Origin: Alphaproteobacteria bacterium
GTDB lineage: Bacteria; Pseudomonadota; Alphaproteobacteria; UBA7887
Direction: 5' to 3'
DNA length: 64,000 nucleotides
Assembly (NCBI GenBank): GCA_965216755.1
Contig: CBDCGL010000011.1
Coordinates: forward strand, 1,298,609-1,362,608
The notes under the pieces: generated by a model
Seen by the model: the letters and a program-made list of their open reading frames with translations, nothing else
What the model was told of the DNA's origin: nothing
Databases searched by the model: none
Shown here: positions 1 through 64,000 of the stretch, one piece after another
Position numbering within the stretch: position 1 is the first letter of the stretch
Layout: every line of letters starts with the position of its first letter
Translations under genes and position numbers: made by a program

Positions 1-297
1 CGCTGACTTAGCGTGGCTGGCTTGGTCGAGGTCCATTCTGGCTTATTAACGCCTCGTTGACGGCCGCTGCTTATCAGATCGGCACAAGGAATGCGCTGCT
101 CCGAATCCCCATGCGGGTCTGAGAGATACGCGATACAAACCGCATCAAATCGGACAATGCGGCATAATTCATAGGGTAATCGTCTTAACAGGGAGTTTCG
201 CCCAAAGAGAAAACGGCCGGGCCAGCGCGCAAAACGCAACAATCCAATCAACTGGGCTCTTCTTCGCACATGCCGTGCCGTGGACCGGAATAGGTAA

Positions 298-735
298 TCA
301 CCACAACAAACTTTGTTTTGGTGGCCGGATAGGCTTCGAGAGCCAACTGGTGCCCCAATATGCCGTGCCAACGGTCGGATCGCCGGCATCGGGCTCGCCA
401 TTCTCCGATGCCATGGTTCCCAACAAGGTCCGAAAGCGGTTCATTACCGCGCGTTTGTTGTATCGCCCGGTGACCAGTTGCACTTTTTGGAGCCCCGCTT
501 CTCCGCAAAAGAAACCGACCACCTCTTGCGTGTCGTGGGGCGTGCCCGGCGGATGCAGGGTAGCGCCCGTGACGTTTCCAACAGTCTCGGGGTACGTCGC
601 GCCTTTCGCCTCGGCCACGGGCATGCCCCAATCAAGAAAAAACGGAGCATGACCCGCGTCGGCGCCGTCGGACGCGCCGATCCCCCACAGACACAAGCCA
701 CACGCAGTCCCAAACGCAGGTAGAACTCTCATGTC
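298..735 (-). CDS. hypothetical protein, possible N-terminal signal peptide
   Basis: ORF directly downstream (10 nt) of the aldolase/SDR gene on the same strand. Hydrophobic N-terminus MRVLPAFGTACGLCLWGIGA. No recognisable family. Confidence 0.3.
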   Translation of the reverse strand, partial: DMRVLPAFGTACGLCLWGIGASDGADAGHAPFFLDWGMPVAEAKGATYPETVGNVTGATLHPPGTPHDTQEVVGFFCGEAGLQKVQLVTGRYNKRAVMNRFRTLLGTMASENGEPDAGDPTVGTAYWGTSWLSKPIRPPKQSLLW

Positions 736-745
736 GAACCTCGAC

Positions 746-2800
746 TCACCTGGGCGCCGCGGCCATATTGCCACCGTCGACGGTCACGATCGATCCGGTG
801 GTTTTGTCCGCCATCGCCAAATCCACAAAAGCCCGAGCCACATCATCGGCCAGGACCTCACGGCCTAGTAGATTACCCGTCATGTAGTCGTCGATTGAAA
901 TTCCACGCGCATGTGCACGTGTCGCGATCATATCGTCGGTTACCAGACCCGATCGAACGCGATCCGCGTTTACTGCATTGGACCGTATACCGGCAGCGCC
1001 GTAATCAACTGCATACTGCTTGGCGAGGAACAAAGTGGCTGCTTTCGGAAGTCCGTAGGGTCCAAATTCGCGCCCCGGATTGAGAGCCTGCTTTGACGCG
1101 TTGAACAGCAGGACGCCACCAATGCCTTGGGCCACCATGATTTTTACGGCGGCCTGCGCAACAGTTTGGTGTGCGAAGAAATTGAGTTCGAAACTCTCTC
1201 TGAGTTGTGCGTCCGAGACCTCACCCATACGCCCTTGCCATGCGGCCCCAGCGTTTGAAACAACGATGTCTAGGCCGCCAAAATGCGCGGCGATGTCATC
1301 AAACGCCTTTTGCACATGGCCGCTGTCGGTCACATCGCAAGTTAGCCCCAAACCATTGATTTTCACGGCCGCTTTGCCAACAGCGGCCGCGTCGATATCT
1401 AGTATGGCGACTTCCGCGCCGGCGCGCGCAAAAGCGGTCGCAGTCGCCACGCCGATGGCGCCGGCACCGCCGGTCACGGCCACGATGCGTCCCGCCAACG
1501 GTTTTTCTTTGGCCTTGCCGAGTTTGGCTTGCTCCAACGACCAATACTCAATGTCGAACAAGTCTGAATCCGAAATGCTTTGGTATGTGCCGAGGCGCTC
1601 GGCATCGGCAATTACCTTGATATTGGCTTCGATCAAATCCGCCGCAATCTTGGATGCCTTGGCCGAATTGCCCAATCCGAACGCGCCGACGCCGGGGACC
1701 AGAATACTCCGTGGCATTGAATCAAGCTGCGTTCGGGCTGTGATTTGGCGCGCATTGTTGCGCGCAAAATAAGCCGCGTATTCGTCGCCGTAACTATCCA
1801 GAGCGCGCCGAACCCCGGATGCCCAACGCGCCAGGTCATCGACACCTGGTGCAGGCACGACCAAGGGCCATGGCTTTATGCGAATTGCATGATCCGGGGT
1901 AATCGGGCCGGCCCGTCCATAGCGGGCGACTTCCGCCCCGTTAACAAAAGCAAGGATACTTGGATCCGATCGCAGCGTCATGACCATCGGGCGATAACGC
2001 CCGTGGCCCCGGTCGCGCGGTTGCGCGATCATGCCACGTAGCAGAGGTGCGACGCGCGCCGCCGACGCGATTGTTGCCGGCAGCTCAACCGACGGGAAAT
2101 GCGACTTCGGCGCCTGCGAAATTCGATCCTCGGCCAAGCTGACCAAATCGACCATACGCTCGTACGACAGCTTAGCGCTGTCGCCAAAAGAGAAGATACC
2201 GTGCTTAAGGAGAACCAAGCCTTCACAATCGGGATTTTCGTCCAGCACCCGCGCCGCCGCTTTGGCAAGCGTAAATCCCGGCATGATGTAGGGGACGAGA
2301 GCGGCGCGCCGGCCAAATACCTCAGCGCATAGGTCAGCGCCGTTGGGTTGATCGGTGAGCGCCAATACGGCGTTGGCGTGCGTATGATCAACGTACTTAT
2401 GGGGTAGGAACGCGTGTAGCAATGTCTCAACGGATGGATTGGGAGCCGTACTGTCCAACAGATTGCCACGCTGGACGTTGACCATATCCTCGTCGCTGAG
2501 CGCATCCCGCTTTCGCAGGCGCCTGAGCGGCGCAAGACGGACTGCGGGAAGCCCCGCCGGCTCAATGTCCGCCATGCCCCAGCCCGACCCTTTGACGCAC
2601 AGAACCTCGACCTCATCGCCGATAATGTCCGCCATGACCGTCTTGACCGAGGTGTTGCCGCCGCCGTGTAGCACCAAGCGCGGGTCCCGACCGAGCAAGC
2701 GGCTGGAGTAGACTCGCAATGCGAGCTCCCGCCCCACATTCTGACGGCCATAGTGGGCGACGGTCTCGTCGGCGTCGCCATCTGACCAAAGACTTTCCAT
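746..2800 (-). CDS. bifunctional class II aldolase / short-chain dehydrogenase (rhamnulose-1-phosphate aldolase/alcohol dehydrogenase-like)
   Basis: 684-aa ORF. N-terminal class II aldolase/adducin-like region. C-terminal SDR Rossmann motif VTGGAGAIG and catalytic region. Architecture typical of the RhaD/SDR fusion family. Confidence 0.8.
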   Translation of the reverse strand: MESLWSDGDADETVAHYGRQNVGRELALRVYSSRLLGRDPRLVLHGGGNTSVKTVMADIIGDEVEVLCVKGSGWGMADIEPAGLPAVRLAPLRRLRKRDALSDEDMVNVQRGNLLDSTAPNPSVETLLHAFLPHKYVDHTHANAVLALTDQPNGADLCAEVFGRRAALVPYIMPGFTLAKAAARVLDENPDCEGLVLLKHGIFSFGDSAKLSYERMVDLVSLAEDRISQAPKSHFPSVELPATIASAARVAPLLRGMIAQPRDRGHGRYRPMVMTLRSDPSILAFVNGAEVARYGRAGPITPDHAIRIKPWPLVVPAPGVDDLARWASGVRRALDSYGDEYAAYFARNNARQITARTQLDSMPRSILVPGVGAFGLGNSAKASKIAADLIEANIKVIADAERLGTYQSISDSDLFDIEYWSLEQAKLGKAKEKPLAGRIVAVTGGAGAIGVATATAFARAGAEVAILDIDAAAVGKAAVKINGLGLTCDVTDSGHVQKAFDDIAAHFGGLDIVVSNAGAAWQGRMGEVSDAQLRESFELNFFAHQTVAQAAVKIMVAQGIGGVLLFNASKQALNPGREFGPYGLPKAATLFLAKQYAVDYGAAGIRSNAVNADRVRSGLVTDDMIATRAHARGISIDDYMTGNLLGREVLADDVARAFVDLAMADKTTGSIVTVDGGNMAAAPR

Positions 2801-2833
2801 AGAAACCCCTAGTTCAGGCCCCGAGTCGTGCCG

Positions 2834-3946
2834 CTAGGCCGCGTCGGCGGCATGCTCCGGATAAAGGCCCAGAAGCCCTTCGCGCGAGGCCGGACACACG
2901 CCACGCTCGGTTATTAATGCGGTCACCAGCCGCGACGGCGTGACATCGAATGCGTAATTGGCCGCCTGGCTATTCGGCGGAGTTAACGCCACTGTGGTCA
3001 CCGCGCCGCGATCGTCGCGTCCTGAAATCTCGGTGACTTCGCGTGGGTCCCGTTGCTCTATCGGCACTGACCCGATCCCGTCGCCGATTTTCCAATCAAT
3101 TGTTGACGACGGCAGCGCCACATAAAACGGCACACGTGTATCCCGCGCCGCCAGAGCCTTCAAATACGTGCCGATCTTGTTGCAGACATCGCCATGTGCC
3201 GTGGTCCGGTCGGTGCCAACCAAACACATATCGACCATGCCATGTTGCATCAGATGGCCGCCCGCATTGTCGACAATCACCGTGTGCGGCACTCCATGGC
3301 CACCAAGTTCCCACGCGGTCAATGAAGCGCCTTGATTGCGCGGTCGCGTTTCATCGACGAAAACATGTAGGGAAATGCCCTGTTCGTGTGCCGCATAAAT
3401 CGGGGCCAACGCGGTACCCCAATCAACGGCGGCCAGCCATCCGGCGTTGCAATGGGTCAGCACGTTGACAGGTCGATCAGGTGCCGCGGCATGGGCTTCC
3501 CGAATAAGCTCCGCACCGTGTGTCCCGATGCTCCGACACGTCGCGACGTCTTCATCGCAAATGGCCGCAGCCCGGGCATAGGCCAGAGCAACGCGGCCTT
3601 CGCCGGTTGTGTCAGTCAAGCTTGCCCGCATCTGATTTAGCGCCCAGCGTAGATTGACCGCCGTCGGCCGTGTTTCGAGCAATTGCCGACACGCCTCGTC
3701 CAACGCCTCGTCGCGGCCATCCGCGCGCAAGGCCAAGCACACACCGTATGCTGTGGTTGCGCCGATCAGCGGCGCGCCGCGTACCTGCATCGACCGAATA
3801 GCCTGCGCCGCGTCGGCCACGGTTTCGAGTCGCGCCACCGCAAATTCATGCGGAAGCGCCGTTTGGTCGATGATATTCACCGCCCAACCGTCGTCCGCCA
3901 GCCAGATCGTCCGATAGGACTTATCACCAACTCTCATGGCATCCAC
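2834..3946 (-). CDS. mtnA: S-methyl-5-thioribose-1-phosphate isomerase
   Basis: 370 aa with strong MtnA/eIF-2B-related family similarity (TIWLADDGWAVNIIDQTALPHEF, HCNAGWLA, GTDRTTAHGDVCNKIGTY). Confidence 0.85.
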   Translation of the reverse strand: MDAMRVGDKSYRTIWLADDGWAVNIIDQTALPHEFAVARLETVADAAQAIRSMQVRGAPLIGATTAYGVCLALRADGRDEALDEACRQLLETRPTAVNLRWALNQMRASLTDTTGEGRVALAYARAAAICDEDVATCRSIGTHGAELIREAHAAAPDRPVNVLTHCNAGWLAAVDWGTALAPIYAAHEQGISLHVFVDETRPRNQGASLTAWELGGHGVPHTVIVDNAGGHLMQHGMVDMCLVGTDRTTAHGDVCNKIGTYLKALAARDTRVPFYVALPSSTIDWKIGDGIGSVPIEQRDPREVTEISGRDDRGAVTTVALTPPNSQAANYAFDVTPSRLVTALITERGVCPASREGLLGLYPEHAADAA

Positions 3947-4059
3947 GCCGCATTCCGACGGCGCGTAAGTTAAACGCTGTGCGAGACCACTTCAATTGTG
4001 GCTCAGACTGGTGCCGACACCTATACTCGCCGCCGCTTGAACGATAGTGGCGACCGCAC

Positions 4060-5355
4060 ATGATTCCACGCTACAGCCGACCAGAAATGGCGCAGATTTG
4101 GGCGCCGGAAACGCGTTTTCAAATCTGGCTTGATATTGAGCGCTATGCCTGCGAAGCGCAGGAGAAACTGGGCGTGATTCCATCCGGCGTTGCCACCGCA
4201 CTTGAGCAACGGGGCCAATTTGACGTCGATCGAATCGCCGCGATCGAACGCGACGTAAAACATGACGTGATCGCGTTTCTCACCAACGTCGCCGAACATG
4301 TCGGCGAGGAAGCTCGATTTGTCCACCAGGGTCTGACTTCGTCGGACATTTTGGATACGTGTTTGGCGGTCCAGTTGTGCCGTGCGACGGACTTGCTGAT
4401 CGATGACGTGAACTCTGTATTGGCGGCGCTCAAGACCCGGGCCTATGAGTTCAAGGACGTGGTTTGCGTCGGCCGCAGCCACGCAATTCACGCGGAGCCG
4501 ACGACATTCGGGCTGAAGTTGGCGTATGCACATGCCGAGTTTGCCCGCAACCTGACGCGGTTGAAGACAGCCCGAGACGAAATCGCGACCTGCGCCATTT
4601 CCGGGGCGGTTGGGACATTTGCCAATGTCGATCCGGAGGTGGAACGTCATGTCGCCAATCGGCTTGGTCTCTGTGTCGAAACCATATCGACGCAGGTCAT
4701 TCCGCGCGACCGGCACGCCATGTTTTTTGCGGTTTTGGGTGTCGTCGCGTCATCGATCGAACGGCTCGCAACAGAAATTCGTCATTTGCAACGCACTGAG
4801 GTGCGCGAAGCCGAGGAATATTTCGCCGTCGGTCAAAAAGGGTCCTCGGCCATGCCGCACAAACGCAATCCGGTTCTGACCGAGAATCTGACCGGCTTGG
4901 CCCGGGTAATCCGCATGGCTGTCGTGCCCTCCTTGGAGAATGTCGCCTTGTGGCATGAGCGCGATATTTCTCACTCCTCGGTCGAGCGCGTGATTGCCCC
5001 GGATTCCACGGTCACGCTTGATTTCGCCCTGACGCGGCTCGCCAGAGTCATCGAAACTCTGGTCGTTTACCCGGACGCAATGCGGCGGAATCTTGAGAAA
5101 TTGGGCGGCCTCATTCATTCGCAACAGGTGCTGCTTGCCCTGACGCAAGCCGGAATGAGCCGCGAAAACGCATATGAAACGGTACAGCGCAACGCCATGA
5201 CGACTTGGACTGAGGGCGGCCGGTTTCTCGATCGCTTAGCCGCCGATCCCCAAGTATCCGCGCATCTGGACAAATCCGCGCTGAGCCTCCTTTTTGATAT
5301 TTCCCACCACACGAAACACGTCGATACGATATTCGCGCGGGTCTTCGGGACATAG
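4060..5355 (+). CDS. purB: adenylosuccinate lyase
   Basis: 431 aa. Start MIPRYSRPEMAQIW and the fumarate-lyase signature GSSAMPHKRNP. Confidence 0.9.
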   Translation: MIPRYSRPEMAQIWAPETRFQIWLDIERYACEAQEKLGVIPSGVATALEQRGQFDVDRIAAIERDVKHDVIAFLTNVAEHVGEEARFVHQGLTSSDILDTCLAVQLCRATDLLIDDVNSVLAALKTRAYEFKDVVCVGRSHAIHAEPTTFGLKLAYAHAEFARNLTRLKTARDEIATCAISGAVGTFANVDPEVERHVANRLGLCVETISTQVIPRDRHAMFFAVLGVVASSIERLATEIRHLQRTEVREAEEYFAVGQKGSSAMPHKRNPVLTENLTGLARVIRMAVVPSLENVALWHERDISHSSVERVIAPDSTVTLDFALTRLARVIETLVVYPDAMRRNLEKLGGLIHSQQVLLALTQAGMSRENAYETVQRNAMTTWTEGGRFLDRLAADPQVSAHLDKSALSLLFDISHHTKHVDTIFARVFGT

Positions 5356-5396
5356 CCAACAACCGGGCGTTAATGGTCGACGGCGATACTCGGCTC

Positions 5397-6056
5397 ATGG
5401 CGTACCCCGCAATACCCGCCGCCGTATTGTTGATCGTTTTCAACTGTGTGATTGCAGCAAGCGCCGTCGCGGCCGCGCGGGTTGAGACGCGTGTTGGCGA
5501 TACGACGGTGTCCTTAATTGCGGACCCAGAATCCGGGTTGGTCGCATTGTCGAGCGACATCGGGATCAAGCTCGTCGACACTGTCAACGGGTTGATTTAC
5601 TTGCTTGATCAGGGGCAACCGGCACGGGTTGTCGATCTAAAGAAGCTACCCGAGCCACGCATCGGAGGGCATGTTGTGGTTCAGAAAATCGGACCTGGAC
5701 CACGGATCGCGGGTTTTCCAACGTCGCGATTTCGGATTTGGTTCGACGGCCAGCTGTGCACGACCGTCGACGCCAATCTTTGGTTAAATCGGTCGCTCGA
5801 TCCGGCGCCGCGTGCCTTCGAACTGTTGGATCGACTCAATATGGCTCTGTCGCCTGGTGCCGGCGCACCGTGCGAGCGCATCCCTTACCGTCACTATAAG
5901 TGGATCGGATGGGGCATGCGCGTCGCGGATGTCAACGGCCAAGTCGTTGAAGCGACACTCGTCGAAGCTCACGCCGCAATTCCCGTAGGAGCATTGCGTT
6001 TGCCGCTCGAGCCAACGGACGTGACCGACGCAATACTTGCGGCCGGTACGCGCTAG
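5397..6056 (+). CDS. hypothetical exported protein
   Basis: ORF with a hydrophobic N-terminal segment (AIPAAVLLIVFNCVIAASAVAAA). No family recognised. Start chosen at the internal Met preceding the hydrophobic helix. Confidence 0.4.
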   Translation: MAYPAIPAAVLLIVFNCVIAASAVAAARVETRVGDTTVSLIADPESGLVALSSDIGIKLVDTVNGLIYLLDQGQPARVVDLKKLPEPRIGGHVVVQKIGPGPRIAGFPTSRFRIWFDGQLCTTVDANLWLNRSLDPAPRAFELLDRLNMALSPGAGAPCERIPYRHYKWIGWGMRVADVNGQVVEATLVEAHAAIPVGALRLPLEPTDVTDAILAAGTR

Positions 6057-6128
6057 TGCCCTGGTTCCGGATCTTCGATGATTCTTGGTTGTTGGTTGGC
6101 GAAATCGCGATCCGTTCGGACATAATTA

Positions 6129-6212
6129 CGGTGACAGTTTACTAAATACACCATATTTTGACCTCTTGTGTCCCAAGCCACTACATTTTGTGTATTTAGT
6201 AAACTGTCACCG
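6129..6212. repeat. 23-bp perfect inverted repeat (CGGTGACAGTTTACTAAATACAC ... GTGTATTTAGTAAACTGTCACCG) with 38-bp AT-rich spacer
   Basis: Read directly from the sequence. Lies in the gap between convergent genes 5397..6056(+) and 6234..6554(-). Flanked by additional partial TAATTACG/CGTAATT symmetry. Confidence 0.8.
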
Positions 6213-6233
6213 TAACACCGTAATTCGTAATTG

Positions 6234-6554
6234 TTACTCACTCATGATTTGCTGTTTTGCGGTCTCGTAGAGCCGATCCATCTCCAGGCGTATCTTGTGC
6301 TCGTCGATATCCAGGCCCTTGTCCGCAAAATCCTTTAGAACCTTTTCCACGACATCATCGGGCCCAGGTTTCTCAAAATCAGCCAGGACGACGGTCTTGG
6401 CGTATGATTCTGCATCGGCGCCAGACAGGCCAAGCTTTGCCGCGGCCCAGGTACCAAGCAATTTGTTGCGCCGCGCCGTCGCCTTAAAGCGGAGTTCTTC
6501 GTCGTGCTCGAACTTCTTCTCCGCGCCGCGTTCACGTTCATCGAAAGTGGTCAT
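6234..6554 (-). CDS. DUF1476 family protein (F1Fo-ATPase inhibitor subunit zeta-like)
   Basis: 106 aa, MTTFDERERGAEKKFEHDEELRFKATARRNKLLGTWAAAKLGL. Matches the conserved alphaproteobacterial DUF1476/zeta-subunit family in length and N-terminal motif. Confidence 0.7.
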   Translation of the reverse strand: MTTFDERERGAEKKFEHDEELRFKATARRNKLLGTWAAAKLGLSGADAESYAKTVVLADFEKPGPDDVVEKVLKDFADKGLDIDEHKIRLEMDRLYETAKQQIMSE

Positions 6555-6689
6555 GCCTTTCCCTACTATGCCTCTTTGTGCTCAGTATACCCCGCAATCG
6601 GACGGTGACGGGTGACATATTGTGCACGTCTGTGTCCGTTACTACCATCGCCGCCGCGTGCAAATAGGCCCTGAGAGCCCCACTCCAAG

Positions 6690-7448
6690 ATGTGTACCGT
6701 TGTCATACTGCGCCGCCCAGACCAAGACTGGCCGACAATCGTGGGGGCGAACCGCGATGAAATGCATCACCGGCCTTGGCAACCTCCGGCCCGACATTGG
6801 CGAGACCGCCGCGACGTACTCGCCGGCCGAGACGAATTGGCCGGTGGCAGTTGGTTGGGTCTCAATGACGACGGTGTGTTGGCCGCCGTGCTCAATCGCA
6901 CGGGCGAACTAGGGCCTTCATCCGAAAAACGCTCGCGCGGCGAACTGGTGCTCGAGGCGCTGGATCACGCGGACGCAAGAACGGCCGCGGAAGCGCTCTC
7001 GACGCTCGACGCCCGTGCATACCGAGGGTTCAACTTGGTCATTGCTGATAATCGCGACGCCTTTTGGCTTCACGGTCGTGGTGGGACTGATCGCCATGTC
7101 CGTGCTCACGCGATTCCCGGCGGCCTATCGATGGTAACGGCGCATGACCTGAATGACACGGATTCGCCGCGTATTGCCCACTACCGAGCAAAGTTCGCGA
7201 ATGCCACCGCACCAGACCCAGCCGCCAATTCATGGAAGTCTTGGGAAGCCTTGTTGGCGGATCGCGTTGGCAACCAGACATATGGTCCGACCGGCGCGAT
7301 GTGTATAGAAACGGATCAGGGGTTTGGCACCATATCAAGCTCGCTGATTGCCCTGCCCGGTATAAATCTTTGGCCACAAAAACCCGTCTGGCGATTCTCC
7401 GCGGGGCCGCCGCAGGAAGACGGCTATAAACCAGTGGCGATGGACTGA
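6690..7448 (+). CDS. NRDE family protein (TANGO2-like, DUF833)
   Basis: Begins MCTVVI, characteristic of the family, and contains the literal NRDE motif (GANRDEMHHRP). Confidence 0.75.
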   Translation: MCTVVILRRPDQDWPTIVGANRDEMHHRPWQPPARHWRDRRDVLAGRDELAGGSWLGLNDDGVLAAVLNRTGELGPSSEKRSRGELVLEALDHADARTAAEALSTLDARAYRGFNLVIADNRDAFWLHGRGGTDRHVRAHAIPGGLSMVTAHDLNDTDSPRIAHYRAKFANATAPDPAANSWKSWEALLADRVGNQTYGPTGAMCIETDQGFGTISSSLIALPGINLWPQKPVWRFSAGPPQEDGYKPVAMD

Positions 7449-7594
7449 CTCACCCGGTGACTCCAGGCGGCATCCGCTGATTGTTTCTTGGATTAATCGA
7501 TGGGTCCCATAGATTGTGCTGGCGAACGCGGCTTGCTAACGGCACCTTTAAACACAAAAGAATGCGCAAAACAGTACGAGGAGAGGAGATCACA

Positions 7595-8116
7595 ATGAAG
7601 GCTAGAATTTTGGCGATCGGCACCGTCACCGCGATCATCGCCGCTTCCAGCGCTTGGGCCGGATCGGAGCGTGTCACGTTTCCAGAGGGTTTTAAGGATT
7701 CGTTCACGTACTTTATGACCAGCGAGCGCGCCGACAACAATCAAGTGCGCTTCCTCTATGCGAATGACTTGGCCATTCAGGGCGCCCGCGAAGGCGGCGC
7801 GCTACCGAACGGGGCACAGTTCGCTATGGAGGTTTTTGCAGCCCAAGTCGACGAGAACGGCGAACCAGTGCTGGACAGCGACGGTAAATTCATACCGGAG
7901 ATCTTGAAGGTCATCGCAGTCATGGAAAAGGGCGAAGGCTGGGGCAACGACTACCCCGAGGATGTTCGCAATGGGGACTGGGAATACGCCTTTTTTGCCC
8001 CGGACGGAGCATTGAAGGCCGATGTCGAGACCGGGCCATGCATGGAATGCCATTTACCGTACGCGGAGGACGACTACATCATCTATCGCGATCAACTTGA
8101 TGCGGCCGCTCAGTAA
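7595..8116 (+). CDS. cytochrome P460-like periplasmic haem protein
   Basis: RBS GAGGAG then ATG at 7595. Signal peptide MKARILAIGTVTAIIAASSAWA. Single C-terminal CMECH haem-binding motif. Size about 170 aa, typical of the P460 family. Confidence 0.55.
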   Translation: MKARILAIGTVTAIIAASSAWAGSERVTFPEGFKDSFTYFMTSERADNNQVRFLYANDLAIQGAREGGALPNGAQFAMEVFAAQVDENGEPVLDSDGKFIPEILKVIAVMEKGEGWGNDYPEDVRNGDWEYAFFAPDGALKADVETGPCMECHLPYAEDDYIIYRDQLDAAAQ

Positions 8117-8340
8117 TGAAACGCAAGGCGTTGATATAACAAAATGAATCTCTCCAATAAGGGTTGGAAATAGGCAATTCCAATCTAAGGGAGGCCGTCC
8201 TCGACGGCGTTGGCGATTAGTCCGCGCGCACGTTGTCGGTGGTCTCCTTTTGCGCTATTTAGGACCCATAAAGGCGGCCAGACGACTCGCGATCAGGCCG
8301 TCTTTCGTTCTTTTCCAAGGCCGCCGAAGGGATCGCTTGC

Positions 8341-9105
8341 ATGTCTCGCCGAAGACAAATTTACGAGGGCAAAGCAAAGGTCCTGTTCGAAGGGCCAGAA
8401 CCGGGCACATTGGTCCAATATTTCAAGGACGATGCCACGGCCCATAACAACAAGAAGCGCGGCACGATCACAGGCAAAGGCGTGCTCAACAATAGAATCT
8501 CCGAGTATCTGATGACACGTCTTGGAGAAATTGGAATTCCGACACACTTCGTGCGTCGACTCAACATGCGGGAGCAGTTGATCAAGGAAGTGGAGATCAT
8601 TCCAATCGAGGTCGTGGTCCGAAACGTGGCCGCCGGATCGTTTACGAACCGCTTTGGGTTGCCGGAGGGATCGGCACTACCACGCTCCATCGTCGAATAT
8701 TACTACAAATCCGACGAGCTCGATGACCCGATGGTTGCCGAAGAGCATATCACCGCATTTGGTTGGGCAACACCGCAGGAGCTCGACGAAATGTTGTCGA
8801 TGTCCTTGCGGATCAATGACTTCATCTCGGGTTTGTTGTTTGGATTGGGGATCCGCTTGGTCGACTTCAAGCTCGAATTTGGTCGGCTCTACGAGAGCGA
8901 TGATATGCGTGTTGTTTTGGCCGACGAGATTAGCCCGGACAATTGTCGACTTTGGGACACAAAAACGAATGAAAAGCTGGACAAAGACCGATTTCGGCGC
9001 GATTTAGACCGGGTCGAGGAAGCGTATCAAGAAGTCGCGCGCCGTCTCGGAATCTTGCCGGAAGGCGGACCACGCGACCTCAAAGGGCCGGAGACGATGC
9101 AGTAG
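8341..9105 (+). CDS. purC: phosphoribosylaminoimidazole-succinocarboxamide synthase
   Basis: 254 aa. SAICAR synthetase motifs ([29 protein letters not shown]). Confidence 0.9.
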
Positions 9106-9126
9106 GCTTTTGAGGAGCGAGATTCT

Positions 9127-9366
9127 GTGAAAGCCGTCGTCCACATCACTCTCAAGAACGGTGTCTTGGATCCCGAGGGAAAAGCGATTCAAAACGCCTT
9201 GCATGCGCTTGGTTTCGACGACGTCAACAATGTTCGTCAAGGCAAAGTTATCGAACTGACGATAAACGAGGCCAGTCCGGCGCAGGCGCGTGCCACCGTT
9301 GAAGCTATGTGCACCAAGCTGCTCGCGAACACGGTCATCGAGGACTATCGAATCGATCTTGAATAA
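9127..9366 (+). CDS. purS: phosphoribosylformylglycinamidine synthase subunit PurS
   Basis: 79 aa, GTG start. VHITLKNGVLDPEGKAIQNAL, typical PurS. Position between purC and purQ. Confidence 0.9.
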   Translation: MKAVVHITLKNGVLDPEGKAIQNALHALGFDDVNNVRQGKVIELTINEASPAQARATVEAMCTKLLANTVIEDYRIDLE

Positions 9367-9387
9367 ACCAAAGTCCGGATCGGACGA

Positions 9388-10077
9388 TTGAAATCCGCGG
9401 TTATTGTTTTTCCAGGCTCGAATTGCGATCGAGACGTCGCGGTTGCCTTGGCCGAAAGTCTTGGGCGCGCACCTGAAATGGTGTGGCATGGCTGGACCGA
9501 ACTCCCCCCGGTCGATCTCATTGTTTTGCCTGGCGGCTTTTCGTATGGCGACTATTTGCGCGCGGGCGCGATGTCTGCGCATTCACCTATAATGCGGGCC
9601 GTGATCGCACGCGCCGATGATGGTGTCCCAGTCCTCGGCATCTGCAACGGCTTTCAAATCTTGACCGAGTGCGGACTGCTTCCCGGCGTATTGATGCGGA
9701 ACCAGAATCTTCGTTTTCTTTGCCACGATGTGTCCTTGCGAGTCGAAATCAACGACACACGATTTACCCATCGCTATCGCGAAGGCGAAGTTATTCGCGT
9801 ACCAATCGCCCACAATGATGGCAATTACCAAGCCGATTCGGACACGTTGGAGCGGCTGGAAGGCGACGGACGCGTTGCGTTTCGGTATTGCTTCCCGGAC
9901 GGAACTGTGGGCGCAAAGTCGGCGCCAAATGGCGCTCGAAACGCCATCGCAGGAATCGTCGATGAAAACCGCACAATATTGGGCATGATGCCGCATCCGG
10001 AACGCGCGGTTGAACCAGCGCTCGGCGGAACAGATGGTCGCCGACTATTCGAATCGCTCGTGGATACCCTGTCTTGA
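9388..10077 (+). CDS. purQ: phosphoribosylformylglycinamidine synthase subunit PurQ (glutaminase)
   Basis: 229 aa, TTG start. [12 protein letters not shown] and the GICNGFQ catalytic-Cys motif. Confidence 0.9.
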
Positions 10078-12245
10078 CAAAGGTAAATGCCGAGCTGGCC
10101 GCTGGAATGGGCTTGAGCGCAGATGAGTTCAAACGCGTCTGCGAGATCCTCGGGCGGATCCCAAACGTCACTGAACTTGGCCTTTTCTCGGCCATGTGGA
10201 GCGAGCATTGTTCATACAAGTCGTCACGGATCTGGTTGAGGACACTGCCGACTGAGGCGCCGTGGGTGATTTGTGGCCCCGGGGAAAACGCGGGTGTCAT
10301 CGATATTGGCGATGGTCGGGCCGCCATCTTCAAGATGGAGAGCCACAACCATCCCTCCTACATCGAGCCGTATCAGGGCGCGGCAACGGGCGTCGGTGGC
10401 ATCCTGCGCGATGTTTTCACCATGGGCGCGCGCCCCGTCGCCAATCTGAACTGCTTGCGTTTTGGTCGGCCAGATCATCCGCGCAGCCGCCATCTGGTTG
10501 CGGGCGTCGTGGCCGGTATCGGCGGCTATGGCAATTGCATTGGCGTGCCCACGGTCGGCGGCGAGGTGAGTTTCGATAGCCGCTATGACGGCAATATTCT
10601 GGTCAATGCCATGACCGTGGGCATTGCCGATTCCGACCGAATTTTCTACGCCAAGGCCACGGGGGTCGGCAGCCCGGTGGTTTATGTCGGATCGAAGACC
10701 GGGCGCGACGGCATTCACGGCGCCACCATGGCTTCGGCGGCTTTTGCGGAGGATTCAGAGGAGAAGCGGCCGACCGTGCAGGTAGGTGACCCCTTTACCG
10801 AAAAGCTGTTGCTGGAAGCTTGCTTGGAGCTGATGGCGACCGACGCGATTATCGGTATTCAGGACATGGGCGCGGCCGGCCTGACGTCATCGTCCATCGA
10901 AATGGCCGCCAAGGGCGAAGGCGGCATTGTTTTGAACTTGGATCGTGTGCCGGTGCGTGAAGACGGCATGAGTCCCTATGAGATAATGCTGTCTGAAAGC
11001 CAAGAGCGCATGCTGATGGTGTTGCGTCCGGGCCAAGAGGAGACGGCGCGGCGGATCTTCGAAAAGTGGGGCTTGGATGTCTCTGTGATCGGGTCCGTGA
11101 CCGACACGGGCCGCATGGTCTTGCGCGTTGGCGATGAGGTTGTCGCCGATGCGCCCATCGAGCCCCTGGCAGAGGGCGTACGCTATGAACGCCCGTGGCA
11201 ACGCCCGCAGACGCCACGTCCCCTGCCCGATCTACTGGCCGCCGAGCCGTTGGTCGCCCTAGAGGGCATGCTGGCGGGCCCTGATCTCTGCGGGCGGCGC
11301 TGGGTATGGGAACAATATGACCATATGGTCATGGCCGACACAGTCCAGCGCCCTGGTGGCGACGCCGCGGTCGTGCGCGTGCACGGCACGAAGAAAGGCC
11401 TGGCGATAGCCACGGATTGTACGCCACGCTATTGCGAAGCCGATCCCGAATTGGGTGGTGCACAGGCAGTTGCCGAGTGCTGGCGAAACCTCACCGCGGT
11501 CGGCGCGCGGCCGCTGGCTATCACCGACTGCCTCAATTTCGGCAACCCGGAACGGCCGCACGTGATGGGTCAATTTGTGCTTGCGTTGAGAGGTATGAAA
11601 GAGGCTTGCAAAGCCCTTGATTTCCCCGTCATTTCCGGAAATGTGTCGTTCTATAACGAGACCGAGGGCCGCAATATTCCACCAACACCACAGATCGGTG
11701 GTGTTGGATTGTTGGACGACGTGTCAGGAATGGTCGACTTGGCCGTCCGACAAACTGGCGACAGCCTGATTATGATCGGGCGCGACGGGGCTCATCTCGG
11801 ACAATCGCTTTATGCGCGCCACTTGATTTGTGAAGACCTTGGCACCCCGCCTAACCTCAACCTGGACGACGAAAGGCGTTATGGCGATTTTGTACGAGCG
11901 TTGATCGGTGCCGGTCGCGTTTCGGCGTGTCACGATATTTCGGACGGCGGCTTGCTTGTCGCGGCGGCCGAAATGGCCATGGCTGGTGATATCGGCCTCG
12001 CATTCGACACGGAATTCGATATCGGTCAATTGTTTGGTGAGGATCAGGCCCGGTATCTTGTCGCAGCGGCACCGGACTCCGCGGATGCTATAATTCGCGA
12101 TGCGCTTTGTGCAGGGTTGACGGTGAAGCGGATTGCGACGGCCGGTGGCGACGCGTTGACACTACCTGGCGCCGGTGCCATATCGGTAGCCGATTTGCGT
12201 GCAGCGCATGAACGCTGGTTCCCGGCTTACATGGCACGTGCCTAA
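10074..12245 (+). CDS. purL: phosphoribosylformylglycinamidine synthase subunit PurL
   Basis: 723 aa, overlaps the purQ stop. FGAM synthase II motifs ([12 protein letters not shown]-synthase-related repeats). Confidence 0.9.
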
Positions 12246-12264
12246 TTGGCAAGGAGACGACCCC

Positions 12265-12504
12265 ATGGCGATGGACGCGACCGAGATAGAGCGACTGATC
12301 CGTGAGGCTTTGCCAGATGCCGAGGTGCACATAGAGGACCTTCGCGGCGACGGGGACCATTACGCGGCCTATGTCGTGGCGGCCGCGTTTAAAGGGAAGA
12401 CACGCGTCCAACAGCACCAGATGGTTTATCAAGCCCTGCAAGGCGCCATGGGCGGCGCGCTTCACGCGCTAGCCTTGCAAACAGCGGTACCCGAGGACGC
12501 CTGA
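12265..12504 (+). CDS. BolA family protein
   Basis: AAGGAG RBS 8 nt upstream of ATG 12265. About 79 aa with the BolA fold pattern. Conserved position immediately before the Grx4-type glutaredoxin. Confidence 0.8.
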   Translation: MAMDATEIERLIREALPDAEVHIEDLRGDGDHYAAYVVAAAFKGKTRVQQHQMVYQALQGAMGGALHALALQTAVPEDA

Positions 12505-12574
12505 ATCTGGTGTATATTGGACCACAATACAACGCAGCCCAAGAAGGCGGCATGAGGATATCGAGGAGTGATCG

Positions 12575-12922
12575 ATGACGACCACGGAAACCAATCCGGC
12601 TTTTGAACGGATTGACAAAGAAGTAAAAGACAATCAAGTGCTGCTGTTCATGAAGGGCACGCCGGTGTTTCCGCAGTGCGGCTTTTCCGCGCTGGCGGTT
12701 CAGGTGCTCAGCCATATGGGCGTCAAATTCAAGAGCATCGACGTGTTGAATGAACCCACGATCCGTCAGGGCATCAAGGACTACAGCAATTGGCCGACCA
12801 TCCCCCAGCTCTATGTTGCGGGCGAGTTTGTTGGCGGGTCGGATATCATTCGGGAGATGTTCGAGAACGGCGAACTCAAACAGATGCTCGACGACAAGGG
12901 TGTCGAAACCACGGTCGAGTAG
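12575..12922 (+). CDS. grxD: Grx4-family monothiol glutaredoxin
   Basis: 115 aa with CGFS active site (PQCGFSA) and WPTIPQLYV motif. Confidence 0.9.
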   Translation: MTTTETNPAFERIDKEVKDNQVLLFMKGTPVFPQCGFSALAVQVLSHMGVKFKSIDVLNEPTIRQGIKDYSNWPTIPQLYVAGEFVGGSDIIREMFENGELKQMLDDKGVETTVE

Positions 12923-12995
12923 GCCCGACAATCGCGCATTGAAAGTTAACAGAATGGCTCGGTCTTGACCGAGCCGTTTCTGTCTCAGCCTAACC

Positions 12996-13964
12996 TTATC
13001 TCGGGATCAACTGAGCCCGGAAGAATGCGACATTGATGATCAGGCCAGGCAACAGCCACTGAAAGAGTCGGACCATGTTCAAGATCTCAGCCAGCGACGC
13101 ATCGCGCGTGGCGGCACTTTGCAATGTCGCGCTACGTAAAGCGCCCGGATTCGGCAGCATCCGCGTTTCCGCAACGAACGCATCATGAAGGTTCGTGACT
13201 AATTCCTCATAACCGGCCGTGCCGATGTGGCAGCGTAGATCCTGCCATGCAAGAGCAAAATAACTCGGCCATCGCGCAAGTGCGCGGTAGTCGGTGTTCA
13301 CAAATGGCAAGCCCAAGTGCGATTTGATGTCGTCATAGACCGCCCGGGTCGGCGCATCGACATGATGCGATTCCATAAGCAGAAATGGCACGGTCACTTT
13401 GGGCGCGCGCTGTTTGGCATATGGTGGGGCCATGGTTTCGTGTGACAGCTCGTGACCTTCCAATAGCCAGCGACTGATCGTCGCGATCATCGCGTATGGA
13501 AAATTGCCATACGAAAAAACCTCAATGACATCGCGGATTTCGTCAATTTCGCGAGGCGCATAGCCGTTGCCCGATAGTGCCGGTTCCAAACCTGTCGGTT
13601 GGAGTTGCCAAACCGCGCTCTCGGCCTGCGCGCGGAGCCGCTGACAAGCCGTGACAAACGGTGCGCTGGCGGCGAGCGGCCTGAGTCCCGGCCACAGTAC
13701 CTGGTAGAATGCACGATAGTGTGCGTGCGCCATGGCAATGACGCCCATCCAAGGCACCTGCAAGACTCTTTTGGTGTCCTCGTAATCCGCCTTGAGCGCC
13801 CCGTCGGCCAAATACTCCGGCAATGCGTGTATGGTCGGCGTGGGTTCCGGGTACAAGCGAGAAAGCGTCACGGCAAGGCTAGACCACATCAGATTCGATC
13901 GTCTGTAGCGACGGCACTGTCGCCACAAAAGACGGTCGCTCTGATAGACGTTGAAACAGGGCAT
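12996..13964 (-). CDS. hypothetical protein (possibly DehI-like)
   Basis: 322-aa ORF of normal composition. No firm family; weak recollection of halocarboxylic-acid dehalogenase DehI-like internal duplication. True start may be the downstream Met (MWSS...). Confidence 0.4.
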   Translation of the reverse strand: MPCFNVYQSDRLLWRQCRRYRRSNLMWSSLAVTLSRLYPEPTPTIHALPEYLADGALKADYEDTKRVLQVPWMGVIAMAHAHYRAFYQVLWPGLRPLAASAPFVTACQRLRAQAESAVWQLQPTGLEPALSGNGYAPREIDEIRDVIEVFSYGNFPYAMIATISRWLLEGHELSHETMAPPYAKQRAPKVTVPFLLMESHHVDAPTRAVYDDIKSHLGLPFVNTDYRALARWPSYFALAWQDLRCHIGTAGYEELVTNLHDAFVAETRMLPNPGALRSATLQSAATRDASLAEILNMVRLFQWLLPGLIINVAFFRAQLIPR

Positions 13965-14012
13965 CCAGATGGGCGTATTCGCGCTGCCCGTCGTATCCCG
14001 GCATACGCACGT

Positions 14013-14516
14013 TCAAATAGCCCAAGGAGTCCCAACCGCGATATCACCCAATCCAAATTGGTCGCCAACGCAAAAAGTCGAACCTGGTGTCAGTCGCGCG
14101 ATTTCTCGAATACCAGCTCGGACTTTTCGCCGCTGACGCTTCTGCCACGGACGACTGCGTTGCGGCTCGCGACGCAGCTCTTCGATCACCAGCAGGACGA
14201 CGGCATCACAAACGCCGTCGGCAAGGACTTGTAGCCGAAGCGCGTCCAACCGTAAGTTGGGGTCCCGCGGTAGCAAAGACGGCATGGGAAACTTGGTCTC
14301 CAAAAACTCCAGAATGAACCGCGAATCGTAAACCGCCGTGCCGTCATCCAATATCAGCACCGGCAACTTCTCGAGCGGATTGTAGCGTGGCGTTTCGGCG
14401 CCGGCATTCCACGGCACTTCGGTGACCAGTTCAAATGACAGGTTCTTTTCGGCCAGGGCGATGCGCACCTTGCGCGCATAAGGGCTCGGTGTCGCGCTAA
14501 TCAGCTTCATGTGCAT
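14013..14516 (-). CDS. glutathione S-transferase family protein (short, possibly C-terminally truncated)
   Basis: Thioredoxin-like GST N-domain (MKLISATPSPYARKVRIALAEKNLSFELV...LPVLILDDGTAVYDSRFILEFLE) and part of the C-domain. Only about 165 aa, so truncation or frameshift is possible. Confidence 0.55.
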   Translation of the reverse strand: MHMKLISATPSPYARKVRIALAEKNLSFELVTEVPWNAGAETPRYNPLEKLPVLILDDGTAVYDSRFILEFLETKFPMPSLLPRDPNLRLDALRLQVLADGVCDAVVLLVIEELRREPQRSRPWQKRQRRKVRAGIREIARLTPGSTFCVGDQFGLGDIAVGTPWAI

Positions 14517-14684
14517 GCAAGATGGATTTCGACCGCGCGACTGTGCCATAGGCAGGCGCCGTTGTCACCTGGCCGATATGCGCTTGATAGATTTCGTTGG
14601 CTGTTGCCGCTTTTGAAACAATCTACAGTGGGTTATCAGTTGGAATGCGTAAGTACCGGAAATTCACCCTGGAAGGATAGGCAC

Positions 14685-15245
14685 GTGGTCAGGATTGACC
14701 GGATTTACACGCGCGGCGGCGACAAAGGGATGACAACGCTGGGCGACGGCACGAAGGTCTCGAAAGCCGCACTCCGTGTGCAATGCTATGGCGCCACCGA
14801 CGAAGCCAACGGCGTCATCGGCTTGGCGCGTTTGCATACCGAAGGTGACGCCGACGCCATGTTGGCGCGCATACAGAATGACCTGTTTGACGTCGGCGCC
14901 GATCTCTGCGTGCCGGCCAAAGACGACTCGCGCGCACGGCTTCGTATCGAGGATAGCCAGGTGGCTCGGTTGGAAAGCGAAATCGATTCCATGGCCGCAG
15001 CGTTGGCGCCACTGGCGTCGTTCATATTGCCGGGTGGTTCGCAGGCTTCCGCCCATTTACATTTGGCGCGCACGGTTGTTCGGCGTGCGGAGCAGCTTGT
15101 CGTAGCACTGATGGACACAGAAACGATCAATCCGGCAGCGTTGAAATATCTCAATCGATTGTCAGATCATTTATTCACTCTAGCGCGCTTTCTCAACGAT
15201 AAGGGCGCGCGCGACGTGCTTTGGGTCCCCGGCGCCAATCGCTAG
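14685..15245 (+). CDS. PduO-type ATP:cob(I)alamin adenosyltransferase
   Basis: GGAAGGA RBS then GTG 14685. IYTRGGDKGMTTLGDGTKVSK...CYGATDEANGVIGLARL, canonical PduO/MMAB N-terminal domain. Confidence 0.8.
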   Translation: MVRIDRIYTRGGDKGMTTLGDGTKVSKAALRVQCYGATDEANGVIGLARLHTEGDADAMLARIQNDLFDVGADLCVPAKDDSRARLRIEDSQVARLESEIDSMAAALAPLASFILPGGSQASAHLHLARTVVRRAEQLVVALMDTETINPAALKYLNRLSDHLFTLARFLNDKGARDVLWVPGANR

Positions 15246-15261
15246 GCCTGGCCACCGGCCT

Positions 15262-16296
15262 CTAATTCTGGAATTTGACCAGATGTCTAGCGACAAAGGG
15301 GGCCAGAAAGATGATCTCGAAAATCCGTGCCAAATGGTGAATGGCAACGAAACCGGGTTCAATATCCAGCGCCAGAGCAATCAAGCACATCTCGGCGACG
15401 CCACCGGGCGCGAATGACAGCAACACCGCTATGTAATCGAGTCCAAGGGGGAATGCGACAACCAGCGACGCGACCGCCGTCACGGCCAATATCAAGGCGG
15501 TCGCAACGACGGCATGCCCGGACAAATGCAGTAGAACGCCGCGGCCGACATTCGAAAAACGGCTGCCAATCGCGGCGCCGAGCACGAGCAACGTCCCGGC
15601 CAACAGCCAAGCTGGTAGCGCGCCCTCAACAATGCCGGTTGTGTAAAGCAGGGCACTGGCGAACATCGCGCCAATCATCGGTGCAGCCGGTGTACGCAAC
15701 AACCGCGCCGCGGTAGCGCCGATACCGGCAACAATTCCCAGAAGGATCGCATCATCCCACGATATCAATGCGTCCACGCTTGCCCCTGGCGCCCGATTGG
15801 AGTCGCCGCCGAGAAGGGAAACGATCAAAGGGGCGGCAAAGACCAAAAGCATGACGCGCAAGCTTTGAATAAAGGCGATGCGTTGTTCGTTGCCGCCAGC
15901 CGCCGCACCCAGAATGATCATCGGGGTTAGCGCCCCGGGCGCCGAAGCGAATAAGGCGGTCGTGCGGTCGATGCGCGCAATTCTTTGGTAATAAGCCGCG
16001 GTTAGGAGGGTCAGAATCGGCACGTACAACAAGACCGCAACAACGCTCCATGGCCAAAGGGCGATGCCATGAAGAACCTCCGGTGTGAATGACGAACCCA
16101 AAAAAACACCGAGGACGCCGAGCATTGCGGCGCGCAAGTTCATGGGCACGGCCACCGGCAGGCCCACCATGCTGGCTGCAAACGTCGCCATGATCGGCCC
16201 GAGCATCCAAGCCAATGGTATGTCGATCCAATGGGCAATGGCGCCACCGATGCCGCCAAGGGTGAGCGCGGCCGCGAGCTTTTGCAGCATTGTCAT
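15262..16296 (-). CDS. AbrB-family (putative ammonia monooxygenase-like) integral membrane protein
   Basis: 344 aa, highly hydrophobic with an internally duplicated multi-TM architecture typical of the AbrB duplication family. Confidence 0.65.
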   Translation of the reverse strand: MTMLQKLAAALTLGGIGGAIAHWIDIPLAWMLGPIMATFAASMVGLPVAVPMNLRAAMLGVLGVFLGSSFTPEVLHGIALWPWSVVAVLLYVPILTLLTAAYYQRIARIDRTTALFASAPGALTPMIILGAAAGGNEQRIAFIQSLRVMLLVFAAPLIVSLLGGDSNRAPGASVDALISWDDAILLGIVAGIGATAARLLRTPAAPMIGAMFASALLYTTGIVEGALPAWLLAGTLLVLGAAIGSRFSNVGRGVLLHLSGHAVVATALILAVTAVASLVVAFPLGLDYIAVLLSFAPGGVAEMCLIALALDIEPGFVAIHHLARIFEIIFLAPFVARHLVKFQN

Positions 16297-16347
16297 CCAT
16301 CGGTGGCTGACGCTGCGTGAAAAGTGGTTGCGAATTGCGTGTGGCCC

Positions 16348-16797
16348 CTAGGCGCTGGCAGCGTCTTGCTTGGAACCTGGCTCGGCCGGACCCTTAAGTT
16401 CGACAACATTGCCGTCCGGATCTTCGATATACAAGGAAACCCCGAACCCTTCCGCGCCATAGCGCCGTCCATCATCACCAACCGTTACACCCACGGTCGC
16501 GAGGGACGCTCTGAGCGATTCGACATCAAACGCGTCGACACGTATGCAAAAGTGATCAAGGTTGCGCGCACCCTGCCCTGGCGCATCGCCCCCTGTTCTG
16601 CCGATTGGGCCGTGAACATCGACCAAATCGATCAAACTGGCGCCGGCGCGCAACTGCACGAGCCCCAATTCGTCCAGCGTACGTTCGACGCTACAGCCGA
16701 GCACGTCACAATAGAATCGAATCATGGGCTCTAGCTGCGCGGTCCGCAAAACGACATGGTCCAAGCCATGAATTCGTAAATTTGGTCCCTCCATCAC
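16348..16797 (-). CDS. VOC/glyoxalase-family protein
   Basis: 149 aa. HGLDHVVLRTAQLEPMIRFYCDVLG...LDHFCIRV...VVEL, a glyoxalase/bleomycin-resistance fold. Confidence 0.75.
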   Translation of the reverse strand: MMEGPNLRIHGLDHVVLRTAQLEPMIRFYCDVLGCSVERTLDELGLVQLRAGASLIDLVDVHGPIGRTGGDAPGQGARNLDHFCIRVDAFDVESLRASLATVGVTVGDDGRRYGAEGFGVSLYIEDPDGNVVELKGPAEPGSKQDAASA

Positions 16798-16808
16798 GGG
16801 CCACCTTT

Positions 16809-17441
16809 TTATTTGGTGCCGAAAAGCCGATCCCCCGCGTCGCCAATGCCGGGAACAATGTAGCCTTTCTCATTCAGACAATCGTCCATGCCGGCCGCGA
16901 AGACCGGCACGTCGGGATGGGCTTGATGAAACTTTTCGACACCTTCCGGAACCGTTAGCAAGCAAACGAACATAAGTGACCGAGCCCCTGCCGCCTTTAG
17001 CCGACTGACCGCGGCAACAGCGGTATTGCCCGTGGCCAACATTGGATCGACGACAATGATCAAGCGATCGCCCAGACTATGTGGCACCTTGAAATAATAT
17101 TCGACCGCCACCAGAGAACTTGGTTCGCGATATAGGCCAACATGCCCGACCCGCGCAGAAGGTAGCAAATCGAGCATGCCCTGTAGAAGACCGTCGCCAG
17201 CGCGCATGATTGAAACCAAGCACAATTTCTTTCCCGCCAGGACCGGCGCGGTCATCGGGGCGATCGGCGTTTCGATCTCGCGCGTCGCGAGAGGCAAACC
17301 GCGCGTAATTTCGTATGCCATGAGCGTCCCAGATTCACGCAGCAACTGGCGGAAATTGGCAGTCGATGTCTCCCGTCGCCGCATCAGTGTCAGCTTATGC
17401 TGGACCAGAGGATGGTCTATGATTGTCAGCGCTGCTGTCAT
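16809..17441 (-). CDS. upp: uracil phosphoribosyltransferase
   Basis: 210 aa. PRTase motif [16 protein letters not shown] and the UPRT family pattern. Confidence 0.9.
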
Positions 17442-17498
17442 GGTTGCATTCCCCCCAATTCGGCGGTGACGTCCGCGGAACGATTAAATCGCTTCGAA

Positions 17499-18740
17499 CT
17501 AAAAGATGGTCGCGTCACTCGCCACGCGAATGGGTGGTCCGCCACCTGGGCGCTGTTCGGCAGCCAACTGCCGGCCAGCCGCCCAAGTTCCGCCTTCGAG
17601 TATCTTGACCAACGGCAACATCTCCTCATTTAGCCCCAAACGCCCGCGAATATTGACCGCCAATCGATCCAGCAATGCCACCGTTAGCGCCCGCCATTCT
17701 GTAACGATTTCCGAGTCGGCAGCGTGCTCTTCATCAAGTATTTCGGCATACTGCGGCTTGAGGAGTCCACAGTCGATCATCAAGCCGCCGTTGCGATATT
17801 CCGCAAGGCCGGTCAACATATCGAGCGCGGTGACGGTAATTCCGGCTTCAGCGAGCGGTTCGACCAGCGAATAGGTCAGCCACATCGACAGCTTGTGAAA
17901 CGGCACCAAGCCGTTGGTCAGATCGTTTGTGCGCACGGCTGGATGGTGGCCAACATCGCCAAGATTGACGCCACCCAATTCGATTCGCCGGGGCCATATG
18001 CCCGAAAAGCCCCGCATAACTGCTGAAAACAGAATCGGCGCCGCCAGGGTGTGGCTGCGTGTGCGCCGCACGATATAGTCGTAGATGTGTCCGACACGCG
18101 GTCTTGACGATCCAAAAATCGCTGTTTCATGTTGCATAGTTTGGCCCAGTTGCCGAAGCAGCGCGACGCGCCCAGCAACACCCACCAGCGGATTGTCCGC
18201 GCCGACTTGAAACGCGTTTGCAAGAGTTGACTCGTCAATTCCACCCAATGCGACTGCGTCGGCACGCAACGGATGCCGCGTGTCGCTTGACAAGGCGCCC
18301 GATGCGAACAAATCAAGGCTGGCCAGCGCCAGCCCTTCGGAGCGTTGCAGCACCGAGCCCGTTTGTTGGTCTCTATAGCTCCAATGGTCGCCTGCCCCAG
18401 CATCGAGTAGGACACTGATTGTAACAAGATCGATTCGGCTGCGCGCGCGCTCGGCGGGGCTTTCGTCTTGTAGCCGGCCGGCTAGGCCTTGCCAGCGATC
18501 CTCACCGGCCACCATGAAATGGCGCCATCGGCTATGCATCGGGATTTCAAGTGTGGGAAAGCGCCCGCGCGTGACCGCAACGACATATTCGGCGGCCCGA
18601 TCGACTTGGTCCAGGTCAACAGTGAAATGGCCCAGCGTACCCGCGATGCCGGCATCAAGAACCAAATTGCAGCGGCGGCGTATTGCAGCCGGCGACCGAA
18701 GCCACAAGATCGCGTCGGCCGGTGTTTGGCTATCCCGCAA
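17499..18740 (-). CDS. DUF1688 (URC4/urg3-like) protein
   Basis: 413 aa. Sits between a GTP-cyclohydrolase-II-like (URC1-like) gene and upp, exactly the URC-pathway gene trio. Family call is by recollection plus context. Confidence 0.5.
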   Translation of the reverse strand: MRDSQTPADAILWLRSPAAIRRRCNLVLDAGIAGTLGHFTVDLDQVDRAAEYVVAVTRGRFPTLEIPMHSRWRHFMVAGEDRWQGLAGRLQDESPAERARSRIDLVTISVLLDAGAGDHWSYRDQQTGSVLQRSEGLALASLDLFASGALSSDTRHPLRADAVALGGIDESTLANAFQVGADNPLVGVAGRVALLRQLGQTMQHETAIFGSSRPRVGHIYDYIVRRTRSHTLAAPILFSAVMRGFSGIWPRRIELGGVNLGDVGHHPAVRTNDLTNGLVPFHKLSMWLTYSLVEPLAEAGITVTALDMLTGLAEYRNGGLMIDCGLLKPQYAEILDEEHAADSEIVTEWRALTVALLDRLAVNIRGRLGLNEEMLPLVKILEGGTWAAGRQLAAEQRPGGGPPIRVASDATIF

Positions 18741-18798
18741 GCGTGCTCCCTGGCGCTAGAAGATCGCCGGATCAGTTGTGGACGCGCATTTCCGGGGT

Positions 18799-20145
18799 TC
18801 AGTCGCCGAGCCGACGACCTTTTGGCGTGGCCAGATCCTGCGCGCTTGGTGTTTCGCCAGAGGAGTAATAGCCCGCAGACATCTTCGCATCAATCTCCAC
18901 GCGCGCGTCCGCGGGGATCAGTTCTTCGGGAATTGGCACACGTTGCTTGATTTCGATCCCCTGCCGAACGATGGCGTCGTGCTTGGTATCGCTCATGGAC
19001 ACGAACTGATCGATGCGCGTCACACCCAACCAATGCAACACATCAGGCATGAGCTCTTGGAAGCGCACATCTTGAATGCCCGCGACGCATTCAGTTCGTT
19101 CAAAATATGCTTCCGCTCGATCCCCGCCGGCCTGACGCTTACGGGCGTTGTAAACCAAGAATTTGGTAACTTCGCCCAAGGCCCGCCCTTCCTTGCGATT
19201 GTAGACAATCATGCCGACCCCGCCACGTTGCGCGGCGCCAATACACACTTCGATGCCATGGGTCAGGTACGGCCGACAGGTGCAAATATCTGACCCGAAA
19301 ACATCGGACCCGTTGCATTCGTCGTGGACTCGGCAAGCCACATCGCGTGTCGGATCGGCAAGCGCCGCGGGGTCACCAAATATGTAGACGGTGTGACCAC
19401 CAATCGGCGGCAGAAACACGTGCCGATCCGGCCTGGTGACCAGATCCGGAAACATGCCTCCGGTGTGTTCAAAAAGGGCGCGCCGCAAATCCGTTTCAGA
19501 GATGCCGCACCGGGCCGCCACGCCGGGAAGATACCAAACCGGCTCAATGGCGGCCTTGGTCACCTTCACGTCACCGTTTGGAGCCAGAATTTGCCCATCG
19601 GTCGCCAGGCGGCCCTTGGCCACCGCCGATTCCATTTCCGGCAAGCGAATGCGCGCTTTCGTGACCGCAATAGTTGGTCGGATGTCCCAACCATCGCGCA
19701 GTTTGTCGGCGAAGGCATCGCTGACCAAATGACCATAGGGGTCCAAGGACACGATCTTGTCTGGGTCAGCCCATTGAGCGTGCGGACCGATCTGAACAGC
19801 TGGAGCCGTGTCCGACAGATCCGGCACGTGGAGCGGATCCAATGTTTGGGCGGCAATCGCCAAAGCACGGTACAGCGCGTAAGAACCGGAATGGGCGCCG
19901 ATGACATTACGATGGTTGGGGTCGGCCAAAGTGCCGATTATCGGGCCCCGCGCGCTGGCGTTTCGTGCACCCCAGCATATGGCAGGCGCCGCATTTCCAT
20001 TCTGCGGTGGATGCGACGTGAGTACGATGTGATTGGCTCGACCGGTGCCATCCATGGTCTTGGTTCCGTGTCCCCTCAGCGTCGCCTTGGCCCTATATCG
20101 CGTCGCCGCCGCGCGGTGTACCGCGACCGCACGAACGCGCGCCAC
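18799..20145 (-). CDS. GTP cyclohydrolase II-like protein (URC1-like)
   Basis: Cys-rich zinc-site region CRVHDECNGSDVFGSDICTCRPYLTHGIE, typical of RibA-like cyclohydrolase II. The long N-terminal extension resembles URC1. True start probably internal (MDGTGRAN...). Confidence 0.6.
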   Translation of the reverse strand: MARVRAVAVHRAAATRYRAKATLRGHGTKTMDGTGRANHIVLTSHPPQNGNAAPAICWGARNASARGPIIGTLADPNHRNVIGAHSGSYALYRALAIAAQTLDPLHVPDLSDTAPAVQIGPHAQWADPDKIVSLDPYGHLVSDAFADKLRDGWDIRPTIAVTKARIRLPEMESAVAKGRLATDGQILAPNGDVKVTKAAIEPVWYLPGVAARCGISETDLRRALFEHTGGMFPDLVTRPDRHVFLPPIGGHTVYIFGDPAALADPTRDVACRVHDECNGSDVFGSDICTCRPYLTHGIEVCIGAAQRGGVGMIVYNRKEGRALGEVTKFLVYNARKRQAGGDRAEAYFERTECVAGIQDVRFQELMPDVLHWLGVTRIDQFVSMSDTKHDAIVRQGIEIKQRVPIPEELIPADARVEIDAKMSAGYYSSGETPSAQDLATPKGRRLGD

Positions 20146-20231
20146 GAAAACCCTCGCTCACAAGAAATTGGGTCGACCGCGCCTTATGTCGAGGTATCGC
20201 GGCGCTTCAATCCCGGAAAACCCCGCTTTAT

Positions 20232-21119
20232 CTAGTCTCCCTCTCCATAACGTGAATCGAAGTCCCATACCTCTTGAAATCCCATAAGCCGGCTGAAATC
20301 AGAAAATGGATAAAGCGCCGACGTGATTTGCTCGCTGCCGCCGTTTGTCTTCAAAGTGTCATATACAGACGCTATGGCTGCGCCGATGGCCAGAAAAGCG
20401 GTCGCTGGGAATATGGCGACACGATAACCGATTTCGCCCAGTTTTTCCGCATTGAACACCGGCGAGCGACCGCCTTCGACCATGTTGGCCAAACAAGGCG
20501 TGTCAAAACTACGGCAAATCTTGGCCATTTCATCCTCGGACTCTGGCGACTCGACAAACAGCACGTCTGCACCCGCCGCCGCATAGGCCTCCGCGCGCCG
20601 CAGCGCTTCGTCAAGCCCCAAGGTGGTGCGCGCGTCGGTACGCGCGATGATCAGCAAGTTCGGGTCAGAGCGACTGTCGATGGCGACCTTGATTTTGGTC
20701 ACCATGTCTTCAGTCGGAACCACGCGGCGCCCCAGCGTGTGGCCACATTTTTTCGGAAATTCCTGGTCTTCGAGTTGGACCGCACTGGCACCCGCGGCTT
20801 CGTAAGACTGTATCGTGTGGCGGACATTGAGCGCGCCGCCATAGCCAGTGTCGGCGTCTGCAATCAGGGCCGCAGTTGTCCGCGCGCTCAGACAGCGGAC
20901 TCGATCAACCATGTCGGTCAGGGTCGCATAGCCGGCGTCCGGCAATCCCAGATACGAAGCGGAGACTCCATAGCCCGTCATATACAGAGCTTCAAATCCG
21001 ACGCTTTCGGCGATACGGACTGAAATACCATCGAAAACGCCAGGCGCCAAAACCAAGGGGCCAGATCCGATGCGACTCCGTAAAAGAGCGCGTTTGTCAC
21101 GCGTGTCAATCGGGGACAT
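20232..21119 (-). CDS. isocitrate lyase/PEP mutase family protein (methylisocitrate lyase / carboxyvinyl-carboxyphosphonate phosphorylmutase-like)
   Basis: 295 aa. GVFDGISVRIAESVGFEALYMTGYG...DADTGYGG, hallmark of the ICL/PEPM superfamily. Confidence 0.8.
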   Translation of the reverse strand: MSPIDTRDKRALLRSRIGSGPLVLAPGVFDGISVRIAESVGFEALYMTGYGVSASYLGLPDAGYATLTDMVDRVRCLSARTTAALIADADTGYGGALNVRHTIQSYEAAGASAVQLEDQEFPKKCGHTLGRRVVPTEDMVTKIKVAIDSRSDPNLLIIARTDARTTLGLDEALRRAEAYAAAGADVLFVESPESEDEMAKICRSFDTPCLANMVEGGRSPVFNAEKLGEIGYRVAIFPATAFLAIGAAIASVYDTLKTNGGSEQITSALYPFSDFSRLMGFQEVWDFDSRYGEGD

Positions 21120-21363
21120 CTATTATCTCCTTGCGAAGCTCTCTGGCGATTTCGAACCACTTCCTGCTAGCATGTTGCCCGCCTGCCGGGCTGTCAAACA
21201 CGACAGCGCGGGGTCATTGGTGGCTCGGTCAGATGCTCGGGTGCCCCTTCGCGGGGTACCTTCATCTCCTATATGCGTCCCCAATTGTTACGCGGTCCGG
21301 GGCTTTAAGATCCGGTGGAGTCTGTAGTGCAAGCAGCGAGTCACGCAGTCAAAAAGGGCTGTT

Positions 21364-22587
21364 TTGCCGATGGATAGTCAACAAATCGCGTTCGTCGGGA
21401 TTATGGCGGCGATCGCCGTCATCGCACTGCTGGCATTCTTTATTTTGTTGATTGCGAGAGCATCCGTTGCACGCCACAGCTCGGGAAATGGCGTTCGCCT
21501 CGTCTATCAGCCCCGCTGGTACGAGTTCGTCCTGGCGCTGTTGGTCCTAGCCGTGGTCGCGGGTGGCCTAATTTGGCAGGTGCCGCTTTGGGAACGCGCG
21601 CCGGCCCCGGAAGCGTCTGATAGCAGCGAGATCGCTGGCGCGAACGAAACCGAGGCCGCCGCGTCAGATATCGACGAAACAAATGGCACCGGAAGCGACG
21701 CGGCTGCGCCACCGGACCGCGCCGATGTCTCGCCGGACCTGGGCGATGGTCAGGCGGATGGCCGCGAAGGTGCATTCGTGACGGTCATGCTGATCGCCGC
21801 AGCTGTCGGATTCATTGCGTTTGTTGTGTTTCTGTTTGGCCATGGCCTCAATTCCGGACGCCCGTCGGGTGTCGCCGCATCTGGCACCGCGGACCATGCG
21901 ACGGTCACCGACGCGGTAGCGCGCGACACTGTCGAGGCGCCATCGACCGCACGCTTGCTCGGTTTGCTGGCGTTCGTTCTTTTGGTTCTTTTGGTCGGTT
22001 GGGCATATTTGGACCCGATCCAACGCAACGATCTCGTCGAAAATCTGATTTATCCGGCCGCCATGGCCGTGACCCTTGTTTTATTGTTCGATAAGGCCAG
22101 CCGGGAATGGGTCACCAAAGGCGCGGCGGAAACAGTTCGTGAGTGGCTATTTTGCGATGCTCTAGCTGTGTTTCTGCTGCTCGGCTACCTCAACTTGCGC
22201 CAATGGCAACCGGCAGAAGAACAAGCCTATGCGGCGATGTTTTGGGACATCGTCTATATCGCGACATTGTATTTTACGTTTTGGCTTGTTGATCGGAAGC
22301 ACACCACACTCCGTTTTCTGTTTGCCTATGGATTTATCGTTCTGGCGCCAGTGCTGCTTTTGATATGGCGACATGCGCACGATGTGTCGGGGATGGCCGC
22401 AACATCCTGGTGGGAAACAATTTGGCCTTGCTTCCTGCTCACGGTTTTGTTTTTCGTATTTGAGATCGTTCTGATCATTGCGTCTCGCGAAACCCCGCGA
22501 CATGGCGTCGGTGCAGTGAAGGACTTGGTATTTTTCATCATGTACGGCGTCTTGCTGTTGATCGCTATTCCGGAGGCGGCCGCATGA
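21364..22587 (+). CDS. hypothetical polytopic membrane protein
   Basis: 407 aa with many hydrophobic helices plus an acidic low-complexity loop. Stop overlaps the amidase start (ATGA), suggesting translational coupling. Confidence 0.5.
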   Translation: MPMDSQQIAFVGIMAAIAVIALLAFFILLIARASVARHSSGNGVRLVYQPRWYEFVLALLVLAVVAGGLIWQVPLWERAPAPEASDSSEIAGANETEAAASDIDETNGTGSDAAAPPDRADVSPDLGDGQADGREGAFVTVMLIAAAVGFIAFVVFLFGHGLNSGRPSGVAASGTADHATVTDAVARDTVEAPSTARLLGLLAFVLLVLLVGWAYLDPIQRNDLVENLIYPAAMAVTLVLLFDKASREWVTKGAAETVREWLFCDALAVFLLLGYLNLRQWQPAEEQAYAAMFWDIVYIATLYFTFWLVDRKHTTLRFLFAYGFIVLAPVLLLIWRHAHDVSGMAATSWWETIWPCFLLTVLFFVFEIVLIIASRETPRHGVGAVKDLVFFIMYGVLLLIAIPEAAA

Positions 22588-24011
22588 CGGCAAGTGACCT
22601 GACTGAGGTTGATATCAGTACGTTATCTTTGCTGATCAGCCGGCGCGATATTTCGCCCGTCGCCCTTGTCGAAGCTTACTTGTCAAAGATTGATCGCCGC
22701 AACCCGGCGCTGAACGCCTACATTTCAGTTTATCCTGAACAAGCGCATGAAGCCGCCACGATCGCTGAAAACGAAATCGCCGCCGGCGACTGGCGCGGCC
22801 CATTGCACGGCGTGCCGTTAGCAATAAAGGATCTCTACCAAGTCAGCGGAATGCGCCGGACCTGCGGCTCGCGCCTGATTGACGAACCACCGTCGGTAGA
22901 AGACTCAACCAGCGTCGCACGGCTACGAAACGCCGGCGCGATCATTCTCGGCATGGCAAACTTGCACGAGTTCGCGTTTGGACCAACCGGCGTCAATGAT
23001 CAATTCGGGTCGGCGCGCAATCCTTGGAATCCGGACCTATGTTGCGGCGGGTCGAGCTCTGGCTCCGCGTGCGCCGTCGCCGGCGGCCTAGCGGCCGGCG
23101 CGCTCGGCACGGACACCGGCGGTTCGATCCGTATTCCGGCCGCGCTGTGCGGTTGCGTTGGCCTGAAACAGTCTTACGGACTCGCAAGCCGGCATGGCAT
23201 TTATCCGGTCAGCGCGTTGTTTGACCATGGCGGTCCCATCACGCGAACGGTCGGCGACGCGGCGATTATGCTTGATGCCATTGCCGGGGCGGATCCTCGG
23301 GACCCGACCACAGCCGCGGCGCGCGTGGATGACTATGAACCCGAACTGGACCGTGGCGTTAGGGGGCTCCGAATTGGCGTGCCGCACGCGTTCTTTTTCG
23401 ATTCGCTACATAACGAGGTGGGCGACGCCGTCAACAGCGCGCTGACTCTGCTCAGCGATCTAGGCGCTGACGTCGTGGAAGTCGGGCTGCCGGTGGACTG
23501 CGACCAGGTTGAACGCGCATGGGACATCATTGCTTTGGCCGACGCCTACGCCGTGCACGAACAGCACGTTCGCGATGGCAGCGAGATGCTTTCGCGAGAT
23601 GTGCGGGCGCGCTTGTTGCGCGGGCGCGACATGCAGCCAGTCGATATCGCTGAGGCAAAGTCGGTGCGGTTGAAGGTGATAGCGGCCATGAAGGATTTCA
23701 TGCATTCGGTTGACGTCCTAGCCATGCCGACAAGCCCGATCCCGGCGGTCTCGCTTTCGGATCGGACGATTGAAATCGACGGAGAATCCATTCGCGCCGC
23801 CACCGTGCTGGGCCGCTTGACCCGTTTCGCGGCCTTTACCGGCCAACCGGCGATCTCGGTTCCCTGTGGCTTTACTGGCGACGGTCGGCCAATCGGTTTG
23901 CAGATGATCGGTGACTGGTTCGCCGAATCCTTTGTTCTAAGGACCGCGCGCGCCTATGAAAACGCAACTGATTGGCATATCCGCCGACCACCGCTGGATC
24001 CGGCCCCTTAG
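22584..24011 (+). CDS. amidase (amidase-signature family)
   Basis: 475 aa. AS-family signature GGSSSGSACAVAGG... and a GatA-like Ser-cisSer-Lys region. Confidence 0.85.
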   Translation: MTASDLTEVDISTLSLLISRRDISPVALVEAYLSKIDRRNPALNAYISVYPEQAHEAATIAENEIAAGDWRGPLHGVPLAIKDLYQVSGMRRTCGSRLIDEPPSVEDSTSVARLRNAGAIILGMANLHEFAFGPTGVNDQFGSARNPWNPDLCCGGSSSGSACAVAGGLAAGALGTDTGGSIRIPAALCGCVGLKQSYGLASRHGIYPVSALFDHGGPITRTVGDAAIMLDAIAGADPRDPTTAAARVDDYEPELDRGVRGLRIGVPHAFFFDSLHNEVGDAVNSALTLLSDLGADVVEVGLPVDCDQVERAWDIIALADAYAVHEQHVRDGSEMLSRDVRARLLRGRDMQPVDIAEAKSVRLKVIAAMKDFMHSVDVLAMPTSPIPAVSLSDRTIEIDGESIRAATVLGRLTRFAAFTGQPAISVPCGFTGDGRPIGLQMIGDWFAESFVLRTARAYENATDWHIRRPPLDPAP

Positions 24012-24135
24012 GCGACGTGTTGAAGATGGCTGGATTTAGGTCGGTGGACGCCATATGGTATGCGGCATGCGCGAATATCGCGCGCGTGCCTGGCGCTGAC
24101 CATGTGCATAGATTTGAACTTGGGACAAATGTGTT

Positions 24136-24615
24136 ATGAGCGGATGGCAGTGGTTTTGGACGCTTGTGGGTTTTCTTGCCTACATCGCCATAGCGATTTT
24201 TCTGTATTTCTACGTGCCGTTCGCAGAACTTTTCAAGCTCATTGTTTATGGCATAACTTTTGACAACATAATCTTTTGGACTGCGTTGATCACCGGAATC
24301 GTTGGGTTTTGTGCCTACCACTGGCGCGCCTATCGTGTGCATATCGTGCAACATGGCAATGTCGAGTCGATCGTTTTCGCATCACTTCGCGGCTCGACTT
24401 TCGTCGCGATCTTGTTGACCGCGGGCGCCGCATTGCAGGCCGTGCAAAGCCTTTGTATCAGCTTGTTGCGCCACGGCTATTCGGCGGACTCCGGCTTTGG
24501 CGGTCACTTGGCCGCAATTATCGCTTTGGTTCTGCTCACCGCTGTGTTCTGCATAATTTTTTGGCTGCTCAAGGTCGCGCGACCGGACAGCGCCCAGCGC
24601 CAACAAATCGGTTGA
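24136..24615 (+). CDS. small 4-TM membrane protein (paralogue of 38108..38635)
   Basis: 159 aa. FLYFYVPF...NIIFWTALITGIVGFCAYHWRAY. Clear sequence similarity to the ORF at 38108..38635. Confidence 0.55.
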   Translation: MSGWQWFWTLVGFLAYIAIAIFLYFYVPFAELFKLIVYGITFDNIIFWTALITGIVGFCAYHWRAYRVHIVQHGNVESIVFASLRGSTFVAILLTAGAALQAVQSLCISLLRHGYSADSGFGGHLAAIIALVLLTAVFCIIFWLLKVARPDSAQRQQIG

Positions 24616-24641
24616 CCGGACCCGGCTGGCTGCTTGGTCGC

Positions 24642-26126
24642 CTACTCAGCCGCCAACTTTCTCGAGGCGCCGTATCCACGCTCCGACGTTTGCCCCAGCA
24701 CCCCTTGGGACGCGGCAGCTCGGGCCATCGGCTCGTATATACCGCCATAGGGCCCGCGCTTGACAAACGCACCATCACCAGGCCGGCCGACATATTCGCC
24801 CCGGTCGATCACCACCTTGCCGCGGCTGATAACGGTTTCCGTTATCCCCCGCACCGGAAAGCCTTCGAAAGCATTATAGTCGATGTTCATATGGTGGGTT
24901 TTGGCGTTGTAGTAGCTGATCGTTTCTTCTTGGTCGGGGTCGAAAATCACAATATCTGCATCGCTCCCCACCGCGATGGTCCCCTTTCTGGGGAACAAGC
25001 CGAATATCTTGGCGGGGCCGGTTGAGGTCAGTTCAACGAATTTGTTAAGCGAGATCCGTCCCTGATTGACTCCATAGTGATAGATCAAACTCATCCGGTT
25101 TTCGATCCCCGGACCACCATTGGGAATCTTGCTGAAATCGTCTTTGCCAAGCTCCTTTTGCTCTTTCAAGCAAAACGGACAGTGATCGGTGGAGATAACG
25201 CTCAGATCACCGGTTCGCAGCCCGGACCACAGCTCATCCTGATTCCATTTTTCACGCAATGGCGGCGTCAGGACATATTTGGCGCCGTCAAATCCAGGTT
25301 CGTCATATGCATCCACGTCCAAGAGCAAATATTGCGGACAGGTCTCGGCGTGCGCCATAACGCCCCGGGCTTGCGCGTCCCTGAGTTCCTTAAGTGAGTC
25401 GTAGGCGCTGAGATGCACGATATAGATCGGCGCCCGGGCAACTTCGGCAATGGCAAGGGCGCGGTGGGTGCCTTCGGCTTCAAGCCGCGTAGGCCGGGTG
25501 TAGGCGTGGTATTTGGGTTCGATATGACCCTCAGATAGGGCGATTTTCACGAGTTCATCGATGACAATGCCGTTTTCGGCATGCATGCACACCAACGTGC
25601 CATCCTCTCCCGCCTTACGCATGGCCCGAAATATCGTCCCGTCGTCCGACAGCAGAACGCCAGGATATGCCATGAACAGCTTGTAACTGGTGACGCCTTC
25701 GTCAGCGAGACGTCGCATCTCCGGCACGCGCTCGTTGGGCATGTCGGTAATGATCATGTGAAAGGCATAGTCGATCGCGGTCGTCCCAGCGGCTTTGGCG
25801 TGCCATTTGTCGAGGGTTTCTATGGTCGAGTGGCCTTTCGGCTGCATTGCAAAATCGATTATGCAGGTCGTACCGCCATAGGCTGCGGCGCGGGTACCCG
25901 TTTCGAACGTGTCGGAGGTTTCCGTGCCCCCGAACGGCATTTCCAGGTGTGTATGGGGGTCAACGCCACCCGGAAAGACAAGCTTGCCCGAGGCATCGAT
26001 GATCCGATCTGCTTCAATCACGAGATCTTTGCCGATCAACGTGACCGTCGAATCGTTGATGAAGATGTCGGCGGTATAGTCATCGACCGCGGTTACCACG
26101 CGGCCGTTCTTTATCAACACGCTCAT
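24642..26126 (-). CDS. dihydropyrimidinase / D-hydantoinase
   Basis: 494 aa. Cyclic amidohydrolase metal-site motifs (GGVDPHTHLEMPF, carbamylated-Lys region, HxH...D). Confidence 0.9.
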   Translation of the reverse strand: MSVLIKNGRVVTAVDDYTADIFINDSTVTLIGKDLVIEADRIIDASGKLVFPGGVDPHTHLEMPFGGTETSDTFETGTRAAAYGGTTCIIDFAMQPKGHSTIETLDKWHAKAAGTTAIDYAFHMIITDMPNERVPEMRRLADEGVTSYKLFMAYPGVLLSDDGTIFRAMRKAGEDGTLVCMHAENGIVIDELVKIALSEGHIEPKYHAYTRPTRLEAEGTHRALAIAEVARAPIYIVHLSAYDSLKELRDAQARGVMAHAETCPQYLLLDVDAYDEPGFDGAKYVLTPPLREKWNQDELWSGLRTGDLSVISTDHCPFCLKEQKELGKDDFSKIPNGGPGIENRMSLIYHYGVNQGRISLNKFVELTSTGPAKIFGLFPRKGTIAVGSDADIVIFDPDQEETISYYNAKTHHMNIDYNAFEGFPVRGITETVISRGKVVIDRGEYVGRPGDGAFVKRGPYGGIYEPMARAAASQGVLGQTSERGYGASRKLAAE

Positions 26127-26302
26127 CGTGGCCTCCGCCTAGGGCTTTTGGGTTCAAATACAGCCGCCTGCATTGTAGTATCAGAATCTGAATGGGTGAA
26201 GAAAGCGAATGTGCTGAGGCACGCTAGTAAGATCGCATATGGCCACGTGGGTCTAGATCTACGTGTGCAAAGATCGAAAACCCGGGAGGATGGAGGAACG
26301 CG

Positions 26303-27592
26303 ATGCCGGCCAAGAGTTCAAGTCCGTCAGCAAAGAAAACCAACGCTGGAGTGACACGCCGCCGCTTTATGGGAACCACAGCCGGCGCTGTCGCTGCAGC
26401 TACGACAATCAGTGGGTTTCCCTATATCGCGCGCGCGCAAGATCCTCTGCGCACGGTTGGTTTGGGTGTAAGCGTCATCAACGAGATTCAAGGGCAAGCG
26501 TCGAGCGATCTTGGCATGGACGTGCGCGGGCAGGCCCTCGGCTATGGCGCGATGTTCGGTAAGATGCTGAACCAAAACGATCAATACGAGATCGCCGAAG
26601 GCTACTTCAATGACATGGATGTGTTTATTCCGGCGAAAGTTTGGCAGCCGATTGACACGACGCGGATAACCGAATGGGACAAAGTCAGCGATCTGAGCAA
26701 GACGGGGCGTCTCACTCCAGATTCGAATCCGGGACAAGGCGATGCACCGTTTCGCCACCTGTGGCTGGATGAGAATGGCGACCGGGTCGAAGGTCCATCG
26801 CGTTACATTTCCATGGTGCCCGGTTGGCACAACGCAGACTCGATCGGCTACAACCCAGACGATACGGGGCGCAAAATCGAAAGCTGGGCAGAACTGTTCA
26901 GTGAGGATTTTGCCGGTGCCGTCGCGCTGTTGAACGTGCCGCAAATTGGCGTCATGGACGCCGCCATGGGAATTGAAGCTTTGGGTCTGCGCACTTTTGG
27001 CGACAAGGGCAACATGAACCGCGAGGAAATCGACTTCCTGATTGATTTCTTGATCGAGAAGAAAAACGAGGGGCACTTCCGCGCGTTTTGGGAGACCTTC
27101 GGGCAATCGGTCAATCTGATGGTTAGCGGTGAAGTGGTGTTGGAAAGCATGTGGTCGCCCGCTGTCACCGCCGTCAAAGCAGAAGGCGTACGATGCGTGT
27201 ACGCCTCGCCAAAGGAAGGCATGCGCGGTTGGCACGGCGGCTTGGCCATTTCCGCCCAAGTCACCGGCGCGGCCTTGGATCGGGCGTACGAATATATCAA
27301 CTGGTGGCTGTCGGGATGGCCCGGCGCTTTCGTAGCCCGCCAAGGCTACTACATGTCGGTGCCCGACAATGTGAAAGCACATCTGGAACCAGAGGAATGG
27401 GATTTTTGGTATCTCGGCAAACCTGCCGCGAAAGAACTACCCGATCCTTTCGGCACGATCATTGTCGAAGAAGGTGAAATTCGCGACGGCGGGTCGTATG
27501 AAGAACGGTTCCGCAATATTGCGGTGTGGAACTCGCTGATGGAAGAGAACGACTATCTGGTCAAACGCTGGACAGAGTTCCTTAGCGCTTAG
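26303..27592 (+). CDS. ABC transporter substrate-binding protein (PotD/PotF-like family), Tat signal
   Basis: Twin-arginine motif RRRFMGTTAGAVAAATTISGFPYIARA. Extracellular solute-binding family fold. Followed by two permeases and an ATPase. Confidence 0.8.
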   Translation: MPAKSSSPSAKKTNAGVTRRRFMGTTAGAVAAATTISGFPYIARAQDPLRTVGLGVSVINEIQGQASSDLGMDVRGQALGYGAMFGKMLNQNDQYEIAEGYFNDMDVFIPAKVWQPIDTTRITEWDKVSDLSKTGRLTPDSNPGQGDAPFRHLWLDENGDRVEGPSRYISMVPGWHNADSIGYNPDDTGRKIESWAELFSEDFAGAVALLNVPQIGVMDAAMGIEALGLRTFGDKGNMNREEIDFLIDFLIEKKNEGHFRAFWETFGQSVNLMVSGEVVLESMWSPAVTAVKAEGVRCVYASPKEGMRGWHGGLAISAQVTGAALDRAYEYINWWLSGWPGAFVARQGYYMSVPDNVKAHLEPEEWDFWYLGKPAAKELPDPFGTIIVEEGEIRDGGSYEERFRNIAVWNSLMEENDYLVKRWTEFLSA

Positions 27593-27650
27593 CCTTGAAA
27601 CCAATGTTGAGACTGTACACGGGCGGGGCCAATGGCTCCGCCCGTCTTGC

Positions 27651-28634
27651 ATGATGGCGCAGGTCGAAAATATTCAGCATCCGGGTTTGATCGGTACCCA
27701 ACCGCAGGCGCCTGAGCAGGCGATCCGACGCAAACAGATTCGGCGAGAAACTGGCTTCCCAACCGGCTGGCTTATTGCGCCTGCAACGCTGTGGCTTATC
27801 ATTTTTTTGGTCATTCCCTTAGTCAGTATTATCGTCTTCAGTTTCTGGACCAGTACGGGCCACGGCATGGTACCGGAACTGACTCTTCAGCATTACTACG
27901 ATTTCTTCGTTGCCGAGGGGTTCTTCGATCCGGAAGCACGACAATTTCTTACACCATCCGTTTTCATTCGCACCCTGTGGGAGACCTTCCGGTTTACAGC
28001 CGAAGTGATGATCTTATGTCTGATTGTTGGCTATCCAATTGCATACTTTTTATCTATGCAGGTGCAGTCCTTTAAATGGCAAATGGCGTTGTTTTTGCTC
28101 GCCATGGTGCCGTTTTGGACAAGCTATCTGATCCGCGCGGTTGCATGGCTACCCATGCTGGGACGGCGCGGATTGCTCAACCAAGCTCTGGTCAATATCG
28201 GCATTCTCGATAAGCCGGCCACGTTCCTGCTCTATTCGGAATTCGGCTACACCATGGCGCTGGTGCAGCTCTATGTCGTGTTGTCCGTTGGACCGATTTT
28301 CTTTTCACTGGCGAAGATCGACAAGAGCATACTGGAAGCCGCGCGCGATATGGGCGCGACGCCATTTCAGATCTTTCGTGAAATTATCGGGCCGCTGTCG
28401 CTGCCGGGTGTCGCAATCGGCATGATATTCATTTTTGTCATGTTGATGGGTGAGTTTGCCACGGCTGTGGTCGTCTATGGCGGCAAGACATCGACCACTG
28501 GCACGGTGATCCTCAACTATTATGCCATTGCCAACTATCCGTTTGCCGCAGTCAATGCCCTGATGCTGATGCTGGCGATGATGATGGGCGTGGTCATTAT
28601 CCTGAAACTGGTCAATATTCGAAAAGAACTCTAA
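27651..28634 (+). CDS. ABC transporter permease (PotB-like)
   Basis: 327 aa, 6-TM. EAA-like motif region LEAARDMGATPFQIFREIIGP. Confidence 0.85.
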   Translation: MMAQVENIQHPGLIGTQPQAPEQAIRRKQIRRETGFPTGWLIAPATLWLIIFLVIPLVSIIVFSFWTSTGHGMVPELTLQHYYDFFVAEGFFDPEARQFLTPSVFIRTLWETFRFTAEVMILCLIVGYPIAYFLSMQVQSFKWQMALFLLAMVPFWTSYLIRAVAWLPMLGRRGLLNQALVNIGILDKPATFLLYSEFGYTMALVQLYVVLSVGPIFFSLAKIDKSILEAARDMGATPFQIFREIIGPLSLPGVAIGMIFIFVMLMGEFATAVVVYGGKTSTTGTVILNYYAIANYPFAAVNALMLMLAMMMGVVIILKLVNIRKEL

Positions 28635-28644
28635 GGCGCGGACC

Positions 28645-29472
28645 ATGGCGAGATGGACGGCGGAACGGCGGCGCAAATTGGCGGTGAAGACGGGCTTCAG
28701 CGCTTATTACGTAATTTTTCTGTTGTTCATCTATGGCCCGATGATCGCCATGTTCATCTTGTCATTCCAAGGTGAACGTGGTGGCACCAGCTTCCCGATG
28801 CGTGGTACCAGTTTCCATTGGTGGCGCAAATTGATCGAGCCATCTACTGTCGGTGATCTACAAGGCGCGATGGGACGATCCTTGATATTGGCGTTGATCG
28901 TCATGGTGATCACCGCCCTGTTTGCTACCATGTTGGCGATGGCGTTTCGTAAGCGTTTCATCGGTTCGGGCGCGTTGTTTTATACGGTCCTCGCCGGTCT
29001 GATGATGCCGGGAATCCTGCTGAGCCTGGGCATGGCAACCTTCCTGAAACAGATCGGCATTCAGCCAGCCTGGTGGTCTTCGGGTCTGGGCGTGCATGTC
29101 GTCTGGACCCTGCCCTTTGGATTCTTGGTGATGATGGCGGTGTTCAATCGCTTTGATGCGACCCTCGAAGAAGCCGCGCGCGACATGGGTGCCGACGAGT
29201 GGACCGTGTTTAAGGAGATTACGCTGCCCTTGGTAACGCCTGGTATCGTCGCGGCAGGCTTGTTTGGTTTTACGCTATCTTACGACGAGTTTGCCCGCAC
29301 AACGCTGTTGGCGGGTGAGTTCAACACCCTGCCACTCGATATCAATGCTTCGATGACACAACGAATCCGACCGACTCTTTTTGCCCTCGGCACAGCTTCG
29401 ACCTTGTTCTCGTTGGGAATGATCGGCCTATTCCTGATGGTCTATACGATACTCTACCGCCGATCTCACTAA
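28645..29472 (+). CDS. ABC transporter permease (PotC-like)
   Basis: 275 aa. EEAARDMGADEWTVFKEITLPL binding-protein-dependent transport motif. Confidence 0.85.
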   Translation: MARWTAERRRKLAVKTGFSAYYVIFLLFIYGPMIAMFILSFQGERGGTSFPMRGTSFHWWRKLIEPSTVGDLQGAMGRSLILALIVMVITALFATMLAMAFRKRFIGSGALFYTVLAGLMMPGILLSLGMATFLKQIGIQPAWWSSGLGVHVVWTLPFGFLVMMAVFNRFDATLEEAARDMGADEWTVFKEITLPLVTPGIVAAGLFGFTLSYDEFARTTLLAGEFNTLPLDINASMTQRIRPTLFALGTASTLFSLGMIGLFLMVYTILYRRSH

Positions 29473-29489
29473 GAGGCGGTGCGGACGAC

Positions 29490-30578
29490 TCATATCTGTT
29501 CCAGCAACGCCGCCGATTCCACCGACCAACAGATGGTCTCGACCTCGCCCAGGTCATAAACGCGGTCTGAGACGTTGCGGTGCTGTTCCACATGTACATA
29601 GTGGTTTGGCGCCACTTCGAATACGTCGGTTTCGAGCGACCCCTTGAATTCCGTTGTCACGAATCGACCGGTGACGCTGTTCGCCATATCGCGCTGGGTG
29701 CCGGTGTGCATCAAATCCGCGCGAACCGAAAAATGCGCCCGATCGCCGATCGGCACATGGCGCACATCGGGCGGAACAGTGACATAGTACAGATGTTCCC
29801 CTGACTCGACAAAGACGACGCTGCCGCTGCGGGATCGAATGATCCCTTCGAAGAGATTGTTATTGCCAATGAACTCGGCGACGAACTTGGTGCGTGGCCG
29901 TTCATAGATTTCTCGCGAGGTGCCGGTCTGTTGGATCCTGGCATCACTCATGACTATGACTTTGTCAGCCATTGACATGGCTTCTTCCTGGGAATGCGTG
30001 ACCATGATGAAAGTCATATTGAGCTCGCGTTGAATGCGCTTGAGCTCGTAAATCATGGTATGCCGAAGGTTATAGTCCAGCGCCCCTAGCGGTTCGTCGA
30101 GCAAAAGGACCGTGGGCCGGCTAATGAGCGCGCGCGCAAGTGCGACACGTTGTTGTTGACCACCGCTCAAGTCATGTGGGCGACGGGTCGCCAACGGATC
30201 CAAACCAACCATTTCCAACATGTCCCAAACTGGCTTGGCGCGCTCGTCCTTTGATTGCCCCTGCATTTTGAGACTGAACTCGACGTTCTGAAAAACCGTG
30301 CGGTGCGGAAATAAGGCAAAGCTTTGAAACATCATCGAGGTATCGCGGTGCGACGGCGGCAAATCCGTAACATCCTGACCTGATATGATAATTCGGCCGG
30401 CAGTGACTTCTTCTAGGCCACCGATCATGCGCAAGGTCGTCGTTTTTCCGCAGCCCGACGGTCCCAGCATGGCGACAAACTCGCCATGCGCGATCTCGGC
30501 ATTGAAATCAATGACCGCCCTAACGTGGCCATCAAACGTCTTGTCGACGCCCTCTAGAATGACATCGTAGTCGGCCAT
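29490..30578 (-). CDS. ABC transporter ATP-binding protein (PotA-like)
   Basis: Walker A GPSGCGKTT, signature LSGGQQQRVALARAL, Walker B LLLDEP. C-terminal TOBE-like domain. Confidence 0.9.
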   Translation of the reverse strand: MADYDVILEGVDKTFDGHVRAVIDFNAEIAHGEFVAMLGPSGCGKTTTLRMIGGLEEVTAGRIIISGQDVTDLPPSHRDTSMMFQSFALFPHRTVFQNVEFSLKMQGQSKDERAKPVWDMLEMVGLDPLATRRPHDLSGGQQQRVALARALISRPTVLLLDEPLGALDYNLRHTMIYELKRIQRELNMTFIMVTHSQEEAMSMADKVIVMSDARIQQTGTSREIYERPRTKFVAEFIGNNNLFEGIIRSRSGSVVFVESGEHLYYVTVPPDVRHVPIGDRAHFSVRADLMHTGTQRDMANSVTGRFVTTEFKGSLETDVFEVAPNHYVHVEQHRNVSDRVYDLGEVETICWSVESAALLEQI

Positions 30579-30587
30579 GCCTCGCGC

Positions 30588-33413
30588 TTATTGACGCAAC
30601 CTTGCCAGTGTTTGGATCAACTCCCAAACGCGCTCGAAAGTCACGTCTTCAAAGCCGCCTTGGCGTTCGAGATCGCGTAACAATCCAACCGCGCGAACCT
30701 GCGCTTGGTTGTCGCCGGCCTCGGCCTCAAGCGCACTGAGCGCCTGGGCAAACGGCACATCGCGCGCTTCCGAAGTTGCCAACGCCCTGCCAACCAGCAC
30801 GTCAAGGTTCTCAAACGCTTGGCGTAGAGAGTTCGGGTCGTGCGGCTGGCCGAGCAGTCCGCGAATACCATTTGCGGTGAATCTATCTCGCAACCCATCC
30901 GGCAATGACTGGCCGAACCCCTCCAAGGCCTCGCCCAGACCGAAGCCCGACGTGAACAAGCCGCGGATCGTGTCGATCGTACCACCTGAACCATTCTCAC
31001 CGCCGAACATACGGATCTGCGCCCCACTCAGCGCCGAGCCCATGGCCTTCGCTTGATCAATATGCACATCGCGTTCGGCCTCGATGAACATCTTGGCCAG
31101 TTCGAGGAAGGTCGCGGCTTCGTTGTACTTCTTGAGCGCGCTCGCTTTGGCATCAAGGCCAGCGGCTTCGGCCTCAAGCATGCGCTGCGTGTTTTCAACA
31201 CGTAGCGTTTCGATTTCCATCTCGGCGCGGCCCTTGGCGCCCGCTTCACGTTCCATGCCTTCGGCGGCAATTTTCTGGGCGTCACTGTTTGCACGTGCGC
31301 GCATAAGTGTCGCCGCCGCCTCGCGTTCGGCCGCATCTTTGCGCGCATCGGATTGCGTAACCATGTGCATGCGCGTGATTTCGGCCTTCGATTCCTCCTC
31401 AATGCGCCGCGCCGCGGCTTCCTTTTCGGCCGCAAGTCGTTCGACCTCTTTGGCACGCTTGGCGTCTGCAACGACCCGAACGGAATCGACATTGTGTTCC
31501 GCTTGCTCTTTCGCGGCGGTCGTCTCCAGACGCGTAACCTCCACGGCCTCAAGCTCCTGCGTCTTCTGCACAAGCGCGATTTCGCGTTGTCGCTCCTCTA
31601 ACTCGCGCGCCAGGAAACGCTGAATGTCCACTTTCTCGCGCTCTTGTTCTTTTTGGATGATCGCGATTTCGCGCTCGCGTTCCTCAAGCTCCACGGTCTT
31701 GGCTTGGCGCACCTCTGCCCGCCGCAGCTCTTCGTCCTTCGCCACCAAGGCAATCGCGCGATCGCGTTCTTCCTGTTCACGGGCAAGCGCGCGGCGGACT
31801 TCGACCCGTTCCAGCTCCTCCGTCTTGGCAACCAGCGCGATTTCGCGGTCGCGTTCCTCCTGCTCACGTGCCAGCGCACGGCGCACCTCGGCTGCTTCGC
31901 GCACCTTCATTTCCTCGGCCACGGAGGCCTTTTTTTGGATTCGCGCGCGTTCAACCGCCAGTTCTTTCTCGATTTCCGTTTCCTGAACCTGCCAACGTTG
32001 ATCCAAAATAAAGCGTTGCTTCTCTGCCAATATTCGCGCGCGTTCATCAGAGATTTCGCGCTCATGCTGAGCCGTCGCCAAGGCATCGTCCTTTTCGACG
32101 TTCAACGCGATTAGGCGGGTTTCCAAGCCGCGTTTGCGCATGGCAATCGCCGCCTCTTCTGTCGCCTTATGGCGTTCGTCGCGAGCGATCTCCTCTGCCG
32201 ACATGACGGCTGTGACCCGTTGGATATCTGCTTGCTGCCGCTCCTGCTCCTTGGCGGTCAGCTCGATCTGGCGCTCCTTTTCGGCCCTTTCGCGTGACAA
32301 GGCGCGGCCGATTTCAGCGAGTTCTTCCTGTTCCGACTTGGTAATCAACTCAATCTCGCGATCCTTCTCTGCCTTTTCCAGAGCGAGACGACGCTCGATA
32401 TCGGCAAGCTCTTCTTCCTTCGCCTTAGCAATCAACGCAATTTCCTTCTCGCGCCTCTCAGCTTCTAATGCGAGATCCTTCCGAATTTCAGATGCTTCTC
32501 GTTTCTGCGCCTCCTCTGTAATTGCGATCTCGCGGCCGGTGCGCAGCTGCTCTAGTTCCTTGTCGTTCTCGATCTCGCGCTGTTCAACCGCCATACGCTG
32601 ATCAAGGACGTAGATCTGCTTTTCGCCGAGCCGCAAAGCTTGTTCGTTTGAGACGTCCTTATCTTGAGACGCGCGCGCAAATGCCTCCTGGCGTTCGATT
32701 TCCAAGAGCTCGAGCTGGGTATCCAAGTCCTTCTGGCGAATTGCAACCGTGGTCCGCTTTTCGGTTTCGTGCACTTTCTTGCGGGCGTCCGACGTGATTG
32801 CCGTAATGATCTTCAAACCTTCTGCGTCAAAGACATTGTCGGTCTTGAAATGGTCTTTGCCGGTCTGTTCCAAAGTCACGATCGTCACCTCTTCCAGCGA
32901 CAGACCGTTGGCTTGGAAACTGGAAATCACGCTTTCCTTGACAGCTTGGGCGAAGGATTCTCGGTTCTCGTGCAATTCGTTCAGGGTCTTGGTGGCGGCG
33001 TAGCTACGAACGGCGCTGACCACTTTTGCCTCAAGCAAATTCCGAACTTTGTCGGGGTCGAACGTCTTGTCGCCCAGGCTTCGGCTGGCAGTCAAAACGT
33101 CGTCGACCGTGCGGCCGACATGCGCATAGAGTTCGGCGACAATATCAATGCGGATTTTGTCCGACGTGAGGACGGCTTGGTCGCGCGCACGACTGACGAT
33201 CAGCTTGATCGTTTCCAGCGATACCCAGGTTACGTCATGAAAAACAGGAAGAACGACCGCGCCCTGCCCAATGCACACTTTTGTTCCCAGAAATCCCGTT
33301 CGAATGAAGGCGAGGTTCGCTGGCGCGCGCTTGTAGACCCATATCGACAACACATAGACAATCGCTATGACAACGATGATTGACAGTATTATTGTTAGCC
33401 AGAGTTCAAGCAT
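30588..33413 (-). CDS. flotillin-like SPFH/band-7 domain protein with very long repetitive coiled-coil
   Basis: 941 aa. N-terminal TM plus SPFH domain (YqiK/flotillin-like). Central region of E/R/A/K-rich heptad repeats with near-identical copies (ALAREQEERDREIALVAKTEELERVEVRR ...). Confidence 0.75.
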   Translation of the reverse strand: MLELWLTIILSIIVVIAIVYVLSIWVYKRAPANLAFIRTGFLGTKVCIGQGAVVLPVFHDVTWVSLETIKLIVSRARDQAVLTSDKIRIDIVAELYAHVGRTVDDVLTASRSLGDKTFDPDKVRNLLEAKVVSAVRSYAATKTLNELHENRESFAQAVKESVISSFQANGLSLEEVTIVTLEQTGKDHFKTDNVFDAEGLKIITAITSDARKKVHETEKRTTVAIRQKDLDTQLELLEIERQEAFARASQDKDVSNEQALRLGEKQIYVLDQRMAVEQREIENDKELEQLRTGREIAITEEAQKREASEIRKDLALEAERREKEIALIAKAKEEELADIERRLALEKAEKDREIELITKSEQEELAEIGRALSRERAEKERQIELTAKEQERQQADIQRVTAVMSAEEIARDERHKATEEAAIAMRKRGLETRLIALNVEKDDALATAQHEREISDERARILAEKQRFILDQRWQVQETEIEKELAVERARIQKKASVAEEMKVREAAEVRRALAREQEERDREIALVAKTEELERVEVRRALAREQEERDRAIALVAKDEELRRAEVRQAKTVELEEREREIAIIQKEQEREKVDIQRFLARELEERQREIALVQKTQELEAVEVTRLETTAAKEQAEHNVDSVRVVADAKRAKEVERLAAEKEAAARRIEEESKAEITRMHMVTQSDARKDAAEREAAATLMRARANSDAQKIAAEGMEREAGAKGRAEMEIETLRVENTQRMLEAEAAGLDAKASALKKYNEAATFLELAKMFIEAERDVHIDQAKAMGSALSGAQIRMFGGENGSGGTIDTIRGLFTSGFGLGEALEGFGQSLPDGLRDRFTANGIRGLLGQPHDPNSLRQAFENLDVLVGRALATSEARDVPFAQALSALEAEAGDNQAQVRAVGLLRDLERQGGFEDVTFERVWELIQTLARLRQ

Positions 33414-33513
33414 CTCTTGACCACCTCGTTACCGGCAAGGTTTCCACGCCCTTTGGTCTTCAGCGCACCAGAGGTGCGCGCGGGCGGTTTCCCACCGTAT
33501 TTCCTCTCCACGC

Positions 33514-35796
33514 TCAGGCACGGCGCGCGCCACCCGGGCGTTCGCCGAAATCAAACAACGACGACTCCCCGCGACCGTGGCGCATGCCATCGCGCAATGT
33601 CTCGGTTGCCTGGCGGTCAACTTCAACACCCTCGCCGTCCAATACCACACCATAATCTTGCCGTGCCGCTTCGATACTCACAAGCTTTCGTGCAACATCA
33701 TTGCGCACCGCGACGGGATCGCGATCCAAAGGGTCGCCCCAGCCGCCACCCCCGGCGGTGCGAAAAATGACGCGATCCCCGTGGGCGACTTCCACATTGT
33801 CGATTTTCGAAGGTAGTGGCTCCCGCGTGCCGTCGGCTCTTATCAGCCACTTCTCCGAACACTGACCAGGCCTGCCGCCCAAAATGCCCCACGGTTGTGT
33901 CAGGTGCCGATCGTCATGAACGGAAATGTGGCCCGGCTCCATAAGCTGGTAAACCTTGTCCACGCCATTGCCACCGCGATGCTTGCCGGCGCCGCCAGTG
34001 TCGACGATCGTGCCATAGCTTTCGATCATCATCGGGTAGTAGCTCTCGAGATATTCGGTCGGGATGTTCTCGAACAACGGCCACCAGGAATGACCGTCCA
34101 TGCCATCGCCGACCGGGCGCCCGGGAATGCCACCGTAAAGAATTTCCATGAGCTGAAACGGTTCGCCGCGGGCATCAACACCGGAGTAAAGGAAATGCGG
34201 GCTGGAGCCGTATCCCGCCGCCGTCGCCAATTCCGGCGCGTTCTTGCTAAGCGCTCCACCCAACACATCAAACTGACGCGACAAGGCGTGCGTTCGGCAA
34301 CCGAGCGCGGCCGGAAAGTCTGGTTGCACCAGCGAACCATGCGGCAAGGTCACATGAATCAGGTCATAAAAGCCATCGTTGAACAAGATCTGGGGATCAA
34401 ACACCATGATCATGTAGACCCCGATGAACATCTTGAACATGCCTTCATGCAGGTAGAAGTTGATCGGCCCCGGCGCCTGCGTGGCTGTGCCGGTCCAATC
34501 GAAATAGCCATGTTCCCCTTCTCGCCAAACGGTCAATTTCATTTTGAAGGGACCGTTGCCGCAACCGTCGTCGTCAACAAAATCCTCGAATGACTGCGGT
34601 TCCTCGGGCAGGTTTTGCACGATCAACGTGCGCATGGCTTTGTTGGTGCGCTCCAGCAGCGCATCGCACGCGCTCTTGTACGTCTCCACACCAAAGCGCT
34701 GACAGATTTCGATAACCCGTCGCTCCCCAGCGCGGCTGCCCGCGATGATCGCCATCAGGTCGCTGTAGTTCATTTCGGGCGTGCGCGTGTTGTTCATCAA
34801 AAGATCGAGCGCCGCCTTATTCAGCACGCCGCGTTCATAAATCTTGATGGGCGGAATGCGGATGCCCTCACCGAAAATCGACGTTGCCGCGGTTGGCATG
34901 CTGCCGGGCACCCAACCGCCGACATCCATCATGTGCCCGAACATCGAACTGAATCCGACCAACTCGCCTTCAAAAAAGATCGGTACGAGTACCATCCAGT
35001 CGTTGATGTGACTGATCGCGCCGCCGCACTTGTAGGGATCACTCTGCAGAAGCACGTCGCCCGGATCAAAGGCAACGCCGTGGGTTTCGAGCATCTCCGG
35101 GACATATGAACCAAACTGCCCAACGATCATCCGACCCTTGCGATCGGTGATCATCGGAAACTCATCATGCTGCTCGCGGATGACTGGCGACATCGCCGAA
35201 CGAAACAACACAGCGTCCATTTCGTGACGCGCATTGCGCAATGCGTTTTCGATCAGGTCCAGCGTGATCGTATCCAGGCTTGTCGCCCCGCCTGGCGTGC
35301 GGTCGATGTCCGCCGATTTGTCTTCGGACTTCTCGACAACGGGCGCCGGCGCCGACCCCGTTGGCTTGGCTTCCACTTGGCCATTGCCGGGAAACATCGC
35401 CGCGCATTTGAGTAGCGCATCATCGGTCGCGCGCTGCAACGCCGCGCCTTCGTCGCCAGCGATTCGCGCACTGCCGAATTGCATTTTGCTGGCGCCGTCC
35501 ACCAGCAATTTGCACAGGACGGTCACGCGACCGCGCTCAATTTTGTGCTCAACGATCTCTGATGACCATGCATCACCAAACTGCTGGTTCAGCAATGCGA
35601 CCGCATCCGAAACGGCACCGGTTTCAAGCTGCAAGCTCGCCGACGCCAGATCTTCTTTTGTCGCAGGACGGTGTTCGACGCCAACAACGCCCAGCTCTTT
35701 AGATTGAACAGCCGCAATCGCGTCGAACTGGGCTTTGCTTGCCTTCAGCAAGTCATCCAGCGACAGTAACTTTGGCGGCGGTTCGGGTTCGCTCAT
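33514..35796 (-). CDS. hydantoinase B/oxoprolinase-family protein with about 180-aa N-terminal extension
   Basis: 760 aa. C-terminal roughly 580 aa is a typical HyuB/N-methylhydantoinase B domain. N-terminal extension is homologous to standalone ORF 42332..42820. Confidence 0.8.
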   Translation of the reverse strand: MSEPEPPPKLLSLDDLLKASKAQFDAIAAVQSKELGVVGVEHRPATKEDLASASLQLETGAVSDAVALLNQQFGDAWSSEIVEHKIERGRVTVLCKLLVDGASKMQFGSARIAGDEGAALQRATDDALLKCAAMFPGNGQVEAKPTGSAPAPVVEKSEDKSADIDRTPGGATSLDTITLDLIENALRNARHEMDAVLFRSAMSPVIREQHDEFPMITDRKGRMIVGQFGSYVPEMLETHGVAFDPGDVLLQSDPYKCGGAISHINDWMVLVPIFFEGELVGFSSMFGHMMDVGGWVPGSMPTAATSIFGEGIRIPPIKIYERGVLNKAALDLLMNNTRTPEMNYSDLMAIIAGSRAGERRVIEICQRFGVETYKSACDALLERTNKAMRTLIVQNLPEEPQSFEDFVDDDGCGNGPFKMKLTVWREGEHGYFDWTGTATQAPGPINFYLHEGMFKMFIGVYMIMVFDPQILFNDGFYDLIHVTLPHGSLVQPDFPAALGCRTHALSRQFDVLGGALSKNAPELATAAGYGSSPHFLYSGVDARGEPFQLMEILYGGIPGRPVGDGMDGHSWWPLFENIPTEYLESYYPMMIESYGTIVDTGGAGKHRGGNGVDKVYQLMEPGHISVHDDRHLTQPWGILGGRPGQCSEKWLIRADGTREPLPSKIDNVEVAHGDRVIFRTAGGGGWGDPLDRDPVAVRNDVARKLVSIEAARQDYGVVLDGEGVEVDRQATETLRDGMRHGRGESSLFDFGERPGGARRA

Positions 35797-35831
35797 CAGC
35801 CTTGCATCCTCGCCTTCAGTCCTCGTCGATC

Positions 35832-37889
35832 TCAGTTTTCGGCATTTGCAGGATTGATCAAGAAGTTGAGATGCGTATCGACGCGACCAACATAGCCTGG
35901 ATGAACAACAGTCGTCGTGTCCGTCTGCATAATAATGGCCGGACCCACGACCCGATTGCCGGCGACCAAACGGCTCCGATCATAGATTTCCGCGTCAATG
36001 AAGGCACCGTCGAAATAAACCTGGTGCTGTTCGACGACAGCCGCCGCCGCATCCGCGCTGCCAAGTGCGAAGTCTGGCGCGCGTGGACGTGGCACAGCGC
36101 CACTGCCCACCGCACGCAAGTTCACCAGCTCCACTGGTTGGTCGAGCCGAAATCCATACAATTTCTCGTGCGCCGCGCCGAAACGATCCGCGATATCAGC
36201 CAACCCGCCAGCAGCTAGGCTATCCGGCGCGGCGTCCAGGGTGAATTCATAGCCTTGTCGCAGATAACGGACATCGACCTCGTAACGCACGTTCTGTTCT
36301 GTTTCATCAACGCCGTCGTCATGCAGCCAAGCACGGGCTTGGCGCCCCAATTCCATGAAGTGCACTTGTAGTTGGTCGCCATCGACGTCATCGATGTTTC
36401 GAATGAAAGTCCGGGCAAACTCGTTTTTGACGTCGGACGACAGAAAGCCCAGCGCCGATAGCACGCCCGGCGTTGGCGGCACCACGACCGGAAAGCATCC
36501 CGCCAAGGCCGCCAACGCATTGCCGTGCATGGGTCCGGCGCCGCCAAACGCAACCAAGGCGAAATCCCGTGGGTCGAGGCCCTTTTGCACAGTCAGCAGT
36601 CGCAAGGCGCCAAACATGTTCTCGTTAACGATGTCCAAAATGCCTTGTGCCGCCTGACAGGCATCCAAACCGAGCGTACGGCCGACTTTTTCCATGGCGT
36701 CTTCGGCGGCCTTGATGTCCAGCTGCATCTCGCCGCCGAGCAAGCTGGGTGGCAGTCGCCCCAACACGACGTTCGCGTCGGTGACGGTCGGATTGTCCCC
36801 CCCATTGCTATAGCAAGCCGGACCGGGCATCGCTCCGGCGCTTTCAGGCCCAACCCGCAGAGCCCCGGTCAGCGGAACGTGGGCGATCGAGCCACCGCCG
36901 GCACCGACACTATGCACTTCGACCGACGGAATCTTTATTGGGTAATAGCCAAGTGAGGTTTGGCGCGAAATAACGGGCTTGCCATCACGGATCATCGACA
37001 CGTCGGTCGACGTGCCCCCCATGTCGAATCCAAGGGCATCCGGAAACCCGGCCGATGAGGCGACGTACGCTGCCCCCGAAACGCCACCAGCCGGACCGGA
37101 GAGCATGGTGTGGACTGGTGACTCCGTCGCCCGGGCGACGCTCATCAGCCCGCCGTCCGAACGGATGATACTGACGTGAGGCGCGAAATCGATCGCGCGC
37201 AGCTTCTCTTCGAAATTGCGTAAATAGGCACGCATTGCCGGCCGCACATAGGCGTTCATCACAGCGACCAGCGTCCGCTCATACTCTCGAAACTCCGGCA
37301 GGATATCCGAGGATAGAGAAACAGGAAAATCTACGCCCATATCCCGGATGATTTCACGTATGCGTCGCTCGTGGATCGGATTGGCATAGGCGTGCAGCAA
37401 AGCCACCGTGATGGATTCGACGCCAAGGGCCGATAGATCCTGAACAGCGGATTGGACGCGCGCCTCGTTCAAAGGTGTCACAACGTCGCCGTGAGCGTTA
37501 ACGCGTTCCGGTACGCCGCGCGTGGCTTCCAGATCGGCAAGCGGGTCAGGTTTGACCATAATCATCCACCCGGCCAGCGGACCCGGCGTCTGCGACCGTG
37601 CCATGTGGAGAACTTGCTCAAAATTCTCGGTGACAATCAGGCCGACCTTGGCGCCTTTTTCTTCCAGCACGATGTTTGTGGAAACCGTCGTACCATGCAG
37701 AAGACTTAGTATTGTGTCCGGCGCGACACCTGAATCCGCCACGATTCGTTCGATGCCCTTGAGAATTCCGACCGATTGGTCTTCTGGCGTGGACGGTGTC
37801 TTCAGAAGGTGGATATCGCCAGTCGCGTCATTAAACAGCAGCAGGTCGGTGAAAGTCCCACCAACGTCGATTCCGAGTCGGGTGGCCAT
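35832..37889 (-). CDS. hydantoinase A/oxoprolinase-family protein
   Basis: 685 aa. Start MATRLGIDVGGTFTDLLLF, the ASKHA-fold HyuA signature. Confidence 0.9.
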   Translation of the reverse strand: MATRLGIDVGGTFTDLLLFNDATGDIHLLKTPSTPEDQSVGILKGIERIVADSGVAPDTILSLLHGTTVSTNIVLEEKGAKVGLIVTENFEQVLHMARSQTPGPLAGWMIMVKPDPLADLEATRGVPERVNAHGDVVTPLNEARVQSAVQDLSALGVESITVALLHAYANPIHERRIREIIRDMGVDFPVSLSSDILPEFREYERTLVAVMNAYVRPAMRAYLRNFEEKLRAIDFAPHVSIIRSDGGLMSVARATESPVHTMLSGPAGGVSGAAYVASSAGFPDALGFDMGGTSTDVSMIRDGKPVISRQTSLGYYPIKIPSVEVHSVGAGGGSIAHVPLTGALRVGPESAGAMPGPACYSNGGDNPTVTDANVVLGRLPPSLLGGEMQLDIKAAEDAMEKVGRTLGLDACQAAQGILDIVNENMFGALRLLTVQKGLDPRDFALVAFGGAGPMHGNALAALAGCFPVVVPPTPGVLSALGFLSSDVKNEFARTFIRNIDDVDGDQLQVHFMELGRQARAWLHDDGVDETEQNVRYEVDVRYLRQGYEFTLDAAPDSLAAGGLADIADRFGAAHEKLYGFRLDQPVELVNLRAVGSGAVPRPRAPDFALGSADAAAAVVEQHQVYFDGAFIDAEIYDRSRLVAGNRVVGPAIIMQTDTTTVVHPGYVGRVDTHLNFLINPANAEN

Positions 37890-38107
37890 GCGCGAATCCC
37901 TGTTTGCCGTCTCCAGCGTCCACCGTCAACTCCCCAGATCCGTCGATAGGCGCCATCAGAACCCGCTCCAAGGTCATAGGTTCCGGAGGTCGATGCGCGA
38001 ATGATTCCCGACATGTACGACTCGGTCAACCCGCTTCGGCGCCATAGACGTCACCGAAACGATCGTGTAGCGTTTCGCCCAGCAAAATCTCGGACCAACG
38101 GTCAGCT

Positions 38108-38635
38108 ATGGCGCAGGAATCGACACATAGTCCATCGCGACGCTTTTGGGTGTTCCTTGTTGGCCTGATTGTCGCTCTTATTTTCCTGTATTTTTACGAA
38201 CCGTTCGAAAATTTCGTGGTCACCGGAATCGGCAATATCCGATCTGACAATATTATTTTCTGGTTTGCATCTTTGGTTGGTGTGGTCGGATATGCCATTG
38301 CCCACTGGCAAACCTTCCAGCAAAAGATATTTCGACGCGGGGCAGAGCTGGATGCCGATGCTTTGGTCTTCGACACCCTTCAGATCTCGATTCTGATCGC
38401 GGTAATATTTTGTGCCGGCGCGACATTGCAGGCGATCGGAATTCTCAGCGAACATTTGATCACCCGTGGCAGCATCATTGATGGCGTGTTTGGCGGCCGC
38501 CTACTGACCATCATTCTATTGGTATTCTTGGCAATCGGATTTTACTTGTTGCACCATGTGGTGCGTGCGTTCCGCTCTGGTTGGCGGCCAAAACGGCCAC
38601 CTGGTCGTGGAGATTCGCCGGCCCACCGAGGCTAA
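38108..38635 (+). CDS. small 4-TM membrane protein (paralogue of 24136..24615)
   Basis: 175 aa. FLYFYEPF...NIIFWFASLVGVVGYAIAHWQTF. Same architecture and motifs as 24136..24615. Confidence 0.55.
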   Translation: MAQESTHSPSRRFWVFLVGLIVALIFLYFYEPFENFVVTGIGNIRSDNIIFWFASLVGVVGYAIAHWQTFQQKIFRRGAELDADALVFDTLQISILIAVIFCAGATLQAIGILSEHLITRGSIIDGVFGGRLLTIILLVFLAIGFYLLHHVVRAFRSGWRPKRPPGRGDSPAHRG

Positions 38636-38645
38636 CGAGGACTTC

Positions 38646-39689
38646 TTAGACGGCGATCGACTGCTGCTGGAGCCGCGACGGGTCGGCCGGATTCGACAGC
38701 GCGTTGAAAGCCGCGAGAGACTCCTTGAGCCGCGCGGGCGCCAAGTTCCGCACAATGAAAATCAGGCGCGACCGCCGATCCTCGTCTGGCCAGGCGCTCA
38801 AATGTGTCGGCGGATGGACAATATGCTGGACCCCATTGATGACCACCGGGTCCGCCATGCCGGCCACATTCAAGAGCCCCTTGATCCGCAACACACGGTC
38901 GCCATGACGATTGAGCAACATCGTCATCCATATGCCGAAGGCGGTCCAATCAAGCGGCTGATCGAACATCAGGCAGAACGAATTCACGCCATCTGTATGT
39001 TGGTGGTTCCGATCCGGCGTCGCTTGGCGCCATTGGGCGACAGCTTGCGTGTGGCGGTCTTGGGCATAAAGGTCGTTTGTCACGAGTGCGATCGCGTCGA
39101 AACTCGACGCGGCGGCATCACTTACGGTTGCGCCAGGATTTCGCCGTTTCAGCTCTGCAATAAGCGAACGAATGCGATCTTCGGCGCACAAATCGGTTTT
39201 GGTCAACACCAACCCATCTGCGACCAACAATTGCTTTTCAGACTCGGGAAAAGTCGCCAACTGGCTTTCGCCATTGACTGCGTCGATAACCGTGATGACG
39301 TTGCCGAGCCGGAAGTGGTGCTGGATCACCTGATCCGACAGCAAGGTATAGGCAATGGGTACTGGATCGGCGAGCCCCGAAGTTTCAATGATAACACGAG
39401 AAAACGACGGAATATCGCCACGGGTCTGCTGCGACAGTAGGTCTCGAAGGGCCCCCTTTAGATCTTCGCGTACCGCGCAGCACACACACCCATTGTCGAG
39501 TAGCAACGTGTTTTCGGTGGCGTGCCCGATCAGATGGTGATCGAGTCCGACTTCGCCAAATTCATTCACCAAGACAGCGGTTTGCTTGAGTTGTGGCGCC
39601 TCGAGGATGCGCCGCAGCAGGGTCGTTTTGCCGCTGCCCAGAAAGCCAGTGACGACGTTGATCGGAATGAGGGTACCGTAGTCCGCCAT
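38646..39689 (-). CDS. CobW/COG0523-family GTPase (putative metallochaperone)
   Basis: P-loop GFLGSGKTTLLRRIL and a CxCC-like metal motif (GCVCCAVRED). C-terminal CobW domain. Start placed at MADYGT. Confidence 0.8.
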   Translation of the reverse strand: MADYGTLIPINVVTGFLGSGKTTLLRRILEAPQLKQTAVLVNEFGEVGLDHHLIGHATENTLLLDNGCVCCAVREDLKGALRDLLSQQTRGDIPSFSRVIIETSGLADPVPIAYTLLSDQVIQHHFRLGNVITVIDAVNGESQLATFPESEKQLLVADGLVLTKTDLCAEDRIRSLIAELKRRNPGATVSDAAASSFDAIALVTNDLYAQDRHTQAVAQWRQATPDRNHQHTDGVNSFCLMFDQPLDWTAFGIWMTMLLNRHGDRVLRIKGLLNVAGMADPVVINGVQHIVHPPTHLSAWPDEDRRSRLIFIVRNLAPARLKESLAAFNALSNPADPSRLQQQSIAV

Positions 39690-40069
39690 GGCTATAGCCC
39701 TTTCAGACAATAGGGAGCCGTTCTGCCGGAGCTGTTTTGTGCCAATATCAAGTTGCTGTCCGCAAGGCGTATCCGGCATACGGCCAAGGATAGCGGCGCA
39801 GGGATTGACGCAAAATCGCCCGGCCCCGCAGGTTTGTGGCCGGCGGGCGGCCACTTTGTCGCATGGCTTGCTCGATGCGCTCGTGCGGTGAATCGGACGA
39901 GATCCAAATATTCGGCTCGTGTCCTGACGAAACCGAAGTTCGTAAGGTGCCTGGGATCAGACGTGACGAACTTCGGATTCGGGACACGAGCATTGTGCTG
40001 CGCCGCCCTTCGTGTGGACAACCGCGCCGGATCGCAAACAGTATCGACTCCATATCGTCCGAAATGGCG

Positions 40070-40387
40070 CTAGCGTGCCAGGGTGGCAAGCAATGTGTCG
40101 TCCAATGGATCGCAATCACGACCAATCAACGACTCGGCCGCGGCCCATAGCGCCGTCATATTGTCAACAATCGCCGTTCGACCCGTGCGTGAACGCAATA
40201 TATAGCTCGCGCCGGCAAAATCGCTGACCGTGAGTCCATAATAGCGCAGCACGTGATTTGCCAGGCGTAAGCGCTGTTGGCGCTCTTGTCGTCGCGTGTG
40301 ACCGCGCTGGTGGCGAAAGGCTTTTGGGTGACTGCTCGTTTCGGTCCAATGTCCAGGTCCGCCGAGCACACCACATAGACCGCACAT
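40070..40387 (-). CDS. small hypothetical protein
   Basis: 105-aa ORF starting 10 nt after the deacetylase stop on the same strand. Codon usage looks coding. No family recognised. Confidence 0.3.
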   Translation of the reverse strand: MCGLCGVLGGPGHWTETSSHPKAFRHQRGHTRRQERQQRLRLANHVLRYYGLTVSDFAGASYILRSRTGRTAIVDNMTALWAAAESLIGRDCDPLDDTLLATLAR

Positions 40388-40396
40388 TAACCGGAC

Positions 40397-41473
40397 CTAT
40401 CCTGCCGCCACGTTCGCGCGCGCGGGTTGGCGCGGATGGCGGCGCGCAAAGTCGTCGGCAATCTCATCGAATGTTGTGAACCGAACGCCCGCGTGACTGG
40501 TGAAATATTCAACAAGACGTTCGAGCATCAAAAGCACTTGCGGCCTTCCGGAAACATCCGGATGGATTGTCATCGTGAATACGGCATAGTCGTATTCACG
40601 ATAAACCCAATCGAATTGATCGCGCCACAAATCCTCAATATCGCGGGGATTGACAAAACCGAAACTATTCGGCGCGGCCTTTATGAACATCATAGGCGGC
40701 AAGTCATCCAAATACCAACTACCCGGGATGTCGATCAGGTCGGTTTCTGCCCCGCGCACCAAAGGCTTCATCCATTCGTCAGGATGTTTGGAATAATCGA
40801 TCGGCGTCCAGCTATCGCCGACGCGGACATAAAACGGATGGAAGTCCCTGTTCATCAAGCTGTGGTCATATTTGATGCCCCGCTTGAGCAGCAGTTCGTT
40901 GGTGACCGGGCTGAACTCCCACCACGGCGCCACATAGCCGGTCGGGCGCCGGCCACTCAAGCGCTCGATCAGGTCGATGCATTTGTCCATGACGGCCTCT
41001 TCCTGTTCCGGCGTCATGGCAATCGGATTTTCGTGGGAATAGCCGTGCATGCCGATTTCGTGGCCAGCTTCGACGACCATGCGGCACTCGTCGGGGAATG
41101 TCTCTATCGAATGGCCGGGAATGAACCACGAGGTCGGAATACCCAACTTGTCGAACAAGCGTACCAATCGCGGCACGCCAACTTCGCCGGCAAACAAACC
41201 GCGCGAGATATCACATGGTGAATCCTCGCCACCGTAGGAGCCGAGCCAGCCCGCGACGGCATCAACATCGACACCGAACGCACAGAAGATCTCCTTCTTG
41301 CCGCCGCCGCCGGCCTTCGCCAGGTGCCGCGAGCCAATGTTAGCCGTGCTGGTGCTCGGTGTAATGAGCGGTCGTGGTCGATAACGTTCCGCACTCGCGC
41401 GGCCGCCGGAACTTCGCAACGCTTTGTTATGATCGCTGCCTGGTCGTTGATTCATCACACGCCTCCCGCTCAC
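40397..41473 (-). CDS. polysaccharide deacetylase-family protein (PuuE-like)
   Basis: NodB-homology domain motifs ([17 protein letters not shown]). True start may be a few codons downstream of 41473. Confidence 0.8.
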
Positions 41474-41606
41474 GACCGATCGTCTCAGCCGCCGCTATCT
41501 TGCGTCGGTTGCGCTTTGTGGGGCAAGAGCCGTTTCATCAAGACCGCACACCCGTTGCCGGACAATGGCACACGGGGTATCGTTTTGCGTCAACACGCGG
41601 AGAAAG

Positions 41607-42320
41607 ATGGCCATGGGCGAGACACATCACGAAACGTTTGAGGACTATCAGCGAAAGGGCTTGGGAAGTCGTTCTGGCTTTGGCGAGAAACCGGCGTTCG
41701 TGGTCGTCGATTTTAGCAATGGTTTTACTGATCCAACCAGCCCGCTGGGCGGCGACTTCAGCAAGGAGCTAGCCGTAACGGCGGCGTTACTCGACGGTTT
41801 TCGTCGCCGTGGCTTGCCAATTGTATTTACAACGGTTGCCTACGAGCCGCATTTCCGCGATGCCGGAGTCTTCATCAAGAAAGTCCCGTCGCTGTCGATC
41901 CTGCTCAAGGGCTCGCAAATGGTCGCGATCGATGACCGTATCCGGCCGCGCCCGGATGAGATGGTGCTGGAAAAGAAGTTCGCGAGCGCGTTTTTTGGTA
42001 CCGAATTGGACCGCCATTTGCGCTCTTTGGCTGTAGATACGGTCGTGATCGCCGGCGCCACGACCAGCGGTTGCGTTCGCGCCAGCGCCGTCGACTCGAT
42101 GCAGCATGGATTCCAGACGATTGTGGTCCGCGATGCGGTCGGCGACCGCGCGCAAGGTCCCCATGAGGCGAACTTGTTTGATATCGACGCCAAATATGGA
42201 GACGTCGTCTCCGGTCAGCAGGTTCTGACATATCTGGAAGAGCTCGGTCGTGCTGGCGGGATGGCAAGTAAGGCAGCCGATGCCTTTGACCGCTGGTGGA
42301 ATCGCGGCGCAGTCGCCTGA
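41607..42320 (+). CDS. isochorismatase-family cysteine hydrolase (N-carbamoylsarcosine amidase-like)
   Basis: GGAGAAAG RBS then ATG 41607. PAFVVVDFSNGF...VVIAGATTSGCVRASAVD catalytic-Cys motif. Confidence 0.8.
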   Translation: MAMGETHHETFEDYQRKGLGSRSGFGEKPAFVVVDFSNGFTDPTSPLGGDFSKELAVTAALLDGFRRRGLPIVFTTVAYEPHFRDAGVFIKKVPSLSILLKGSQMVAIDDRIRPRPDEMVLEKKFASAFFGTELDRHLRSLAVDTVVIAGATTSGCVRASAVDSMQHGFQTIVVRDAVGDRAQGPHEANLFDIDAKYGDVVSGQQVLTYLEELGRAGGMASKAADAFDRWWNRGAVA

Positions 42321-42331
42321 CGGACGTCACG

Positions 42332-42820
42332 ATGACCGACGAACGCCGCGGCGCGTACAGTTCACCGCTTGACGACATGCTGGTCCAGGCGCGCCAGCAA
42401 TTTGACAGTTTGCTCGATGCGGAGGCGGCGGTCGAGGCGCCGCCCTCGCAGTCAGCCGAAGCGCTGGGCGCACCCGCCCGAATGACGCGACCGGATCTGG
42501 CACCATTGCCCGGCGCCGAAGATGCGATCCGCATGTTGCAACAGAAACATGTCAACAATTGGCGATATAATGTTGTCGAACGCCGCCATGATGGATCAAG
42601 TGTCACGGTTCTGGTCGAATTGTTCGTCGCCGATATGACAGATCCCGTCTCAGCTTACGGCCACGCCCCAGGAAAAAGCAGTAGCGGCATTGTCCGTGGC
42701 ACATCTGACGGCGTGTCATTTTCGATTGCGATGGGCCGGCCATCGCGGGCGACGAACCTGGATGCCGCATACGACCGCGCGATCGCGGATGCCCTGACCA
42801 ATTGCGTCGCATTGCTATAG
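42332..42820 (+). CDS. hypothetical protein homologous to the N-terminal extension of the HyuB-like protein
   Basis: Alignable to residues about 10-180 of ORF 33514..35796. Matching blocks: LDD[LM]L..A..QFD, A[VI].[LM]L.Q...W...VE[HR]...G.VTVL..L.V, final A..DAL..C.A[LM]. Confidence 0.55.
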   Translation: MTDERRGAYSSPLDDMLVQARQQFDSLLDAEAAVEAPPSQSAEALGAPARMTRPDLAPLPGAEDAIRMLQQKHVNNWRYNVVERRHDGSSVTVLVELFVADMTDPVSAYGHAPGKSSSGIVRGTSDGVSFSIAMGRPSRATNLDAAYDRAIADALTNCVALL

Positions 42821-42872
42821 GACGGGATAAAAGGGGCCGACGATGCGCGAACATCGCCGGCCCACGCCACTA

Positions 42873-44633
42873 TCATGCAAGTGGTCCAGGGTTTTTTAGG
42901 TACTTGTTTTTGATTGCGTCGGCGGTCCAGTAAGCCAACGCGCCCACCTGACCAGTCGGATTGAAACACGAAAGTTGTGGAAAAGCGCTGGCGCCCACCA
43001 CAAACAGGTTGTCGACATCCCAACTCTGAAGATACCGATTGACGGCACTATTGTCTGGTGCGTCGCCAGCGATCGCCCCGCCGACTTGGTGGATCATGAA
43101 GTAATACTGGCCCTGATCAAAACGCTGCGGCAGCCCCCACAACGCATAGTGGCTCGGATTCATTGCCTTAGCAACTTCTTCGCCCTTGCCGACCATGTAA
43201 CGGCTCAGTTTGTGTTCGTTGGGTCCAAAGTCGTAGGTCAGCCGCAACAGCGGATTGCCCCATGCGTCGTTGTAGTTGGGATCAAGATCCATGTAGTTGC
43301 CGCGATAGGACAAATGATCATGCAGGCCGACCACAAGGAAGCTGCGGTTGTAGTAGTGGGCTACGGCTTTTTTCCAATCCGATCCCCACGCCGGCGTGCC
43401 TGGTGGAGCCGGTTGGAAGGCCAGTGGACCATGACCACCCATCCAGGCCACCATCAGGCTTCCTCCGATGAAATCAAGGCCGCTGTGGTCGAAGTTGTCG
43501 CCCTGCAAATCAGCGACGGCCGTATCGAGAGCCCCCGTCGCCATGTACGGATTGAAGTGATGTCCATCGTCGAAATAGGCCTGAATTCCTGGCGTTACCC
43601 AATGCCATGAGAAATTCTTACCGACCGCGCCCTTGCCTGTGGCTGGATCGTATGGCGCGCCGATGCCGGAGACCAACATCAGCTGGACATTGCTCCAAGT
43701 GAACGCCGTGAGAAGCACAATGTCGGCGGGTTGCTCGATTTCACGACCCAGACCGTCAATATATGTGACGCCGGTTGCCTTGTTGCCATTCGTGTTAATT
43801 CGGGTTACCGCTGCATTCGTCCGCACTTCGAAGTTTCCGGTATCAAACGCGGCTGGTAACGTGCAGGTCTGCGGTGTCGACTTTGCGGCCGTTTCACACG
43901 CATAATTCATGCAATAGCCGCAATAGACGCATTCACCCAAGCTCACCCCATCCGGATTGGTGTAAGGCTGACTGCACTGCGCTGCGGGCATGGGAAACGG
44001 GTGGTAGCCAAGACTTTTGGTGGCTTCCGCATAGACGTTGCCGGCGTGGCTCCGCTTCAATGGCGGATTCGGATAGTCGCGCGAACGCGGTCCCTCAAAG
44101 GGGTTGCCACCGGCTTGGACGTTGCCTTGAACATTTCCGGCCTTGCCCGATATGCCGCACGTATATTCAAACTGATCGTAATAAGGCTCCATTTCCTCGT
44201 AAGTCATGGGCCAGTCTTGGATCGTGCAGTCTTCGGGAATCATGCGTGCGCCATAGCGTTCGATTGTTTGGCTCCGGATATTGAAATCCCACGGGGTTAG
44301 GCGCCATGTCCACCCGGCCCAATGAAACCCCGCCCCGCCCACGCCAGACCCCCATGGCCAGGGACCGTGGCGTCGCTGCGGACGCGCGACTTCGCCCGTC
44401 GAATTACGAAACGTATGGGTCGTTTTTGACAGATCCTCGAACATTTCGAGGCGCCGTTCATACTTGAGTTGATCATGCATGGAAGGAAGACTGTAGTCCT
44501 CCTGCCGCCGCTCGCCACCACGCTCGAGGCCAACAACCTTGAGGCCTGCTTTGGCGAGCTCAAGTGCCATAATGCTTCCCGACCAACCGACACCGATCGT
44601 CACAACGTCGACCGGTTTCATTTTGATCGCCAT
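42873..44633 (-). CDS. GMC-family FAD oxidoreductase (gluconate 2-dehydrogenase flavoprotein subunit-like)
   Basis: 586 aa. N-terminal FAD motif VDVVTIGVGWSGSIMALELAKAG and the GMC C-terminal region. Confidence 0.85.
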   Translation of the reverse strand: MAIKMKPVDVVTIGVGWSGSIMALELAKAGLKVVGLERGGERRQEDYSLPSMHDQLKYERRLEMFEDLSKTTHTFRNSTGEVARPQRRHGPWPWGSGVGGAGFHWAGWTWRLTPWDFNIRSQTIERYGARMIPEDCTIQDWPMTYEEMEPYYDQFEYTCGISGKAGNVQGNVQAGGNPFEGPRSRDYPNPPLKRSHAGNVYAEATKSLGYHPFPMPAAQCSQPYTNPDGVSLGECVYCGYCMNYACETAAKSTPQTCTLPAAFDTGNFEVRTNAAVTRINTNGNKATGVTYIDGLGREIEQPADIVLLTAFTWSNVQLMLVSGIGAPYDPATGKGAVGKNFSWHWVTPGIQAYFDDGHHFNPYMATGALDTAVADLQGDNFDHSGLDFIGGSLMVAWMGGHGPLAFQPAPPGTPAWGSDWKKAVAHYYNRSFLVVGLHDHLSYRGNYMDLDPNYNDAWGNPLLRLTYDFGPNEHKLSRYMVGKGEEVAKAMNPSHYALWGLPQRFDQGQYYFMIHQVGGAIAGDAPDNSAVNRYLQSWDVDNLFVVGASAFPQLSCFNPTGQVGALAYWTADAIKNKYLKNPGPLA

Positions 44634-44747
44634 TCTCTCCTCCTCTCACGGCACGCGTCGCCTCTCGACACACGCCGCTTGTGGTATAATTTTGGATAGC
44701 GTGCTTATTTCCGCTTCAGCATCAACTTTTCTACGAAGCGAATGCAG

Positions 44748-45590
44748 CTACATGAAACCCACAAAATGGTTCGCGTTCCAATCCATCGCGACGTCTTCCG
44801 ATTCCGTACGTTTCTTGGGCGCCTCTGTCTTACGCGGTGCTTCGGCACGTTTGTGATGGGGATGACCATGATGGTCCTTCGGCACACGTGCCTGACGCAC
44901 ATCTTCCATGCTCACGGGCTCCACGTCGTACGGTTCGTTCTGGCCGATCACTTCGCTGTAAGACGCGGCGACGCCCGGATAGCCAACCAGTTTCCACCCG
45001 ATCATATCGCGATTGCCGCCATAGGCGGGATCGGCAAAAAACCCATCCTTTGTGTCGGTGATCAAGTGAGCAAAGAAAGTTGCACCCGGCACCTCTTCCA
45101 GCGACACGTCACCGGATACACCCTGCAATCCGCTCAGAACGTCTTCCTGCTGAGCCGCTTCGAGCTGGCTAAAGAACTTGCCATAGCTTTCCTGGCAGTA
45201 CTGATCCGTGGCAGCGATGCCAACTTGGTAGAGCTGCCGAGGTGACAGGGGTAGCTGATAGCCTTGGTACCCGGTTGTGTCGCCGAACGGGCCTTGCTGA
45301 TAAAATCGCGCACCGGCGCCATAGTCACCAGCCAACTGCTGATCGATAAAGTACGAGACGTCCGCCTCCAAAGCGCCGGGCCCGAGATCATCGGCCGGGA
45401 TTAGGCGAGCGACCGCCGCTTCAATGAAGGCGGCTTCTGCGTCGGTAAAAAATGTATACGTCTTGTCCATCGTACCTAGATCGGCACGATGAACGCGCGC
45501 CTCTGTGTGTGGCGCCGAGGCGACAACGTCCGACGCGGCCACGGATGCGACCGTGCCCGCGAGTATCTGTAGGAACCTTCGCCGGTCCAT
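44748..45590 (-). CDS. gluconate 2-dehydrogenase subunit 3-family protein, Tat signal
   Basis: MDRRRFLQILAGTVASVAASDVVASA twin-arginine signal. Upstream partner of the GMC flavoprotein, as in membrane-associated flavoprotein dehydrogenases. Confidence 0.7.
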   Translation of the reverse strand: MDRRRFLQILAGTVASVAASDVVASAPHTEARVHRADLGTMDKTYTFFTDAEAAFIEAAVARLIPADDLGPGALEADVSYFIDQQLAGDYGAGARFYQQGPFGDTTGYQGYQLPLSPRQLYQVGIAATDQYCQESYGKFFSQLEAAQQEDVLSGLQGVSGDVSLEEVPGATFFAHLITDTKDGFFADPAYGGNRDMIGWKLVGYPGVAASYSEVIGQNEPYDVEPVSMEDVRQARVPKDHHGHPHHKRAEAPRKTEAPKKRTESEDVAMDWNANHFVGFM

Positions 45591-46084
45591 CTTGGGTTTT
45601 CCTCCCTAAAAGGACCGCGCAGCGGATCGTAAACGGTCGGCGGAAAGACTTTGTCGTCAGCCCTGCCCCCCGGCCGGACACCCGCGACACGATCCGTGAT
45701 TCTTGAGTCGAACCAAAAGCGTAGCTGGCGTCCGTTTGCGGTTCAAACCGAAAATGCCGCCGATTCAGTTTGTTGCAGCGCAAACTAACGATCAACCATG
45801 CGCAAACGCACATGGCTGCTTGTCAATACGGGCACCGGATGAAACGACATCCGTCTATGAATTCAAGGCTGTAGAGACACCCGGCATACGCTTTAGACGT
45901 TCCGAACAAGGTGCCGGTGCGTCGAAATGCAGGTCACCGCGACGTGCCGGTGGATTGCCATGCGCGCCCGAGTCGATGCCAATTTCCAAGAAACTTGAGA
46001 TTGACTAGAACATTTGTAGTCCGAAACGCCGTGCGATTCGCAGGTTTCGTCGCGCGTCGCCCCTACCTATTGCTGACACGGCGC

Positions 46085-47101
46085 TTACGTGTAAAGCCGC
46101 TCGCCTCTTATACCCTCATATAGATGGGCGACCTGATCCGCGTATCCGTTGAAGAGCAATGTTGGTATTTTCTCTTTCGACCCCAACCGCTTCTCAGTCC
46201 GTTGACTCCAACGCGGGTGGCGGACTTTAGGATTGACGTTCGCCCAAAAGCCATACTCGTTCGGTTGGACGTCCTCCCAAAACGTCTGCGGCCTGTCTTC
46301 CACCAGCGTGAATCGCGTGATGGACTTGATGTGCTTAAAGCCATATTTCCAAGGCACCGCGAGACGCAACGGCGCCCCATTCTGTTCCGGCAAAGGCTTG
46401 CCATAGGCGCCGACAACGACGAAGGCGAGTTCATTGGTCGCCTCGTCAATAGTCAAAGCCTCCGTATACGGCCACGGATACCACGCCTGGCGTTGGCCAG
46501 GCGCGATATCGCTGTCGAAGAAGCTTTCCATGCGAAGAAACTTGGCGTCGCTCAAAGGGCGCGCCATGGCGATCAGCTCGCTAAGCGGAAATCCGCTCCA
46601 GGGCACCACCATCGACCAGGCTTCGACACAACGATGCCGATATACCCGCTCCTCGAGCGGCATTCTGTGAACCAAATCATCGAATGAAATCGAGATCGGT
46701 TTTTCGACCAATCCGTCGATGGTGACATCCCAGGGGCTGGTCTGAAGGTTGACGGCCGTTTTCCATATGTTCTTGTGCGAGCCGAACTCGAGAAAATTGT
46801 TGTACCGAGTCACCAACTTTTTCTCCGTGATCGAGTCGTCAGCCACGTACGCGGCATTGCGCATGACCGGGAGAAGCTCGGCAACCGAGCGTGCCCCCGC
46901 GGTCGATATTTCCGGTGCATCCGGCGCTGCCGATTGTTCGCCTTCGTCGCCCGTATCACACGCGGCGATAAGTCCCGTTACCGACACCATCGTGGAGGCT
47001 ATCGCCAACCCGCGCAGAAACTTACGGCGTTCCCGGAATGTATGCTCGGGAGTCACGGCGCTCTCGTCGATCGCCCATCCGGGCCGCACACGCACCAGCA
47101 T
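46085..47101 (-). CDS. msrP: protein-methionine-sulfoxide reductase catalytic subunit MsrP (YedY; sulfite-oxidase-fold Mo enzyme)
   Basis: 338 aa. Tat signal RRKFLRGLAIASTMVSV. The Mo-domain region around the VYRHRCVEAWSMVVPW motif is characteristic of MsrP/YedY. Confidence 0.85.
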   Translation of the reverse strand: MLVRVRPGWAIDESAVTPEHTFRERRKFLRGLAIASTMVSVTGLIAACDTGDEGEQSAAPDAPEISTAGARSVAELLPVMRNAAYVADDSITEKKLVTRYNNFLEFGSHKNIWKTAVNLQTSPWDVTIDGLVEKPISISFDDLVHRMPLEERVYRHRCVEAWSMVVPWSGFPLSELIAMARPLSDAKFLRMESFFDSDIAPGQRQAWYPWPYTEALTIDEATNELAFVVVGAYGKPLPEQNGAPLRLAVPWKYGFKHIKSITRFTLVEDRPQTFWEDVQPNEYGFWANVNPKVRHPRWSQRTEKRLGSKEKIPTLLFNGYADQVAHLYEGIRGERLYT

Positions 47102-47235
47102 ATCCTTACATCACCTGCCCGGCCCGAAGTACCAGATCCGAAGTCAACATATGCCGTGTACATAGCGTATATCGCGACAGCCACGCCATAAACAAATTTG
47201 TGCGCCACGCAGTCATACCAATCCCGAGCGGCATT

Positions 47236-47658
47236 CTATTGTGAGGCAAGTGGATAAAGTATCAACGCGCCATTTGGCGCGATCCAATACCACCCGTGAG
47301 CGCCCGCATGGATCTCAGTTGGTTCACCCGCCTCGGCCATACCAAAGAAACCCGGCACGTTCGGGACCATCGGCATAGCCGGCATACCCACCATGCCGAC
47401 CATCCCCGCTTGCGGCATGGTCGGCCCCGACGGATACAGGGCCAACTGACCCGTGGTCAGGATTCGATACCATCCCGTTGACCCCAGGACACCCCCAGCA
47501 GTGTAGCCGCGCGTCGCAGGATCCAAGCTCGATTGGCTTGCCGCAACCGTCCCCCCTGCGACCATCAAGAAAAGACACGCCAAAACTAGGCCACCGTAAG
47601 CCTTTAGCTTGTAGCTACCGCACCTGTCCGGTGCCACCCTCGTGCCCAGCGTGTTCAC
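47236..47658 (-). CDS. small secreted protein with duplicated G[WF][YF]..P.G.L.LYP motif
   Basis: 140 aa. Signal-like LVLACLFLMVAGGTVAA. Two copies of the motif (GWYRILTTGQLALYP, GWYWIAPNGALILYP) flank a short Met/Pro-rich segment (GMVGMVGMPAMPMVP). Confidence 0.6.
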   Translation of the reverse strand: MNTLGTRVAPDRCGSYKLKAYGGLVLACLFLMVAGGTVAASQSSLDPATRGYTAGGVLGSTGWYRILTTGQLALYPSGPTMPQAGMVGMVGMPAMPMVPNVPGFFGMAEAGEPTEIHAGAHGWYWIAPNGALILYPLASQ

Positions 47659-49016
47659 GTCGAACCCGACGACTCCTCATGCAAACCATATTTTCGGATC
47701 AGACGGTACGTGTTTCGCTCACTTATTCCAAGTGTGGCCGCAACTTTTACCCTATGACCCGAGTATTTTTCCAAGAGATGCTTCAGATAATCTTGCTCTA
47801 TTTCTTTCAAGCTCGGTTCGTGATCAAATGACAAGACCAACTCCTCGGCCTTCGGCGACTGCTCGGTCGACAGAACGACATGCTCTTCATGAATGGTCGG
47901 ATGTGCACCGGACAGAATTATCGCGCGCTCCACTACATTCTTCAGCTCTCGCACGTTACCCGGCCAATCATATGCCATCATTCTTTTCATGGCGCGCCGC
48001 GATACGCGCTTGTCAATCCGTCTTGAAAAATCGTGATTGCTAATGAAATGATTAACCAAGTCTTCAATGTCCTCTCGACGTTCACGCAATGGCGGTACCG
48101 TTATGACAAAGGCACTGAGTCGATAAAACAAATCTGAACGAAACCGGCCGTCCCGACTGAACTTCTCTAGATTGGCATTTGTCGCGGCAACAATTCGAAC
48201 ATGCGCTGTCAGGTCCTTTGTGCCGCCGACGCGCCGGAATTGACCGGATTCAAGAACGCGCAGCAACTTTGCCTGGATGGACGAAGTGATTTCGCCGATC
48301 TCATCGAGAAAGAGCGTGCCGCCTTCGGCCCCCTCGATTAACCCTTTCTTCTGTCGATCAGCACCGGTAAAGGACCCACGCTCATGGCCGAAAAGTTCCG
48401 ATTCGAACAACGTTTCCTGTAAGGTACAGCAGTCCAACGCGACAAAATTGCGATTTAGTCGCGCGCTGCGTTCGTGGATTTCGTGGGCGACAAGCTCCTT
48501 GCCGACACCGCTTTCGCCTTGGATCAAAACGGTCATATCCGACGGCGCCACAGCATCGATCAGACGATTGACCTGCTCCACCGCCGTGCTGTTGCCGACC
48601 AAAAAAGTTCGCCGACTGGTGCGCAACCGATCTTCAACAAACTGCAAATTGCGGCGCAGCGCGGCATTCTCCAAGACTCGGTCGACAACGACTTCCAATT
48701 CTTCCAAGTTGACGGGCTTGGAGAGATAGTCGGCAACGCCCAACTGCATGGCCTTCACGGCTTTCTGCACAGACGCATATGCCGTTAATATGATGACCGG
48801 TTGCTGCGCGACGAGATCCGAAAGGAATTCGTACCCGTCAGCATCAGGTAGTCGTGGATCAAGAACGATCAGGTGTGGCTCGTACGCTGTCAGATAGTTT
48901 TCCGCAGCCGCCCAACAATCGACGCCCTCGGTTGCATAGCCGACTTGGTTGAGTTGCTTGACAAGCAAACTATTCAGAACTTGATCGTCCTCAATGATCA
49001 ATATGTTCGGCTTCAA
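47655..49016 (-). CDS. sigma-54-dependent response regulator (NtrC/Fis family)
   Basis: GGGAG RBS then TTG start at LKPNILIIEDD. Receiver domain, AAA+ sigma-54 activator domain (GESGVGKE, GAFTGA-like ESELFGHERGSFTGA), C-terminal HTH. Confidence 0.85.
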   Translation of the reverse strand: MKPNILIIEDDQVLNSLLVKQLNQVGYATEGVDCWAAAENYLTAYEPHLIVLDPRLPDADGYEFLSDLVAQQPVIILTAYASVQKAVKAMQLGVADYLSKPVNLEELEVVVDRVLENAALRRNLQFVEDRLRTSRRTFLVGNSTAVEQVNRLIDAVAPSDMTVLIQGESGVGKELVAHEIHERSARLNRNFVALDCCTLQETLFESELFGHERGSFTGADRQKKGLIEGAEGGTLFLDEIGEITSSIQAKLLRVLESGQFRRVGGTKDLTAHVRIVAATNANLEKFSRDGRFRSDLFYRLSAFVITVPPLRERREDIEDLVNHFISNHDFSRRIDKRVSRRAMKRMMAYDWPGNVRELKNVVERAIILSGAHPTIHEEHVVLSTEQSPKAEELVLSFDHEPSLKEIEQDYLKHLLEKYSGHRVKVAATLGISERNTYRLIRKYGLHEESSGST

Positions 49017-50979
49017 CGCAGGCTCCCTGATCGACAACTGCCTGATATCCGGCGCGCGGCAACCGAATCTCAAATAGGGTTCCGACGCCGACACCACTCC
49101 TTACCTCGATCGTGCCCCCGTAGCGCTCGATGATAGCTTTGGCAATCGAAAGGCCCAATCCGGTCCCTTTTTCACCATCTGCCCGGCGGCTGAAAAATGG
49201 ATCATAAATGTGAGGAAGGTCTCCAGGCTGGATCCCACAGCCCGTATCCTCGAATATGATTTCTACGTTGTCTTGCGTCTCCGAAGTCGCGATTCTGAGT
49301 TCGTCGCCCGGCGACATGGCGTGAAACGCGTTTTGCACAAAATTCAGGACAATCATTCGAATCTCGCTGTCGCTGCACAGTACGCGCGGTTGCCGCGGAT
49401 CCAGATCAAGCTCTATGCGATGTTCATGCGACTTGGATTCAAACGACAATAGAGACACGGTGTCGCTGATCGCACGGTTGACATCGACCAGTTCCGGGGA
49501 CCTGCTTGGTGGTGCGCTCAACTTCATCAAGCGCTCTGTCACTTCGATGCATTTATCGATCTCAGTATCGACAGTACTCAGATACTGACCTATGTCATCA
49601 AGGGACTTATCTTCCCGCCCCGTTGCTCGGAGCGCCGCTTGCAGCGCCAACCTGATAGAGCTCAGCGGATTGTGGATTTCGTGCGCGACACCCGTGGCGA
49701 GTTGGTCCAATTCCTTCAACTTCTGCTCTTGGGAAATTTGCATCTCGTTTGATAGGTCGCGAATGGACTCAACGACCAGCGTCTTCGGCCGTCCCTCTTC
49801 TTCCAACATAAGTGGTGCGGCGTAAACCTGCACCCGCGACAGGGACCCGTCGTTTAGAACATGCTGGTGGATCGTCTTTACGGGTTTCCCTGTGCGCGCG
49901 ATTTCAGTCAACGGACAAATGACCAATCCAGCCGGACAGGGGCTTTCGCGGCGATGACTTGACTCATAGCAGGGTATGCCGACCACGTCGGTCATATGAA
50001 CGCCAAGATGGCGACAATAGGCCGAATTCGCCGTGACGATCGCGTGGTCCGAATCGATCACACGCAATGGATCTGGATTTGCTTCCAACAATGCTTGCAG
50101 AAATTGCCCTCGCCTTTGCGATTCCCGGATACTTGTCGCCAGATTGTGTGCCATTTCGTTGAAACGGTTTTCAAGCTCGGCCATTTCGTCACGCCCACGT
50201 ACGGCGACTCGGCTATCAAGCTGTCCCGAAGACAGTTTGCGCGTCGCCGTCGCCAACTGGCGAACTGGGCGAACCACGTTGTTGCGGACAAACCACCATC
50301 CAGCACCAACCGTCAACAACACCACGAGCGCGCCCGAACCGGTTAACATAAAGGCCAGCATACGGGCATCCCGACGCACCGGCGCGGCGTCATAGTCGAC
50401 AAAGATGACACCATTGACCGGATGCGCTTCGACCGAACCATGACACCCGATACAAGCAGGGCGGTTCCGGATCGGGTTCACGCTGCGCAACACCTCCCGT
50501 CCCTGCGCATCAACAGTAAAAACACTGCGCGGCCGGGACGCCGTCTCCGATGCGTGACACCCGGCGCAGGCAGGATCGGTGCCGCGGTCAAACCGTATTC
50601 CGACACGATCTCCTGACGATGCAAACCTCACTTCACCCGCCGGGTTCACAATCATGACGCCGCTAATCCCCTGCTGCTGACCGAGGCGTACGACAATATC
50701 CCGCAATCCACTCAGGTCTCTTTTCAGCATCGCATTCTCTAGCGATGCTTGGAGCAAGCGATTGATCTGTGTTGAGGCCTCCGTGCGTTCGCGCTCCAGT
50801 TGCGCGCGATACATGCCGACAAACAGCACTAAGAAAATAAGCGACGCGGCAACCAGACCAATCGTCATAATGACGGTAAATCTACGATCTAGTCGCGATA
50901 TCAACGGCGTGACCCTCAGCCAGAAACCCCTTTTGACAATGTCACAAATCGGACATTTCAATTGGGCCCAAAAAAGCAC
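48991..50979 (-). CDS. sensor histidine kinase with periplasmic di-haem (2x CXXCH) sensor domain
   Basis: TM helix, then periplasmic domain with CAGCH and CIGCH. HAMP, PAS-like, HisKA (HEIHNPLSSI) and HATPase_c domains follow. GTG start at 50979 or ATG at 50868. Confidence 0.8.
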   Translation of the reverse strand: MLFWAQLKCPICDIVKRGFWLRVTPLISRLDRRFTVIMTIGLVAASLIFLVLFVGMYRAQLERERTEASTQINRLLQASLENAMLKRDLSGLRDIVVRLGQQQGISGVMIVNPAGEVRFASSGDRVGIRFDRGTDPACAGCHASETASRPRSVFTVDAQGREVLRSVNPIRNRPACIGCHGSVEAHPVNGVIFVDYDAAPVRRDARMLAFMLTGSGALVVLLTVGAGWWFVRNNVVRPVRQLATATRKLSSGQLDSRVAVRGRDEMAELENRFNEMAHNLATSIRESQRRGQFLQALLEANPDPLRVIDSDHAIVTANSAYCRHLGVHMTDVVGIPCYESSHRRESPCPAGLVICPLTEIARTGKPVKTIHQHVLNDGSLSRVQVYAAPLMLEEEGRPKTLVVESIRDLSNEMQISQEQKLKELDQLATGVAHEIHNPLSSIRLALQAALRATGREDKSLDDIGQYLSTVDTEIDKCIEVTERLMKLSAPPSRSPELVDVNRAISDTVSLLSFESKSHEHRIELDLDPRQPRVLCSDSEIRMIVLNFVQNAFHAMSPGDELRIATSETQDNVEIIFEDTGCGIQPGDLPHIYDPFFSRRADGEKGTGLGLSIAKAIIERYGGTIEVRSGVGVGTLFEIRLPRAGYQAVVDQGACVEAEHIDH

Positions 50980-51039
50980 ATAGTTATAAGGGTTTTTGGG
51001 ACGTAACGCCAGCGCGGCGCCCTCCCAACGCGAGTCGTC

Positions 51040-52113
51040 TTATGCCAAGACTTGAAAGAGATTGAGCTTTCGTCCGGTTTCACGACATACCCAACACGTC
51101 GCGGACTCAAGAGCCTGGTCGCCCGGCATGTGAAACGGCGTACCACAGCGCGCACAGACCTGGCGCCGCAACGGCAATTGAAGCTGCGTGGGCGCGATGT
51201 CGGTCCCGATCGATATGGCGTGCTGTCTGCAAACATCCACACACAGCATACACCCACTGCATCGGTTCGCCTTCAGCCCATAGTGCGTATTGTCACCGTC
51301 ACGCCGCAGAGTGATCGCGCCATGTGCGCACAAGCGCACGCAGGCGTCACAGCCCGAGCACCGTTCGCTGTCGATCTCCGGGACAAAGGGAAGTAGAGCC
51401 GTATCGCCATCCGCGAACAGAGGTGGCCTGTGCTTTGGCCGTGGCGCCTCGTCCGCGACCGTCTGTCGCTCGACGCGATCGATAAGTGTACTAACCATAC
51501 CCTTCAGGAGCGAACGACGGCCGAGCCCGTTGTCGCGCCGGCGCACTTCGGCGCCGTCACGCGCCGCCCGCCACTTGCCGACGGGCAGCAAGCGAATGGC
51601 CAAAGCCGGCTGGTCCCGCGCCGACAAATACTGGTTCACGGTATCAACGACAGACTCAAGGCGCATACACGCCCCCCGCCGGCATGTGTCACATGGTGCC
51701 TCGGCGACCCACAACGTATAGATTCCGCGGTCGTGAAGTTGGAACAAAGCACGCATCGAAATTGCATGGACACATGGCACGACGCCTGCGCCGTCGTCGC
51801 TTGTCGCAGTATCGCAGGCGACGAACGCGACGCCTTGCCCGCGCACATCACGCATTGTTGTGGCAAATTTGGCCTCGATCGCGGATTCTGGGCATACTGC
51901 CGCGCACAGGCCGCAGCCGTCGCAACGGCCGACGTCGATCATCAAGCCATCATCGCACAACGACAAAGCGCCTTCGGGGCAGGCCTTGACACAGGCGGTG
52001 CATGTCGCATCGACCGTACGCCCGTGGACGCATAAGTTGCCATCAATCTCGGGACATTGATCGTGCGCCGCATCCCTCGGCGAATCCGCCATTTCCAATC
52101 GACCAATCACCAA
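51040..52113 (-). CDS. multi-cluster 4Fe-4S ferredoxin-type protein
   Basis: 357 aa. Several CxxCxxCxxxCP motifs (CTACVKACPE, CDGCGLCAAVCPE, CSGCDACVRLC, CSGCMLCVDVC). Confidence 0.7.
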   Translation of the reverse strand: MVIGRLEMADSPRDAAHDQCPEIDGNLCVHGRTVDATCTACVKACPEGALSLCDDGLMIDVGRCDGCGLCAAVCPESAIEAKFATTMRDVRGQGVAFVACDTATSDDGAGVVPCVHAISMRALFQLHDRGIYTLWVAEAPCDTCRRGACMRLESVVDTVNQYLSARDQPALAIRLLPVGKWRAARDGAEVRRRDNGLGRRSLLKGMVSTLIDRVERQTVADEAPRPKHRPPLFADGDTALLPFVPEIDSERCSGCDACVRLCAHGAITLRRDGDNTHYGLKANRCSGCMLCVDVCRQHAISIGTDIAPTQLQLPLRRQVCARCGTPFHMPGDQALESATCWVCRETGRKLNLFQVLA

Positions 52114-52880
52114 CTCGGCGCGGTGCCAGGTAGATAAGTTGGGCCCAATTCGCCGCAGTCTTTTGAAAATCTCTTGTTGGCGCGTAGCTGCTCGTAGTTG
52201 GGCTTGGGCTGATCAAGTGCAAGTGCGAACAATTCACGTGCGCGATGAAGATAGGCTGCAGTCGTTCCCGCCAAACCCGCGTAGAAAGGCATTTCGCACC
52301 GCGCCATGACGCGCTCCGCGAAAGCGTCGATCCAGAGCAGGAGGTGCTGATCCAAAAACGCTGCCGCGTCTCTCACCGCCTGCAAATCGCGTCCATCCGT
52401 CAGCAACCGGCCAACAAACTGCAGTTGCAAAACCAGGTGATCATCCGCGCGACTTGCCCAGTCTTGAACACAAACACCGTGGCGCCGGTACCAAGCCCGC
52501 ACTTCAAACATCGGTTGCTGACGTTCCAATCCATCTTCGTCCAGCCACACCGATTCGTAAGGGGACGCGCGGTAGCCATGCGTCAAATAGATTTCGCCAT
52601 ATTCGACCGCGAGCCGATCCAGTACGTCATCACCAGGTGTATCTGGCAACGCCGCCACCGCCTGATCGAATATATCGAGTGCGGCGCGTCCCGCCGCCGT
52701 CTCCAGTCGAAGACCCAGGCTTTGGGCAAGCCCTTCTTCACGCAGCGCTGCTAGGGTCTTCGCCTCTGGCTCCTTGTCATGAAGCATGGCCAAGAGCTTG
52801 AGATCCGCGGCCACACTCGTCCGCAGTTGGTCGAGCAAATCACGACCCCCGGGCATCTCGGACGCCACGGCCGATGCCAT
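52107..52880 (-). CDS. TorD/DmsD-family redox-enzyme maturation chaperone
   Basis: Family-like motif pattern (PDDHL.LQLQF..L, ESVWLDEDGL). ATG at 52880 sits 1 nt after the DmsB-like stop. Confidence 0.6.
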   Translation of the reverse strand: MASAVASEMPGGRDLLDQLRTSVAADLKLLAMLHDKEPEAKTLAALREEGLAQSLGLRLETAAGRAALDIFDQAVAALPDTPGDDVLDRLAVEYGEIYLTHGYRASPYESVWLDEDGLERQQPMFEVRAWYRRHGVCVQDWASRADDHLVLQLQFVGRLLTDGRDLQAVRDAAAFLDQHLLLWIDAFAERVMARCEMPFYAGLAGTTAAYLHRARELFALALDQPKPNYEQLRANKRFSKDCGELGPTYLPGTAPSW

Positions 52881-52881
52881 T

Positions 52882-53553
52882 TCAGCCGGCATCGACGCGG
52901 CCTTTGCTGTGCGCCACAAAAGCAATCGACGGTCTGGTTAACGCTGGATCCGCCAAATTCTTGACTTGCTGCGTCACTTTGTCCGCCGGACCCAACGCCT
53001 TAGTCTCATAGCCACCCGCTACGATCTGGTCAATCGGCCCAACATCCAGCACGCGCATCATGCAAGCCATGACGCAATAGGGTTTTCGACCCGCATCAAT
53101 TTCGTCGACGCACATATTGCATTTCTTGACCAGGTTATCTTCCGGATCAAATTGCGGTGCACCATAGGGGCATGCGGCCTCGCATCGCCGACACCCAATG
53201 CACAGCGTCGAGTCGATATCAACGATGCCATCTTTCTTGCGCTTGAATATGGCCCCGGTCGGACATGTCGGCAAACATGCCGGTTCTGCGCAATGGTTGC
53301 ATGACATATTAACCTTGTACGCATAAACGTCCGGGAACTGGCCGCCTTCGATGTATTGCACTCGGCGAAATCGAGGCCCTGGGCCAAGACCATTCTTGTC
53401 TTTACAAGCAATTTCGCACGCGCGGCACCCGATACAATCAACGTTGTGATGCACGAATCCGAGTTGCGTATCGGGCACGACCGGCTTGTAAACTTCGCGC
53501 TTGCGCCTCTTGACTGCTTCTTTGACCCGTGCCTTATCGATCTGGTTCGTCAT
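52882..53553 (-). CDS. DMSO-reductase-family iron-sulfur subunit (DmsB-like, 4x [4Fe-4S])
   Basis: 223 aa with four ferredoxin Cys clusters (CIGCRACEIAC, CNHCAEPACLPTCP, CIGCRRCEAACP, CNMCVDEID...CVMAC). Confidence 0.85.
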   Translation of the reverse strand: MTNQIDKARVKEAVKRRKREVYKPVVPDTQLGFVHHNVDCIGCRACEIACKDKNGLGPGPRFRRVQYIEGGQFPDVYAYKVNMSCNHCAEPACLPTCPTGAIFKRKKDGIVDIDSTLCIGCRRCEAACPYGAPQFDPEDNLVKKCNMCVDEIDAGRKPYCVMACMMRVLDVGPIDQIVAGGYETKALGPADKVTQQVKNLADPALTRPSIAFVAHSKGRVDAG

Positions 53554-53576
53554 GGAACAACTCCCCCTAAAACGTT

Positions 53577-56117
53577 TTAGTTGTCACGCCGGAAAACGTG
53601 GCCACGTGCCGTGGCAAGCTTGTCCCATCCGGGCCTGTGGGTGAGCTCTGTCTTGGACATGTTGACCAGAATCGTATTGTACGCGAACGCGCCCGCCGGA
53701 CTCGGTTCGTCGGCTGTCAAGAAGTCCGGATTGCCCGAGCGGTCGACCCCTGTTTCATCGAGATCCATCCAGGCCCCTTCGTGCAGAACGACGACGCCGG
53801 GCATGCACCTTTCGGTCACATAGGCCGGCACAACCGTGGCACCACGATCGTTCCAAACATAGACGGCGTCACCAGTCTTGATACCCAACCCCTCGGCGTC
53901 TTTCGTGTTGATCGTCACCTCTTGCTCGTAGGTCTCGCGCAACCAAGGAATGTTGTTGAAGATCGAATGGGTGCGCCACCGGGGATGCGGCGTGATCATG
54001 TGGAACGGATACTTCTCCGCTTTCGGGTGATTGAGCGACTCCCACGGCTCAATCCATTTCGGGATGTAAGGGATCGGCGCGCCAAACTGCGTCTTCTTCC
54101 AATCCGTGACCGACGCCAACTGTGTCGAGAAAATCTCAACCTTTCCTGACGGAGTCGAGAACGGTTGACCTTTCTCGACTTGATCCCGGAACGCAACGTG
54201 TGGTTCGTCGAGCTCAAATTTGTAGACCCCACGTTTCTTGAACTCATCCCACGATATCTCGACGTGGTGGTGATGCCGTACTTTGGTCTCCCACCACTCA
54301 CTGAGATACGCTTCGTCGACAGCGTCGTCATTGTAGAAATAGTCGCGCGTGGCCTTCGGATTGAAGACGTTTCCAAATCCCAATCGGAAGCCGAGCTCGG
54401 TGAAGATCTGCAAGTCGCTTTTGCTTTCCCCCAACGGCTCAATGACTTTCGGCCGATGAATGTAGTAATGCCCCTTGTACCAAGGTAGGGCCACGTCGTG
54501 CCGTTCGAAATGCGTGGCTACCGGTAGTAACACGTCGGCCCAAATCCCGGACGGGGTTATCGTGGAGTCTTGGCAAACCACGAGATCAAGCTTCTTTATG
54601 GCTTCGATCTCTTTGTTGATATTCGTCAACTGATTGAACCAATCGGATGCCTGCCACCAAATTGCACGGATATTCGGAATCACGCCGTCCATTGGCCCAG
54701 GTTTTGGCCACAATCCAACATCCTCGCGCCGCACATACGGGTAGTTCAACACACAATGCGCCCACCGATCGGACTTAATCGCAGCCGCGTGCACGTTAGC
54801 ATATTGATCGTATGGGCCGGCGACGCTTTCCATATGCCAGCCCTTGCCGACACCTTCACTCGAACCGCCCAAAACACCGATGTTCCCGGTTTGCGCTTGC
54901 AGCGCCGCGGCCATACGGCTGTATTGTTCCCCATAGGCGGCGCGCCCGGGCGCCCAAGACGCCTTGAGCGCGGCTGGCTTGGTTGTGCCATACATTTCGG
55001 CCAATTTCTTGATGTCCGCGGCGGACACACCGCAAATGGGTTCGGCCCACTCCGGTGTTTTTGGTTGACCATCATAACGGCCATAAATGTAGTCGCGGAA
55101 GTTCTCCATATTGGCCGCCCAGGGCGGCATGGTGCCCTGATCCATTCCCAAGCAGAATCTATCGATGAAATCTTGATCCTGCCAATTATTCTCAAAAATG
55201 TGGAAGGCCATGGCGGCAAGCATCGCCGCGTCTGTGTTCGGCTTGATCGGAATCCACCATGCGTCGTAGGCGGCTGCCGAGTCCGTGTACTGAGGATCGA
55301 CGACGACAAATTTGCAGCCGCGTTGCTTCGCCAGCCGCATATAGTAGAACGTATTGCCGCCATGAAATGTGTAAGCCGGATTCCAGCCCCACATAATGAT
55401 CAATTTGGAATGAGCGAACGCGTCATCCTCGTTGCCGTCTTCGATTGTTCCGAACGTCTGTAGTGAACTAAATGTTGTACCTTGATAGGATGGCACGGAC
55501 CATGACACGGTGCGGCAGCCAAATATGCCGAGGAACCGACCCAGAGACCCTTCGATCTGATCCGACTTGTGCAGGGCACCCCAAGACGCACCCGCATAGG
55601 ACTGATCGAGAATGGCCGTCGGGCCGTATGTATTCTTCAGGTGCAACATGCGCTCGGCGAGATAGTCAAGGGTATAGTCCCAAGACGCGCGTTTGAACTT
55701 GCCCTCACCACGTGCGCCGACCCGGATCATTGGGTAAAGCAACCGTTCCGGCGAATAAATACGCGATCGATACGATCGGCCACGCAAGCAAGCCCGCACT
55801 TGCGGCACCGCTTCCGTGTCAGTGTTAAACGCATCGCCTTGATAGGTTCCGTCGTCCGTCGACAAGCGAACGATCACATTGCCCTTTTTGTGCGCAACCA
55901 GCATATGGCGCGAACCACAGTTGTGTGCGCAGCTGGTGACAACCGTGGTGAGCTCATCATCCGTGTAATAGGGCTCATAAGCGAACGCGTCAGCCTGTTG
56001 GCTCTGTGCGGTGCTCACCAAGCCGGCCGTCGCGCCGGCGGCGGCCGATTGCAGAAAGCCCCGCCGCGAAACATTGAACGCTGATCTCAATTCATCCAGG
56101 CGATTTTGTTTAGTCAT
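53577..56117 (-). CDS. molybdopterin oxidoreductase catalytic subunit (DMSO reductase family, DmsA-like), Tat signal
   Basis: 846 aa. Tat signal SRRGFLQSAAAGATAGLVSTAQS. N-terminal Cys cluster for [4Fe-4S] (CAHNCGSRH...), bis-MGD domains, C-terminal molybdopterin dinucleotide-binding domain. Confidence 0.85.
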   Translation of the reverse strand: MTKQNRLDELRSAFNVSRRGFLQSAAAGATAGLVSTAQSQQADAFAYEPYYTDDELTTVVTSCAHNCGSRHMLVAHKKGNVIVRLSTDDGTYQGDAFNTDTEAVPQVRACLRGRSYRSRIYSPERLLYPMIRVGARGEGKFKRASWDYTLDYLAERMLHLKNTYGPTAILDQSYAGASWGALHKSDQIEGSLGRFLGIFGCRTVSWSVPSYQGTTFSSLQTFGTIEDGNEDDAFAHSKLIIMWGWNPAYTFHGGNTFYYMRLAKQRGCKFVVVDPQYTDSAAAYDAWWIPIKPNTDAAMLAAMAFHIFENNWQDQDFIDRFCLGMDQGTMPPWAANMENFRDYIYGRYDGQPKTPEWAEPICGVSAADIKKLAEMYGTTKPAALKASWAPGRAAYGEQYSRMAAALQAQTGNIGVLGGSSEGVGKGWHMESVAGPYDQYANVHAAAIKSDRWAHCVLNYPYVRREDVGLWPKPGPMDGVIPNIRAIWWQASDWFNQLTNINKEIEAIKKLDLVVCQDSTITPSGIWADVLLPVATHFERHDVALPWYKGHYYIHRPKVIEPLGESKSDLQIFTELGFRLGFGNVFNPKATRDYFYNDDAVDEAYLSEWWETKVRHHHHVEISWDEFKKRGVYKFELDEPHVAFRDQVEKGQPFSTPSGKVEIFSTQLASVTDWKKTQFGAPIPYIPKWIEPWESLNHPKAEKYPFHMITPHPRWRTHSIFNNIPWLRETYEQEVTINTKDAEGLGIKTGDAVYVWNDRGATVVPAYVTERCMPGVVVLHEGAWMDLDETGVDRSGNPDFLTADEPSPAGAFAYNTILVNMSKTELTHRPGWDKLATARGHVFRRDN

Positions 56118-56187
56118 TACTGAGTTCCTGTCTGGTGTCGCCTACTGCACAACTTGTCGTTGCTATTTCCTGCCATGACGTTTGACG

Positions 56188-56988
56188 TCACTGCGCGTTG
56201 ATGCGAAAGCGTGACGCCGACTCGGTCGGGCGATCGACCGCCCATTCCGGCGTTTCTTCCGGCATGTCCGGCCAAGGATGTCGCGGGTATGGATACGATG
56301 TCGCGTACCACGCACGGCCACCATGACAGCCGTAGCAAACATCTGAGCTCTCTCTTGCCAGTTCTTCTATGGCATCTGCCTTGAGGTAGTTGACGTTGTG
56401 CCGAACCGTACGGAACAGTTCCTCATGACACAGCTGGCATCCATTGGGTGTCGCCTCATCCTCCAGATCAACACGAACTTCTGGCCAAGGCCCCTCGACG
56501 CCGAGCATCAGTTCGTTTGGAAAACGCCCATGACACAACAAGCACGTTTCTTGAGGGACCACCGACTTACGTAAACTAAATCCAGCGTCAGCGGCGGTCG
56601 GTGGTATGGGTGCTTCTTCACGGGGATCGTGACCCAGGTGGCAGGTGTTGCATTGCAAATCCATAACCTGCGTCGCGTATGGGGTTATCAAATGCCTCCG
56701 ATGAAAAGTTTCTTGATCTCCCTGATATGTATCCAATGTCTGATACCACGCCGTTGATTCCACAGCTTCAACGCCTGCCGGCGACTCGCTTAGAACGCGG
56801 CGGTCGATAATTTCCTGGTGACAGGACAAACATTGATCGTTCGTTGCTGACTCGATTGCCGGCCGGAAATGAATTGGATCCCAGATGGCGCTCTCATAGT
56901 CGATCTCCGCGGCACTAGCACCGGACGCCGCCCACAACCCGACATACATGGCAGTCAACGGCCGCACGATGGCCATCACCTTATTCAT
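56188..56988 (-). CDS. pentaheme c-type cytochrome
   Basis: 266 aa. Signal peptide and five CXXCH motifs (CLSCH, CNTCH, CLLCH, CQLCH, CYGCH). Confidence 0.75.
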   Translation of the reverse strand: MNKVMAIVRPLTAMYVGLWAASGASAAEIDYESAIWDPIHFRPAIESATNDQCLSCHQEIIDRRVLSESPAGVEAVESTAWYQTLDTYQGDQETFHRRHLITPYATQVMDLQCNTCHLGHDPREEAPIPPTAADAGFSLRKSVVPQETCLLCHGRFPNELMLGVEGPWPEVRVDLEDEATPNGCQLCHEELFRTVRHNVNYLKADAIEELARESSDVCYGCHGGRAWYATSYPYPRHPWPDMPEETPEWAVDRPTESASRFRINAQ

Positions 56989-57359
56989 TGTTGCCCCACC
57001 ACTTGTTGCGTCGCCCCACTCATGGAGGCCGTTTCTTCATTGGATATCTCGCTGTGGCTCTGGTGCCATCCACGAATGTCGTACGGTCCGGTCATGCCTG
57101 GACGTGTAAAAGGCGTGAACCAGGCCCCCTGATCTTCGAGAAAACGGAGACTATAGGGATAAGGACTGTCGACGCCTGTGAGGGCGTGGTCATACCAAGC
57201 CCCATTCTTTTCCAACTCATGGACCACCGGCGCGTCTGCCGGCCGCTGATCTGGCTTGGTTCCAGCGACTGAAAGAGTTGTTTGGCTGGCTTGCGCGCCT
57301 ACATGTCCGAGACTGGCCAGAACGACACCCGCCAGCGGCACAAGTTTCCACAGTGTCAT
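56985..57359 (-). CDS. hypothetical secreted protein
   Basis: Start placed at MTLWKLVPLAGVVLASLGHVGAQA (signal peptide). Stop overlaps the cytochrome start (ATGA). Contains two GAW[YF] segments. Confidence 0.45.
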   Translation of the reverse strand: MTLWKLVPLAGVVLASLGHVGAQASQTTLSVAGTKPDQRPADAPVVHELEKNGAWYDHALTGVDSPYPYSLRFLEDQGAWFTPFTRPGMTGPYDIRGWHQSHSEISNEETASMSGATQQVVGQQ

Positions 57360-57474
57360 GCTATTTCTCACTCTTCTTTTTCTTGCCCGCACGCGTCGTC
57401 CCTCCCGGCTGGTAAACGCTGTCAAAGAAAATCCTGAACTCTTGGTCATCCTGCCAGTCGCTGGCCTCATCCGG

Positions 57475-57933
57475 CTAGTTTGTCACGTCGGAGTTATCCT
57501 GATCCACATTGCTCGGTCCCGCCATCGGTTGTGTGGCAGTCGGTGCCTGGCCATGCATCCACGGCATGGAGCGCGGTCCTTGTTGGCCAAATAACAAGCC
57601 CGCCGGTGCGTAAAGCAGCAGCCCACCATCTGGCGCGACCCGAAAGAACCCGCGGGAATTGACCAGATTTGTGCTGCCGAACATGCCCAGGATCGTGTAC
57701 ATCACCTCAGGCGGCACGACTTGGCTCACAGGATAAAGGACGATCCCCCCATTTGGCATAAACTGAAAGAAGCCATGGGCGTCCACCAACGAACCAACGG
57801 CGATCGGCTGATCTGGATTAGCCGGCACAAGCGACTGACCATCTTGCGCGAGAACTTGCATCGGTTTGGCCGCCATGAATGCTGTCATGAGCAAGACGAC
57901 GCCAAAACTTGTCACACGCCTAATTACAATCAT
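57475..57933 (-). CDS. small secreted protein with duplicated G[WF][YF]..P.G.L.LYP motif (paralogue of 47236..47658)
   Basis: 152 aa. Signal peptide VVLLMTAFMAAKPMQVLA. Motif copies GFFQFMPNGGIVLYP and GFFRVAPDGGLLLYAP. Met/Pro-rich tail (MPWMHGQAPTATQPMAGP). Confidence 0.6.
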   Translation of the reverse strand: MIVIRRVTSFGVVLLMTAFMAAKPMQVLAQDGQSLVPANPDQPIAVGSLVDAHGFFQFMPNGGIVLYPVSQVVPPEVMYTILGMFGSTNLVNSRGFFRVAPDGGLLLYAPAGLLFGQQGPRSMPWMHGQAPTATQPMAGPSNVDQDNSDVTN

Positions 57934-58082
57934 TGTCTAACTCACAATGTTCCGATCGTGCCATCATGCGTGAAGGTCGCAATCGGGAAGAAAGAGGCTT
58001 CGCGGTGAGTGTCCGGAAAACAACTGACTCGACTTCTGTCGGCGTTCACCGGACACATACACCATGCTAGCGCTTTAGCGTT

Positions 58083-59480
58083 TTAGCGCGGCGGTTCCCA
58101 GTTGCGGGCTGCCATACCTGGCATACCTTGCATGCCCCACATGCCGGGCATACCCTGCATGCCCCACATTCCGGGCATACCCTGCATGCCCCACATTCCG
58201 GGCATACCCTGCATGCCCCACATTCCGGGCATGCCCTGCATACCCCACATTCCGGGGTAGCTGGCGTACATCCCCCACATGCCGGGGTTCATCCCCCACA
58301 TACCAGGCATACCTTGCATGCCCCACATACCGGGCATGCCGTACATGCCGCCCATGCCCCACATGCCAGGGTTCATGCCCCACATACCGGGCATACCTTG
58401 CATGCCCCACATACCGGGCATGCCGTACATACCGCGCATGCCCCACATGCCAGGCATTCCGTACATGCCGCCCATACCGGGCATGCCGTACATGCCGCCC
58501 ATGCCCCACATGCCAGGCATTCCGTACATGCCGCCCATACCGGGCATGCCGTACATGCCGCCCATGCCCCACATGCCGGGGTTCATCCCCCACATGCCGC
58601 GCATGCCATACATGCCGGGCATTCCGTACATGCCACCCATGCCGCGCATGCCCCACATGCCGGGCATTCCGTACATGCCGCCCATGCCGGGATAGTTCGC
58701 GTACATGCCATACATACCGCCCATACCGGGCATTCCGTACATACCGCCCATGCCCCACATGCCGGGGTTCATCCCCCACATGCCGCGCATGCCATACATG
58801 CCGGGCATTCCGTACATGCCACCCATGCCGCGCATGCCCCACATGCCGGGCATTCCGTACATGCCGCCCATGCCGGGATAGTTCGCGTACATGCCATACA
58901 TACCGCCCATACCGGGCATTCCGTACATACCGCCCATGCCGGGCATGCCGTACATGCCGCCCATACCGGGCATGCCGTACATGCCGCCCATACCGGGCAT
59001 TCCGTACATGCCGCCCATGCCCCACATGCCGGGGTTCATCCCCCACATGCCGCGCATGCCATACATGCCGGGCGTTCCGTACATGCCGCCCATGCCGGGA
59101 TAGTTCGCGTACATGCCGCCCATGCCCCACATGCCGGGGTTCATCCCCCACATGCCGCCCATGCCGGGATAGTTCGCGTACATGCCGCCCATGCCCCACA
59201 TGCCGGGATTCATCCCCCACATGCCGCGCATGCCATACATGCCGCCCATGCCCCACATGCCGGGGTTCATCCCCCACATGCCGCGCATGCCATACATGCC
59301 GGGCATTCCGTACATGCCACCCATGCCGGGATAGTTCGCGTACATGCCGGGCATGCCTTGCATGCTCCACATGCCGGGATACATCCCCTGCATACCTTGG
59401 CCGGCGGATGGCTGTGACATCATTAGCATCGCGCCAATGACCATCGCCGTACCGGCCACTCTCCTTAGCTGCTTCAACAT
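58083..59480 (-). CDS. secreted methionine-rich G-M-X tripeptide-repeat protein 1
   Basis: GAGGAAGG RBS 8 nt upstream of ATG 59480. Signal peptide [27 protein letters not shown]. About 440 aa of ([22 protein letters not shown]...) repeats with interspersed YANYPG. Same strand as the whole cluster. Confidence 0.7.
58110..59410. repeat. coding tandem repeat: 9-nt/27-nt units with 186-nt higher-order near-perfect copies
   Basis: For example, the stretch beginning cccatgccccacatgccgggg at 58561 recurs at 58747. No stop codons in any of six frames, so all frames give long artefactual ORFs. Confidence 0.85.
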
Positions 59481-59805
59481 TTAACGAACCTTCCTCATAA
59501 CAATTGTTCGGTCGGCTTAGACTTCACTCAATCCTCGAATCCCAGTTGCAAGTGCCGCCGTTCAAGGTCCGACACCGACAAATCTCGATCTTGGACCGGC
59601 GTTGCGGACAGAACATCAGCTATGCATCGTTGTTCCGTGAACCCTATCCATTTGTTCGCACTGCAACCTTTCGCCGTTTTATTGACGGCATTGAATAAAA
59701 AGATCTGTGGCTTACGCCCCGTTCTTGAGGGAACGGCCCAGTTGCTCTGTCAGAATTCCCAAGCCATGGTGGGCGCTCTGTTGCGCCCACCATGCTGCAG
59801 TCGAC

Positions 59806-60843
59806 TTAGCCGTCTTTATCGTCGTCGGACTCACCCGACATGCCTTCCATGCCGGACATACCTTCCATGCCGGTCATGCCGGACATACCGCTCATGCCGG
59901 ACATACCTTCCATGCCGGACATACCGCCCATGCCGGACATACCTTCCATGCCGGACATGCCTTCCATGCCGGTCATGCCTTCCATGCCGGTCATTCCGGG
60001 CATCCCCGTCATACCCATTCCAGGCATGCCGTACATTCCGCCCATGCCGGGCTGTAACGCAGCCAAGTTTGCCGGATAGAGCGTGATGACGTTACCAGGG
60101 CCAACGGTGAAGTAGCCGGCGAAGACCGCGCCACCACTCATGCCTTGCATGCCGCCCATACCGGGCATGCCTTGCATGCCGCCCATACCGGGCATGCCTT
60201 GCATTCCCCACATACCGGGCATGCCTTGCATACCCCACATACCGGGCATGCCTTGCATACCCCACATGCCGGGCATGCCTTGCATTCCCCACATGCCGGG
60301 CATGCCTTGCATTCCCCACATACCGGGCATGCCTTGCATTCCCCACATGCCGGGCGTGCCTTGCATTCCCCACATGCCGGGCATGCCTTGCATTCCCCAC
60401 ATGCCGGGATAGTTGGCATACCGTTGGCCTTGCATGCCCCACATGCCGGGGTTCATCCCCCACATGCCGGGCATACCTTGCATACCCCACATACCGGGAT
60501 AGTTCGAATACTGTTGACCTTGCATGCCCCACATGCCGGGGTTCATCCCCCACATGCCGGGCATACCTTGCATACCCCACATGCCGGGCATACCTTGCAT
60601 ACCCCACATACCGGGCATACCTTGCATACCCCACATACCGGGCATGCCTTGCATACCCCACATGCCGGGATAGTTCGAATACTGCTGACCTTGCATGCCC
60701 CACATACCGGGCATACCTTGCATACCCCATTGATTGGGCATAGTTTGCTGGCTATGTGCCGTGCTTGTCGCGCTCAGTGACGCCATCGCAACAACGGCAA
60801 CGAGGCCAACAACCCTCCCAATCTTTTTTAGCGTACTAATCAT
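59806..60843 (-). CDS. secreted methionine-rich G-M-X tripeptide-repeat protein 2 with central LYP motif and acidic GM[EST] C-terminal repeats
   Basis: Signal peptide MISTLKKIGRVVGLVAVVAMASLSATSTAHS. About 200 aa of almost uniform GMWGMQGMP repeats. Then GGAVFAGYFTVGPGNVITLYPANLAALQPG. Then [25 protein letters not shown]... ending GESDDDKDG. Confidence 0.7.
   Translation of the reverse strand: MISTLKKIGRVVGLVAVVAMASLSATSTAHSQQTMPNQWGMQGMPGMWGMQGQQYSNYPGMWGMQGMPGMWGMQGMPGMWGMQGMPGMWGMQGMPGMWGMNPGMWGMQGQQYSNYPGMWGMQGMPGMWGMNPGMWGMQGQRYANYPGMWGMQGMPGMWGMQGTPGMWGMQGMPGMWGMQGMPGMWGMQGMPGMWGMQGMPGMWGMQGMPGMWGMQGMPGMGGMQGMPGMGGMQGMSGGAVFAGYFTVGPGNVITLYPANLAALQPGMGGMYGMPGMGMTGMPGMTGMEGMTGMEGMSGMEGMSGMGGMSGMEGMSGMSGMSGMTGMEGMSGMEGMSGESDDDKDG
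59830..60740. repeat. coding tandem repeat (27-nt unit catgccgggcatgccttgcattccccac and variants)
   Basis: Many consecutive perfect 27-mers at about 60140..60420. Open in all six frames. Confidence 0.85.
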
Positions 60844-61109
60844 TCGTACCTCTATGTCGCCGTCTCCCGTGGAGACAGCGGTCCTTTAATGTGCTGACCG
60901 AGAAAAGACGCCGCAGCACCCGGGATGAACATTTCCTAGGTACTGTGGCTCGAATTCCCACCTAACTGCTTGCCTTCCCGTTGACGCCGCTGATTGCGGC
61001 GCCGGCTTTTTAATAAGCAGATTTCGTGCCAGCCTTAGCGTGCAAGCGTAAGTATTTGAAATTTTGTATGAATTCGACTTCGGCCACGTTCAAGGGCCTG
61101 TCTCTAACC

Positions 61110-61188
61110 TGCCAAATTGGCAGACAAATCGGAGACCGAAATTAAGAATCTCTTGTTTTCAGCAGCTTGGAACCTGACATAATGTCAG
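61110..61188. promoter_or_regulatory. two palindromes in the 417-bp leader region upstream of Met-rich gene 2: TGCCAAATTGGCA (61110..61122) and CTGACATAATGTCAG (61174..61188)
   Basis: Perfect dyad symmetry read from the sequence. Function unknown: candidate operator or activator sites. Confidence 0.25.
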
Positions 61189-61261
61189 CGTCGCGCCGAA
61201 TGCAATGCGTTATCTGTGGCGAGGGCTCGGCGCGGCGTCAGTCCAGTGCGCGCCGACGGCG

Positions 61262-62335
61262 TCAATTGGCATCGACAAATCCGCGTTTGATGGTGTCCGT
61301 CGTCAACCCTGTTGCTTGGGCCGCGTCTGACACTTGCTGCCGTGTCTTTGGGTCCAACGGAATGCCGTTCGCCAGGCGCTCTGTTTTGGTCCGCCGCTCA
61401 ACCATGCCCGGCAACAATACCTCAGCGTCATCTGACACAGGCGGTGAAGCCGTAATAAAATCAACGAAGCGATCCATATCGCCGCCCATGGCAGCCGTAC
61501 CGGCCAAGCGCTCTGGATCAATCAAGATTGCCAACAGATTGTTGATTGGTCGGTCAGCGCTTGGATTGTCCGGATGGCCCGTGCCGCCGCCGACCATGGC
61601 ACCCGCAAATAATTCCACAAATATCGACAGCCCATGACCCTTGTGCCCGGCTGCGGTCGTCAGTGCACCCGGTGGATCCGTATAGAACGCTTCCGGATTT
61701 CGACTCGGTTGGCCCCGGTTGTCGATGATCGCCCCTTCAGGTAGCCGCGCGCCGCGGTTGCGGGCCACGCGGATTTTGCCTGCTGCGATGGCGCCGGTCG
61801 ACATGTCGTGAATGATGGGGTCGTGATCCGGACGCGGCACACCCAGTGCAATCGGATTCACCGACAGGCGACGGTCGCTGCCGCCGTAGGGCGCAACTTG
61901 AATGCCATAGCCAGTTGTATTGACGAAATGAAGCGAGGCGAATCCCGCGACCGCGGCCTGTTCGGCCCAAGCTCCGATACGGCCCATATGGCCACTGTTG
62001 CGCACGCCAATCACTGAAACGCCATGCCGACGCGCCCGATCAATGCCGAGGTCGATCGCCTCCTTCGCGATCACTTGGCCAAATCCTTGCCGACCATCAA
62101 CAGTAACAGTGGCACCGCCGTCCGCAACAATCTCGATATGCTGATTTGCGGTCAGCTTGCCATCTTTCATCAAGCCGACATAAGGCGCGACGCGGATCAC
62201 ACCATGGCTGTCATGGCCCATCAGATTCGACTCGATCAAATGGAGCCCGACAAGTCCGGCCTCCTCTGAGGAGCAACCGGCACACTCGAAAATTCGACAA
62301 ACCAGATCCTGGAGGGGTTCTGCGGCAACGTTCAT
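61262..62335 (-). CDS. Ldh_2-family (malate/L-lactate/ureidoglycolate dehydrogenase type) oxidoreductase
   Basis: AAGGA RBS then ATG 62335 (MNVAAEPLQDLVCRIFECAGCSSEEAGLVGLHLIESNLMGHDSHGV). Typical N-terminus and length (358 aa) of the family. Confidence 0.8.
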   Translation of the reverse strand: MNVAAEPLQDLVCRIFECAGCSSEEAGLVGLHLIESNLMGHDSHGVIRVAPYVGLMKDGKLTANQHIEIVADGGATVTVDGRQGFGQVIAKEAIDLGIDRARRHGVSVIGVRNSGHMGRIGAWAEQAAVAGFASLHFVNTTGYGIQVAPYGGSDRRLSVNPIALGVPRPDHDPIIHDMSTGAIAAGKIRVARNRGARLPEGAIIDNRGQPSRNPEAFYTDPPGALTTAAGHKGHGLSIFVELFAGAMVGGGTGHPDNPSADRPINNLLAILIDPERLAGTAAMGGDMDRFVDFITASPPVSDDAEVLLPGMVERRTKTERLANGIPLDPKTRQQVSDAAQATGLTTDTIKRGFVDAN

Positions 62336-62542
62336 GGGTAGCCATTCCTTGTCGGCATTGACATCGGCAGAATACGCGACGCCAAGACGGTATTCGTCAA
62401 ACCACTGGGCGGTCGAAGAGCCTACATGATCTGAGGCGTCGAGAGGAGGGTATCGTGGTTGAGTGATTGAGATTTCGCCGAGCGCGCGCGGCATGTTGGA
62501 AATAGGTTCGCCCCAACCGCCCGGCTCGGCTACCATCGGCCT

Positions 62543-63685
62543 ATGATGGGTCAAGCATCGACCGGGCAATCAGTCGCGCGCTCAAGAGCGGGTTGTTTTC
62601 ATACGCTGAATCCGTTGCGGCGGCGCGTTGCTTGTTGCGCTGTGATTGCGGTAAGTCTGGCGCGATCGGCTCTGGCACAAGACCCAGTCCCCGTGGAAGT
62701 CGTGGTCCCCCAACAGATCGAACGTGCGGCAACATTACGTCTCACCGGTACGTTAACAGCCGCGCGACATGCTTCCCTTTCCGCGCGGGAAGGCGGTTTG
62801 GTGACGGCCGTTATGGTCGATGCCGGCGATCGCGCGACCCACGGTGAGCCGTTGGTGCGCTTGGATGCTTCTCTGGTGGAGATCGAGCTTCGACGCGCCG
62901 AAGCGGCCCTTGATGAAGCATTGACGCGTCTCGCCGAAGCGCAACGCCTCCGCGACGAAGCCCATGCCCTCGGCGCCAACATTCCGCAAAGCACGCTGCG
63001 CACCCGCGAGGCACAGGTCGCCATCGAGCAAGCGGCCCTGGCGCGACTTGACGCGGAGAAACAACGCCAGGAAGAACTCGTCGCGCGCCATGAAGTTTTG
63101 GCGCCGTTTGATGGCGTCGTGAGCCGCAAACGGACCGAAGTTGGAGAATGGGTGACACCCGGCGAACCGGTTCTGGATTTCGTGGCCACCGATCAGTTGC
63201 GGCTCGATGTGCAGGTCCCGCAGGACCACTTCGCCGGGATACTCGTCGGCGGGTCGGTACGGGTGCGGCTGGATGCTTTCCCTGAAAAGCATTTTGTCGG
63301 ATCGGTCGCAGCGAAAGTGCCGGTCGGCGATGCCTCGTCGCGAACGTTCCTGGTTCGCGTGGTCCTGGACAATCCTTCCGGCGAGATCAGTGCCGGTATG
63401 TCGGGCGAGGTCGCCTTTGACACGCAACACAGCGCCGGCGGCTTGGTTCTGCCCCGCGATACCTTGAAGAGGTATCCTGATGGAACAACAACCGTATGGA
63501 TCGTGCGCGATGCAAGTGATGGGCTGAGCGCATATGAACGCGAGATCCAAATCGGTCCGCGCATTGGCGCAACGATCGAAGTGTTGGATGGACTGGACGC
63601 GGACGTTCGGGTCGTGGTGCGCGGGAACGAAACGCTGAGCGAGGGCGTGGCAGTGCGGATCGTCGACACGACCACGATGCGCTAG
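62543..63685 (+). CDS. efflux RND transporter periplasmic adaptor subunit
   Basis: Signal/TM, coiled-coil hairpin (EIELRRAEAALDEALTRLAEAQRL...), beta-barrel and MP domains. Start uncertain: ATG 62543 or TTG 62615. Confidence 0.8.
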   Translation: MMGQASTGQSVARSRAGCFHTLNPLRRRVACCAVIAVSLARSALAQDPVPVEVVVPQQIERAATLRLTGTLTAARHASLSAREGGLVTAVMVDAGDRATHGEPLVRLDASLVEIELRRAEAALDEALTRLAEAQRLRDEAHALGANIPQSTLRTREAQVAIEQAALARLDAEKQRQEELVARHEVLAPFDGVVSRKRTEVGEWVTPGEPVLDFVATDQLRLDVQVPQDHFAGILVGGSVRVRLDAFPEKHFVGSVAAKVPVGDASSRTFLVRVVLDNPSGEISAGMSGEVAFDTQHSAGGLVLPRDTLKRYPDGTTTVWIVRDASDGLSAYEREIQIGPRIGATIEVLDGLDADVRVVVRGNETLSEGVAVRIVDTTTMR

Positions 63686-63695
63686 CAGATTGCAA

Positions 63696-64000
63696 TGATC
63701 CGCGGGGCAATAAACCACGGAACGCAACTGGCGGTCGTCGTATTGGTTGTCTGCGTTCTGGGCTTGATCGCGGCGCTTCGTGTTCCGGTGCAGATGATTC
63801 CAGATCTGGAAGTGCGCACAATCAGTGTCCGGACCAGCTGGCCCGGGGCAACGCCCCAGGATGTTGAGAATGAGATTCTCATCGAGCAGGAAGACTACCT
63901 CCGAACCATCCCCAATGTGCAGCGCATGACGGCAACCGCCGAACGCGGCAGTGCGCGCATCGAATTGGAGTTTCCATTCGGCGTCGATATCAATGATGCG
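63696..64000 (+). CDS. efflux RND transporter permease (AcrB/CzcA family), 5' fragment running off the window
   Basis: MIRGAINHGTQLAVVVLVVCVLGLIAALRVPVQMIPDLEVRTISVRTSWPGATPQDVENEI, canonical N-terminus of RND pumps. Overlaps the adaptor stop. Confidence 0.8.

Follow-up and report, generated by a model that had tools for sequence, protein, structure and literature searches.

Two copies of a small domain, one fused to the N-terminus of a HyuB-type enzyme subunit and the other encoded as a free protein in the same locus, are derived from the Rad52 family of DNA-annealing proteins by true homology. Both are present in the window, by which we mean the whole stretch of 64,000 nucleotides analyzed here (Table 1). 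Our best reading, to which we assign a probability of roughly 0.6, is that the core of a Rad52-type single-strand annealing protein (SSAP) has been exapted as an assembly/docking module of a HyuA/HyuB cyclic-amide hydrolase. Members of the Rad52 domain family are, as far as we are aware, known solely from DNA annealing and recombination mediation, and full-text literature searches that paired Rad52 with either hydantoinase or oxoprolinase yielded no publication. A conserved, stripped-down Rad52 core that accompanies a metabolic enzyme across dozens of species of Alphaproteobacteria would be a clean natural case of the exaptation of a recombination fold. It also defines a new accessory module for the HyuA/HyuB family (hydantoinase, caprolactamase, oxoprolinase, carboxylase), and points to a stretch of about 140 residues for which current domain libraries offer no annotation.

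Table 1. Positions of the fused gene and its segments, of the free paralog and of the surrounding genes in the window
Feature	Position	Strand	Description
ABC transporter ATPase	29490..30578	-	Pfam ABC_tran; final gene of the hyuA-hyuB-SPFH string; 47/47 loci
Flotillin-like SPFH protein	30588..33413	-	TM, Band_7 (Pfam) and long coiled coil; directly downstream of the fused gene; same position in 47/47 loci
Fused gene	33514..35796	-	Rad52-like N-terminal module, flexible linker and Hydantoinase_B (HyuB/CapB-like) catalytic domain; 760 aa
Hydantoinase_B catalytic domain	33730..35274	-	aa 175-689; Pfam PF02538
Linker, core to catalytic domain	35275..35391	-	aa 136-174; low-complexity, P/A/G/E/K-rich
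Rad52-like core, fused copy	35392..35613	-	aa 62-135; alpha-beta-beta-beta-alpha
N-terminal helix, fused copy	35695..35763	-	aa 12-34, LDDLLKASKAQFD...; common to fused and free paralogs, not in annealing proteins
hyuA, ATP-binding large subunit	35832..37889	-	Hydant_A_N, Hydantoinase_A, Hydant_A_C (Pfam); 47/47 full-flank loci
CobW/ZigA-like metallochaperone GTPase	38646..39854	-	Pfam cobW, CobW_C; NCBIfam matches below cut-offs; 45/47 loci
PuuE-like polysaccharide-deacetylase-family hydrolase	40397..41473	-	Pfam Polysacc_deac_1; 47/47 loci
Isochorismatase-family hydrolase	41565..42320	+	Pfam PF00857, E 4e-35
Free paralog	42332..42820	+	162 aa from ATG; N-terminal helix, Rad52-like core and extra beta-hairpin
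Insertion specific to the free paralog	42671..42736	+	aa 114-135; adds two strands after beta-3, ahead of the C-terminal helix

Architecture and kinship of the fused and free copies

The continuous, uninterrupted frame of the fused gene encodes a full-length member of the Pfam family PF02538 that scores well above the gathering threshold (489.9 bits against a cut-off of 26.8 bits; profile positions 1-519 of 519). As this match begins at residue 175 only, about 174 N-terminal residues are left without a Pfam assignment. The nearest named family of the catalytic domain is the beta subunit of caprolactamase, CapB, whose NCBIfam model (positions 1-575) aligns with residues 174-735 of the fused protein; the score of 251.9 bits is far below the equivalog cut-off of 1000 bits, and the equivalog model of the acetophenone carboxylase subunit ApcD reaches 135.9 bits against a cut-off of 1500. 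Since neither equivalog cut-off is attained, the substrate specificity of this HyuB protein is not assignable from NCBIfam. Its HyuA partner is encoded 35 bp upstream. Compared with the characterized members of PF02538 (hydantoinase B, CapB, oxoprolinase, the alpha subunit of acetone carboxylase), the clade found in the window adds the Rad52-like module and a linker before the catalytic domain.

In the AF2 model of the fused copy, the N-terminal helix spans residues 13-34 with a pLDDT of about 73. This region can be aligned between the fused family (alignment A2) and the free family (alignment A5), and the new helix pattern FDDxL...K..FD is found in both paralogs; D14, D15, L17 and F24 are conserved. 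The N-terminal domain of the fused protein contains a near-invariant Cys (C131) as well as a conserved E-H-K motif. In the linker, the pLDDT is below 50 from residue 139 on; its sequence and length differ among genomes, and it is the site at which long-read MAGs are frameshifted. The insertion that is specific to the free paralog contributes strands at residues 120-125 and 128-133 in the AF2 model and carries the motif G.S.GV.F, which is conserved in A5 and has no counterpart in the fused copy.

The original prediction had held the two segments to be related through three matching sequence blocks, and the alignment runs through exactly these blocks. Residues 13-135 of the fused protein are 28% identical to the free protein (BLASTP E 1e-9), and the profiles of the two families match with an hhalign probability of 99.9% (E 1e-32, 136 columns). 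Judged by these comparisons, residues 1 to about 140 of the fused ORF and the free 162-aa protein are paralogs. A word-index homolog search with the free ORF recovered this ORF alone; relatives were reached by a search of the library with full HMMER.

The claim that this accessory domain is fused once and free once in the same locus was borne out as well, and the arrangement recurs in related genomes. In 33 of them the free copy is located directly upstream of a second pair, hyuA2B2; all 33 loci with hyuA2B2 possess the free paralog, and HyuB2 is devoid of the extension. The free paralog is also present, with an adjacent hyuA2B2 pair absent, in the window and in loci L003 and L008, and a search for a second HyuAB pair in the window found none. 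Eight fully flanked loci contain the fused copy and no free copy within 10 kb.

The gene neighborhood is highly conserved: hyuA, the SPFH gene, the ABC transporter ATPase gene, orf175 and the deacetylase gene are all present in each of the 47 loci, and the best NCBIfam match of the deacetylase is the allantoinase PuuE, at a score below its cut-off. The stop codon of the isochorismatase-family gene is located 11 bp ahead of the ATG of the free paralog, which this gene adjoins in related loci too. Recombination genes were looked for around the fused and free copies in up to 47 loci, and none were found.

Conservation of the fusion

With respect to other HyuB homologs, the Rad52-like domain and the catalytic part are joined in one frame, without an intervening stop codon, in 59 of the 66 species-representative genomes, with products of 747-799 aa; the exceptions are long-read MAGs with frameshifts, a locus cut by the end of its contig, and L068, which encodes a true annealing protein. 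The fusion is kept in HyuB lineages in which the identity of the catalytic part has dropped to 38-59%, and the N-terminal domain has diverged in parallel (31-52% identity). From this pattern of sequence conservation we conclude that the fusion is under selection. HyuB proteins that start with the catalytic domain, assumed beforehand to be the normal case, do exist: the second HyuB of related loci (L045) begins about 8 residues before this domain, and CapB, a protein of 580 aa without the extension, likewise begins with it (PMC8453981).

One might suspect that two neighboring genes were merged in the window by a sequencing or assembly error, given that the domain appears as a separate protein of 150-200 aa in many database entries and is annotated as a gene of its own in L001 and L002. 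Most of these seemingly standalone homologs are fragments of the fused gene that result from frameshifts or truncation, and in L001 the HyuB frame runs through the junction without a stop despite the separate gene call. Furthermore, the in-frame fusion is seen in many independent assemblies, and the first start codon available to the catalytic part is Met193, a residue that falls inside the Pfam domain. The chance that the fusion is an artefact is, on these grounds, negligible. The junctions in L001 and L002 and the frames in the 66 genomes also rule out a scenario in which relatives encode the domain on its own, by a gene placed between hyuA and hyuB. Only the second paralog (42332..42820, Table 1) is a truly free copy, and many family members listed as "hypothetical small proteins" in metagenome catalogs are pieces of the fused gene produced by frameshifts.

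Relationship to Rad52_Rad22 annealing proteins

A profile HMM of the fused domain, searched against a library of 1.8 billion proteins, retrieved bacterial proteins of about 200 aa at E values of 1e-13 to 1e-8. Among the 32 retrieved proteins that were scanned, 26 match the Pfam family PF04098 (Rad52_Rad22) at E <= 0.01, and the four scanned individually (P0131, P0165, P0167, P0174) reach 45-66 bits, the cut-off being 20.3 bits. The alignment of these bacterial SSAP-type proteins (A4) matches the fused family with a hhalign probability of 99.7% (E 4e-25, 39% identity over 80 columns) and the free family with one of 99.2% (E 1.9e-19); the fused domain of the window also finds P0167 directly (BLASTP E 1e-14). 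The motifs LN..F...WS.E(I/V)VEH, VL.KL..DG, KMQFGS and DAL.KCA..F are common to the fused domain and the SSAPs. The A4-type relatives are real SSAPs: in L068, the gene at 9611..10528 encodes a protein with SWIM and Rad52_Rad22 domains and is followed by a gene for a PD-(D/E)XK nuclease, and the PHROG matches of these relatives are to Erf-like and SSAP families. Human RAD52 matches A4 with an E value of 1e-7. As its direct match to the fused-domain profile is not significant (E 0.096), the link to Rad52 is a transitive one through the bacterial SSAPs; the register of this direct alignment equals that of the structural match.

When Pfam and NCBIfam were searched with both Rad52-like copies, no family matched even at an E value of 10, and PF04098 in particular matched neither the 760-aa protein nor the isolated N-terminal domain nor the free ORF at this maximum E value. 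Sequence searches of the PDB (phmmer and profile) gave nothing significant, the best matches being designed repeat proteins and the ribosomal protein uS5 at E values of 0.01-1. The structural comparison that had been proposed against Rad52 and Mgm101 gave a clear outcome, as Rad52, Mgm101 and yeast Rad52 are the best matches of both independent AF2 models, and the beta-beta-beta-alpha core superposes on solved Rad52-family structures. Identity to the N-terminal domains of the eukaryotic Rad52/Mgm101 proteins (PDB 5jrb, 8tkq, 8g3g, 9yi6) is only 12-21%, and the copies in the window have no direct significant sequence match to these proteins, whose hairpin and cap regions they lack. Conceivably, an unrelated small alpha-beta-beta-beta-alpha module of the dsRBD type could merely superpose on Rad52. 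The dsRBD and the N-terminal domain of uS5 score lower than the Rad52 family in the structural comparison and are without a significant sequence match, uS5 reaching no better than an E value of about 1 when the PDB was searched by profile. Such convergence is highly improbable in view of the strong sequence links to bona fide PF04098 members and the agreement in register between the hRAD52 sequence alignment and the structural match. The resemblance to the Rad52/Sak fold, noted tentatively and by eye in the original prediction, consequently stands as homology, but for the core only; the DNA-binding parts are missing or degraded.

The domains of the window have the alpha-beta-beta-beta-alpha core in common with the PF04098 SSAPs, among them the four individually scanned proteins and the one of L068. 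They differ by the absence of the GIGLHLY segment and of the SSAP tail at the C-terminus, by the extra N-terminal helix and by their position, as they are fused to or located beside metabolic enzymes whereas the SSAP of L068 lies beside a nuclease. Homology to the SSAPs begins at about SSAP column 34, past the N-terminal beta-hairpin; a helix and a disordered stretch are found upstream instead, and the hairpin motif PF.P..IK.R.G..G..L.YV is absent from both copies. This hairpin carries the equivalents of R55 and Y65, residues of the ssDNA groove of hRAD52, and K144, K152 and R153 are the basic residues of the hRAD52 C-terminal helix that contact ssDNA; the hRAD52 sequence used here is consistent in its numbering with published residue positions. 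All 21 SSAPs compared have basic residues at the three helix positions. Neither copy conserves this basic set. The fused family has Q/R at the first position, R32/A16/L4/K4 at the second and K24/G19/R6/A4 at the third (Q121, L129 and K130 in the fused copy of the window), and the free family has R/D/A, mostly M/A/T, and N, respectively. The net charge of the core was dropped as a test for DNA binding, as the cores of SSAPs, too, are neutral or acidic and the domains of the window do not separate from them. Based on the missing and altered residues and on a neighborhood free of recombination genes, the Rad52-like copies are probably not working annealing proteins.

Proposed role of the Rad52-like module

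In the model that we propose, the core of a Rad52_Rad22-family SSAP would have been acquired once, from a bacterium or a phage, and then duplicated. It would have retained the alpha-beta-beta-beta-alpha unit but neither the N-terminal beta-hairpin nor the GIGLHLY segment at the C-terminus, and it would have gained a new amphipathic helix at its N-terminus; the basic helix residues with which Rad52 contacts ssDNA would have come under weaker constraint. Instead of annealing DNA, the module would serve as a protein-protein assembly or docking part of an ATP-dependent cyclic-amide hydrolase, with one copy tethered to HyuB via the flexible linker of about 40 residues and the other supplied in trans. 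Candidates for the docking partner are the module itself, the other paralog, HyuA, or the SPFH scaffold. We infer the assembly/docking role, the partner, and the single acquisition followed by duplication.

Enzymes related to HyuA/HyuB provide a parallel. Acetone carboxylase has the composition (alpha-beta-gamma)2, acetophenone carboxylase that of (alpha-alpha'-beta-gamma)2 plus epsilon, and CapAB that of (alpha-beta)2 (PMC8453981). The gamma subunit of the former and the gamma and epsilon subunits of the latter carboxylase follow the same logic as the module described here, a small extra polypeptide that accompanies a HyuA/HyuB-type core; here, in contrast, the module is either free or fused, its fold is Rad52-like, and there is no sequence relationship. 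The free ORF and the N-terminal domain have no Pfam or NCBIfam match to the gamma family of acetone carboxylase. By analogy, the position of the free copy directly upstream of hyuA2B2, whose HyuB lacks the extension, suggests that one module may be provided per enzyme. This rule would not be a strict one, as the free paralog persists without an adjacent hyuA2B2 pair in the window, L003 and L008.

Two other readings of the function deserve consideration. The domains might still bind nucleic acid, as a minimal SSAP or as a dsRBD-like RNA/DNA binder, and thereby couple the enzyme, or else its expression, to DNA or RNA, for instance through autoregulation of the enzyme mRNA or localization of the enzyme to the nucleoid. 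Some residual nucleic-acid binding is conceivable because the positions equivalent to K152 and R153 are often still R or K in the fused copy. The loss of the hairpin with the equivalents of R55 and Y65, the variability of the SSAP-invariant basic positions in the fused copy and their mostly non-basic nature in the free copy, the absence of an exonuclease or recombination partner of the kind seen in L068, and the strictly metabolic context of all 47 loci make this reading quite unlikely. Alternatively, the domain could act in the catalytic cycle of HyuAB, as a lid, as a gate or in the handover of substrate or Zn with the CobW-like GTPase, and not in assembly. CapB-type subunits hold Zn in their active site (PMC8453981), the cluster has a conserved CobW/ZigA-like GTPase, and the domain contains C131 and the E-H-K motif. 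The Cys and the EH motif look ancestral and structural, since the relatives that anneal DNA conserve them as well, and in the free copy R or Q replaces the His of this motif. The linker is moreover long, disordered and variable in length, which speaks against a rigidly placed lid; a catalytic role is unlikely as well.

Compared with the assembly/docking role that we favor, a more far-reaching variant is doubtful, though worth stating. The Rad52 core would have turned into a self-assembling, possibly ring-forming scaffold with which the free paralog co-assembles, and would arrange the ATP-dependent cyclic-amide hydrolases in a higher-order, membrane-proximal metabolon together with the flotillin-like SPFH coiled-coil protein, which is always encoded alongside, and the ABC importer. 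If true, such a scaffold or metabolon would be a previously unrecognized use of the Rad52 fold that does not involve nucleic acids. The HyuB-associated domain offers a system to ask which of the properties of Rad52, ring assembly or DNA binding, sit in the minimal core.

A second hairpin-less Rad52-like core was encountered in P0196, where it is fused to a CBM9/DUF5916 protein that is apparently secreted. This hints that the exaptation of Rad52 cores is possibly a more general phenomenon.

The fused and the free copy

The reading frame of the HyuB-like protein (760 codons) runs without interruption, and residues 175-689 of its product cover the whole Pfam Hydantoinase_B profile with 489.9 bits. 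There is nothing unusual about this catalytic domain within PF02538, and its scores fall well short of the equivalog cut-offs for CapB and ApcD; the approximately 174 residues ahead of it have no match in Pfam or NCBIfam. The free paralogue (162 aa counted from its ATG) begins 11 bp past the stop of the isochorismatase-family gene. The original prediction had traced three matching blocks between the HyuB extension and this small ORF. A BLASTP comparison of HyuB residues 1-189 with the free protein yields a significant alignment (E 1e-9, 28% identity) that passes through all three, and hhalign joins the two families with 99.9% probability (E 1e-32, 136 columns), the N-terminal helix included. 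Judged by sequence comparison, their similarity is genuine and goes well past what chance would produce.

When the extension served as query in a word-index search, 56 relatives came back, most of them 'standalone' proteins 150-200 aa long. In two related loci, L001 and L002, a small gene is called between hyuA and hyuB. Reading of the junctions ruled out a separate gene at this position: the HyuB frame is open far upstream, across the called stop, and the two calls are divided by a single frameshift within the linker, which is GC-rich; further genes are split in these long-read contigs as well. Most of the database 'standalone' homologues of the N-domain are pieces of the fused gene, produced by frameshifts or truncation in long-read MAG assemblies. 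Among 66 loci representing one genome per species, all of them MAGs and mostly Alphaproteobacteria, 59 carry the N-domain and the catalytic part in one stop-free frame (products of 747-799 aa); of the seven exceptions, five are long-read MAG loci with frameshifts, one lies at a contig end and one, L068, encodes a true annealing protein. Because the extension is in frame in these homologues, is retained by more distant representatives (identity to the window of 31-52% in the N-domain and 38-59% in the catalytic domain), and the separate calls are frameshifts, the fusion is a native and conserved architecture of one HyuB clade. Only the second paralogue is truly a free copy, and the predicted accessory domain, fused once and free once in the same locus, is borne out.

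A derived offshoot of the Rad52 family

AlphaFold2 modeling of the fused module (42-sequence alignment) gave a confident core at residues 62-135 (pLDDT > 90), consisting of H64-73, E77-87, E90-99, E102-111 and H116-134, with a moderately confident helix (aa 13-34) and then a disordered stretch upstream. The free ORF, modeled independently from a 34-sequence alignment, has the same core and two extra strands (E120-125 and E128-133). Foldseek placed human RAD52 among the top five matches of the fused-module model (E 4e-5 to 2e-4). A full HMMER search of 1.84 billion representatives with the fused-module profile found 474 proteins at E <= 1e-3. Apart from the fused and free families, these include a set of proteins ~180-250 aa long, with E values of 1e-13 to 1e-8. 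Thirty-two members of the set were scanned: 26 have a Pfam Rad52_Rad22 match at E <= 0.01, and 22-25 have one to PHROG Erf-like/SSAP (single-strand annealing protein) families; four scanned singly reach 45-66 bits on Rad52_Rad22 (cut-off 20.3 bits). With hhalign, this bacterial set aligns to the fused family (E 4e-25, 39% identity, 80 columns) and to the free family (E 1.9e-19), and BLASTP connects the fused domain of the window with P0167, a protein from the profile search (E 1e-14). Human RAD52 matches the bacterial set with an E of 1e-7 and the fused profile in the same register, not significantly (E 0.096). The resemblance to Rad52, initially noticed by eye, is thus correct at the level of homology, as follows from the fold models and the profile links to Rad52_Rad22 proteins.

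These bacterial intermediates are genuine recombination proteins. In L068, a locus of an anammox MAG, a canonical Rad52_Rad22 annealing protein (57.6 bits) carries a fused SWIM zinc finger, with a TrwB-like coupling protein before it and a PD-(D/E)XK nuclease directly after it. The core of this annealing protein shares 44% identity with the HyuB N-domain, and the arrangement looks like a mobile-element recombination module.

Compared with the PF04098 family (Pfam Rad52_Rad22), the window module is homologous and has the Rad52 fold, but differs in several respects. SSAPs possess an N-terminal hairpin, PF.P..IK.R.G..G..L.YV, corresponding to the region of R55 and Y65 of human RAD52, and a GIGLHLY segment, whereas the homology of the window domains starts only past the hairpin and stops ahead of GIGLHLY. 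At the hairpin's place, both paralogues have a helix, (S/L)(F/L)DD(L/M)L...(K/R)..FD, and then a poorly ordered stretch. Basic residues occupy the equivalents of K144, K152 and R153 of human RAD52 in 21 of 21 SSAPs; the fused family has Q/R, then R/A/L/K, then K/G/R/A (Q121, L129 and K130 in the window), and the free family mostly M/A/T and N. The Pfam Rad52 model matches neither copy. A beta-hairpin insertion of 20 residues is present in the free copy, and a low-complexity, length-variable linker of ~40 residues with predicted disorder connects the N-domain to the catalytic domain. As the module falls below the Pfam threshold and lacks the hairpin, the invariantly basic positions and a recombination context, we class it as a derived, truncated offshoot of the Rad52 family and not as an SSAP.

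Genetic setting

Features of the window and of related loci
Feature	Coordinates	Strand	Remarks
Dihydropyrimidinase/D-hydantoinase	24642..26126	-	NCBIfam TIGR02033, 606 bits (cut-off 393 bits)
ABC binding protein and two permeases	26303..29472		
SPFH protein, then ABC ATPase	29490..33413	-	Strand of hyuA and fused hyuB, downstream of both
Flotillin-like SPFH protein, membrane-anchored, 941 aa	30588..33413	-	N-terminal TM segment, Band_7/SPFH, very long coiled coil
HyuB with Rad52-like extension	33514..35796	-	
orf175, multi-TM 175-aa protein	38108..38635	+	Divergent from hyuA
PuuE-like deacetylase-family hydrolase, 105-aa protein, CobW/ZigA-like GTPase	38646..41473	-	Upstream of hyuA, same strand
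orf105, 105-aa protein	40070..40387	-	Start MCGLCGVLGG; between deacetylase and GTPase
Isochorismatase-family hydrolase, then free Rad52-like gene	41565..42820	+	
Isochorismatase-family gene	41565..42320	+	
Free Rad52-like gene	42332..42820	+	
GMC oxidoreductase	42873..44633		At hyuA2B2 place of related loci
Gluconate_2-dh3 subunit	44748..45590		With GMC oxidoreductase
L001, L002: small called gene	10380..10720 (each)		N-domain homologue
L045: hyuA2B2 after free paralogue	2038..5871		Example; 32 further loci
L068: TrwB-like coupling protein, SWIM + Rad52_Rad22 protein, PD-(D/E)XK nuclease	8099..11368		Anammox MAG

Across 47 related loci with full 10-kb flanks, the genes for HyuA, the SPFH protein, the ABC ATPase, orf175 and the deacetylase are each present in all 47, CobW and orf105 in 45, and the isochorismatase gene in 40; recombination genes are absent from the cluster. 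Neither orf105 nor orf175 has a significant Pfam match (best E 0.076). The bona fide dihydropyrimidinase/D-hydantoinase gene adjoins ABC importer genes, which suggests cyclic ureides of the hydantoin or dihydropyrimidine type as the compounds that the cluster processes. The SPFH gene lies directly downstream of the fused hyuB gene in 47/47 loci, with the ABC ATPase next, and its product has coiled-coil repeats rich in E/R/K over ~600 aa (REQEERDREIALVAK...); it is unusual for an SPFH scaffold to be so tightly linked to a hydrolase of the soluble type.

In 33 of the 47 loci, the isochorismatase gene and the free paralogue are followed by a second hyuAB pair (hyuA2B2), whose HyuB2 starts directly with the catalytic domain and has no extension (L045). 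These 33 genomes thus have the module as part of enzyme 1 and as a separate gene beside enzyme 2, a pattern that supports one module per enzyme. No hyuA2B2 pair lacks the free paralogue among the 47 loci, and eight have neither. The one-module-per-enzyme rule is not strict, because the free copy persists without an adjacent hyuA2B2 in six loci, including L003 and L008, the closest relatives of the window; the window itself has a single hyuAB pair.

Proposed role and alternatives

A Rad52-derived core has been duplicated, with one copy flexibly tethered to HyuB and one free; the ssDNA-binding determinants were lost, a new N-terminal helix is common to both copies, and both reside in a strictly metabolic, conserved cluster. 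We read the module as a recombination fold exapted for a metabolic enzyme complex, with good support for its identity and a function that is putative; we found no literature tying Rad52 to hydantoinase or oxoprolinase enzymes. We infer that the module serves as an assembly or docking element of an ATP-dependent cyclic-amide hydrolase. It might work through self-association or hetero-association, which Rad52 cores are known for, or, alternatively, by binding to HyuA or to the SPFH scaffold. Functionally, it would be comparable to the small extra subunits that set the acetone and acetophenone carboxylases apart from the simple (alpha-beta)2 caprolactamase (PMC8453981).

Competing with a docking function are residual nucleic-acid binding by the Rad52-like domains and participation of the module in the catalytic cycle or the delivery of metal. 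Two further explanations are effectively excluded: a mere convergence of folds is at odds with the RAD52 match in Foldseek taken together with the sequence and profile links to Rad52_Rad22 proteins, and an assembly artefact with the uninterrupted fusion frame across species-representative loci.

A hairpin-less Rad52-like core also occurs in P0196 (1009 aa), another protein from the profile search (residues ~60-135, E 5e-9 to the fused-module profile), where a hydrophobic N-terminal segment resembling a signal peptide precedes the core and CBM9 and DUF5916 domains are fused to it. P0196 may represent a second, independent non-DNA use of the Rad52 fold, or a gene-call chimera.

Follow-up and report, generated by a model that had tools for sequence, protein, structure and literature searches.

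Methionine sulfoxide is reduced by the canonical DmsABC enzyme, which is induced by hypochlorite in E. coli and H. influenzae (PMC12096835, PMC11024254), and in Azospira suillum hypochlorite is scavenged by MrpX together with YedY/MsrP (PMC4436054). The locus analysed here brings Met-rich secreted proteins together with a DmsA-related molybdoenzyme module, a pentahaem cytochrome c, a two-component system and MsrP on one strand of the window, the whole stretch of 64,000 nucleotides that we analysed. The same gene package recurs in hundreds of bacterial species; our literature search found no paper on this system, and genome papers name it "dmsAB". We infer, with a probability of roughly 0.5, that it provides an oxidant-scavenging methionine reservoir that is recharged by a sulfoxide reductase fed from the respiratory chain.

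Cluster organisation and conservation

The cluster comprises 13 co-directional genes spanning 46085-60843, and all 13 were found on the strand, at the coordinates and with the domain content (Pfam, NCBIfam) that the earlier note on this DNA had described:

59806..60843, minus strand: Met-rich secreted protein 2, 345 aa with 83 Met and 97 Gly, (G-M-X)n
58083..59480, minus strand: Met-rich secreted protein 1, 465 aa with 136 Met and 156 Gly, (G-M-X)n
57475..57933, minus strand: LYP_A, small secreted protein with two G(F/W)(F/Y)x..P.G..x(L)LY(P/A) motifs
56985..57359, minus strand: HypSec, conserved secreted protein of ~90 mature residues
56188..56988, minus strand: pentahaem cytochrome c with five CXXCH and a signal-peptide-like N-terminus
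53577..56117, minus strand: Tat-exported Mo-bisMGD catalytic subunit, DmsA-related
52882..53553, minus strand: DmsB-like four-cluster FeS subunit, 16 Cys
52107..52880, minus strand: TorD/DmsD-family maturation chaperone (PF02613, 81 bits)
51040..52113, minus strand: cytoplasmic polyferredoxin, NapF-like, 27 Cys, no signal peptide
48991..50979, minus strand: sensor histidine kinase (TM, periplasmic domain with CXXCH, TM, HAMP, PAS, HisKA, HATPase); start codon uncertain
47655..49097, minus strand: NtrC-family sigma-54 activator (REC, AAA+ with GSFTGA, HTH_8)
47236..47658, minus strand: LYP_B, small secreted protein in which two WY...LYP motifs flank a short Met-rich linker
46085..47101, minus strand: MsrP, periplasmic Mo-dependent protein-methionine-sulfoxide reductase (NF003767, 420 bits; cut-off 207)

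Inspection of the junctions bore out the ATGA overlap at 56985-56988, the 7-nt overlap between the chaperone and polyferredoxin genes at 52107-52113, the kinase/activator overlap and the 4-nt overlap between the activator and LYP_B genes, while the 1-nt gap at 52881 holds provided that the chaperone starts at the ATG at 52880. The earlier description of short gaps or overlaps throughout fits many junctions but not all, given that intergenic stretches of 325 nt (59481-59805), 149 nt (57934-58082) and 134 nt (47102-47235) exist. The activator probably starts ~28-33 codons downstream of its ORF start, and HypSec most likely starts at M38 (57359), matching the 124-aa form in the public protein collection. 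As had been claimed, the cluster holds no DmsC/NrfD-type membrane anchor (Pfam), and no recurrent membrane protein was found across 80 related loci.

Co-occurrence in other genomes, whose absence the earlier note had named as grounds against its hypothesis, holds for the core of the cluster. Among the 56 other species-level genomes with enough upstream DNA, 55 carry a co-directional GM-repeat gene no more than 4.5 kb upstream of the cytochrome gene, ahead of the cytochrome, Mo-subunit and FeS-subunit genes; in one locus (L056) the enzyme module lacks a Met-rich partner gene, and a further 19 truncated loci have a Met-rich fragment at the contig edge. The hosts are Alpha-, Beta- and Gammaproteobacteria.

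The molybdenum enzyme and its cytochrome

The catalytic subunit is DmsA-related yet belongs to a distinct clade. It had been called DmsA-like, which stands in so far as DmsA and YnfE are its closest relatives and the Ser Mo ligand is retained: Ser210 aligns with Ser147 of Rhodobacter DMSO reductase. It is not, however, an orthologue of DmsA/YnfE, a placement ruled out by a TIGR02166 score of 607 bits (cut-off 777.7), by 34-37% identity to E. coli DmsA, YnfE and YnfF, and by an altered FS0 motif (C63-x3-C67-x3-H71...C110, a Cys-to-His change). Both His71 and Ser210 are invariant in 120 of 120 sequences. The clade, with >3000 relatives and at least 594 species genomes, is tight, at 75-83% identity across classes, which would also fit a specific small-molecule substrate. 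Its FeS partner scores 190.5 bits against TIGR02951 (cut-off 214.1), is 44% identical to E. coli DmsB and, lacking a signal peptide of its own, would be exported together with the Tat subunit. The polyferredoxin matches the napF model TIGR00402 below cut-off (E = 2.6e-14), occurs in 56 related loci and, by analogy with NapF, may act in maturation.

The five CXXCH motifs claimed for the cytochrome were counted again here and are found in 78 of 82 homologues, and its gene lies directly upstream of the Mo-subunit gene in all loci. It has no sequence relative in the PDB and resembles NapC/NirT and NrfH only weakly, below the threshold. That the protein is soluble, as previously proposed, is plausible from the signal-peptide-like N-terminus, but the homologue in locus L040 has a TM helix and a long linker.

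The tight conservation of the catalytic subunit bears on a different explanation, in which the enzyme reduces a small oxidised compound (DMSO, an N-oxide, or a high-potential oxyanion such as chlorate, bromate, iodate or selenate) and the Met-rich proteins mop up a reactive by-product or oxidant, being re-reduced by MsrP/MsrAB encoded nearby or elsewhere. A defined substrate is suggested by that conservation; a class-I monohaem cytochrome c, encoded inside the operon in 12 gammaproteobacterial loci, would suit a high-potential acceptor; and perchlorate reductase with multihaem PcrC, sigma-54 PcrSR and MrpX offers a "reductase plus Met-rich sink" precedent (PMC4436054). In genome papers, moreover, the lucinid-symbiont genes are handled as a highly expressed "DMSO reductase", with putative substrate (PMC8090883, PMC11237559). 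Nevertheless, neither chlorite dismutase, peroxidase nor other by-product enzymes recur in the 80 loci, Msr genes are adjacent in only ~11 of 81, and ordinary respiration of DMSO or an N-oxide generates nothing reactive that could account for a Met-rich partner so nearly obligatory and encoded before the enzyme genes in one operon. We regard this explanation as rather unlikely, albeit one to be taken seriously.

The same class-I cytochrome raises a thermodynamic question for the recharging of a methionine reservoir. The potential for sulfoxide reduction is about +160 mV, so the reaction would be unfavourable if the donor were the high-potential cytochrome c pool. One may postulate an enzyme that works oxidatively, like DMS dehydrogenase: a thioether, be it DMS, methionine or the Met-rich protein, would give up electrons, which the pentahaem cytochrome would hand on to the pool of cytochrome c. 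Thioether oxidation is thermodynamically compatible with a high-potential cytochrome c partner; DMS-using and sulfur-oxidising hosts (Hyphomicrobium, Rhodobacterales, Thiodiazotropha, Sedimenticola) would be in keeping with this. The known DMS dehydrogenase, however, sits in the type II (NarG-like) branch and not in the DmsA branch, and the Mo subunit scores only 198 bits against TIGR03479. Deliberate oxidation of a secreted protein brings no evident benefit, and the adjacent Msr reductases point the opposite way, leaving this direction of electron flow very improbable.

Secreted Met-rich proteins and neighbouring genes

The N-terminus of Met-rich protein 2 resembles a signal peptide, and its gene is preceded by an AGAGG ribosome-binding site; runs of at least three GMX triplets make up 65% of the protein's residues, alongside one LYP-type island and an acidic tail, and both the island and the GM(S/T/E) tail recur in its counterpart in locus L004. 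Its Pfam Collagen match (99 bits) reflects the Gly at every third residue. Met-rich protein 1 has a signal peptide and the ribosome-binding site GAGGAAGG, its GMX runs account for 78% of residues (the longest has 23 triplets), and its gene shows DNA repeats with periods of 9, 27 and 69 nt. Across genomes the GM-repeat family is diverse in sequence and ranges in length from ~60 to ~680 aa while retaining the G-M periodicity, and in most members the repeats are GMSGMGGM units, which contain neither Trp nor His.

Several other frames, on both strands, are likewise open over the repeats, as would be expected if the Met-rich ORFs were non-genes left open by simple DNA repeats. This idea can practically be dismissed: the Met frame alone combines an ATG and ribosome-binding site with a signal peptide, that frame is conserved at the protein level, 55 of 56 genomes keeping the G-M periodicity on the operon strand although their DNA repeat units differ, and the non-repeat islands and C-terminal tails are common to the window and L004.

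LYP_A has no Pfam or NCBIfam match, and among 5.8 billion proteins only LYP_A itself was found; LYP_B has only 8 relatives among 1.84 billion representatives, all with the same motif pair around GM-repeat linkers of variable length. HypSec has 378 relatives, none named and none with Pfam domains, whose alignment contains 21 invariant columns, PYPxSLxFL and PGMxxPYDxRxWH among them. Of 56 informative loci, 53 contain HypSec, and in most other genomes the operon begins with it; its AlphaFold2 model is of low confidence (pLDDT 68.6).

MsrP had been counted as part of the cluster, but it adjoins the cluster in only 5 of 81 loci and, being absent from most, cannot be the core reductase. Here it has a Tat motif and a lipobox Cys and lacks an adjacent MsrQ; a lipobox is present and a YedZ-like neighbour absent in all 5 MsrP-bearing loci. 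Signal-peptide MsrA or MsrA-MsrB occurs in 6 loci and a periplasmic thioredoxin-NHL protein in 11, and most of the accessory neighbours with an assignable function suggest extracytoplasmic repair of sulfoxides or thiols. Two other families that recur (in 13-15 loci) are without a Pfam match; an ABC-transporter ATPase is found in ~5 loci, as is a phosphoribulokinase-like protein. Copper, chlorite-dismutase or other oxyanion genes do not recur in 5 or more of the 80 loci. Near the cluster, at 62543-63685, lies an HlyD/CusB-like membrane-fusion gene that is not conserved across the 80 loci.

These neighbours also bear on whether the Met-rich proteins are instead periplasmic buffers for Cu(I)/Ag(I) or other soft metals, using Met and Trp as in CusF, PcoE/SilE or the Met-rich regions of CopA, with the Mo module unrelated or protective. 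Cu(I) and Ag(I) are classically bound by thioether-rich repeats, GMWGM units have a Trp between Met residues in the manner of the CusF site, the HlyD/CusB-like gene is close by, and many hosts are, from their organism names, denitrifiers with high copper demand. Most family members nevertheless lack Trp and His in their repeats, and the 80 loci share neither recurrent genes for Cu/Ag resistance or trafficking nor the membrane-fusion gene. Metal buffering would leave the invariant partner, a Tat-exported Mo enzyme with its cytochrome, without a role, and neighbours of the Msr and thioredoxin types suit oxidation rather than metal binding; we consider it distinctly unlikely.

Regulation and comparison with known systems

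The kinase and activator are co-located with the core in ~65 of 80 loci. Both CXXCH motifs claimed for the kinase were found, at residues 138 and 176, and are periplasmic since they lie between its two hydrophobic segments, though only one of the two is conserved (59 of 63 homologues). The label "haem-sensing" does not fit: the sensor carries haem and does not sense it. Matches to sCache_3_2 and Tll0287/DUF3365 are weak, and a profile of the sensor domain finds the Geobacter haem-c sensor domains 3B47 and 3B42 as its best PDB hits (E = 0.06-0.11). The activator matches Sigma54_activat with 219.7 bits. The following elements accompany the operon:

61016..61031, minus strand: sigma-54 type -24/-12 promoter, TGGCACGAAATCTGCT, ~175 nt before the first ATG
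61109..61123, no strand: palindrome CTGCCAA-T-TTGGCAG, candidate enhancer site 1, ~91 nt upstream of the -24 element
61174..61188, no strand: palindrome CTGACAT-T-ATGTCAG, candidate enhancer (activator-binding) site 2
59765..59796, minus strand: stable RNA hairpin directly 3' of the Met-rich gene 2 stop codon
58004..58063, minus strand: stable RNA hairpin 3' of the Met-rich gene 1 stop codon

The earlier note had proposed a search for -24/-12 promoters, and one was found upstream of the operon. It is the sole match with one mismatch that is both intergenic and upstream of the cluster, and in at least 20 related loci the canonical YTGGCAYR-N4-TTGCW immediately precedes the operon's first gene; the match count over the whole window is no higher than expected by chance, so support for the promoter comes from position and conservation. 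In loci L008, L011 (twice), L023, L025, L031, L069 and L073, palindromes of the type CTGNCA-N3-TGNCAG precede the promoter by 90-185 nt, and the site 1 palindrome has an identical copy twice in L011. The two palindromes of this cluster may be bound by the activator. The hairpin after gene 2 (-31 kcal/mol, z = -4.5, without a T-run) could serve as an attenuator or mRNA stabiliser; for this and for the hairpin after gene 1 (-32 kcal/mol, z = -3.0), 0 of 200 shuffles were as stable.

The hypothesis of a methionine reservoir kept reduced, as first put forward, agrees with the co-occurrence of the core, the linked kinase and activator, the promoter, and the secreted Msr and thioredoxin neighbours; MsrP is no core component. 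Under our version of the reservoir reading, the haem-c-containing kinase would detect an extracytoplasmic oxidant or NO-type signal and phosphorylate the activator, which, on the upstream palindromes, would fire the single -24/-12 promoter. The products of the operon's first genes, (Gly-Met-X)n and LYP proteins together with HypSec, would be made in excess, the hairpins perhaps raising expression of the Met-rich genes above that of the enzyme genes. In the periplasm, hundreds of exposed thioethers would be sacrificed as methionine sulfoxide to oxidants such as hypochlorite, chloramines or peroxynitrite, and would be reduced back by the Tat-exported DmsA-like/DmsB-like enzyme, which the TorD-like chaperone and NapF-like polyferredoxin would mature and the pentahaem cytochrome would supply with electrons. 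To our knowledge, each DmsA-type enzyme characterised to date is specific for one sulfoxide diastereomer, so another enzyme would be needed for full recycling. In this genome the lipoprotein MsrP would contribute a second reductase.

Against the reservoir reading, the Mo subunit shares only ~35% identity with enzymes of known methionine sulfoxide activity and falls below the family cut-off. Should the reading nevertheless prove correct, the cluster would represent a new form of the MrpX-MsrPQ principle.

Layout and conservation of the gene cluster

The cluster comprises 13 genes, all on the minus strand and running from 60843 down to 46085, which were delineated using an ORF listing together with Pfam and NCBIfam profile searches.

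Genes of the cluster in order of transcription (window coordinates)
59806–60843, minus strand: Met-rich protein 2 (345 aa), first
58083–59480, minus strand: Met-rich protein 1 (465 aa), second
57475–57933, minus strand: LYP_A, third
56985–57359, minus strand: HypSec, a small secreted protein of no assigned function (start taken as M38), fourth
56188–56988, minus strand: pentahaem cytochrome c, fifth
53577–56117, minus strand: Mo-bisMGD subunit with Tat signal, sixth
52882–53553, minus strand: FeS subunit, DmsB-like, seventh
52107–52880, minus strand: TorD-family chaperone, eighth
51040–52113, minus strand: polyferredoxin, NapF-like, ninth
48991–50979, minus strand: histidine kinase, tenth
47655–49097, minus strand: sigma-54 activator, eleventh
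47236–47658, minus strand: LYP_B, twelfth
46085–47101, minus strand: MsrP (NF003767, 420 bits against a cut-off of 207), thirteenth and last

The earlier note described these genes as separated by short gaps or overlaps; the junctions that it quoted are correct, but three intergenic stretches of 325, 149, and 134 nt are not short. The flanks are unrelated to the cluster, with genes for an Ldh_2 dehydrogenase and an HlyD-like protein upstream, and for a gluconate-2-dehydrogenase subunit-3-like protein and a GMC flavoprotein downstream, followed by hydantoinase and ABC transporter genes. Genes of the wider window (hydantoinase, ABC transporter, SPFH, deacetylase, and isochorismatase) are likewise unrelated. 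The gene just outside the cluster at 62543–63685 (plus strand) encodes an HlyD/CusB-like membrane-fusion protein that is not conserved beside the cluster in other genomes. Directly 3′ of MsrP and on the same strand, the genes for the Tat-signal gluconate-2-dehydrogenase subunit-3-like protein and the GMC flavoprotein (42873–45590, minus) probably encode a separate periplasmic dehydrogenase. Farther away, a 941-aa protein (30588–33413, minus) was matched only in its N-terminal SPFH/Band 7 domain, the other ~750 residues being without a match. An Rfam scan of 45000–62000 at E ≤ 0.1 returned no match, indicating that this region holds no Moco riboswitch.

Scanning one genome per species, we recovered close relatives of the Mo subunit in at least 594 genomes; tblastn and ORF surveys were then run on 80 retrieved loci. 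Genes for the cytochrome, Mo subunit, FeS subunit, and chaperone were found together in every locus; 56 loci include the polyferredoxin and ~65 the kinase and activator. The co-occurrence of GM-repeat genes with the Mo module in other genomes, which the earlier note had proposed as a check, was borne out: such genes lie on the operon strand in 55 of the 56 loci with enough upstream DNA to be informative, HypSec is present in 53 of these, and 19 further loci that end at a contig edge carry a Met-rich fragment at that edge. Given the near-constant presence of a Met-rich gene, we regard these patterns as strong evidence that the cluster is a functional unit in need of a Met-rich protein.

The sole informative locus lacking a Met-rich gene belongs to Ca. 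Nitricoxidireducens bremensis (L056, 8700–12556), where HypSec is followed directly by the cytochrome. The order in Ca. Competibacter denitrificans is HypSec, two GMSGMGGM-type proteins, cytochrome, Mo subunit, FeS subunit, and chaperone, and then a 231-aa protein of no assigned function, polyferredoxin, kinase, and activator. Carriers span three proteobacterial classes across the at least 594 species-level genomes, and include wastewater glycogen accumulators, denitrifiers, Hyphomicrobium relatives, and sulfur-oxidising lucinid-clam symbionts, as well as the cultured Zhengella mangrovi, Ruixingdingia sedimenti, Thermopetrobacter sp. TC1, Jhaorihella thermophila, Marimonas arenosa, and Paracoccus sp. 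P2.

Met-rich proteins, molybdoenzyme, and cytochrome

The two Met-rich proteins contain 83 and 136 Met residues (24% and 29%) and no Cys. Runs of three or more consecutive G-M-X triplets account for 65% and 78% of their residues, respectively, and extend to 23–24 triplets; most X positions are filled by W, P, Q, Y, G, R, or S. The underlying DNA repeats have units of 9, 27, 54, and 81 nt, and the Met frame alone among those across these repeats begins with an ATG behind a ribosome-binding site and encodes a signal peptide. Both proteins match Pfam Collagen well above threshold (99 and 82 bits against a cut-off of 27.2) because Gly occupies each third residue, and this match may reflect periodicity alone; Gly autocorrelation peaks at lags 3 and 6, and the GMX runs are broken by P, ANYP, and GQQYSNYP inserts. 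Trp or Tyr at the Y position disfavours a collagen triple helix. A collagen-like or polyproline-II (PPII) rod is a conceivable form for (G-M-X)n judging from the repeat pattern. Strict (G-M-X)n periodicity is retained in distant genomes despite their other repeat units.

Across loci, the size of the Met-rich partner ranges from ~60-aa MrpX-like peptides (L026, L034, and L066), in which GM repeats are joined by Lys, Glu, and Gln, to chains of ~680 aa (L004). Runs of N occur within the Met-rich genes of two public assemblies (L073, ~8300–8700; L033, ~8050–8150). Assembly probably often collapses or interrupts such repeats, and the Met-rich lengths are therefore lower bounds. The small LYP proteins belong to the same class: relatives (P0243–P0249) carry a GM-repeat linker of variable length between two WY...LYP motifs, which identifies the LYP proteins as a short subtype of the Met-rich class, and Met-rich protein 2 itself contains one LYP-type island. 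Only eight relatives of LYP_B were recovered among 1.84 billion representatives in a full HMMER scan, and a word-indexed search of 5.8 billion proteins yielded no homologue of LYP_A; on this distribution, the LYP proteins are a rare lineage-specific subtype rather than a core part of the cluster.

The Mo subunit has a twin-arginine motif (SRRGFLQ) and matches PF00384 and PF01568. Its best model is that of the DmsA/YnfE subfamily (TIGR02166), at 607.1 bits below the cut-off of 777.7, and the DmsA-specific model NF011566 scores 437 against a cut-off of 1600. Identity to E. coli DmsA, YnfE, and YnfF is 34–37%; these three share 67–71% identity among themselves, and members of the new clade share 75–83% across proteobacterial classes. 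By alignment, the Mo ligand is Ser210, the counterpart of Ser147 in Rhodobacter DMSO reductase; all 120 homologues compared retain it. The FS0 motif reads C63-x3-C67-x3-H71...C110 (product of 53577–56117) rather than the four-Cys C-x3-C-x3-C...C; His71 is present in 120/120 homologues, and the third FS0 position is Cys in E. coli DmsA, YnfE, and YnfF. With His at this position, the cluster may be His-ligated or altered in some other way, and its potential may be shifted. At the active site, the loop reads SWSVPSYQG, as opposed to YGDYSS in DmsA, and there is a conserved C-terminal extension. Taken together, these comparisons place the catalytic subunit in a clade distinct from DmsA/YnfE. Its FeS partner has 16 Cys and 44% identity to E. 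coli DmsB, and is matched by TIGR02951 at 190.5 bits, slightly under the cut-off of 214.1.

The earlier note had pointed out that no DmsC-type membrane anchor is encoded, and we reached the same result: the cluster contains no DmsC/NrfD-type anchor, and no membrane protein recurs in the 80 related loci. The cytochrome retains five CXXCH motifs in 78 of 82 homologues, had no match among PDB sequences up to E = 1, and scores 19.5 bits against PF03264 (NapC/NirT), under the cut-off of 24.1; its similarity to NrfH is likewise sub-threshold. Its N-terminus resembles a cleavable signal peptide (ASA-AE). In a Geminicoccaceae locus (L040, 8730–9962), the cytochrome begins with a TM helix and has a linker of ~100 residues rich in Ala and Glu, which suggests a membrane-tethered variant. 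An AlphaFold2 model of HypSec from a 38-sequence alignment (pLDDT 68.6, pTM 0.29) was too poor for a fold search.

Regulation and accessory genes

The earlier note had proposed a search for promoters of the −24/−12 type upstream of 60843, 59480, and 56117. The first is supported by TGGCACGAAATCTGCT at 61016–61031, ~175 nt before the first gene, and at least 20 other loci have the canonical YTGGCAYR-N4-TTGCW directly in front of their first operon gene. The number of −24/−12-like matches in the window is not above chance, so the argument for this promoter rests on its position and on cross-species recurrence. The region upstream of 59480 and 57933 yielded only poor matches, GGCACTTGCA having the wrong spacing and TGGCACGATCGGAAC no −12 element, and no such promoter was found upstream of 56117; a second sigma-54 promoter inside the cluster was thus not found. 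Between 90 and 185 nt further upstream of the promoter lie two CTGNCA-N3-TGNCAG palindromes (61109–61123 and 61174–61188), which are likely candidate recognition sites for the activator, and the palindrome is also present in loci from several bacterial classes (L008, L011, L023, L025, L031, L069, and L073). Hairpins without a T-run directly follow both Met-rich stop codons (59765–59796, z = −4.5; 58004–58063, z = −3.0) and may act as intra-operon attenuators or stabilisers that set the ratio of protein to enzyme. Scans for sigma-70 promoters and intrinsic terminators gave fewer matches than shuffled sequences, none of them informative.

The activator has a REC domain, a sigma-54 AAA+ domain (219.7 bits) with a GSFTGA loop, and HTH_8, and the core of the kinase is closest to ZraS. 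One periplasmic CXXCH of the kinase is kept in 59 of 63 homologues, and the second one in the window is not conserved. The sensor region falls short of the Pfam cut-offs for PF11845 (Tll0287/DUF3365; 18.4 bits against 24.1) and sCache_3_2 (19.8 against 28.4), and the Geobacter haem-c sensors 3B47 and 3B42 were the top ranks when its profile was compared with the PDB, with E = 0.06–0.11 only. According to a 2026 preprint, haem-c Cache domains fused to signalling modules behave in vitro as NO-type sensors (PMC12889525). The description of this two-component system as haem-sensing therefore needs to be divided: a sensor that contains haem is upheld by the conserved CXXCH, but the sensing of haem is not.

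Neighbour families were defined by all-against-all clustering of the ORFs from the 80 loci, followed by Pfam checks. MsrP, which the earlier note listed as a member, is present in the window with an NF003767 score above cut-off; it is found near only 5 of 81 loci, however, and is hence not a core part of the conserved cluster. These five genes (window, 46085–47101; L004, 3535–4641; L008, 5218–6249; L030, 6130–7293; L040, 6252–7241) all encode a Tat motif and a lipobox cysteine, such that the proteins are probably lipoproteins, and in these loci an MsrQ/YedZ-like hydrophobic ORF is absent beside MsrP, which means that its electron donor may differ and is perhaps the cytochrome of the cluster; an MsrQ gene may nevertheless lie elsewhere in the genome. 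Signal-peptide MsrA or MsrA-MsrB proteins occur in 6 loci. Msr-type neighbours were observed at a frequency of ~12%, against ~2–3% expected, by a rough estimate, within 10 kb of a random locus, and those observed are the rarer secreted forms.

Other recurrent families include a periplasmic thioredoxin-NHL protein (11 gammaproteobacterial loci), a class-I monohaem cytochrome c within the operon (12 loci), and two families without a Pfam match (13–15 loci); an ABC-transporter ATPase and a phosphoribulokinase-like protein, in ~5 loci each, were both judged unrelated to the cluster. Two Pfam-less proteins recur in the stretch that separates the kinase gene from that of the chaperone or polyferredoxin: a ~180-aa protein in alphaproteobacterial loci (L015, 17414–17965, and 14 others) and a 231-aa protein in Competibacter (L001, 14100–14795). 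Gammaproteobacterial versions, including those of Thiodiazotropha and Sedimenticola, combine the in-operon cytochrome and the thioredoxin-NHL protein with a 260–280-aa protein of no assigned function upstream of HypSec (L016, L045, L052, L055, L058, L061, L064, L065, L068, and others; for example, L052 14036–14479 and L054 6350–7990).

The presence of a class-I cytochrome c inside the operon hints that the electron partner is of high potential; this would fit sulfoxide reduction less well than it would a high-potential acceptor or an enzyme that runs oxidatively. This bears on the main rival to methionine sulfoxide (Met-SO) reduction, in which the Met-rich proteins remain a sink and the Mo enzyme is instead a reductase of a small oxidant. 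One may alternatively postulate that the Met-rich proteins buffer copper or silver; no copper gene recurs in the 80 loci, however, so that the neighbourhood lends this scenario no support, and it would leave the invariant Mo module without a role. Chlorite dismutase and oxyanion-related genes do not recur there either.

Interpretation and comparison with known systems

The best-supported explanation is that the cluster constitutes a periplasmic methionine redox buffer, in which the (GMX)n proteins would be oxidised sacrificially in the periplasm and then re-reduced by the DmsAB-type enzyme, with electrons reaching it through the pentahaem cytochrome. We favor this redox buffer because a Met-rich partner is almost always present, accessory genes share a theme of sulfoxide and thiol repair, the enzyme is kin to DmsA, a Met-SO reductase inducible by HOCl (PMC12096835, PMC11024254), and MrpX-YedY offers a precedent (PMC4436054). 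Its weak points are the merely distant relation of the enzyme to characterised Met-SO reductases and the high-potential partner hinted at by the in-operon cytochrome c.

A joint reading of all components goes further, and we would give it little more than one chance in three. The cluster would then represent a widespread antioxidant machine outside the cytoplasm, in which Gly-Met-X polymers with up to ~190 thioethers per chain serve as a catalytic oxidant sink; these might form collagen-like or polyproline-II rods that display each methionine to solvent. Recharging would come from the respiratory chain by way of a new DmsAB-type clade with a His-ligated FS0 and a new family of pentahaem cytochromes, and the operon would be switched on by a haem-c Cache kinase sensing NO or oxidants, the whole amounting to a 'hypohalite/peroxynitrite reductase' pathway used by denitrifiers, by bacteria of wastewater, and by sulfur-oxidising symbionts of animals.

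Open-access papers and bioRxiv yielded no description of the cluster, only generic mentions of 'dmsAB'. The groups included in a 2025 DmsA phylogeny are those of the E. coli, Shewanella, and Ynf types alone (PMC12096835), and in an August 2026 review of sulfoxide reductases, a term search showed only MrpX cited for periplasmic Met-rich scavengers. The principle of a Met-rich scavenger paired with a Mo sulfoxide reductase is thus known; the enzyme clade, cytochrome family, HypSec, (GMX)n architecture, and sigma-54/haem-sensor control appear to be new. If the joint reading is true, a respiration-powered defence against extracytoplasmic oxidants has gone unrecognised in at least 594 species-level genomes, and the MrpX-MsrP principle reaches a second, unrelated molybdoenzyme family. 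Papers on lucinid symbionts mention 'dmsAB' and report very high expression of a 'DMSO reductase' of unverified substrate (PMC8090883); if that enzyme belongs to this family, the joint reading would explain its expression, and automated "dmsAB / DMSO respiration" calls in sulfur-cycle inferences would need correcting. The new pentahaem cytochrome family, the His-containing FS0 motif, and the extreme (G-M-X)n composition are of interest as parts, and the cultured hosts make the reading testable.

Several known systems resemble the cluster in part. The perchlorate reductase island, which comprises PcrABCD with PcrSR, RpoN, and MrpX/YedYZ (cited in PMC4436054), likewise combines a periplasmic Mo enzyme, multihaem cytochrome, chaperone, kinase with sigma-54 activator, and Met-rich scavenger. 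PcrA is a type II (NarG-like) enzyme, however, its island's Met-rich gene is part of another regulon, and chlorite dismutase is essential there but absent here. We rejected a perchlorate or chlorate reductase because type II models score low and no cld is present in the window context or the related loci. The haem-c Cache sensors of Geobacter (GSU0582/GSU0935) share with the kinase one conserved CXXCH in an extracytoplasmic domain between two TM segments, although the match of the window kinase to this class (DUF3365/Tll0287, 'sCache_heme') is sub-threshold and its second CXXCH is non-conserved.

In TorCA/DorCA/TorYZ (MtsZ) systems, a five-haem cytochrome gene also adjoins that of a periplasmic enzyme of the DMSO-reductase family, and some members reduce methionine sulfoxide, MtsZ being a Met-SO reductase (PMC5122715). 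Unlike the enzyme of this cluster, Tor/Dor enzymes lack FS0 and an FeS subunit, and TorC-type cytochromes are membrane-anchored quinol dehydrogenases of the NapC/NirT family, which the cytochrome here matches weakly. DmsABC/YnfEFGH, the S-/N-oxide and selenate reductases of Enterobacteria and Pasteurellaceae, provide the closest NCBIfam models and share the Tat-exported subunit with its N-terminal FS0 domain and Ser Mo ligand, an FeS subunit that is here putatively four-cluster, and the TorD/DmsD-type chaperone; DmsABC reduces Met-SO and is induced by hypochlorite (PMC12096835, PMC11024254). The differences are the 34–37% identity and sub-cut-off scores, the FS0 His, another active-site loop, and the C-terminal extension; moreover, the quinol-oxidising anchor DmsC/YnfH is absent here, and a pentahaem cytochrome, Met-rich proteins, and a sigma-54 two-component system are found instead.

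The MrpX-YedY1Z1 (MsrPQ) system of Azospira suillum, which scavenges hypochlorite under SigF/NrsF control (Melnyk et al. 2015, PMC4436054), also encodes a signal-peptide protein of 20–30% Met together with a periplasmic molybdoenzyme of the sulfoxide-reducing kind, and MrpX is similar in size and composition to the short GM/Lys/Glu/Gln members in L026, L034, and L066. Its partner is the sulfite-oxidase-fold MsrP with the haem-b membrane protein MsrQ and its control an ECF sigma/anti-sigma pair, whereas the present cluster pairs a bis-MGD DmsA/DmsB-type enzyme and pentahaem cytochrome with a haem-c kinase and sigma-54 activator, has MsrP only as an occasional neighbour without MsrQ, and adds (G-M-X)n repeat proteins, some of them several hundred residues long, and an extra conserved small secreted protein. 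For both the MrpX system and this cluster, the proposed function is a cycle of sacrificial oxidation and re-reduction.

Follow-up and report, generated by a model that had tools for sequence, protein, structure and literature searches.

The methionine-rich proteins known from the periplasm, such as MrpX, have until now been portrayed as oxidant sinks with neither structure nor sequence conservation. MrpX of Azospira suillum, a small protein with 20% Met and 44% charged residues, is reported to be natively unfolded and to lack both conservation and any folded module (Melnyk et al., 2015; PMC4436054). Enzymes of the DMSO reductase family reduce protein-bound methionine sulfoxide (MetO), as reported for DorA of R. 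sphaeroides (PMC7402097), and DmsABC of E. coli and of Haemophilus belongs to the same activity class (PMC12096835, PMC8340005). In addition, the self-association of the Met-rich low-complexity domain of TDP-43 is switched by Met oxidation (PMC10576115).

The window, i.e., the whole 64 kb stretch of DNA analysed here, carries an operon that is widespread in alpha-, beta- and gammaproteobacteria, and in which the proposed sinks are strict Gly-Met-X polymers with short conserved islands, usually two per chain. Hosts of the operon include lucinid-clam symbionts (Thiodiazotropha), Sedimenticola, Competibacter and relatives of Hyphomicrobium. The conserved genes encode protein C, one or more Met-rich proteins, a multihaem cytochrome c, a DmsA/B-like reductase, a TorD-like protein, a ferredoxin, a sensor kinase and a sigma-54-type regulator (Table 1). 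A homologue of protein C was found in 59 of 80 orthologous loci, where its gene most frequently is the one immediately preceding a Met-rich gene. The DmsA orthologues of alpha-, beta- and gammaproteobacteria are 74-80% identical; the window protein scored 607 bits with the NCBIfam model dmsA_ynfE, below the cut-off of 778, which indicates a distinct clade. The GTG start of the gene for small protein A overlaps the stop of the response regulator gene, and msrP begins 134 nt downstream of A. The first-pass annotation had named msrP among the genes near which the motif might be enriched, but MsrP was encoded within 10 kb in only 4 of the 80 loci, and the constant neighbours are the DmsA/B-like operon and protein C instead. 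The sigma-54-like element fits by its position, while the match alone is not significant. By inspection, signal peptides with a basic n-region, a hydrophobic core and an AxA-like site are present in A, B, Met1 and Met2, with putative cleavage at VAA/SQ, VLA/QD, AHS/QQ and SAG/QG, respectively. Met1 and Met2 are rich in Gly, Pro, Trp, Tyr and Gln and have few charged residues; none of the eight commonest residue types of Met1 is charged.

Table 1. Positions of genes, hairpins and other elements in the window.
Feature	Position	Strand	Length (aa)	Remarks
MsrP	46085..47101	-		periplasmic protein-methionine-sulfoxide reductase, catalytic subunit
Small protein A	47236..47658	-	140	signal peptide, hairpin 1, short Met/Pro-rich linker, C-terminal hairpin 2
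A hairpin 2	47251..47295	-		GWYWIAPNGALILYP
A hairpin 1	47431..47475	-		GWYRILTTGQLALYP; conserved GVLGST lead-in before the hairpin
Response regulator	47655..49097	-		putative sigma-54 activator; L081 and L088 orthologues carry Response_reg and Sigma54_activat
Sensor histidine kinase	48991..50979	-		two CxxCH in the N-terminal, probably periplasmic, part
Poly-ferredoxin	51040..52113	-	357	
TorD/NarJ-type chaperone	52107..52925	-		
DmsB-like 4Fe-4S subunit	52882..53553	-		assigned from cysteine pattern and position
DmsA/YnfE-like molybdopterin oxidoreductase	53577..56117	-	846	Tat-exported
Multihaem cytochrome c	56188..56988	-	266	five CxxCH motifs
Protein C	56985..57470	-	161	secreted, no known family
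Small protein B	57475..57933	-	152	signal peptide, hairpin 1, linker helix, hairpin 2, Met/Pro-containing tail
B hairpin 2	57604..57651	-		GFFRVAPDGGLLLYAP
B linker helix	57682..57711	-		residues 75-84 (PEVMYTILGM), predicted by AlphaFold2
B hairpin 1	57730..57774	-		GFFQFMPNGGIVLYP
Met-rich protein 1 (Met1)	58083..59480	-	465	29% Met, (Gly-Met-X)n, without hairpin or Cys island
Met-rich protein 2 (Met2)	59806..60843	-	345	24% Met, (Gly-Met-X)n, one hairpin island
Met2 hairpin island	60073..60117	-		GYFTVGPGNVITLYP; turn shifted by one residue
Sigma-54-like -24/-12 element	61017..61031	-		TGGCACGAAATCTGC; about 175 nt upstream of the Met2 start

The five peptides quoted by the first-pass annotation as copies of one motif were all found on the minus strand by six-frame translation. 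The pattern G[WFY][FYW]x9LY matched exactly these five in the six frames of the window, where 0.045 chance matches were expected from the six-frame residue frequencies. The copy in Met2 had been placed at 60030..60075, about 45 nt off its actual position (60073-60117), and this end coordinate truncates it; the Met/Pro-rich segments ascribed to the small proteins are present in A (PTMPQAGMVGMVGMPAMPMVP) and in the tail of B. The motif is a predicted beta-hairpin of approximately 18-22 residues with the consensus [VI]LGxxG-[WYF]-[YF]-x-[IV]-x-P-x-G-x-[ILV]-x-[LF]-Y-P. Whole-length comparison of A and B by BLASTP gave E = 1e-7, and among the 1279 window ORFs a profile of A's two copies retrieved B at E = 1.5e-7, while a profile of B's two copies retrieved A at E = 4.6e-6. 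On these scores A and B are paralogues and the link between them is robust, with 23-34 bits per copy in the refined hairpin profile. The statistical tie of Met2 to the other copies is weaker and is the weakest part of the case: its island scored 27 bits when the Met2 type was included in the profile, and was not reached (E = 15, 5.9 bits) by a profile without Met2-type islands, owing to the one-residue shift of its turn. The same leave-out profile did reach two islands of Met2's single-island kind, in L081 (AGFFTVGPGGAITLYPSA, E = 0.002) and L006 (GTYSVSPTGVITLYPASG, E = 0.1). In Met2, the island lies at the junction of aromatic GMWGMQGMP repeats and acidic GMSGMEGMT repeats, a layout which recurs in L001_4950, L081_5974 and L006_6180.

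No homologues of A and B were found in a word-indexed search. A profile HMM built from only the five window copies, as the first-pass annotation had proposed, was run against 1.84 billion proteins and recovered ten small secreted proteins with two to three hairpins, nine of which contain Gly-Met-X stretches. Seven of the eight matches with an informative contig (P0010, P0008, P0015, P0009, P0026, P0029, and P0012) lie in the same operon, P0005 being the only small hairpin protein outside it, and two loci found by other routes, L001 and L094, likewise have the protein in this operon. The remaining matches were tandem-repeat proteins with weak per-repeat scores for the common generic turn F-x-V-x-P-D-G; the Listeria-Bacteroides repeat protein P0007, for instance, matched only via summed weak repeats. 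Within the 80 orthologous loci the five-copy profile found hairpins in 18 other ORFs, each encoding a Met-rich protein or an A-like small protein and each located in the operon. The refined profile at domain E <= 0.01 gave zero unrelated matches among approximately 28,000 six-frame ORFs. Approximately 60 of the 80 loci have no hairpin, which makes it an optional module, dispensable for the core system. By homology search, the hairpin is almost confined to secreted Met-rich proteins and their small relatives beside the molybdenum reductase operon. We give hardly any credence to the idea that the copies arose independently and resemble each other by chance or through a beta-strand pattern of low specificity. 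The signature F-x-V-x-P-[DN]-G-x-[IV] is indeed common in hairpin turns and was seen, scoring weakly, in repeats of the cadherin-like, VCBS, PD40 and Listeria-Bacteroides types and in beta-trefoil hairpins, and the Met2 copy fails the leave-out profile, but this is set against the excess of matches in the window, the lack of off-system full-motif scores among these ORFs, the concentration of database-wide matches in one operon and the evident purifying selection described below. For A, B and the gammaproteobacterial proteins chance resemblance is effectively refuted. Given the operon concentration and the Met-rich hosts, the earlier suggestion of an element dedicated to this system holds; the motif is conserved and is more than a generic beta-strand pattern.

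AlphaFold2 modelling of B from a 12-sequence alignment predicted two beta-hairpins and the linker helix. The strands of hairpin 1 span residues 53-58 and 64-69 (mean pLDDT 84 for the 10-residue blocks over 51-70) and those of hairpin 2 residues 94-99 and 105-108 (mean pLDDT 81 for the blocks over 91-110), in a model which is moderate overall (mean pLDDT 61.8, pTM 0.39). No solved relative of the hairpin was found among PDB structures, no hairpin family was found for A and B in Pfam and NCBIfam at E <= 0.1, and no paper describing the module was found; the hairpin is a previously undescribed conserved module. Choline/cell-wall-binding (PF01473), WG and Listeria-Bacteroides repeats were considered as candidates and were unmatched, both in these searches and with 12 members against Pfam at E <= 5.

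In the gammaproteobacterial hairpin, 25 DNA versions encode only 7 peptide versions, and the codon differences comprise 2041 synonymous versus 299 non-synonymous ones; judged by these counts, the hairpin is under strong purifying selection. Proteins A and B represent two subfamilies, the A-type with relatives P0014, P0005, P0012 and P0028, and the B-type with P0010, P0015, P0008 and P0009. The signature GWYWIAPxGxL[IV]L of A hairpin 2 is kept in distant A-type relatives, and the M..ILGMFG stretch of the B linker is kept in the B-type. We regard A and B as Met-poor minimal members of the Met-rich hairpin family, each with orthologues elsewhere. Their Met content of 6-7%, with traces of GMx retained, and the absence of the module from most loci could also suit hairpins without a partner, serving local structure, protease resistance or solubility, with A and B as decaying remnants of Met-rich paralogues. 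This is clearly unlikely in view of the purifying selection on the peptide, the intact A-type and B-type orthologues with signal peptides in other lineages, the conserved hairpin surfaces and linker helix in these orthologues, and the conserved operon positions.

Many gammaproteobacterial Met-rich proteins embed the hairpin, usually twice per chain, and exactly two copies were counted in 12 of the 14 complete hairpin-bearing Met-rich ORFs. Met-rich proteins without a hairpin mostly carry a one-cysteine island, GWVCTQWTY, also usually two per chain; the number of islands is exactly two in 19 of 27 such proteins, 16 of which contain no cysteines besides the two in the islands. Hairpin and Cys island never co-occur in one Met-rich protein. 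A small multi-hairpin protein is encoded in four of the five loci with single-island Met-rich proteins (the window, L001, L081, and L088). In the fifth, L006, the Met-rich protein has one hairpin and no small partner is encoded within 10 kb. The 12 loci whose Met-rich proteins have two hairpins all lack such a small protein. These counts are small and phylogenetically non-independent; the 12 loci come mostly from one Sedimenticolaceae/Thiodiazotropha clade.

The hairpin is the only foldable element of this family of periplasmic, apparently Sec-exported (Gly-Met-X)n proteins. The module and its specificity to the system are observed; from the two islands per chain and the distribution of the small multi-hairpin proteins we infer that the hairpins are pairing modules which organise disordered Met-sulfoxide-sink proteins in cis or in trans; to this reading as a whole we assign a probability of about 0.45. 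Association between hairpins would be by contact of their hydrophobic faces. In chains with two hairpins the pairing would occur in cis, giving a small beta-beta-alpha-beta-beta unit in B and closing a Met-rich loop in the large gammaproteobacterial proteins. Single-hairpin Met-rich proteins like Met2 would pair in trans, with two-hairpin A or B as partners, and the otherwise disordered chains would thereby be tethered or cross-linked. In most other loci two Cys islands per chain might do the same job covalently, via a disulfide. The Met-rich chains would act as a periplasmic methionine/methionine-sulfoxide oxidant sink, a redox role suggested by analogy with the published work on MrpX/YedY1 (PMC4436054) and DMSO reductase (PMC7402097). 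The oxidised chains would be the substrate of the DmsA/B-like enzyme, which would recycle them with quinol-derived electrons via the cytochrome; in the window, MsrP may recycle them as well.

Hairpin-hairpin pairing is favoured over anchoring. The hairpins might alternatively be docking handles for a non-hairpin partner from the operon: protein C in the role of a dedicated adaptor or chaperone, one of the two reductases (DmsA/B-like or MsrP) for recruitment of the substrate, or the periplasmic domain of the kinase, with A as a co-sensor reporting oxidation. Genes of hairpin proteins nearly always adjoin the C gene, and in L095, which has two Met-rich genes, a separate C paralogue stands before each of them. 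The overlap of A with the regulator gene has a parallel in P0026, whose gene directly follows those of the kinase and the regulator, and the exposed aromatics of A-type hairpin 2 (W-Y-W) are kept across distant taxa. We nevertheless consider docking unlikely. The approximately 60 loci without hairpins have protein C, the cytochrome, DmsA/B and the kinase just as the others do, and simple docking offers no obvious explanation for two hairpins per chain. Moreover, DmsA retains its 74-80% identity while the islands switch between hairpin, Cys island and others, which argues against islands docking on a conserved enzyme site.

The repeats themselves raise the question of a fibre. Strict Gly-every-third runs reach 23 triplets in Met1 and 31 in Met2, and for Met-rich proteins generally the maxima are 23-43 triplets, with such runs making up 62-78% of the chain; Met1 and Met2 score 82 and 99 bits with Pfam Collagen (PF01391), well above its cut-off of 27.2, and hairpins are directly flanked by such runs. 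In bacteria, collagen-like proteins depend on an additional domain in order to trimerise, and the foldon of T4 fibritin is a beta-hairpin. The hairpins could, by this comparison, be foldon-like nuclei for trimerisation or registration of a collagen-like or polyproline-II-type (Gly-Met-X)n helix, with the methionines outside an ordered fibre. This we hold to be highly improbable, as the composition of Met1 and Met2 is ill suited to stabilising a triple helix: Pro makes up only 8-9%, charges are few and almost absent from Met1, and most third positions are occupied by W, Y, P, G or Q. Trp, Tyr and Gly at this position disfavour the triple helix on published host-guest scales. In addition, register breaks are frequent, A and B carry hairpins without any G-x-x runs, and no fibritin sequence similarity was found among solved structures. 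A broader variant, very doubtful in our view, makes hairpins and Cys islands assembly nuclei of an ordered or condensed periplasmic material, a "methionine collagen" or redox-switchable network, whose state would be set by Met oxidation and reset by DmsA/B, with A and B cross-linking or capping it. The hairpin offers a testable handle on the organisation and possible assembly of sink proteins and on the action of a DmsA/B-type enzyme on a polymeric protein substrate, and the hypothetical proteins A and B now have a family and a context.

Among the known systems, the T4 fibritin foldon and the trimerisation domains of Scl1/Scl2 resemble the present proteins in joining a short beta-hairpin or small domain to Gly-X-Y repeats, whose assembly it nucleates. 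No sequence or fold similarity between these domains and the hairpin was detectable, and, unlike there, the repeats here are poor in Pro and charge, and hairpins occur also in repeat-less proteins. Yeast Pbp1 has a Met-rich low-complexity domain whose self-association is switched by Met oxidation. With TDP-43 and Pbp1 the likeness, by analogy only, is that of a Met-rich disordered chain with a short conserved segment; there the segment forms labile beta structure and mediates self-association, tuned by oxidation and Msr enzymes, but both are cytoplasmic proteins of eukaryotes and unrelated in sequence to those in the window.

The operon shares with DorA/DmsABC a Tat-exported DmsA/YnfE-like subunit, a DmsB-like subunit and a TorD-like chaperone, and by this analogy a role of the window enzyme in MetO reduction is plausible. 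In contrast to DmsABC, a multihaem cytochrome c is encoded in place of the DmsC membrane anchor, and neither a Met-rich substrate protein dedicated to them nor a hairpin module is known for DorA/DmsABC. The likeness to the MrpX/YedY1 (MsrP) hypochlorite-scavenging system lies in a secreted Met-rich protein beside a periplasmic molybdenum methionine-sulfoxide reductase, in the proposed logic of sacrificial Met oxidation followed by enzymatic recycling, and in the msrP gene which adjoins A in the window. However, msrP is a rare neighbour (the 4 of 80 loci above) and no msrQ was found next to the window copy; the linked reductase is of DmsA/B type with a multihaem cytochrome instead of YedYZ, and a kinase and a sigma-54-type regulator take the place of SigF/NrsF. 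Unlike MrpX, the Met-rich proteins of the window are aromatic (Gly-Met-X)n chains with few charges and with conserved islands.

In the window translated in all six frames, the pattern G[WFY][FYW]x9LY, which describes a conserved 15-residue motif predicted to form a beta-hairpin, was found just five times, against 0.045 expected; that the copies resemble one another by chance is scarcely credible. All five peptides quoted in the first-pass annotation were recovered from the sequence, two in each of the small secreted proteins A and B and one in the methionine-rich protein Met2, the last at 60073-60117, about 45 nt from where it had been placed. A and B are homologous over their entire length (BLASTP E = 1e-7) and have a common layout of signal peptide, hairpin, linker and hairpin, and when a profile was made from the copies of one, the other was matched with E-values of 1e-7 to 5e-6. 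Of the five copies, that of Met2 is linked least firmly. A profile built without Met2-type islands missed it (E = 15), a one-residue shift of its turn being the reason, while the same profile still matched Met2-type islands in two other loci, L081 (E = 0.002) and L006 (E = 0.1).

The genes form a single group, all on the minus strand. The DmsB-like subunit, the kinase and the regulator were named by sequence features and orthologues, the Pfam and NCBIfam scans covering other genes of the cluster. These scans gave no family for A, B or the secreted protein C, and C has no PDB relative either; a weak match of A to the GNAT family (E = 0.016) fell within the signal-peptide region and was disregarded.

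Genes of the methionine-rich protein cluster in the window
Gene	Position	Strand	Remark
Met2	59806-60843	-	Met-rich protein
Met1	58083-59480	-	Met-rich protein
B	57475-57933	-	small protein
C	56985-57470	-	no known family
cytochrome c	56188-56988	-	five haem-binding motifs
DmsA/YnfE-like molybdoenzyme	53577-56117	-	Tat-exported
DmsB-like subunit	52882-53553	-	4Fe-4S, by cysteine pattern
TorD-like chaperone	52107-52925	-	
poly-ferredoxin	51040-52113	-	
histidine kinase	48991-50979	-	
response regulator	47655-49097	-	sigma-54 type, by orthologues
A	47236-47658	-	small protein
MsrP	46085-47101	-	

Several features of the cluster were recorded alongside. A begins with a GTG codon that overlaps the stop of the response regulator gene (47655-47658), suggesting that the two are translationally coupled. 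The sensor kinase carries two CxxCH motifs, CAGCH and CIGCH, in its N-terminal, probably periplasmic part, and may therefore be a haem-c-containing redox sensor. A sigma-54-like -24/-12 element, TGGCACGAAATCTGC, lies at 61017-61031 on the minus strand, some 175 nt 5' of where Met2 starts; the window-wide scan gave 5 matches against 6.5 expected, which is not significant, and this one site is suggestive by its position only, which would fit the sigma-54-type regulator of the operon. No msrQ-like gene was found beside MsrP (downstream to 45590), and beyond it we judged from sequence a gluconate-2-dehydrogenase-subunit-3-like ORF (44748-45590) followed by a GMC-type oxidoreductase (42873-44633). 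Many long ORFs, His/Ala-rich, Arg/His-rich or Pro/Met/Ile-rich, occupy the other frames and the opposite strand of the Met-rich genes (58075-60780, both strands). These are by-products of the Gly-Met-X repeat, the frame of which is the one bearing signal peptides and conservation in other genomes.

The specificity of the hairpin was tested by two independent routes, orthologous loci and an exhaustive database search. For the first, 80 loci were fetched, each surrounding an orthologue of the DmsA-like enzyme; these orthologues come from alpha-, beta- and gammaproteobacteria and are 74-80% identical. The operon of C, Met-rich protein(s), cytochrome c, DmsA, DmsB, TorD, ferredoxin, kinase and sigma-54-type regulator was kept in nearly all of them. 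Cultured bacteria with the operon include Zhengella mangrovi (L035), Ruixingdingia sedimenti (L044), Thermopetrobacter TC1 (L070) and Sedimenticola. A profile iterated from the five window copies detected the hairpin in 18 ORFs, 16 of which were Met-rich proteins; of the other two, one was an additional Met-rich ORF, located on the minus strand where L014 ends, at its far side, and one a small protein with two hairpins in L001, the window's closest relative. Twelve complete Met-rich ORFs, from Thiodiazotropha, Sedimenticola and other gammaproteobacteria, contained two copies each of GYF[KQ]ITPQGQIFFYPASG inside GMSGM repeats, and the Hyphomicrobium protein in L006 contained a single hairpin. 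When the profile was refined with database matches and run on approximately 28,000 six-frame ORFs, no unrelated ORF matched at domain E <= 0.01. Homologues of C were present in 59 of the 80 loci, usually directly 5' of a Met-rich gene, and L095 has two C paralogues, each preceding one Met-rich gene. C itself is secreted and conserved, its core reading AG..P..RP..AP.I ... AWY..AL.GV..PYP.SL.FL.DQG.WYTPF..PGM.G.YDIRGWH.

Word-indexed homologue searches with A and with B recovered only A and B themselves, and the same kind of search with a 42-column double-hairpin alignment matched one 50-aa fragment, so that exhaustive HMMER searching was needed for relatives beyond these. The profile search proposed in the first-pass annotation, made with the five window copies only and run against 1.84 billion representative proteins, gave 27 non-self matches at E <= 0.001. 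Ten of the matched proteins were secreted and small (138-218 aa) and had two or three hairpins each; GMx stretches occurred in nine of the ten. The others were tandem-repeat proteins with many weak repeats (4-13 bits each), which have only the generic turn F-x-V-x-P-D-G in common with the motif. Resemblances to choline-binding repeats and to foldon gained no support from profile searches. Four of the small proteins (P0010, P0008, P0015 and P0009) are encoded between C and the cytochrome and P0029 just upstream of C, while P0026, with three hairpins, directly follows the kinase and regulator, as A does, in both L088 and L089. P0012 is itself the Met-rich protein of a complete operon, and a P0012-like protein follows a C gene in a short locus (L094), the sole one from a metagenome scan with four A-type proteins. 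The contigs of P0014 and P0028 were too short to tell. P0005 (L084 10001-10597), Met-rich and with two hairpins, has acyltransferase, nadD-like, rsfS and murC/murB neighbours and no DmsA-like operon, which shows that the module is not tied to the operon without exception. The first-pass annotation had named as a refutation a low-specificity beta-strand pattern, widespread and with no enrichment near GMX-repeat or msrP genes; the search showed otherwise, the full motif being strongly enriched in this system. The conserved genetic partner of the hairpin is, however, the DmsA/B-like operon with C and not msrP: MsrP was within 10 kb in 4 of the 80 loci.

Alignment of twelve small hairpin proteins resolved two subfamilies, with a conserved lead-in [VI]LGxxG to hairpin 1. 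The A-type (A, P0014, P0005, P0012, P0028) has hairpin 2 as GWYWIAPxGxL[IV]L, and the B-type (B, P0010, P0015, P0008, P0009) as RG[YF][FY]xIxPxGEL.LY, after a linker M..ILGMFG. AlphaFold2 with the twelve-sequence alignment predicted for B the strands 53-58/64-69 and 94-99/105-108, in blocks of mean pLDDT 81-84, with a helix at 75-84 and disorder elsewhere (overall mean 61.8). The first run, with A and B alone as alignment, had given the same hairpins at low confidence (pLDDT 45.8). Codon differences among the 25 distinct DNA versions of the gammaproteobacterial hairpin, which encode 7 peptide versions, numbered 2041 synonymous and 299 non-synonymous, and all four proline codons were in use; the peptide is under strong purifying selection. 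That the hairpin is a local structure only, or a decaying remnant, appears quite unlikely to us.

The Met-rich proteins of the window and the loci are strict (Gly-Met-X)n polymers with glycine at every third residue. Their uninterrupted Gly-x-x runs reach 23-43 triplets and 62-78% of the chain, and for this reason they exceed the Pfam Collagen threshold. A collagen-like Gly-Met-X helix with the hairpin as its foldon-like nucleus would be one way to read such chains, which we regard as highly unlikely. The repeats of the window proteins are interrupted by Y[AS]NYPGM and QGQQYSNYPGM, with four to five occurrences in Met1 and three in Met2 (e.g., Met2 residues 52-59), which shifts the glycine register; the counterpart in L001 is a GYGQQGM unit.

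Non-repeat islands were sought in all Met-rich ORFs and counted in complete ones. Two hairpins were present in 12 ORFs and one in 2. The hairpin-less proteins mostly bear a one-cysteine aromatic island, G-W-[VT]-C-T-Q-[WY]-[TS]-[YF] (e.g., L019 7962-9020, L020 7097-8026 and L007 7962-9002, among L002-L070), exactly two in 19 ORFs, one in 7 and three in 1. Two-island proteins of the Cys type occur, for example, in relatives of Hyphomicrobium and Competibacter. No Met-rich protein carried both hairpin and Cys island. Sixteen proteins have no cysteines other than those of their two islands, which suggests that these form one disulfide. Rarer islands were FWMFVPQG..RWFFVP (L004, L016), QWAWVWIP (L002, L012) and a Lys-rich type in betaproteobacterial loci. 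In the single-island proteins Met2, L001_4950, L081_5974 and L006_6180 the island marks the point where repeats of the aromatic and acidic types meet, and L088_4486 is a fifth Met-rich protein with a single hairpin. A small multi-hairpin protein was encoded in four of these five single-hairpin loci against none of the 12 two-hairpin loci, in small counts with shared phylogeny. The small protein of L001 (8697-9089) is a hybrid, in which hairpin 1 has Cys replacing the first aromatic residue (AGCYEITPIGTLVLY); after it come RASCVQSWSG, which resembles a Cys island, and hairpin 2 (GYFEVTPTGELVFYP). Such a make-up hints at an evolutionary or functional connection between the two island types.

Our preferred reading, tentative and held at a probability of roughly 0.45, is that the hairpin is a pairing module. 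Two hairpins would pack via their hydrophobic faces, in cis within two-hairpin chains or in trans between a single-hairpin protein such as Met2 and A or B, and so tether or cross-link the disordered Met-rich chains; a disulfide would let the one-cysteine islands serve the same purpose. In favour of this reading, chains with either island type usually carry two islands, the two types exclude one another, and single-hairpin proteins tend to be found alongside small partners. Docking of the hairpins to C, the reductase or the kinase, which we consider unlikely, would agree with the constant neighbourhood with C, the pairing of C and Met-rich genes in L095 and the position of A and P0026 after the regulator, but a conserved enzyme site is disfavoured as the docking place, since the enzyme hardly varies while island types change. 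The Met-rich chains would serve as an oxidant sink, recycled by the DmsA/B-like enzyme via the cytochrome and here also by MsrP. We infer this redox role from two precedents, the MrpX/YedY1 system (PMC4436054) and the reduction of protein-bound MetO by a DMSO reductase (PMC7402097).

Our literature searches led to the MrpX system and to general Msr/DmsABC work, and nothing was found in them on the motif, the islands or the operon. The window-type Met-rich proteins differ from MrpX in composition and in having conserved islands with a predicted fold, and both the linked reductase and the regulator of their operon are different. The system is therefore placed outside the MrpX family, within the same kind, that is, a periplasmic Met-rich sink together with a molybdenum sulfoxide reductase.
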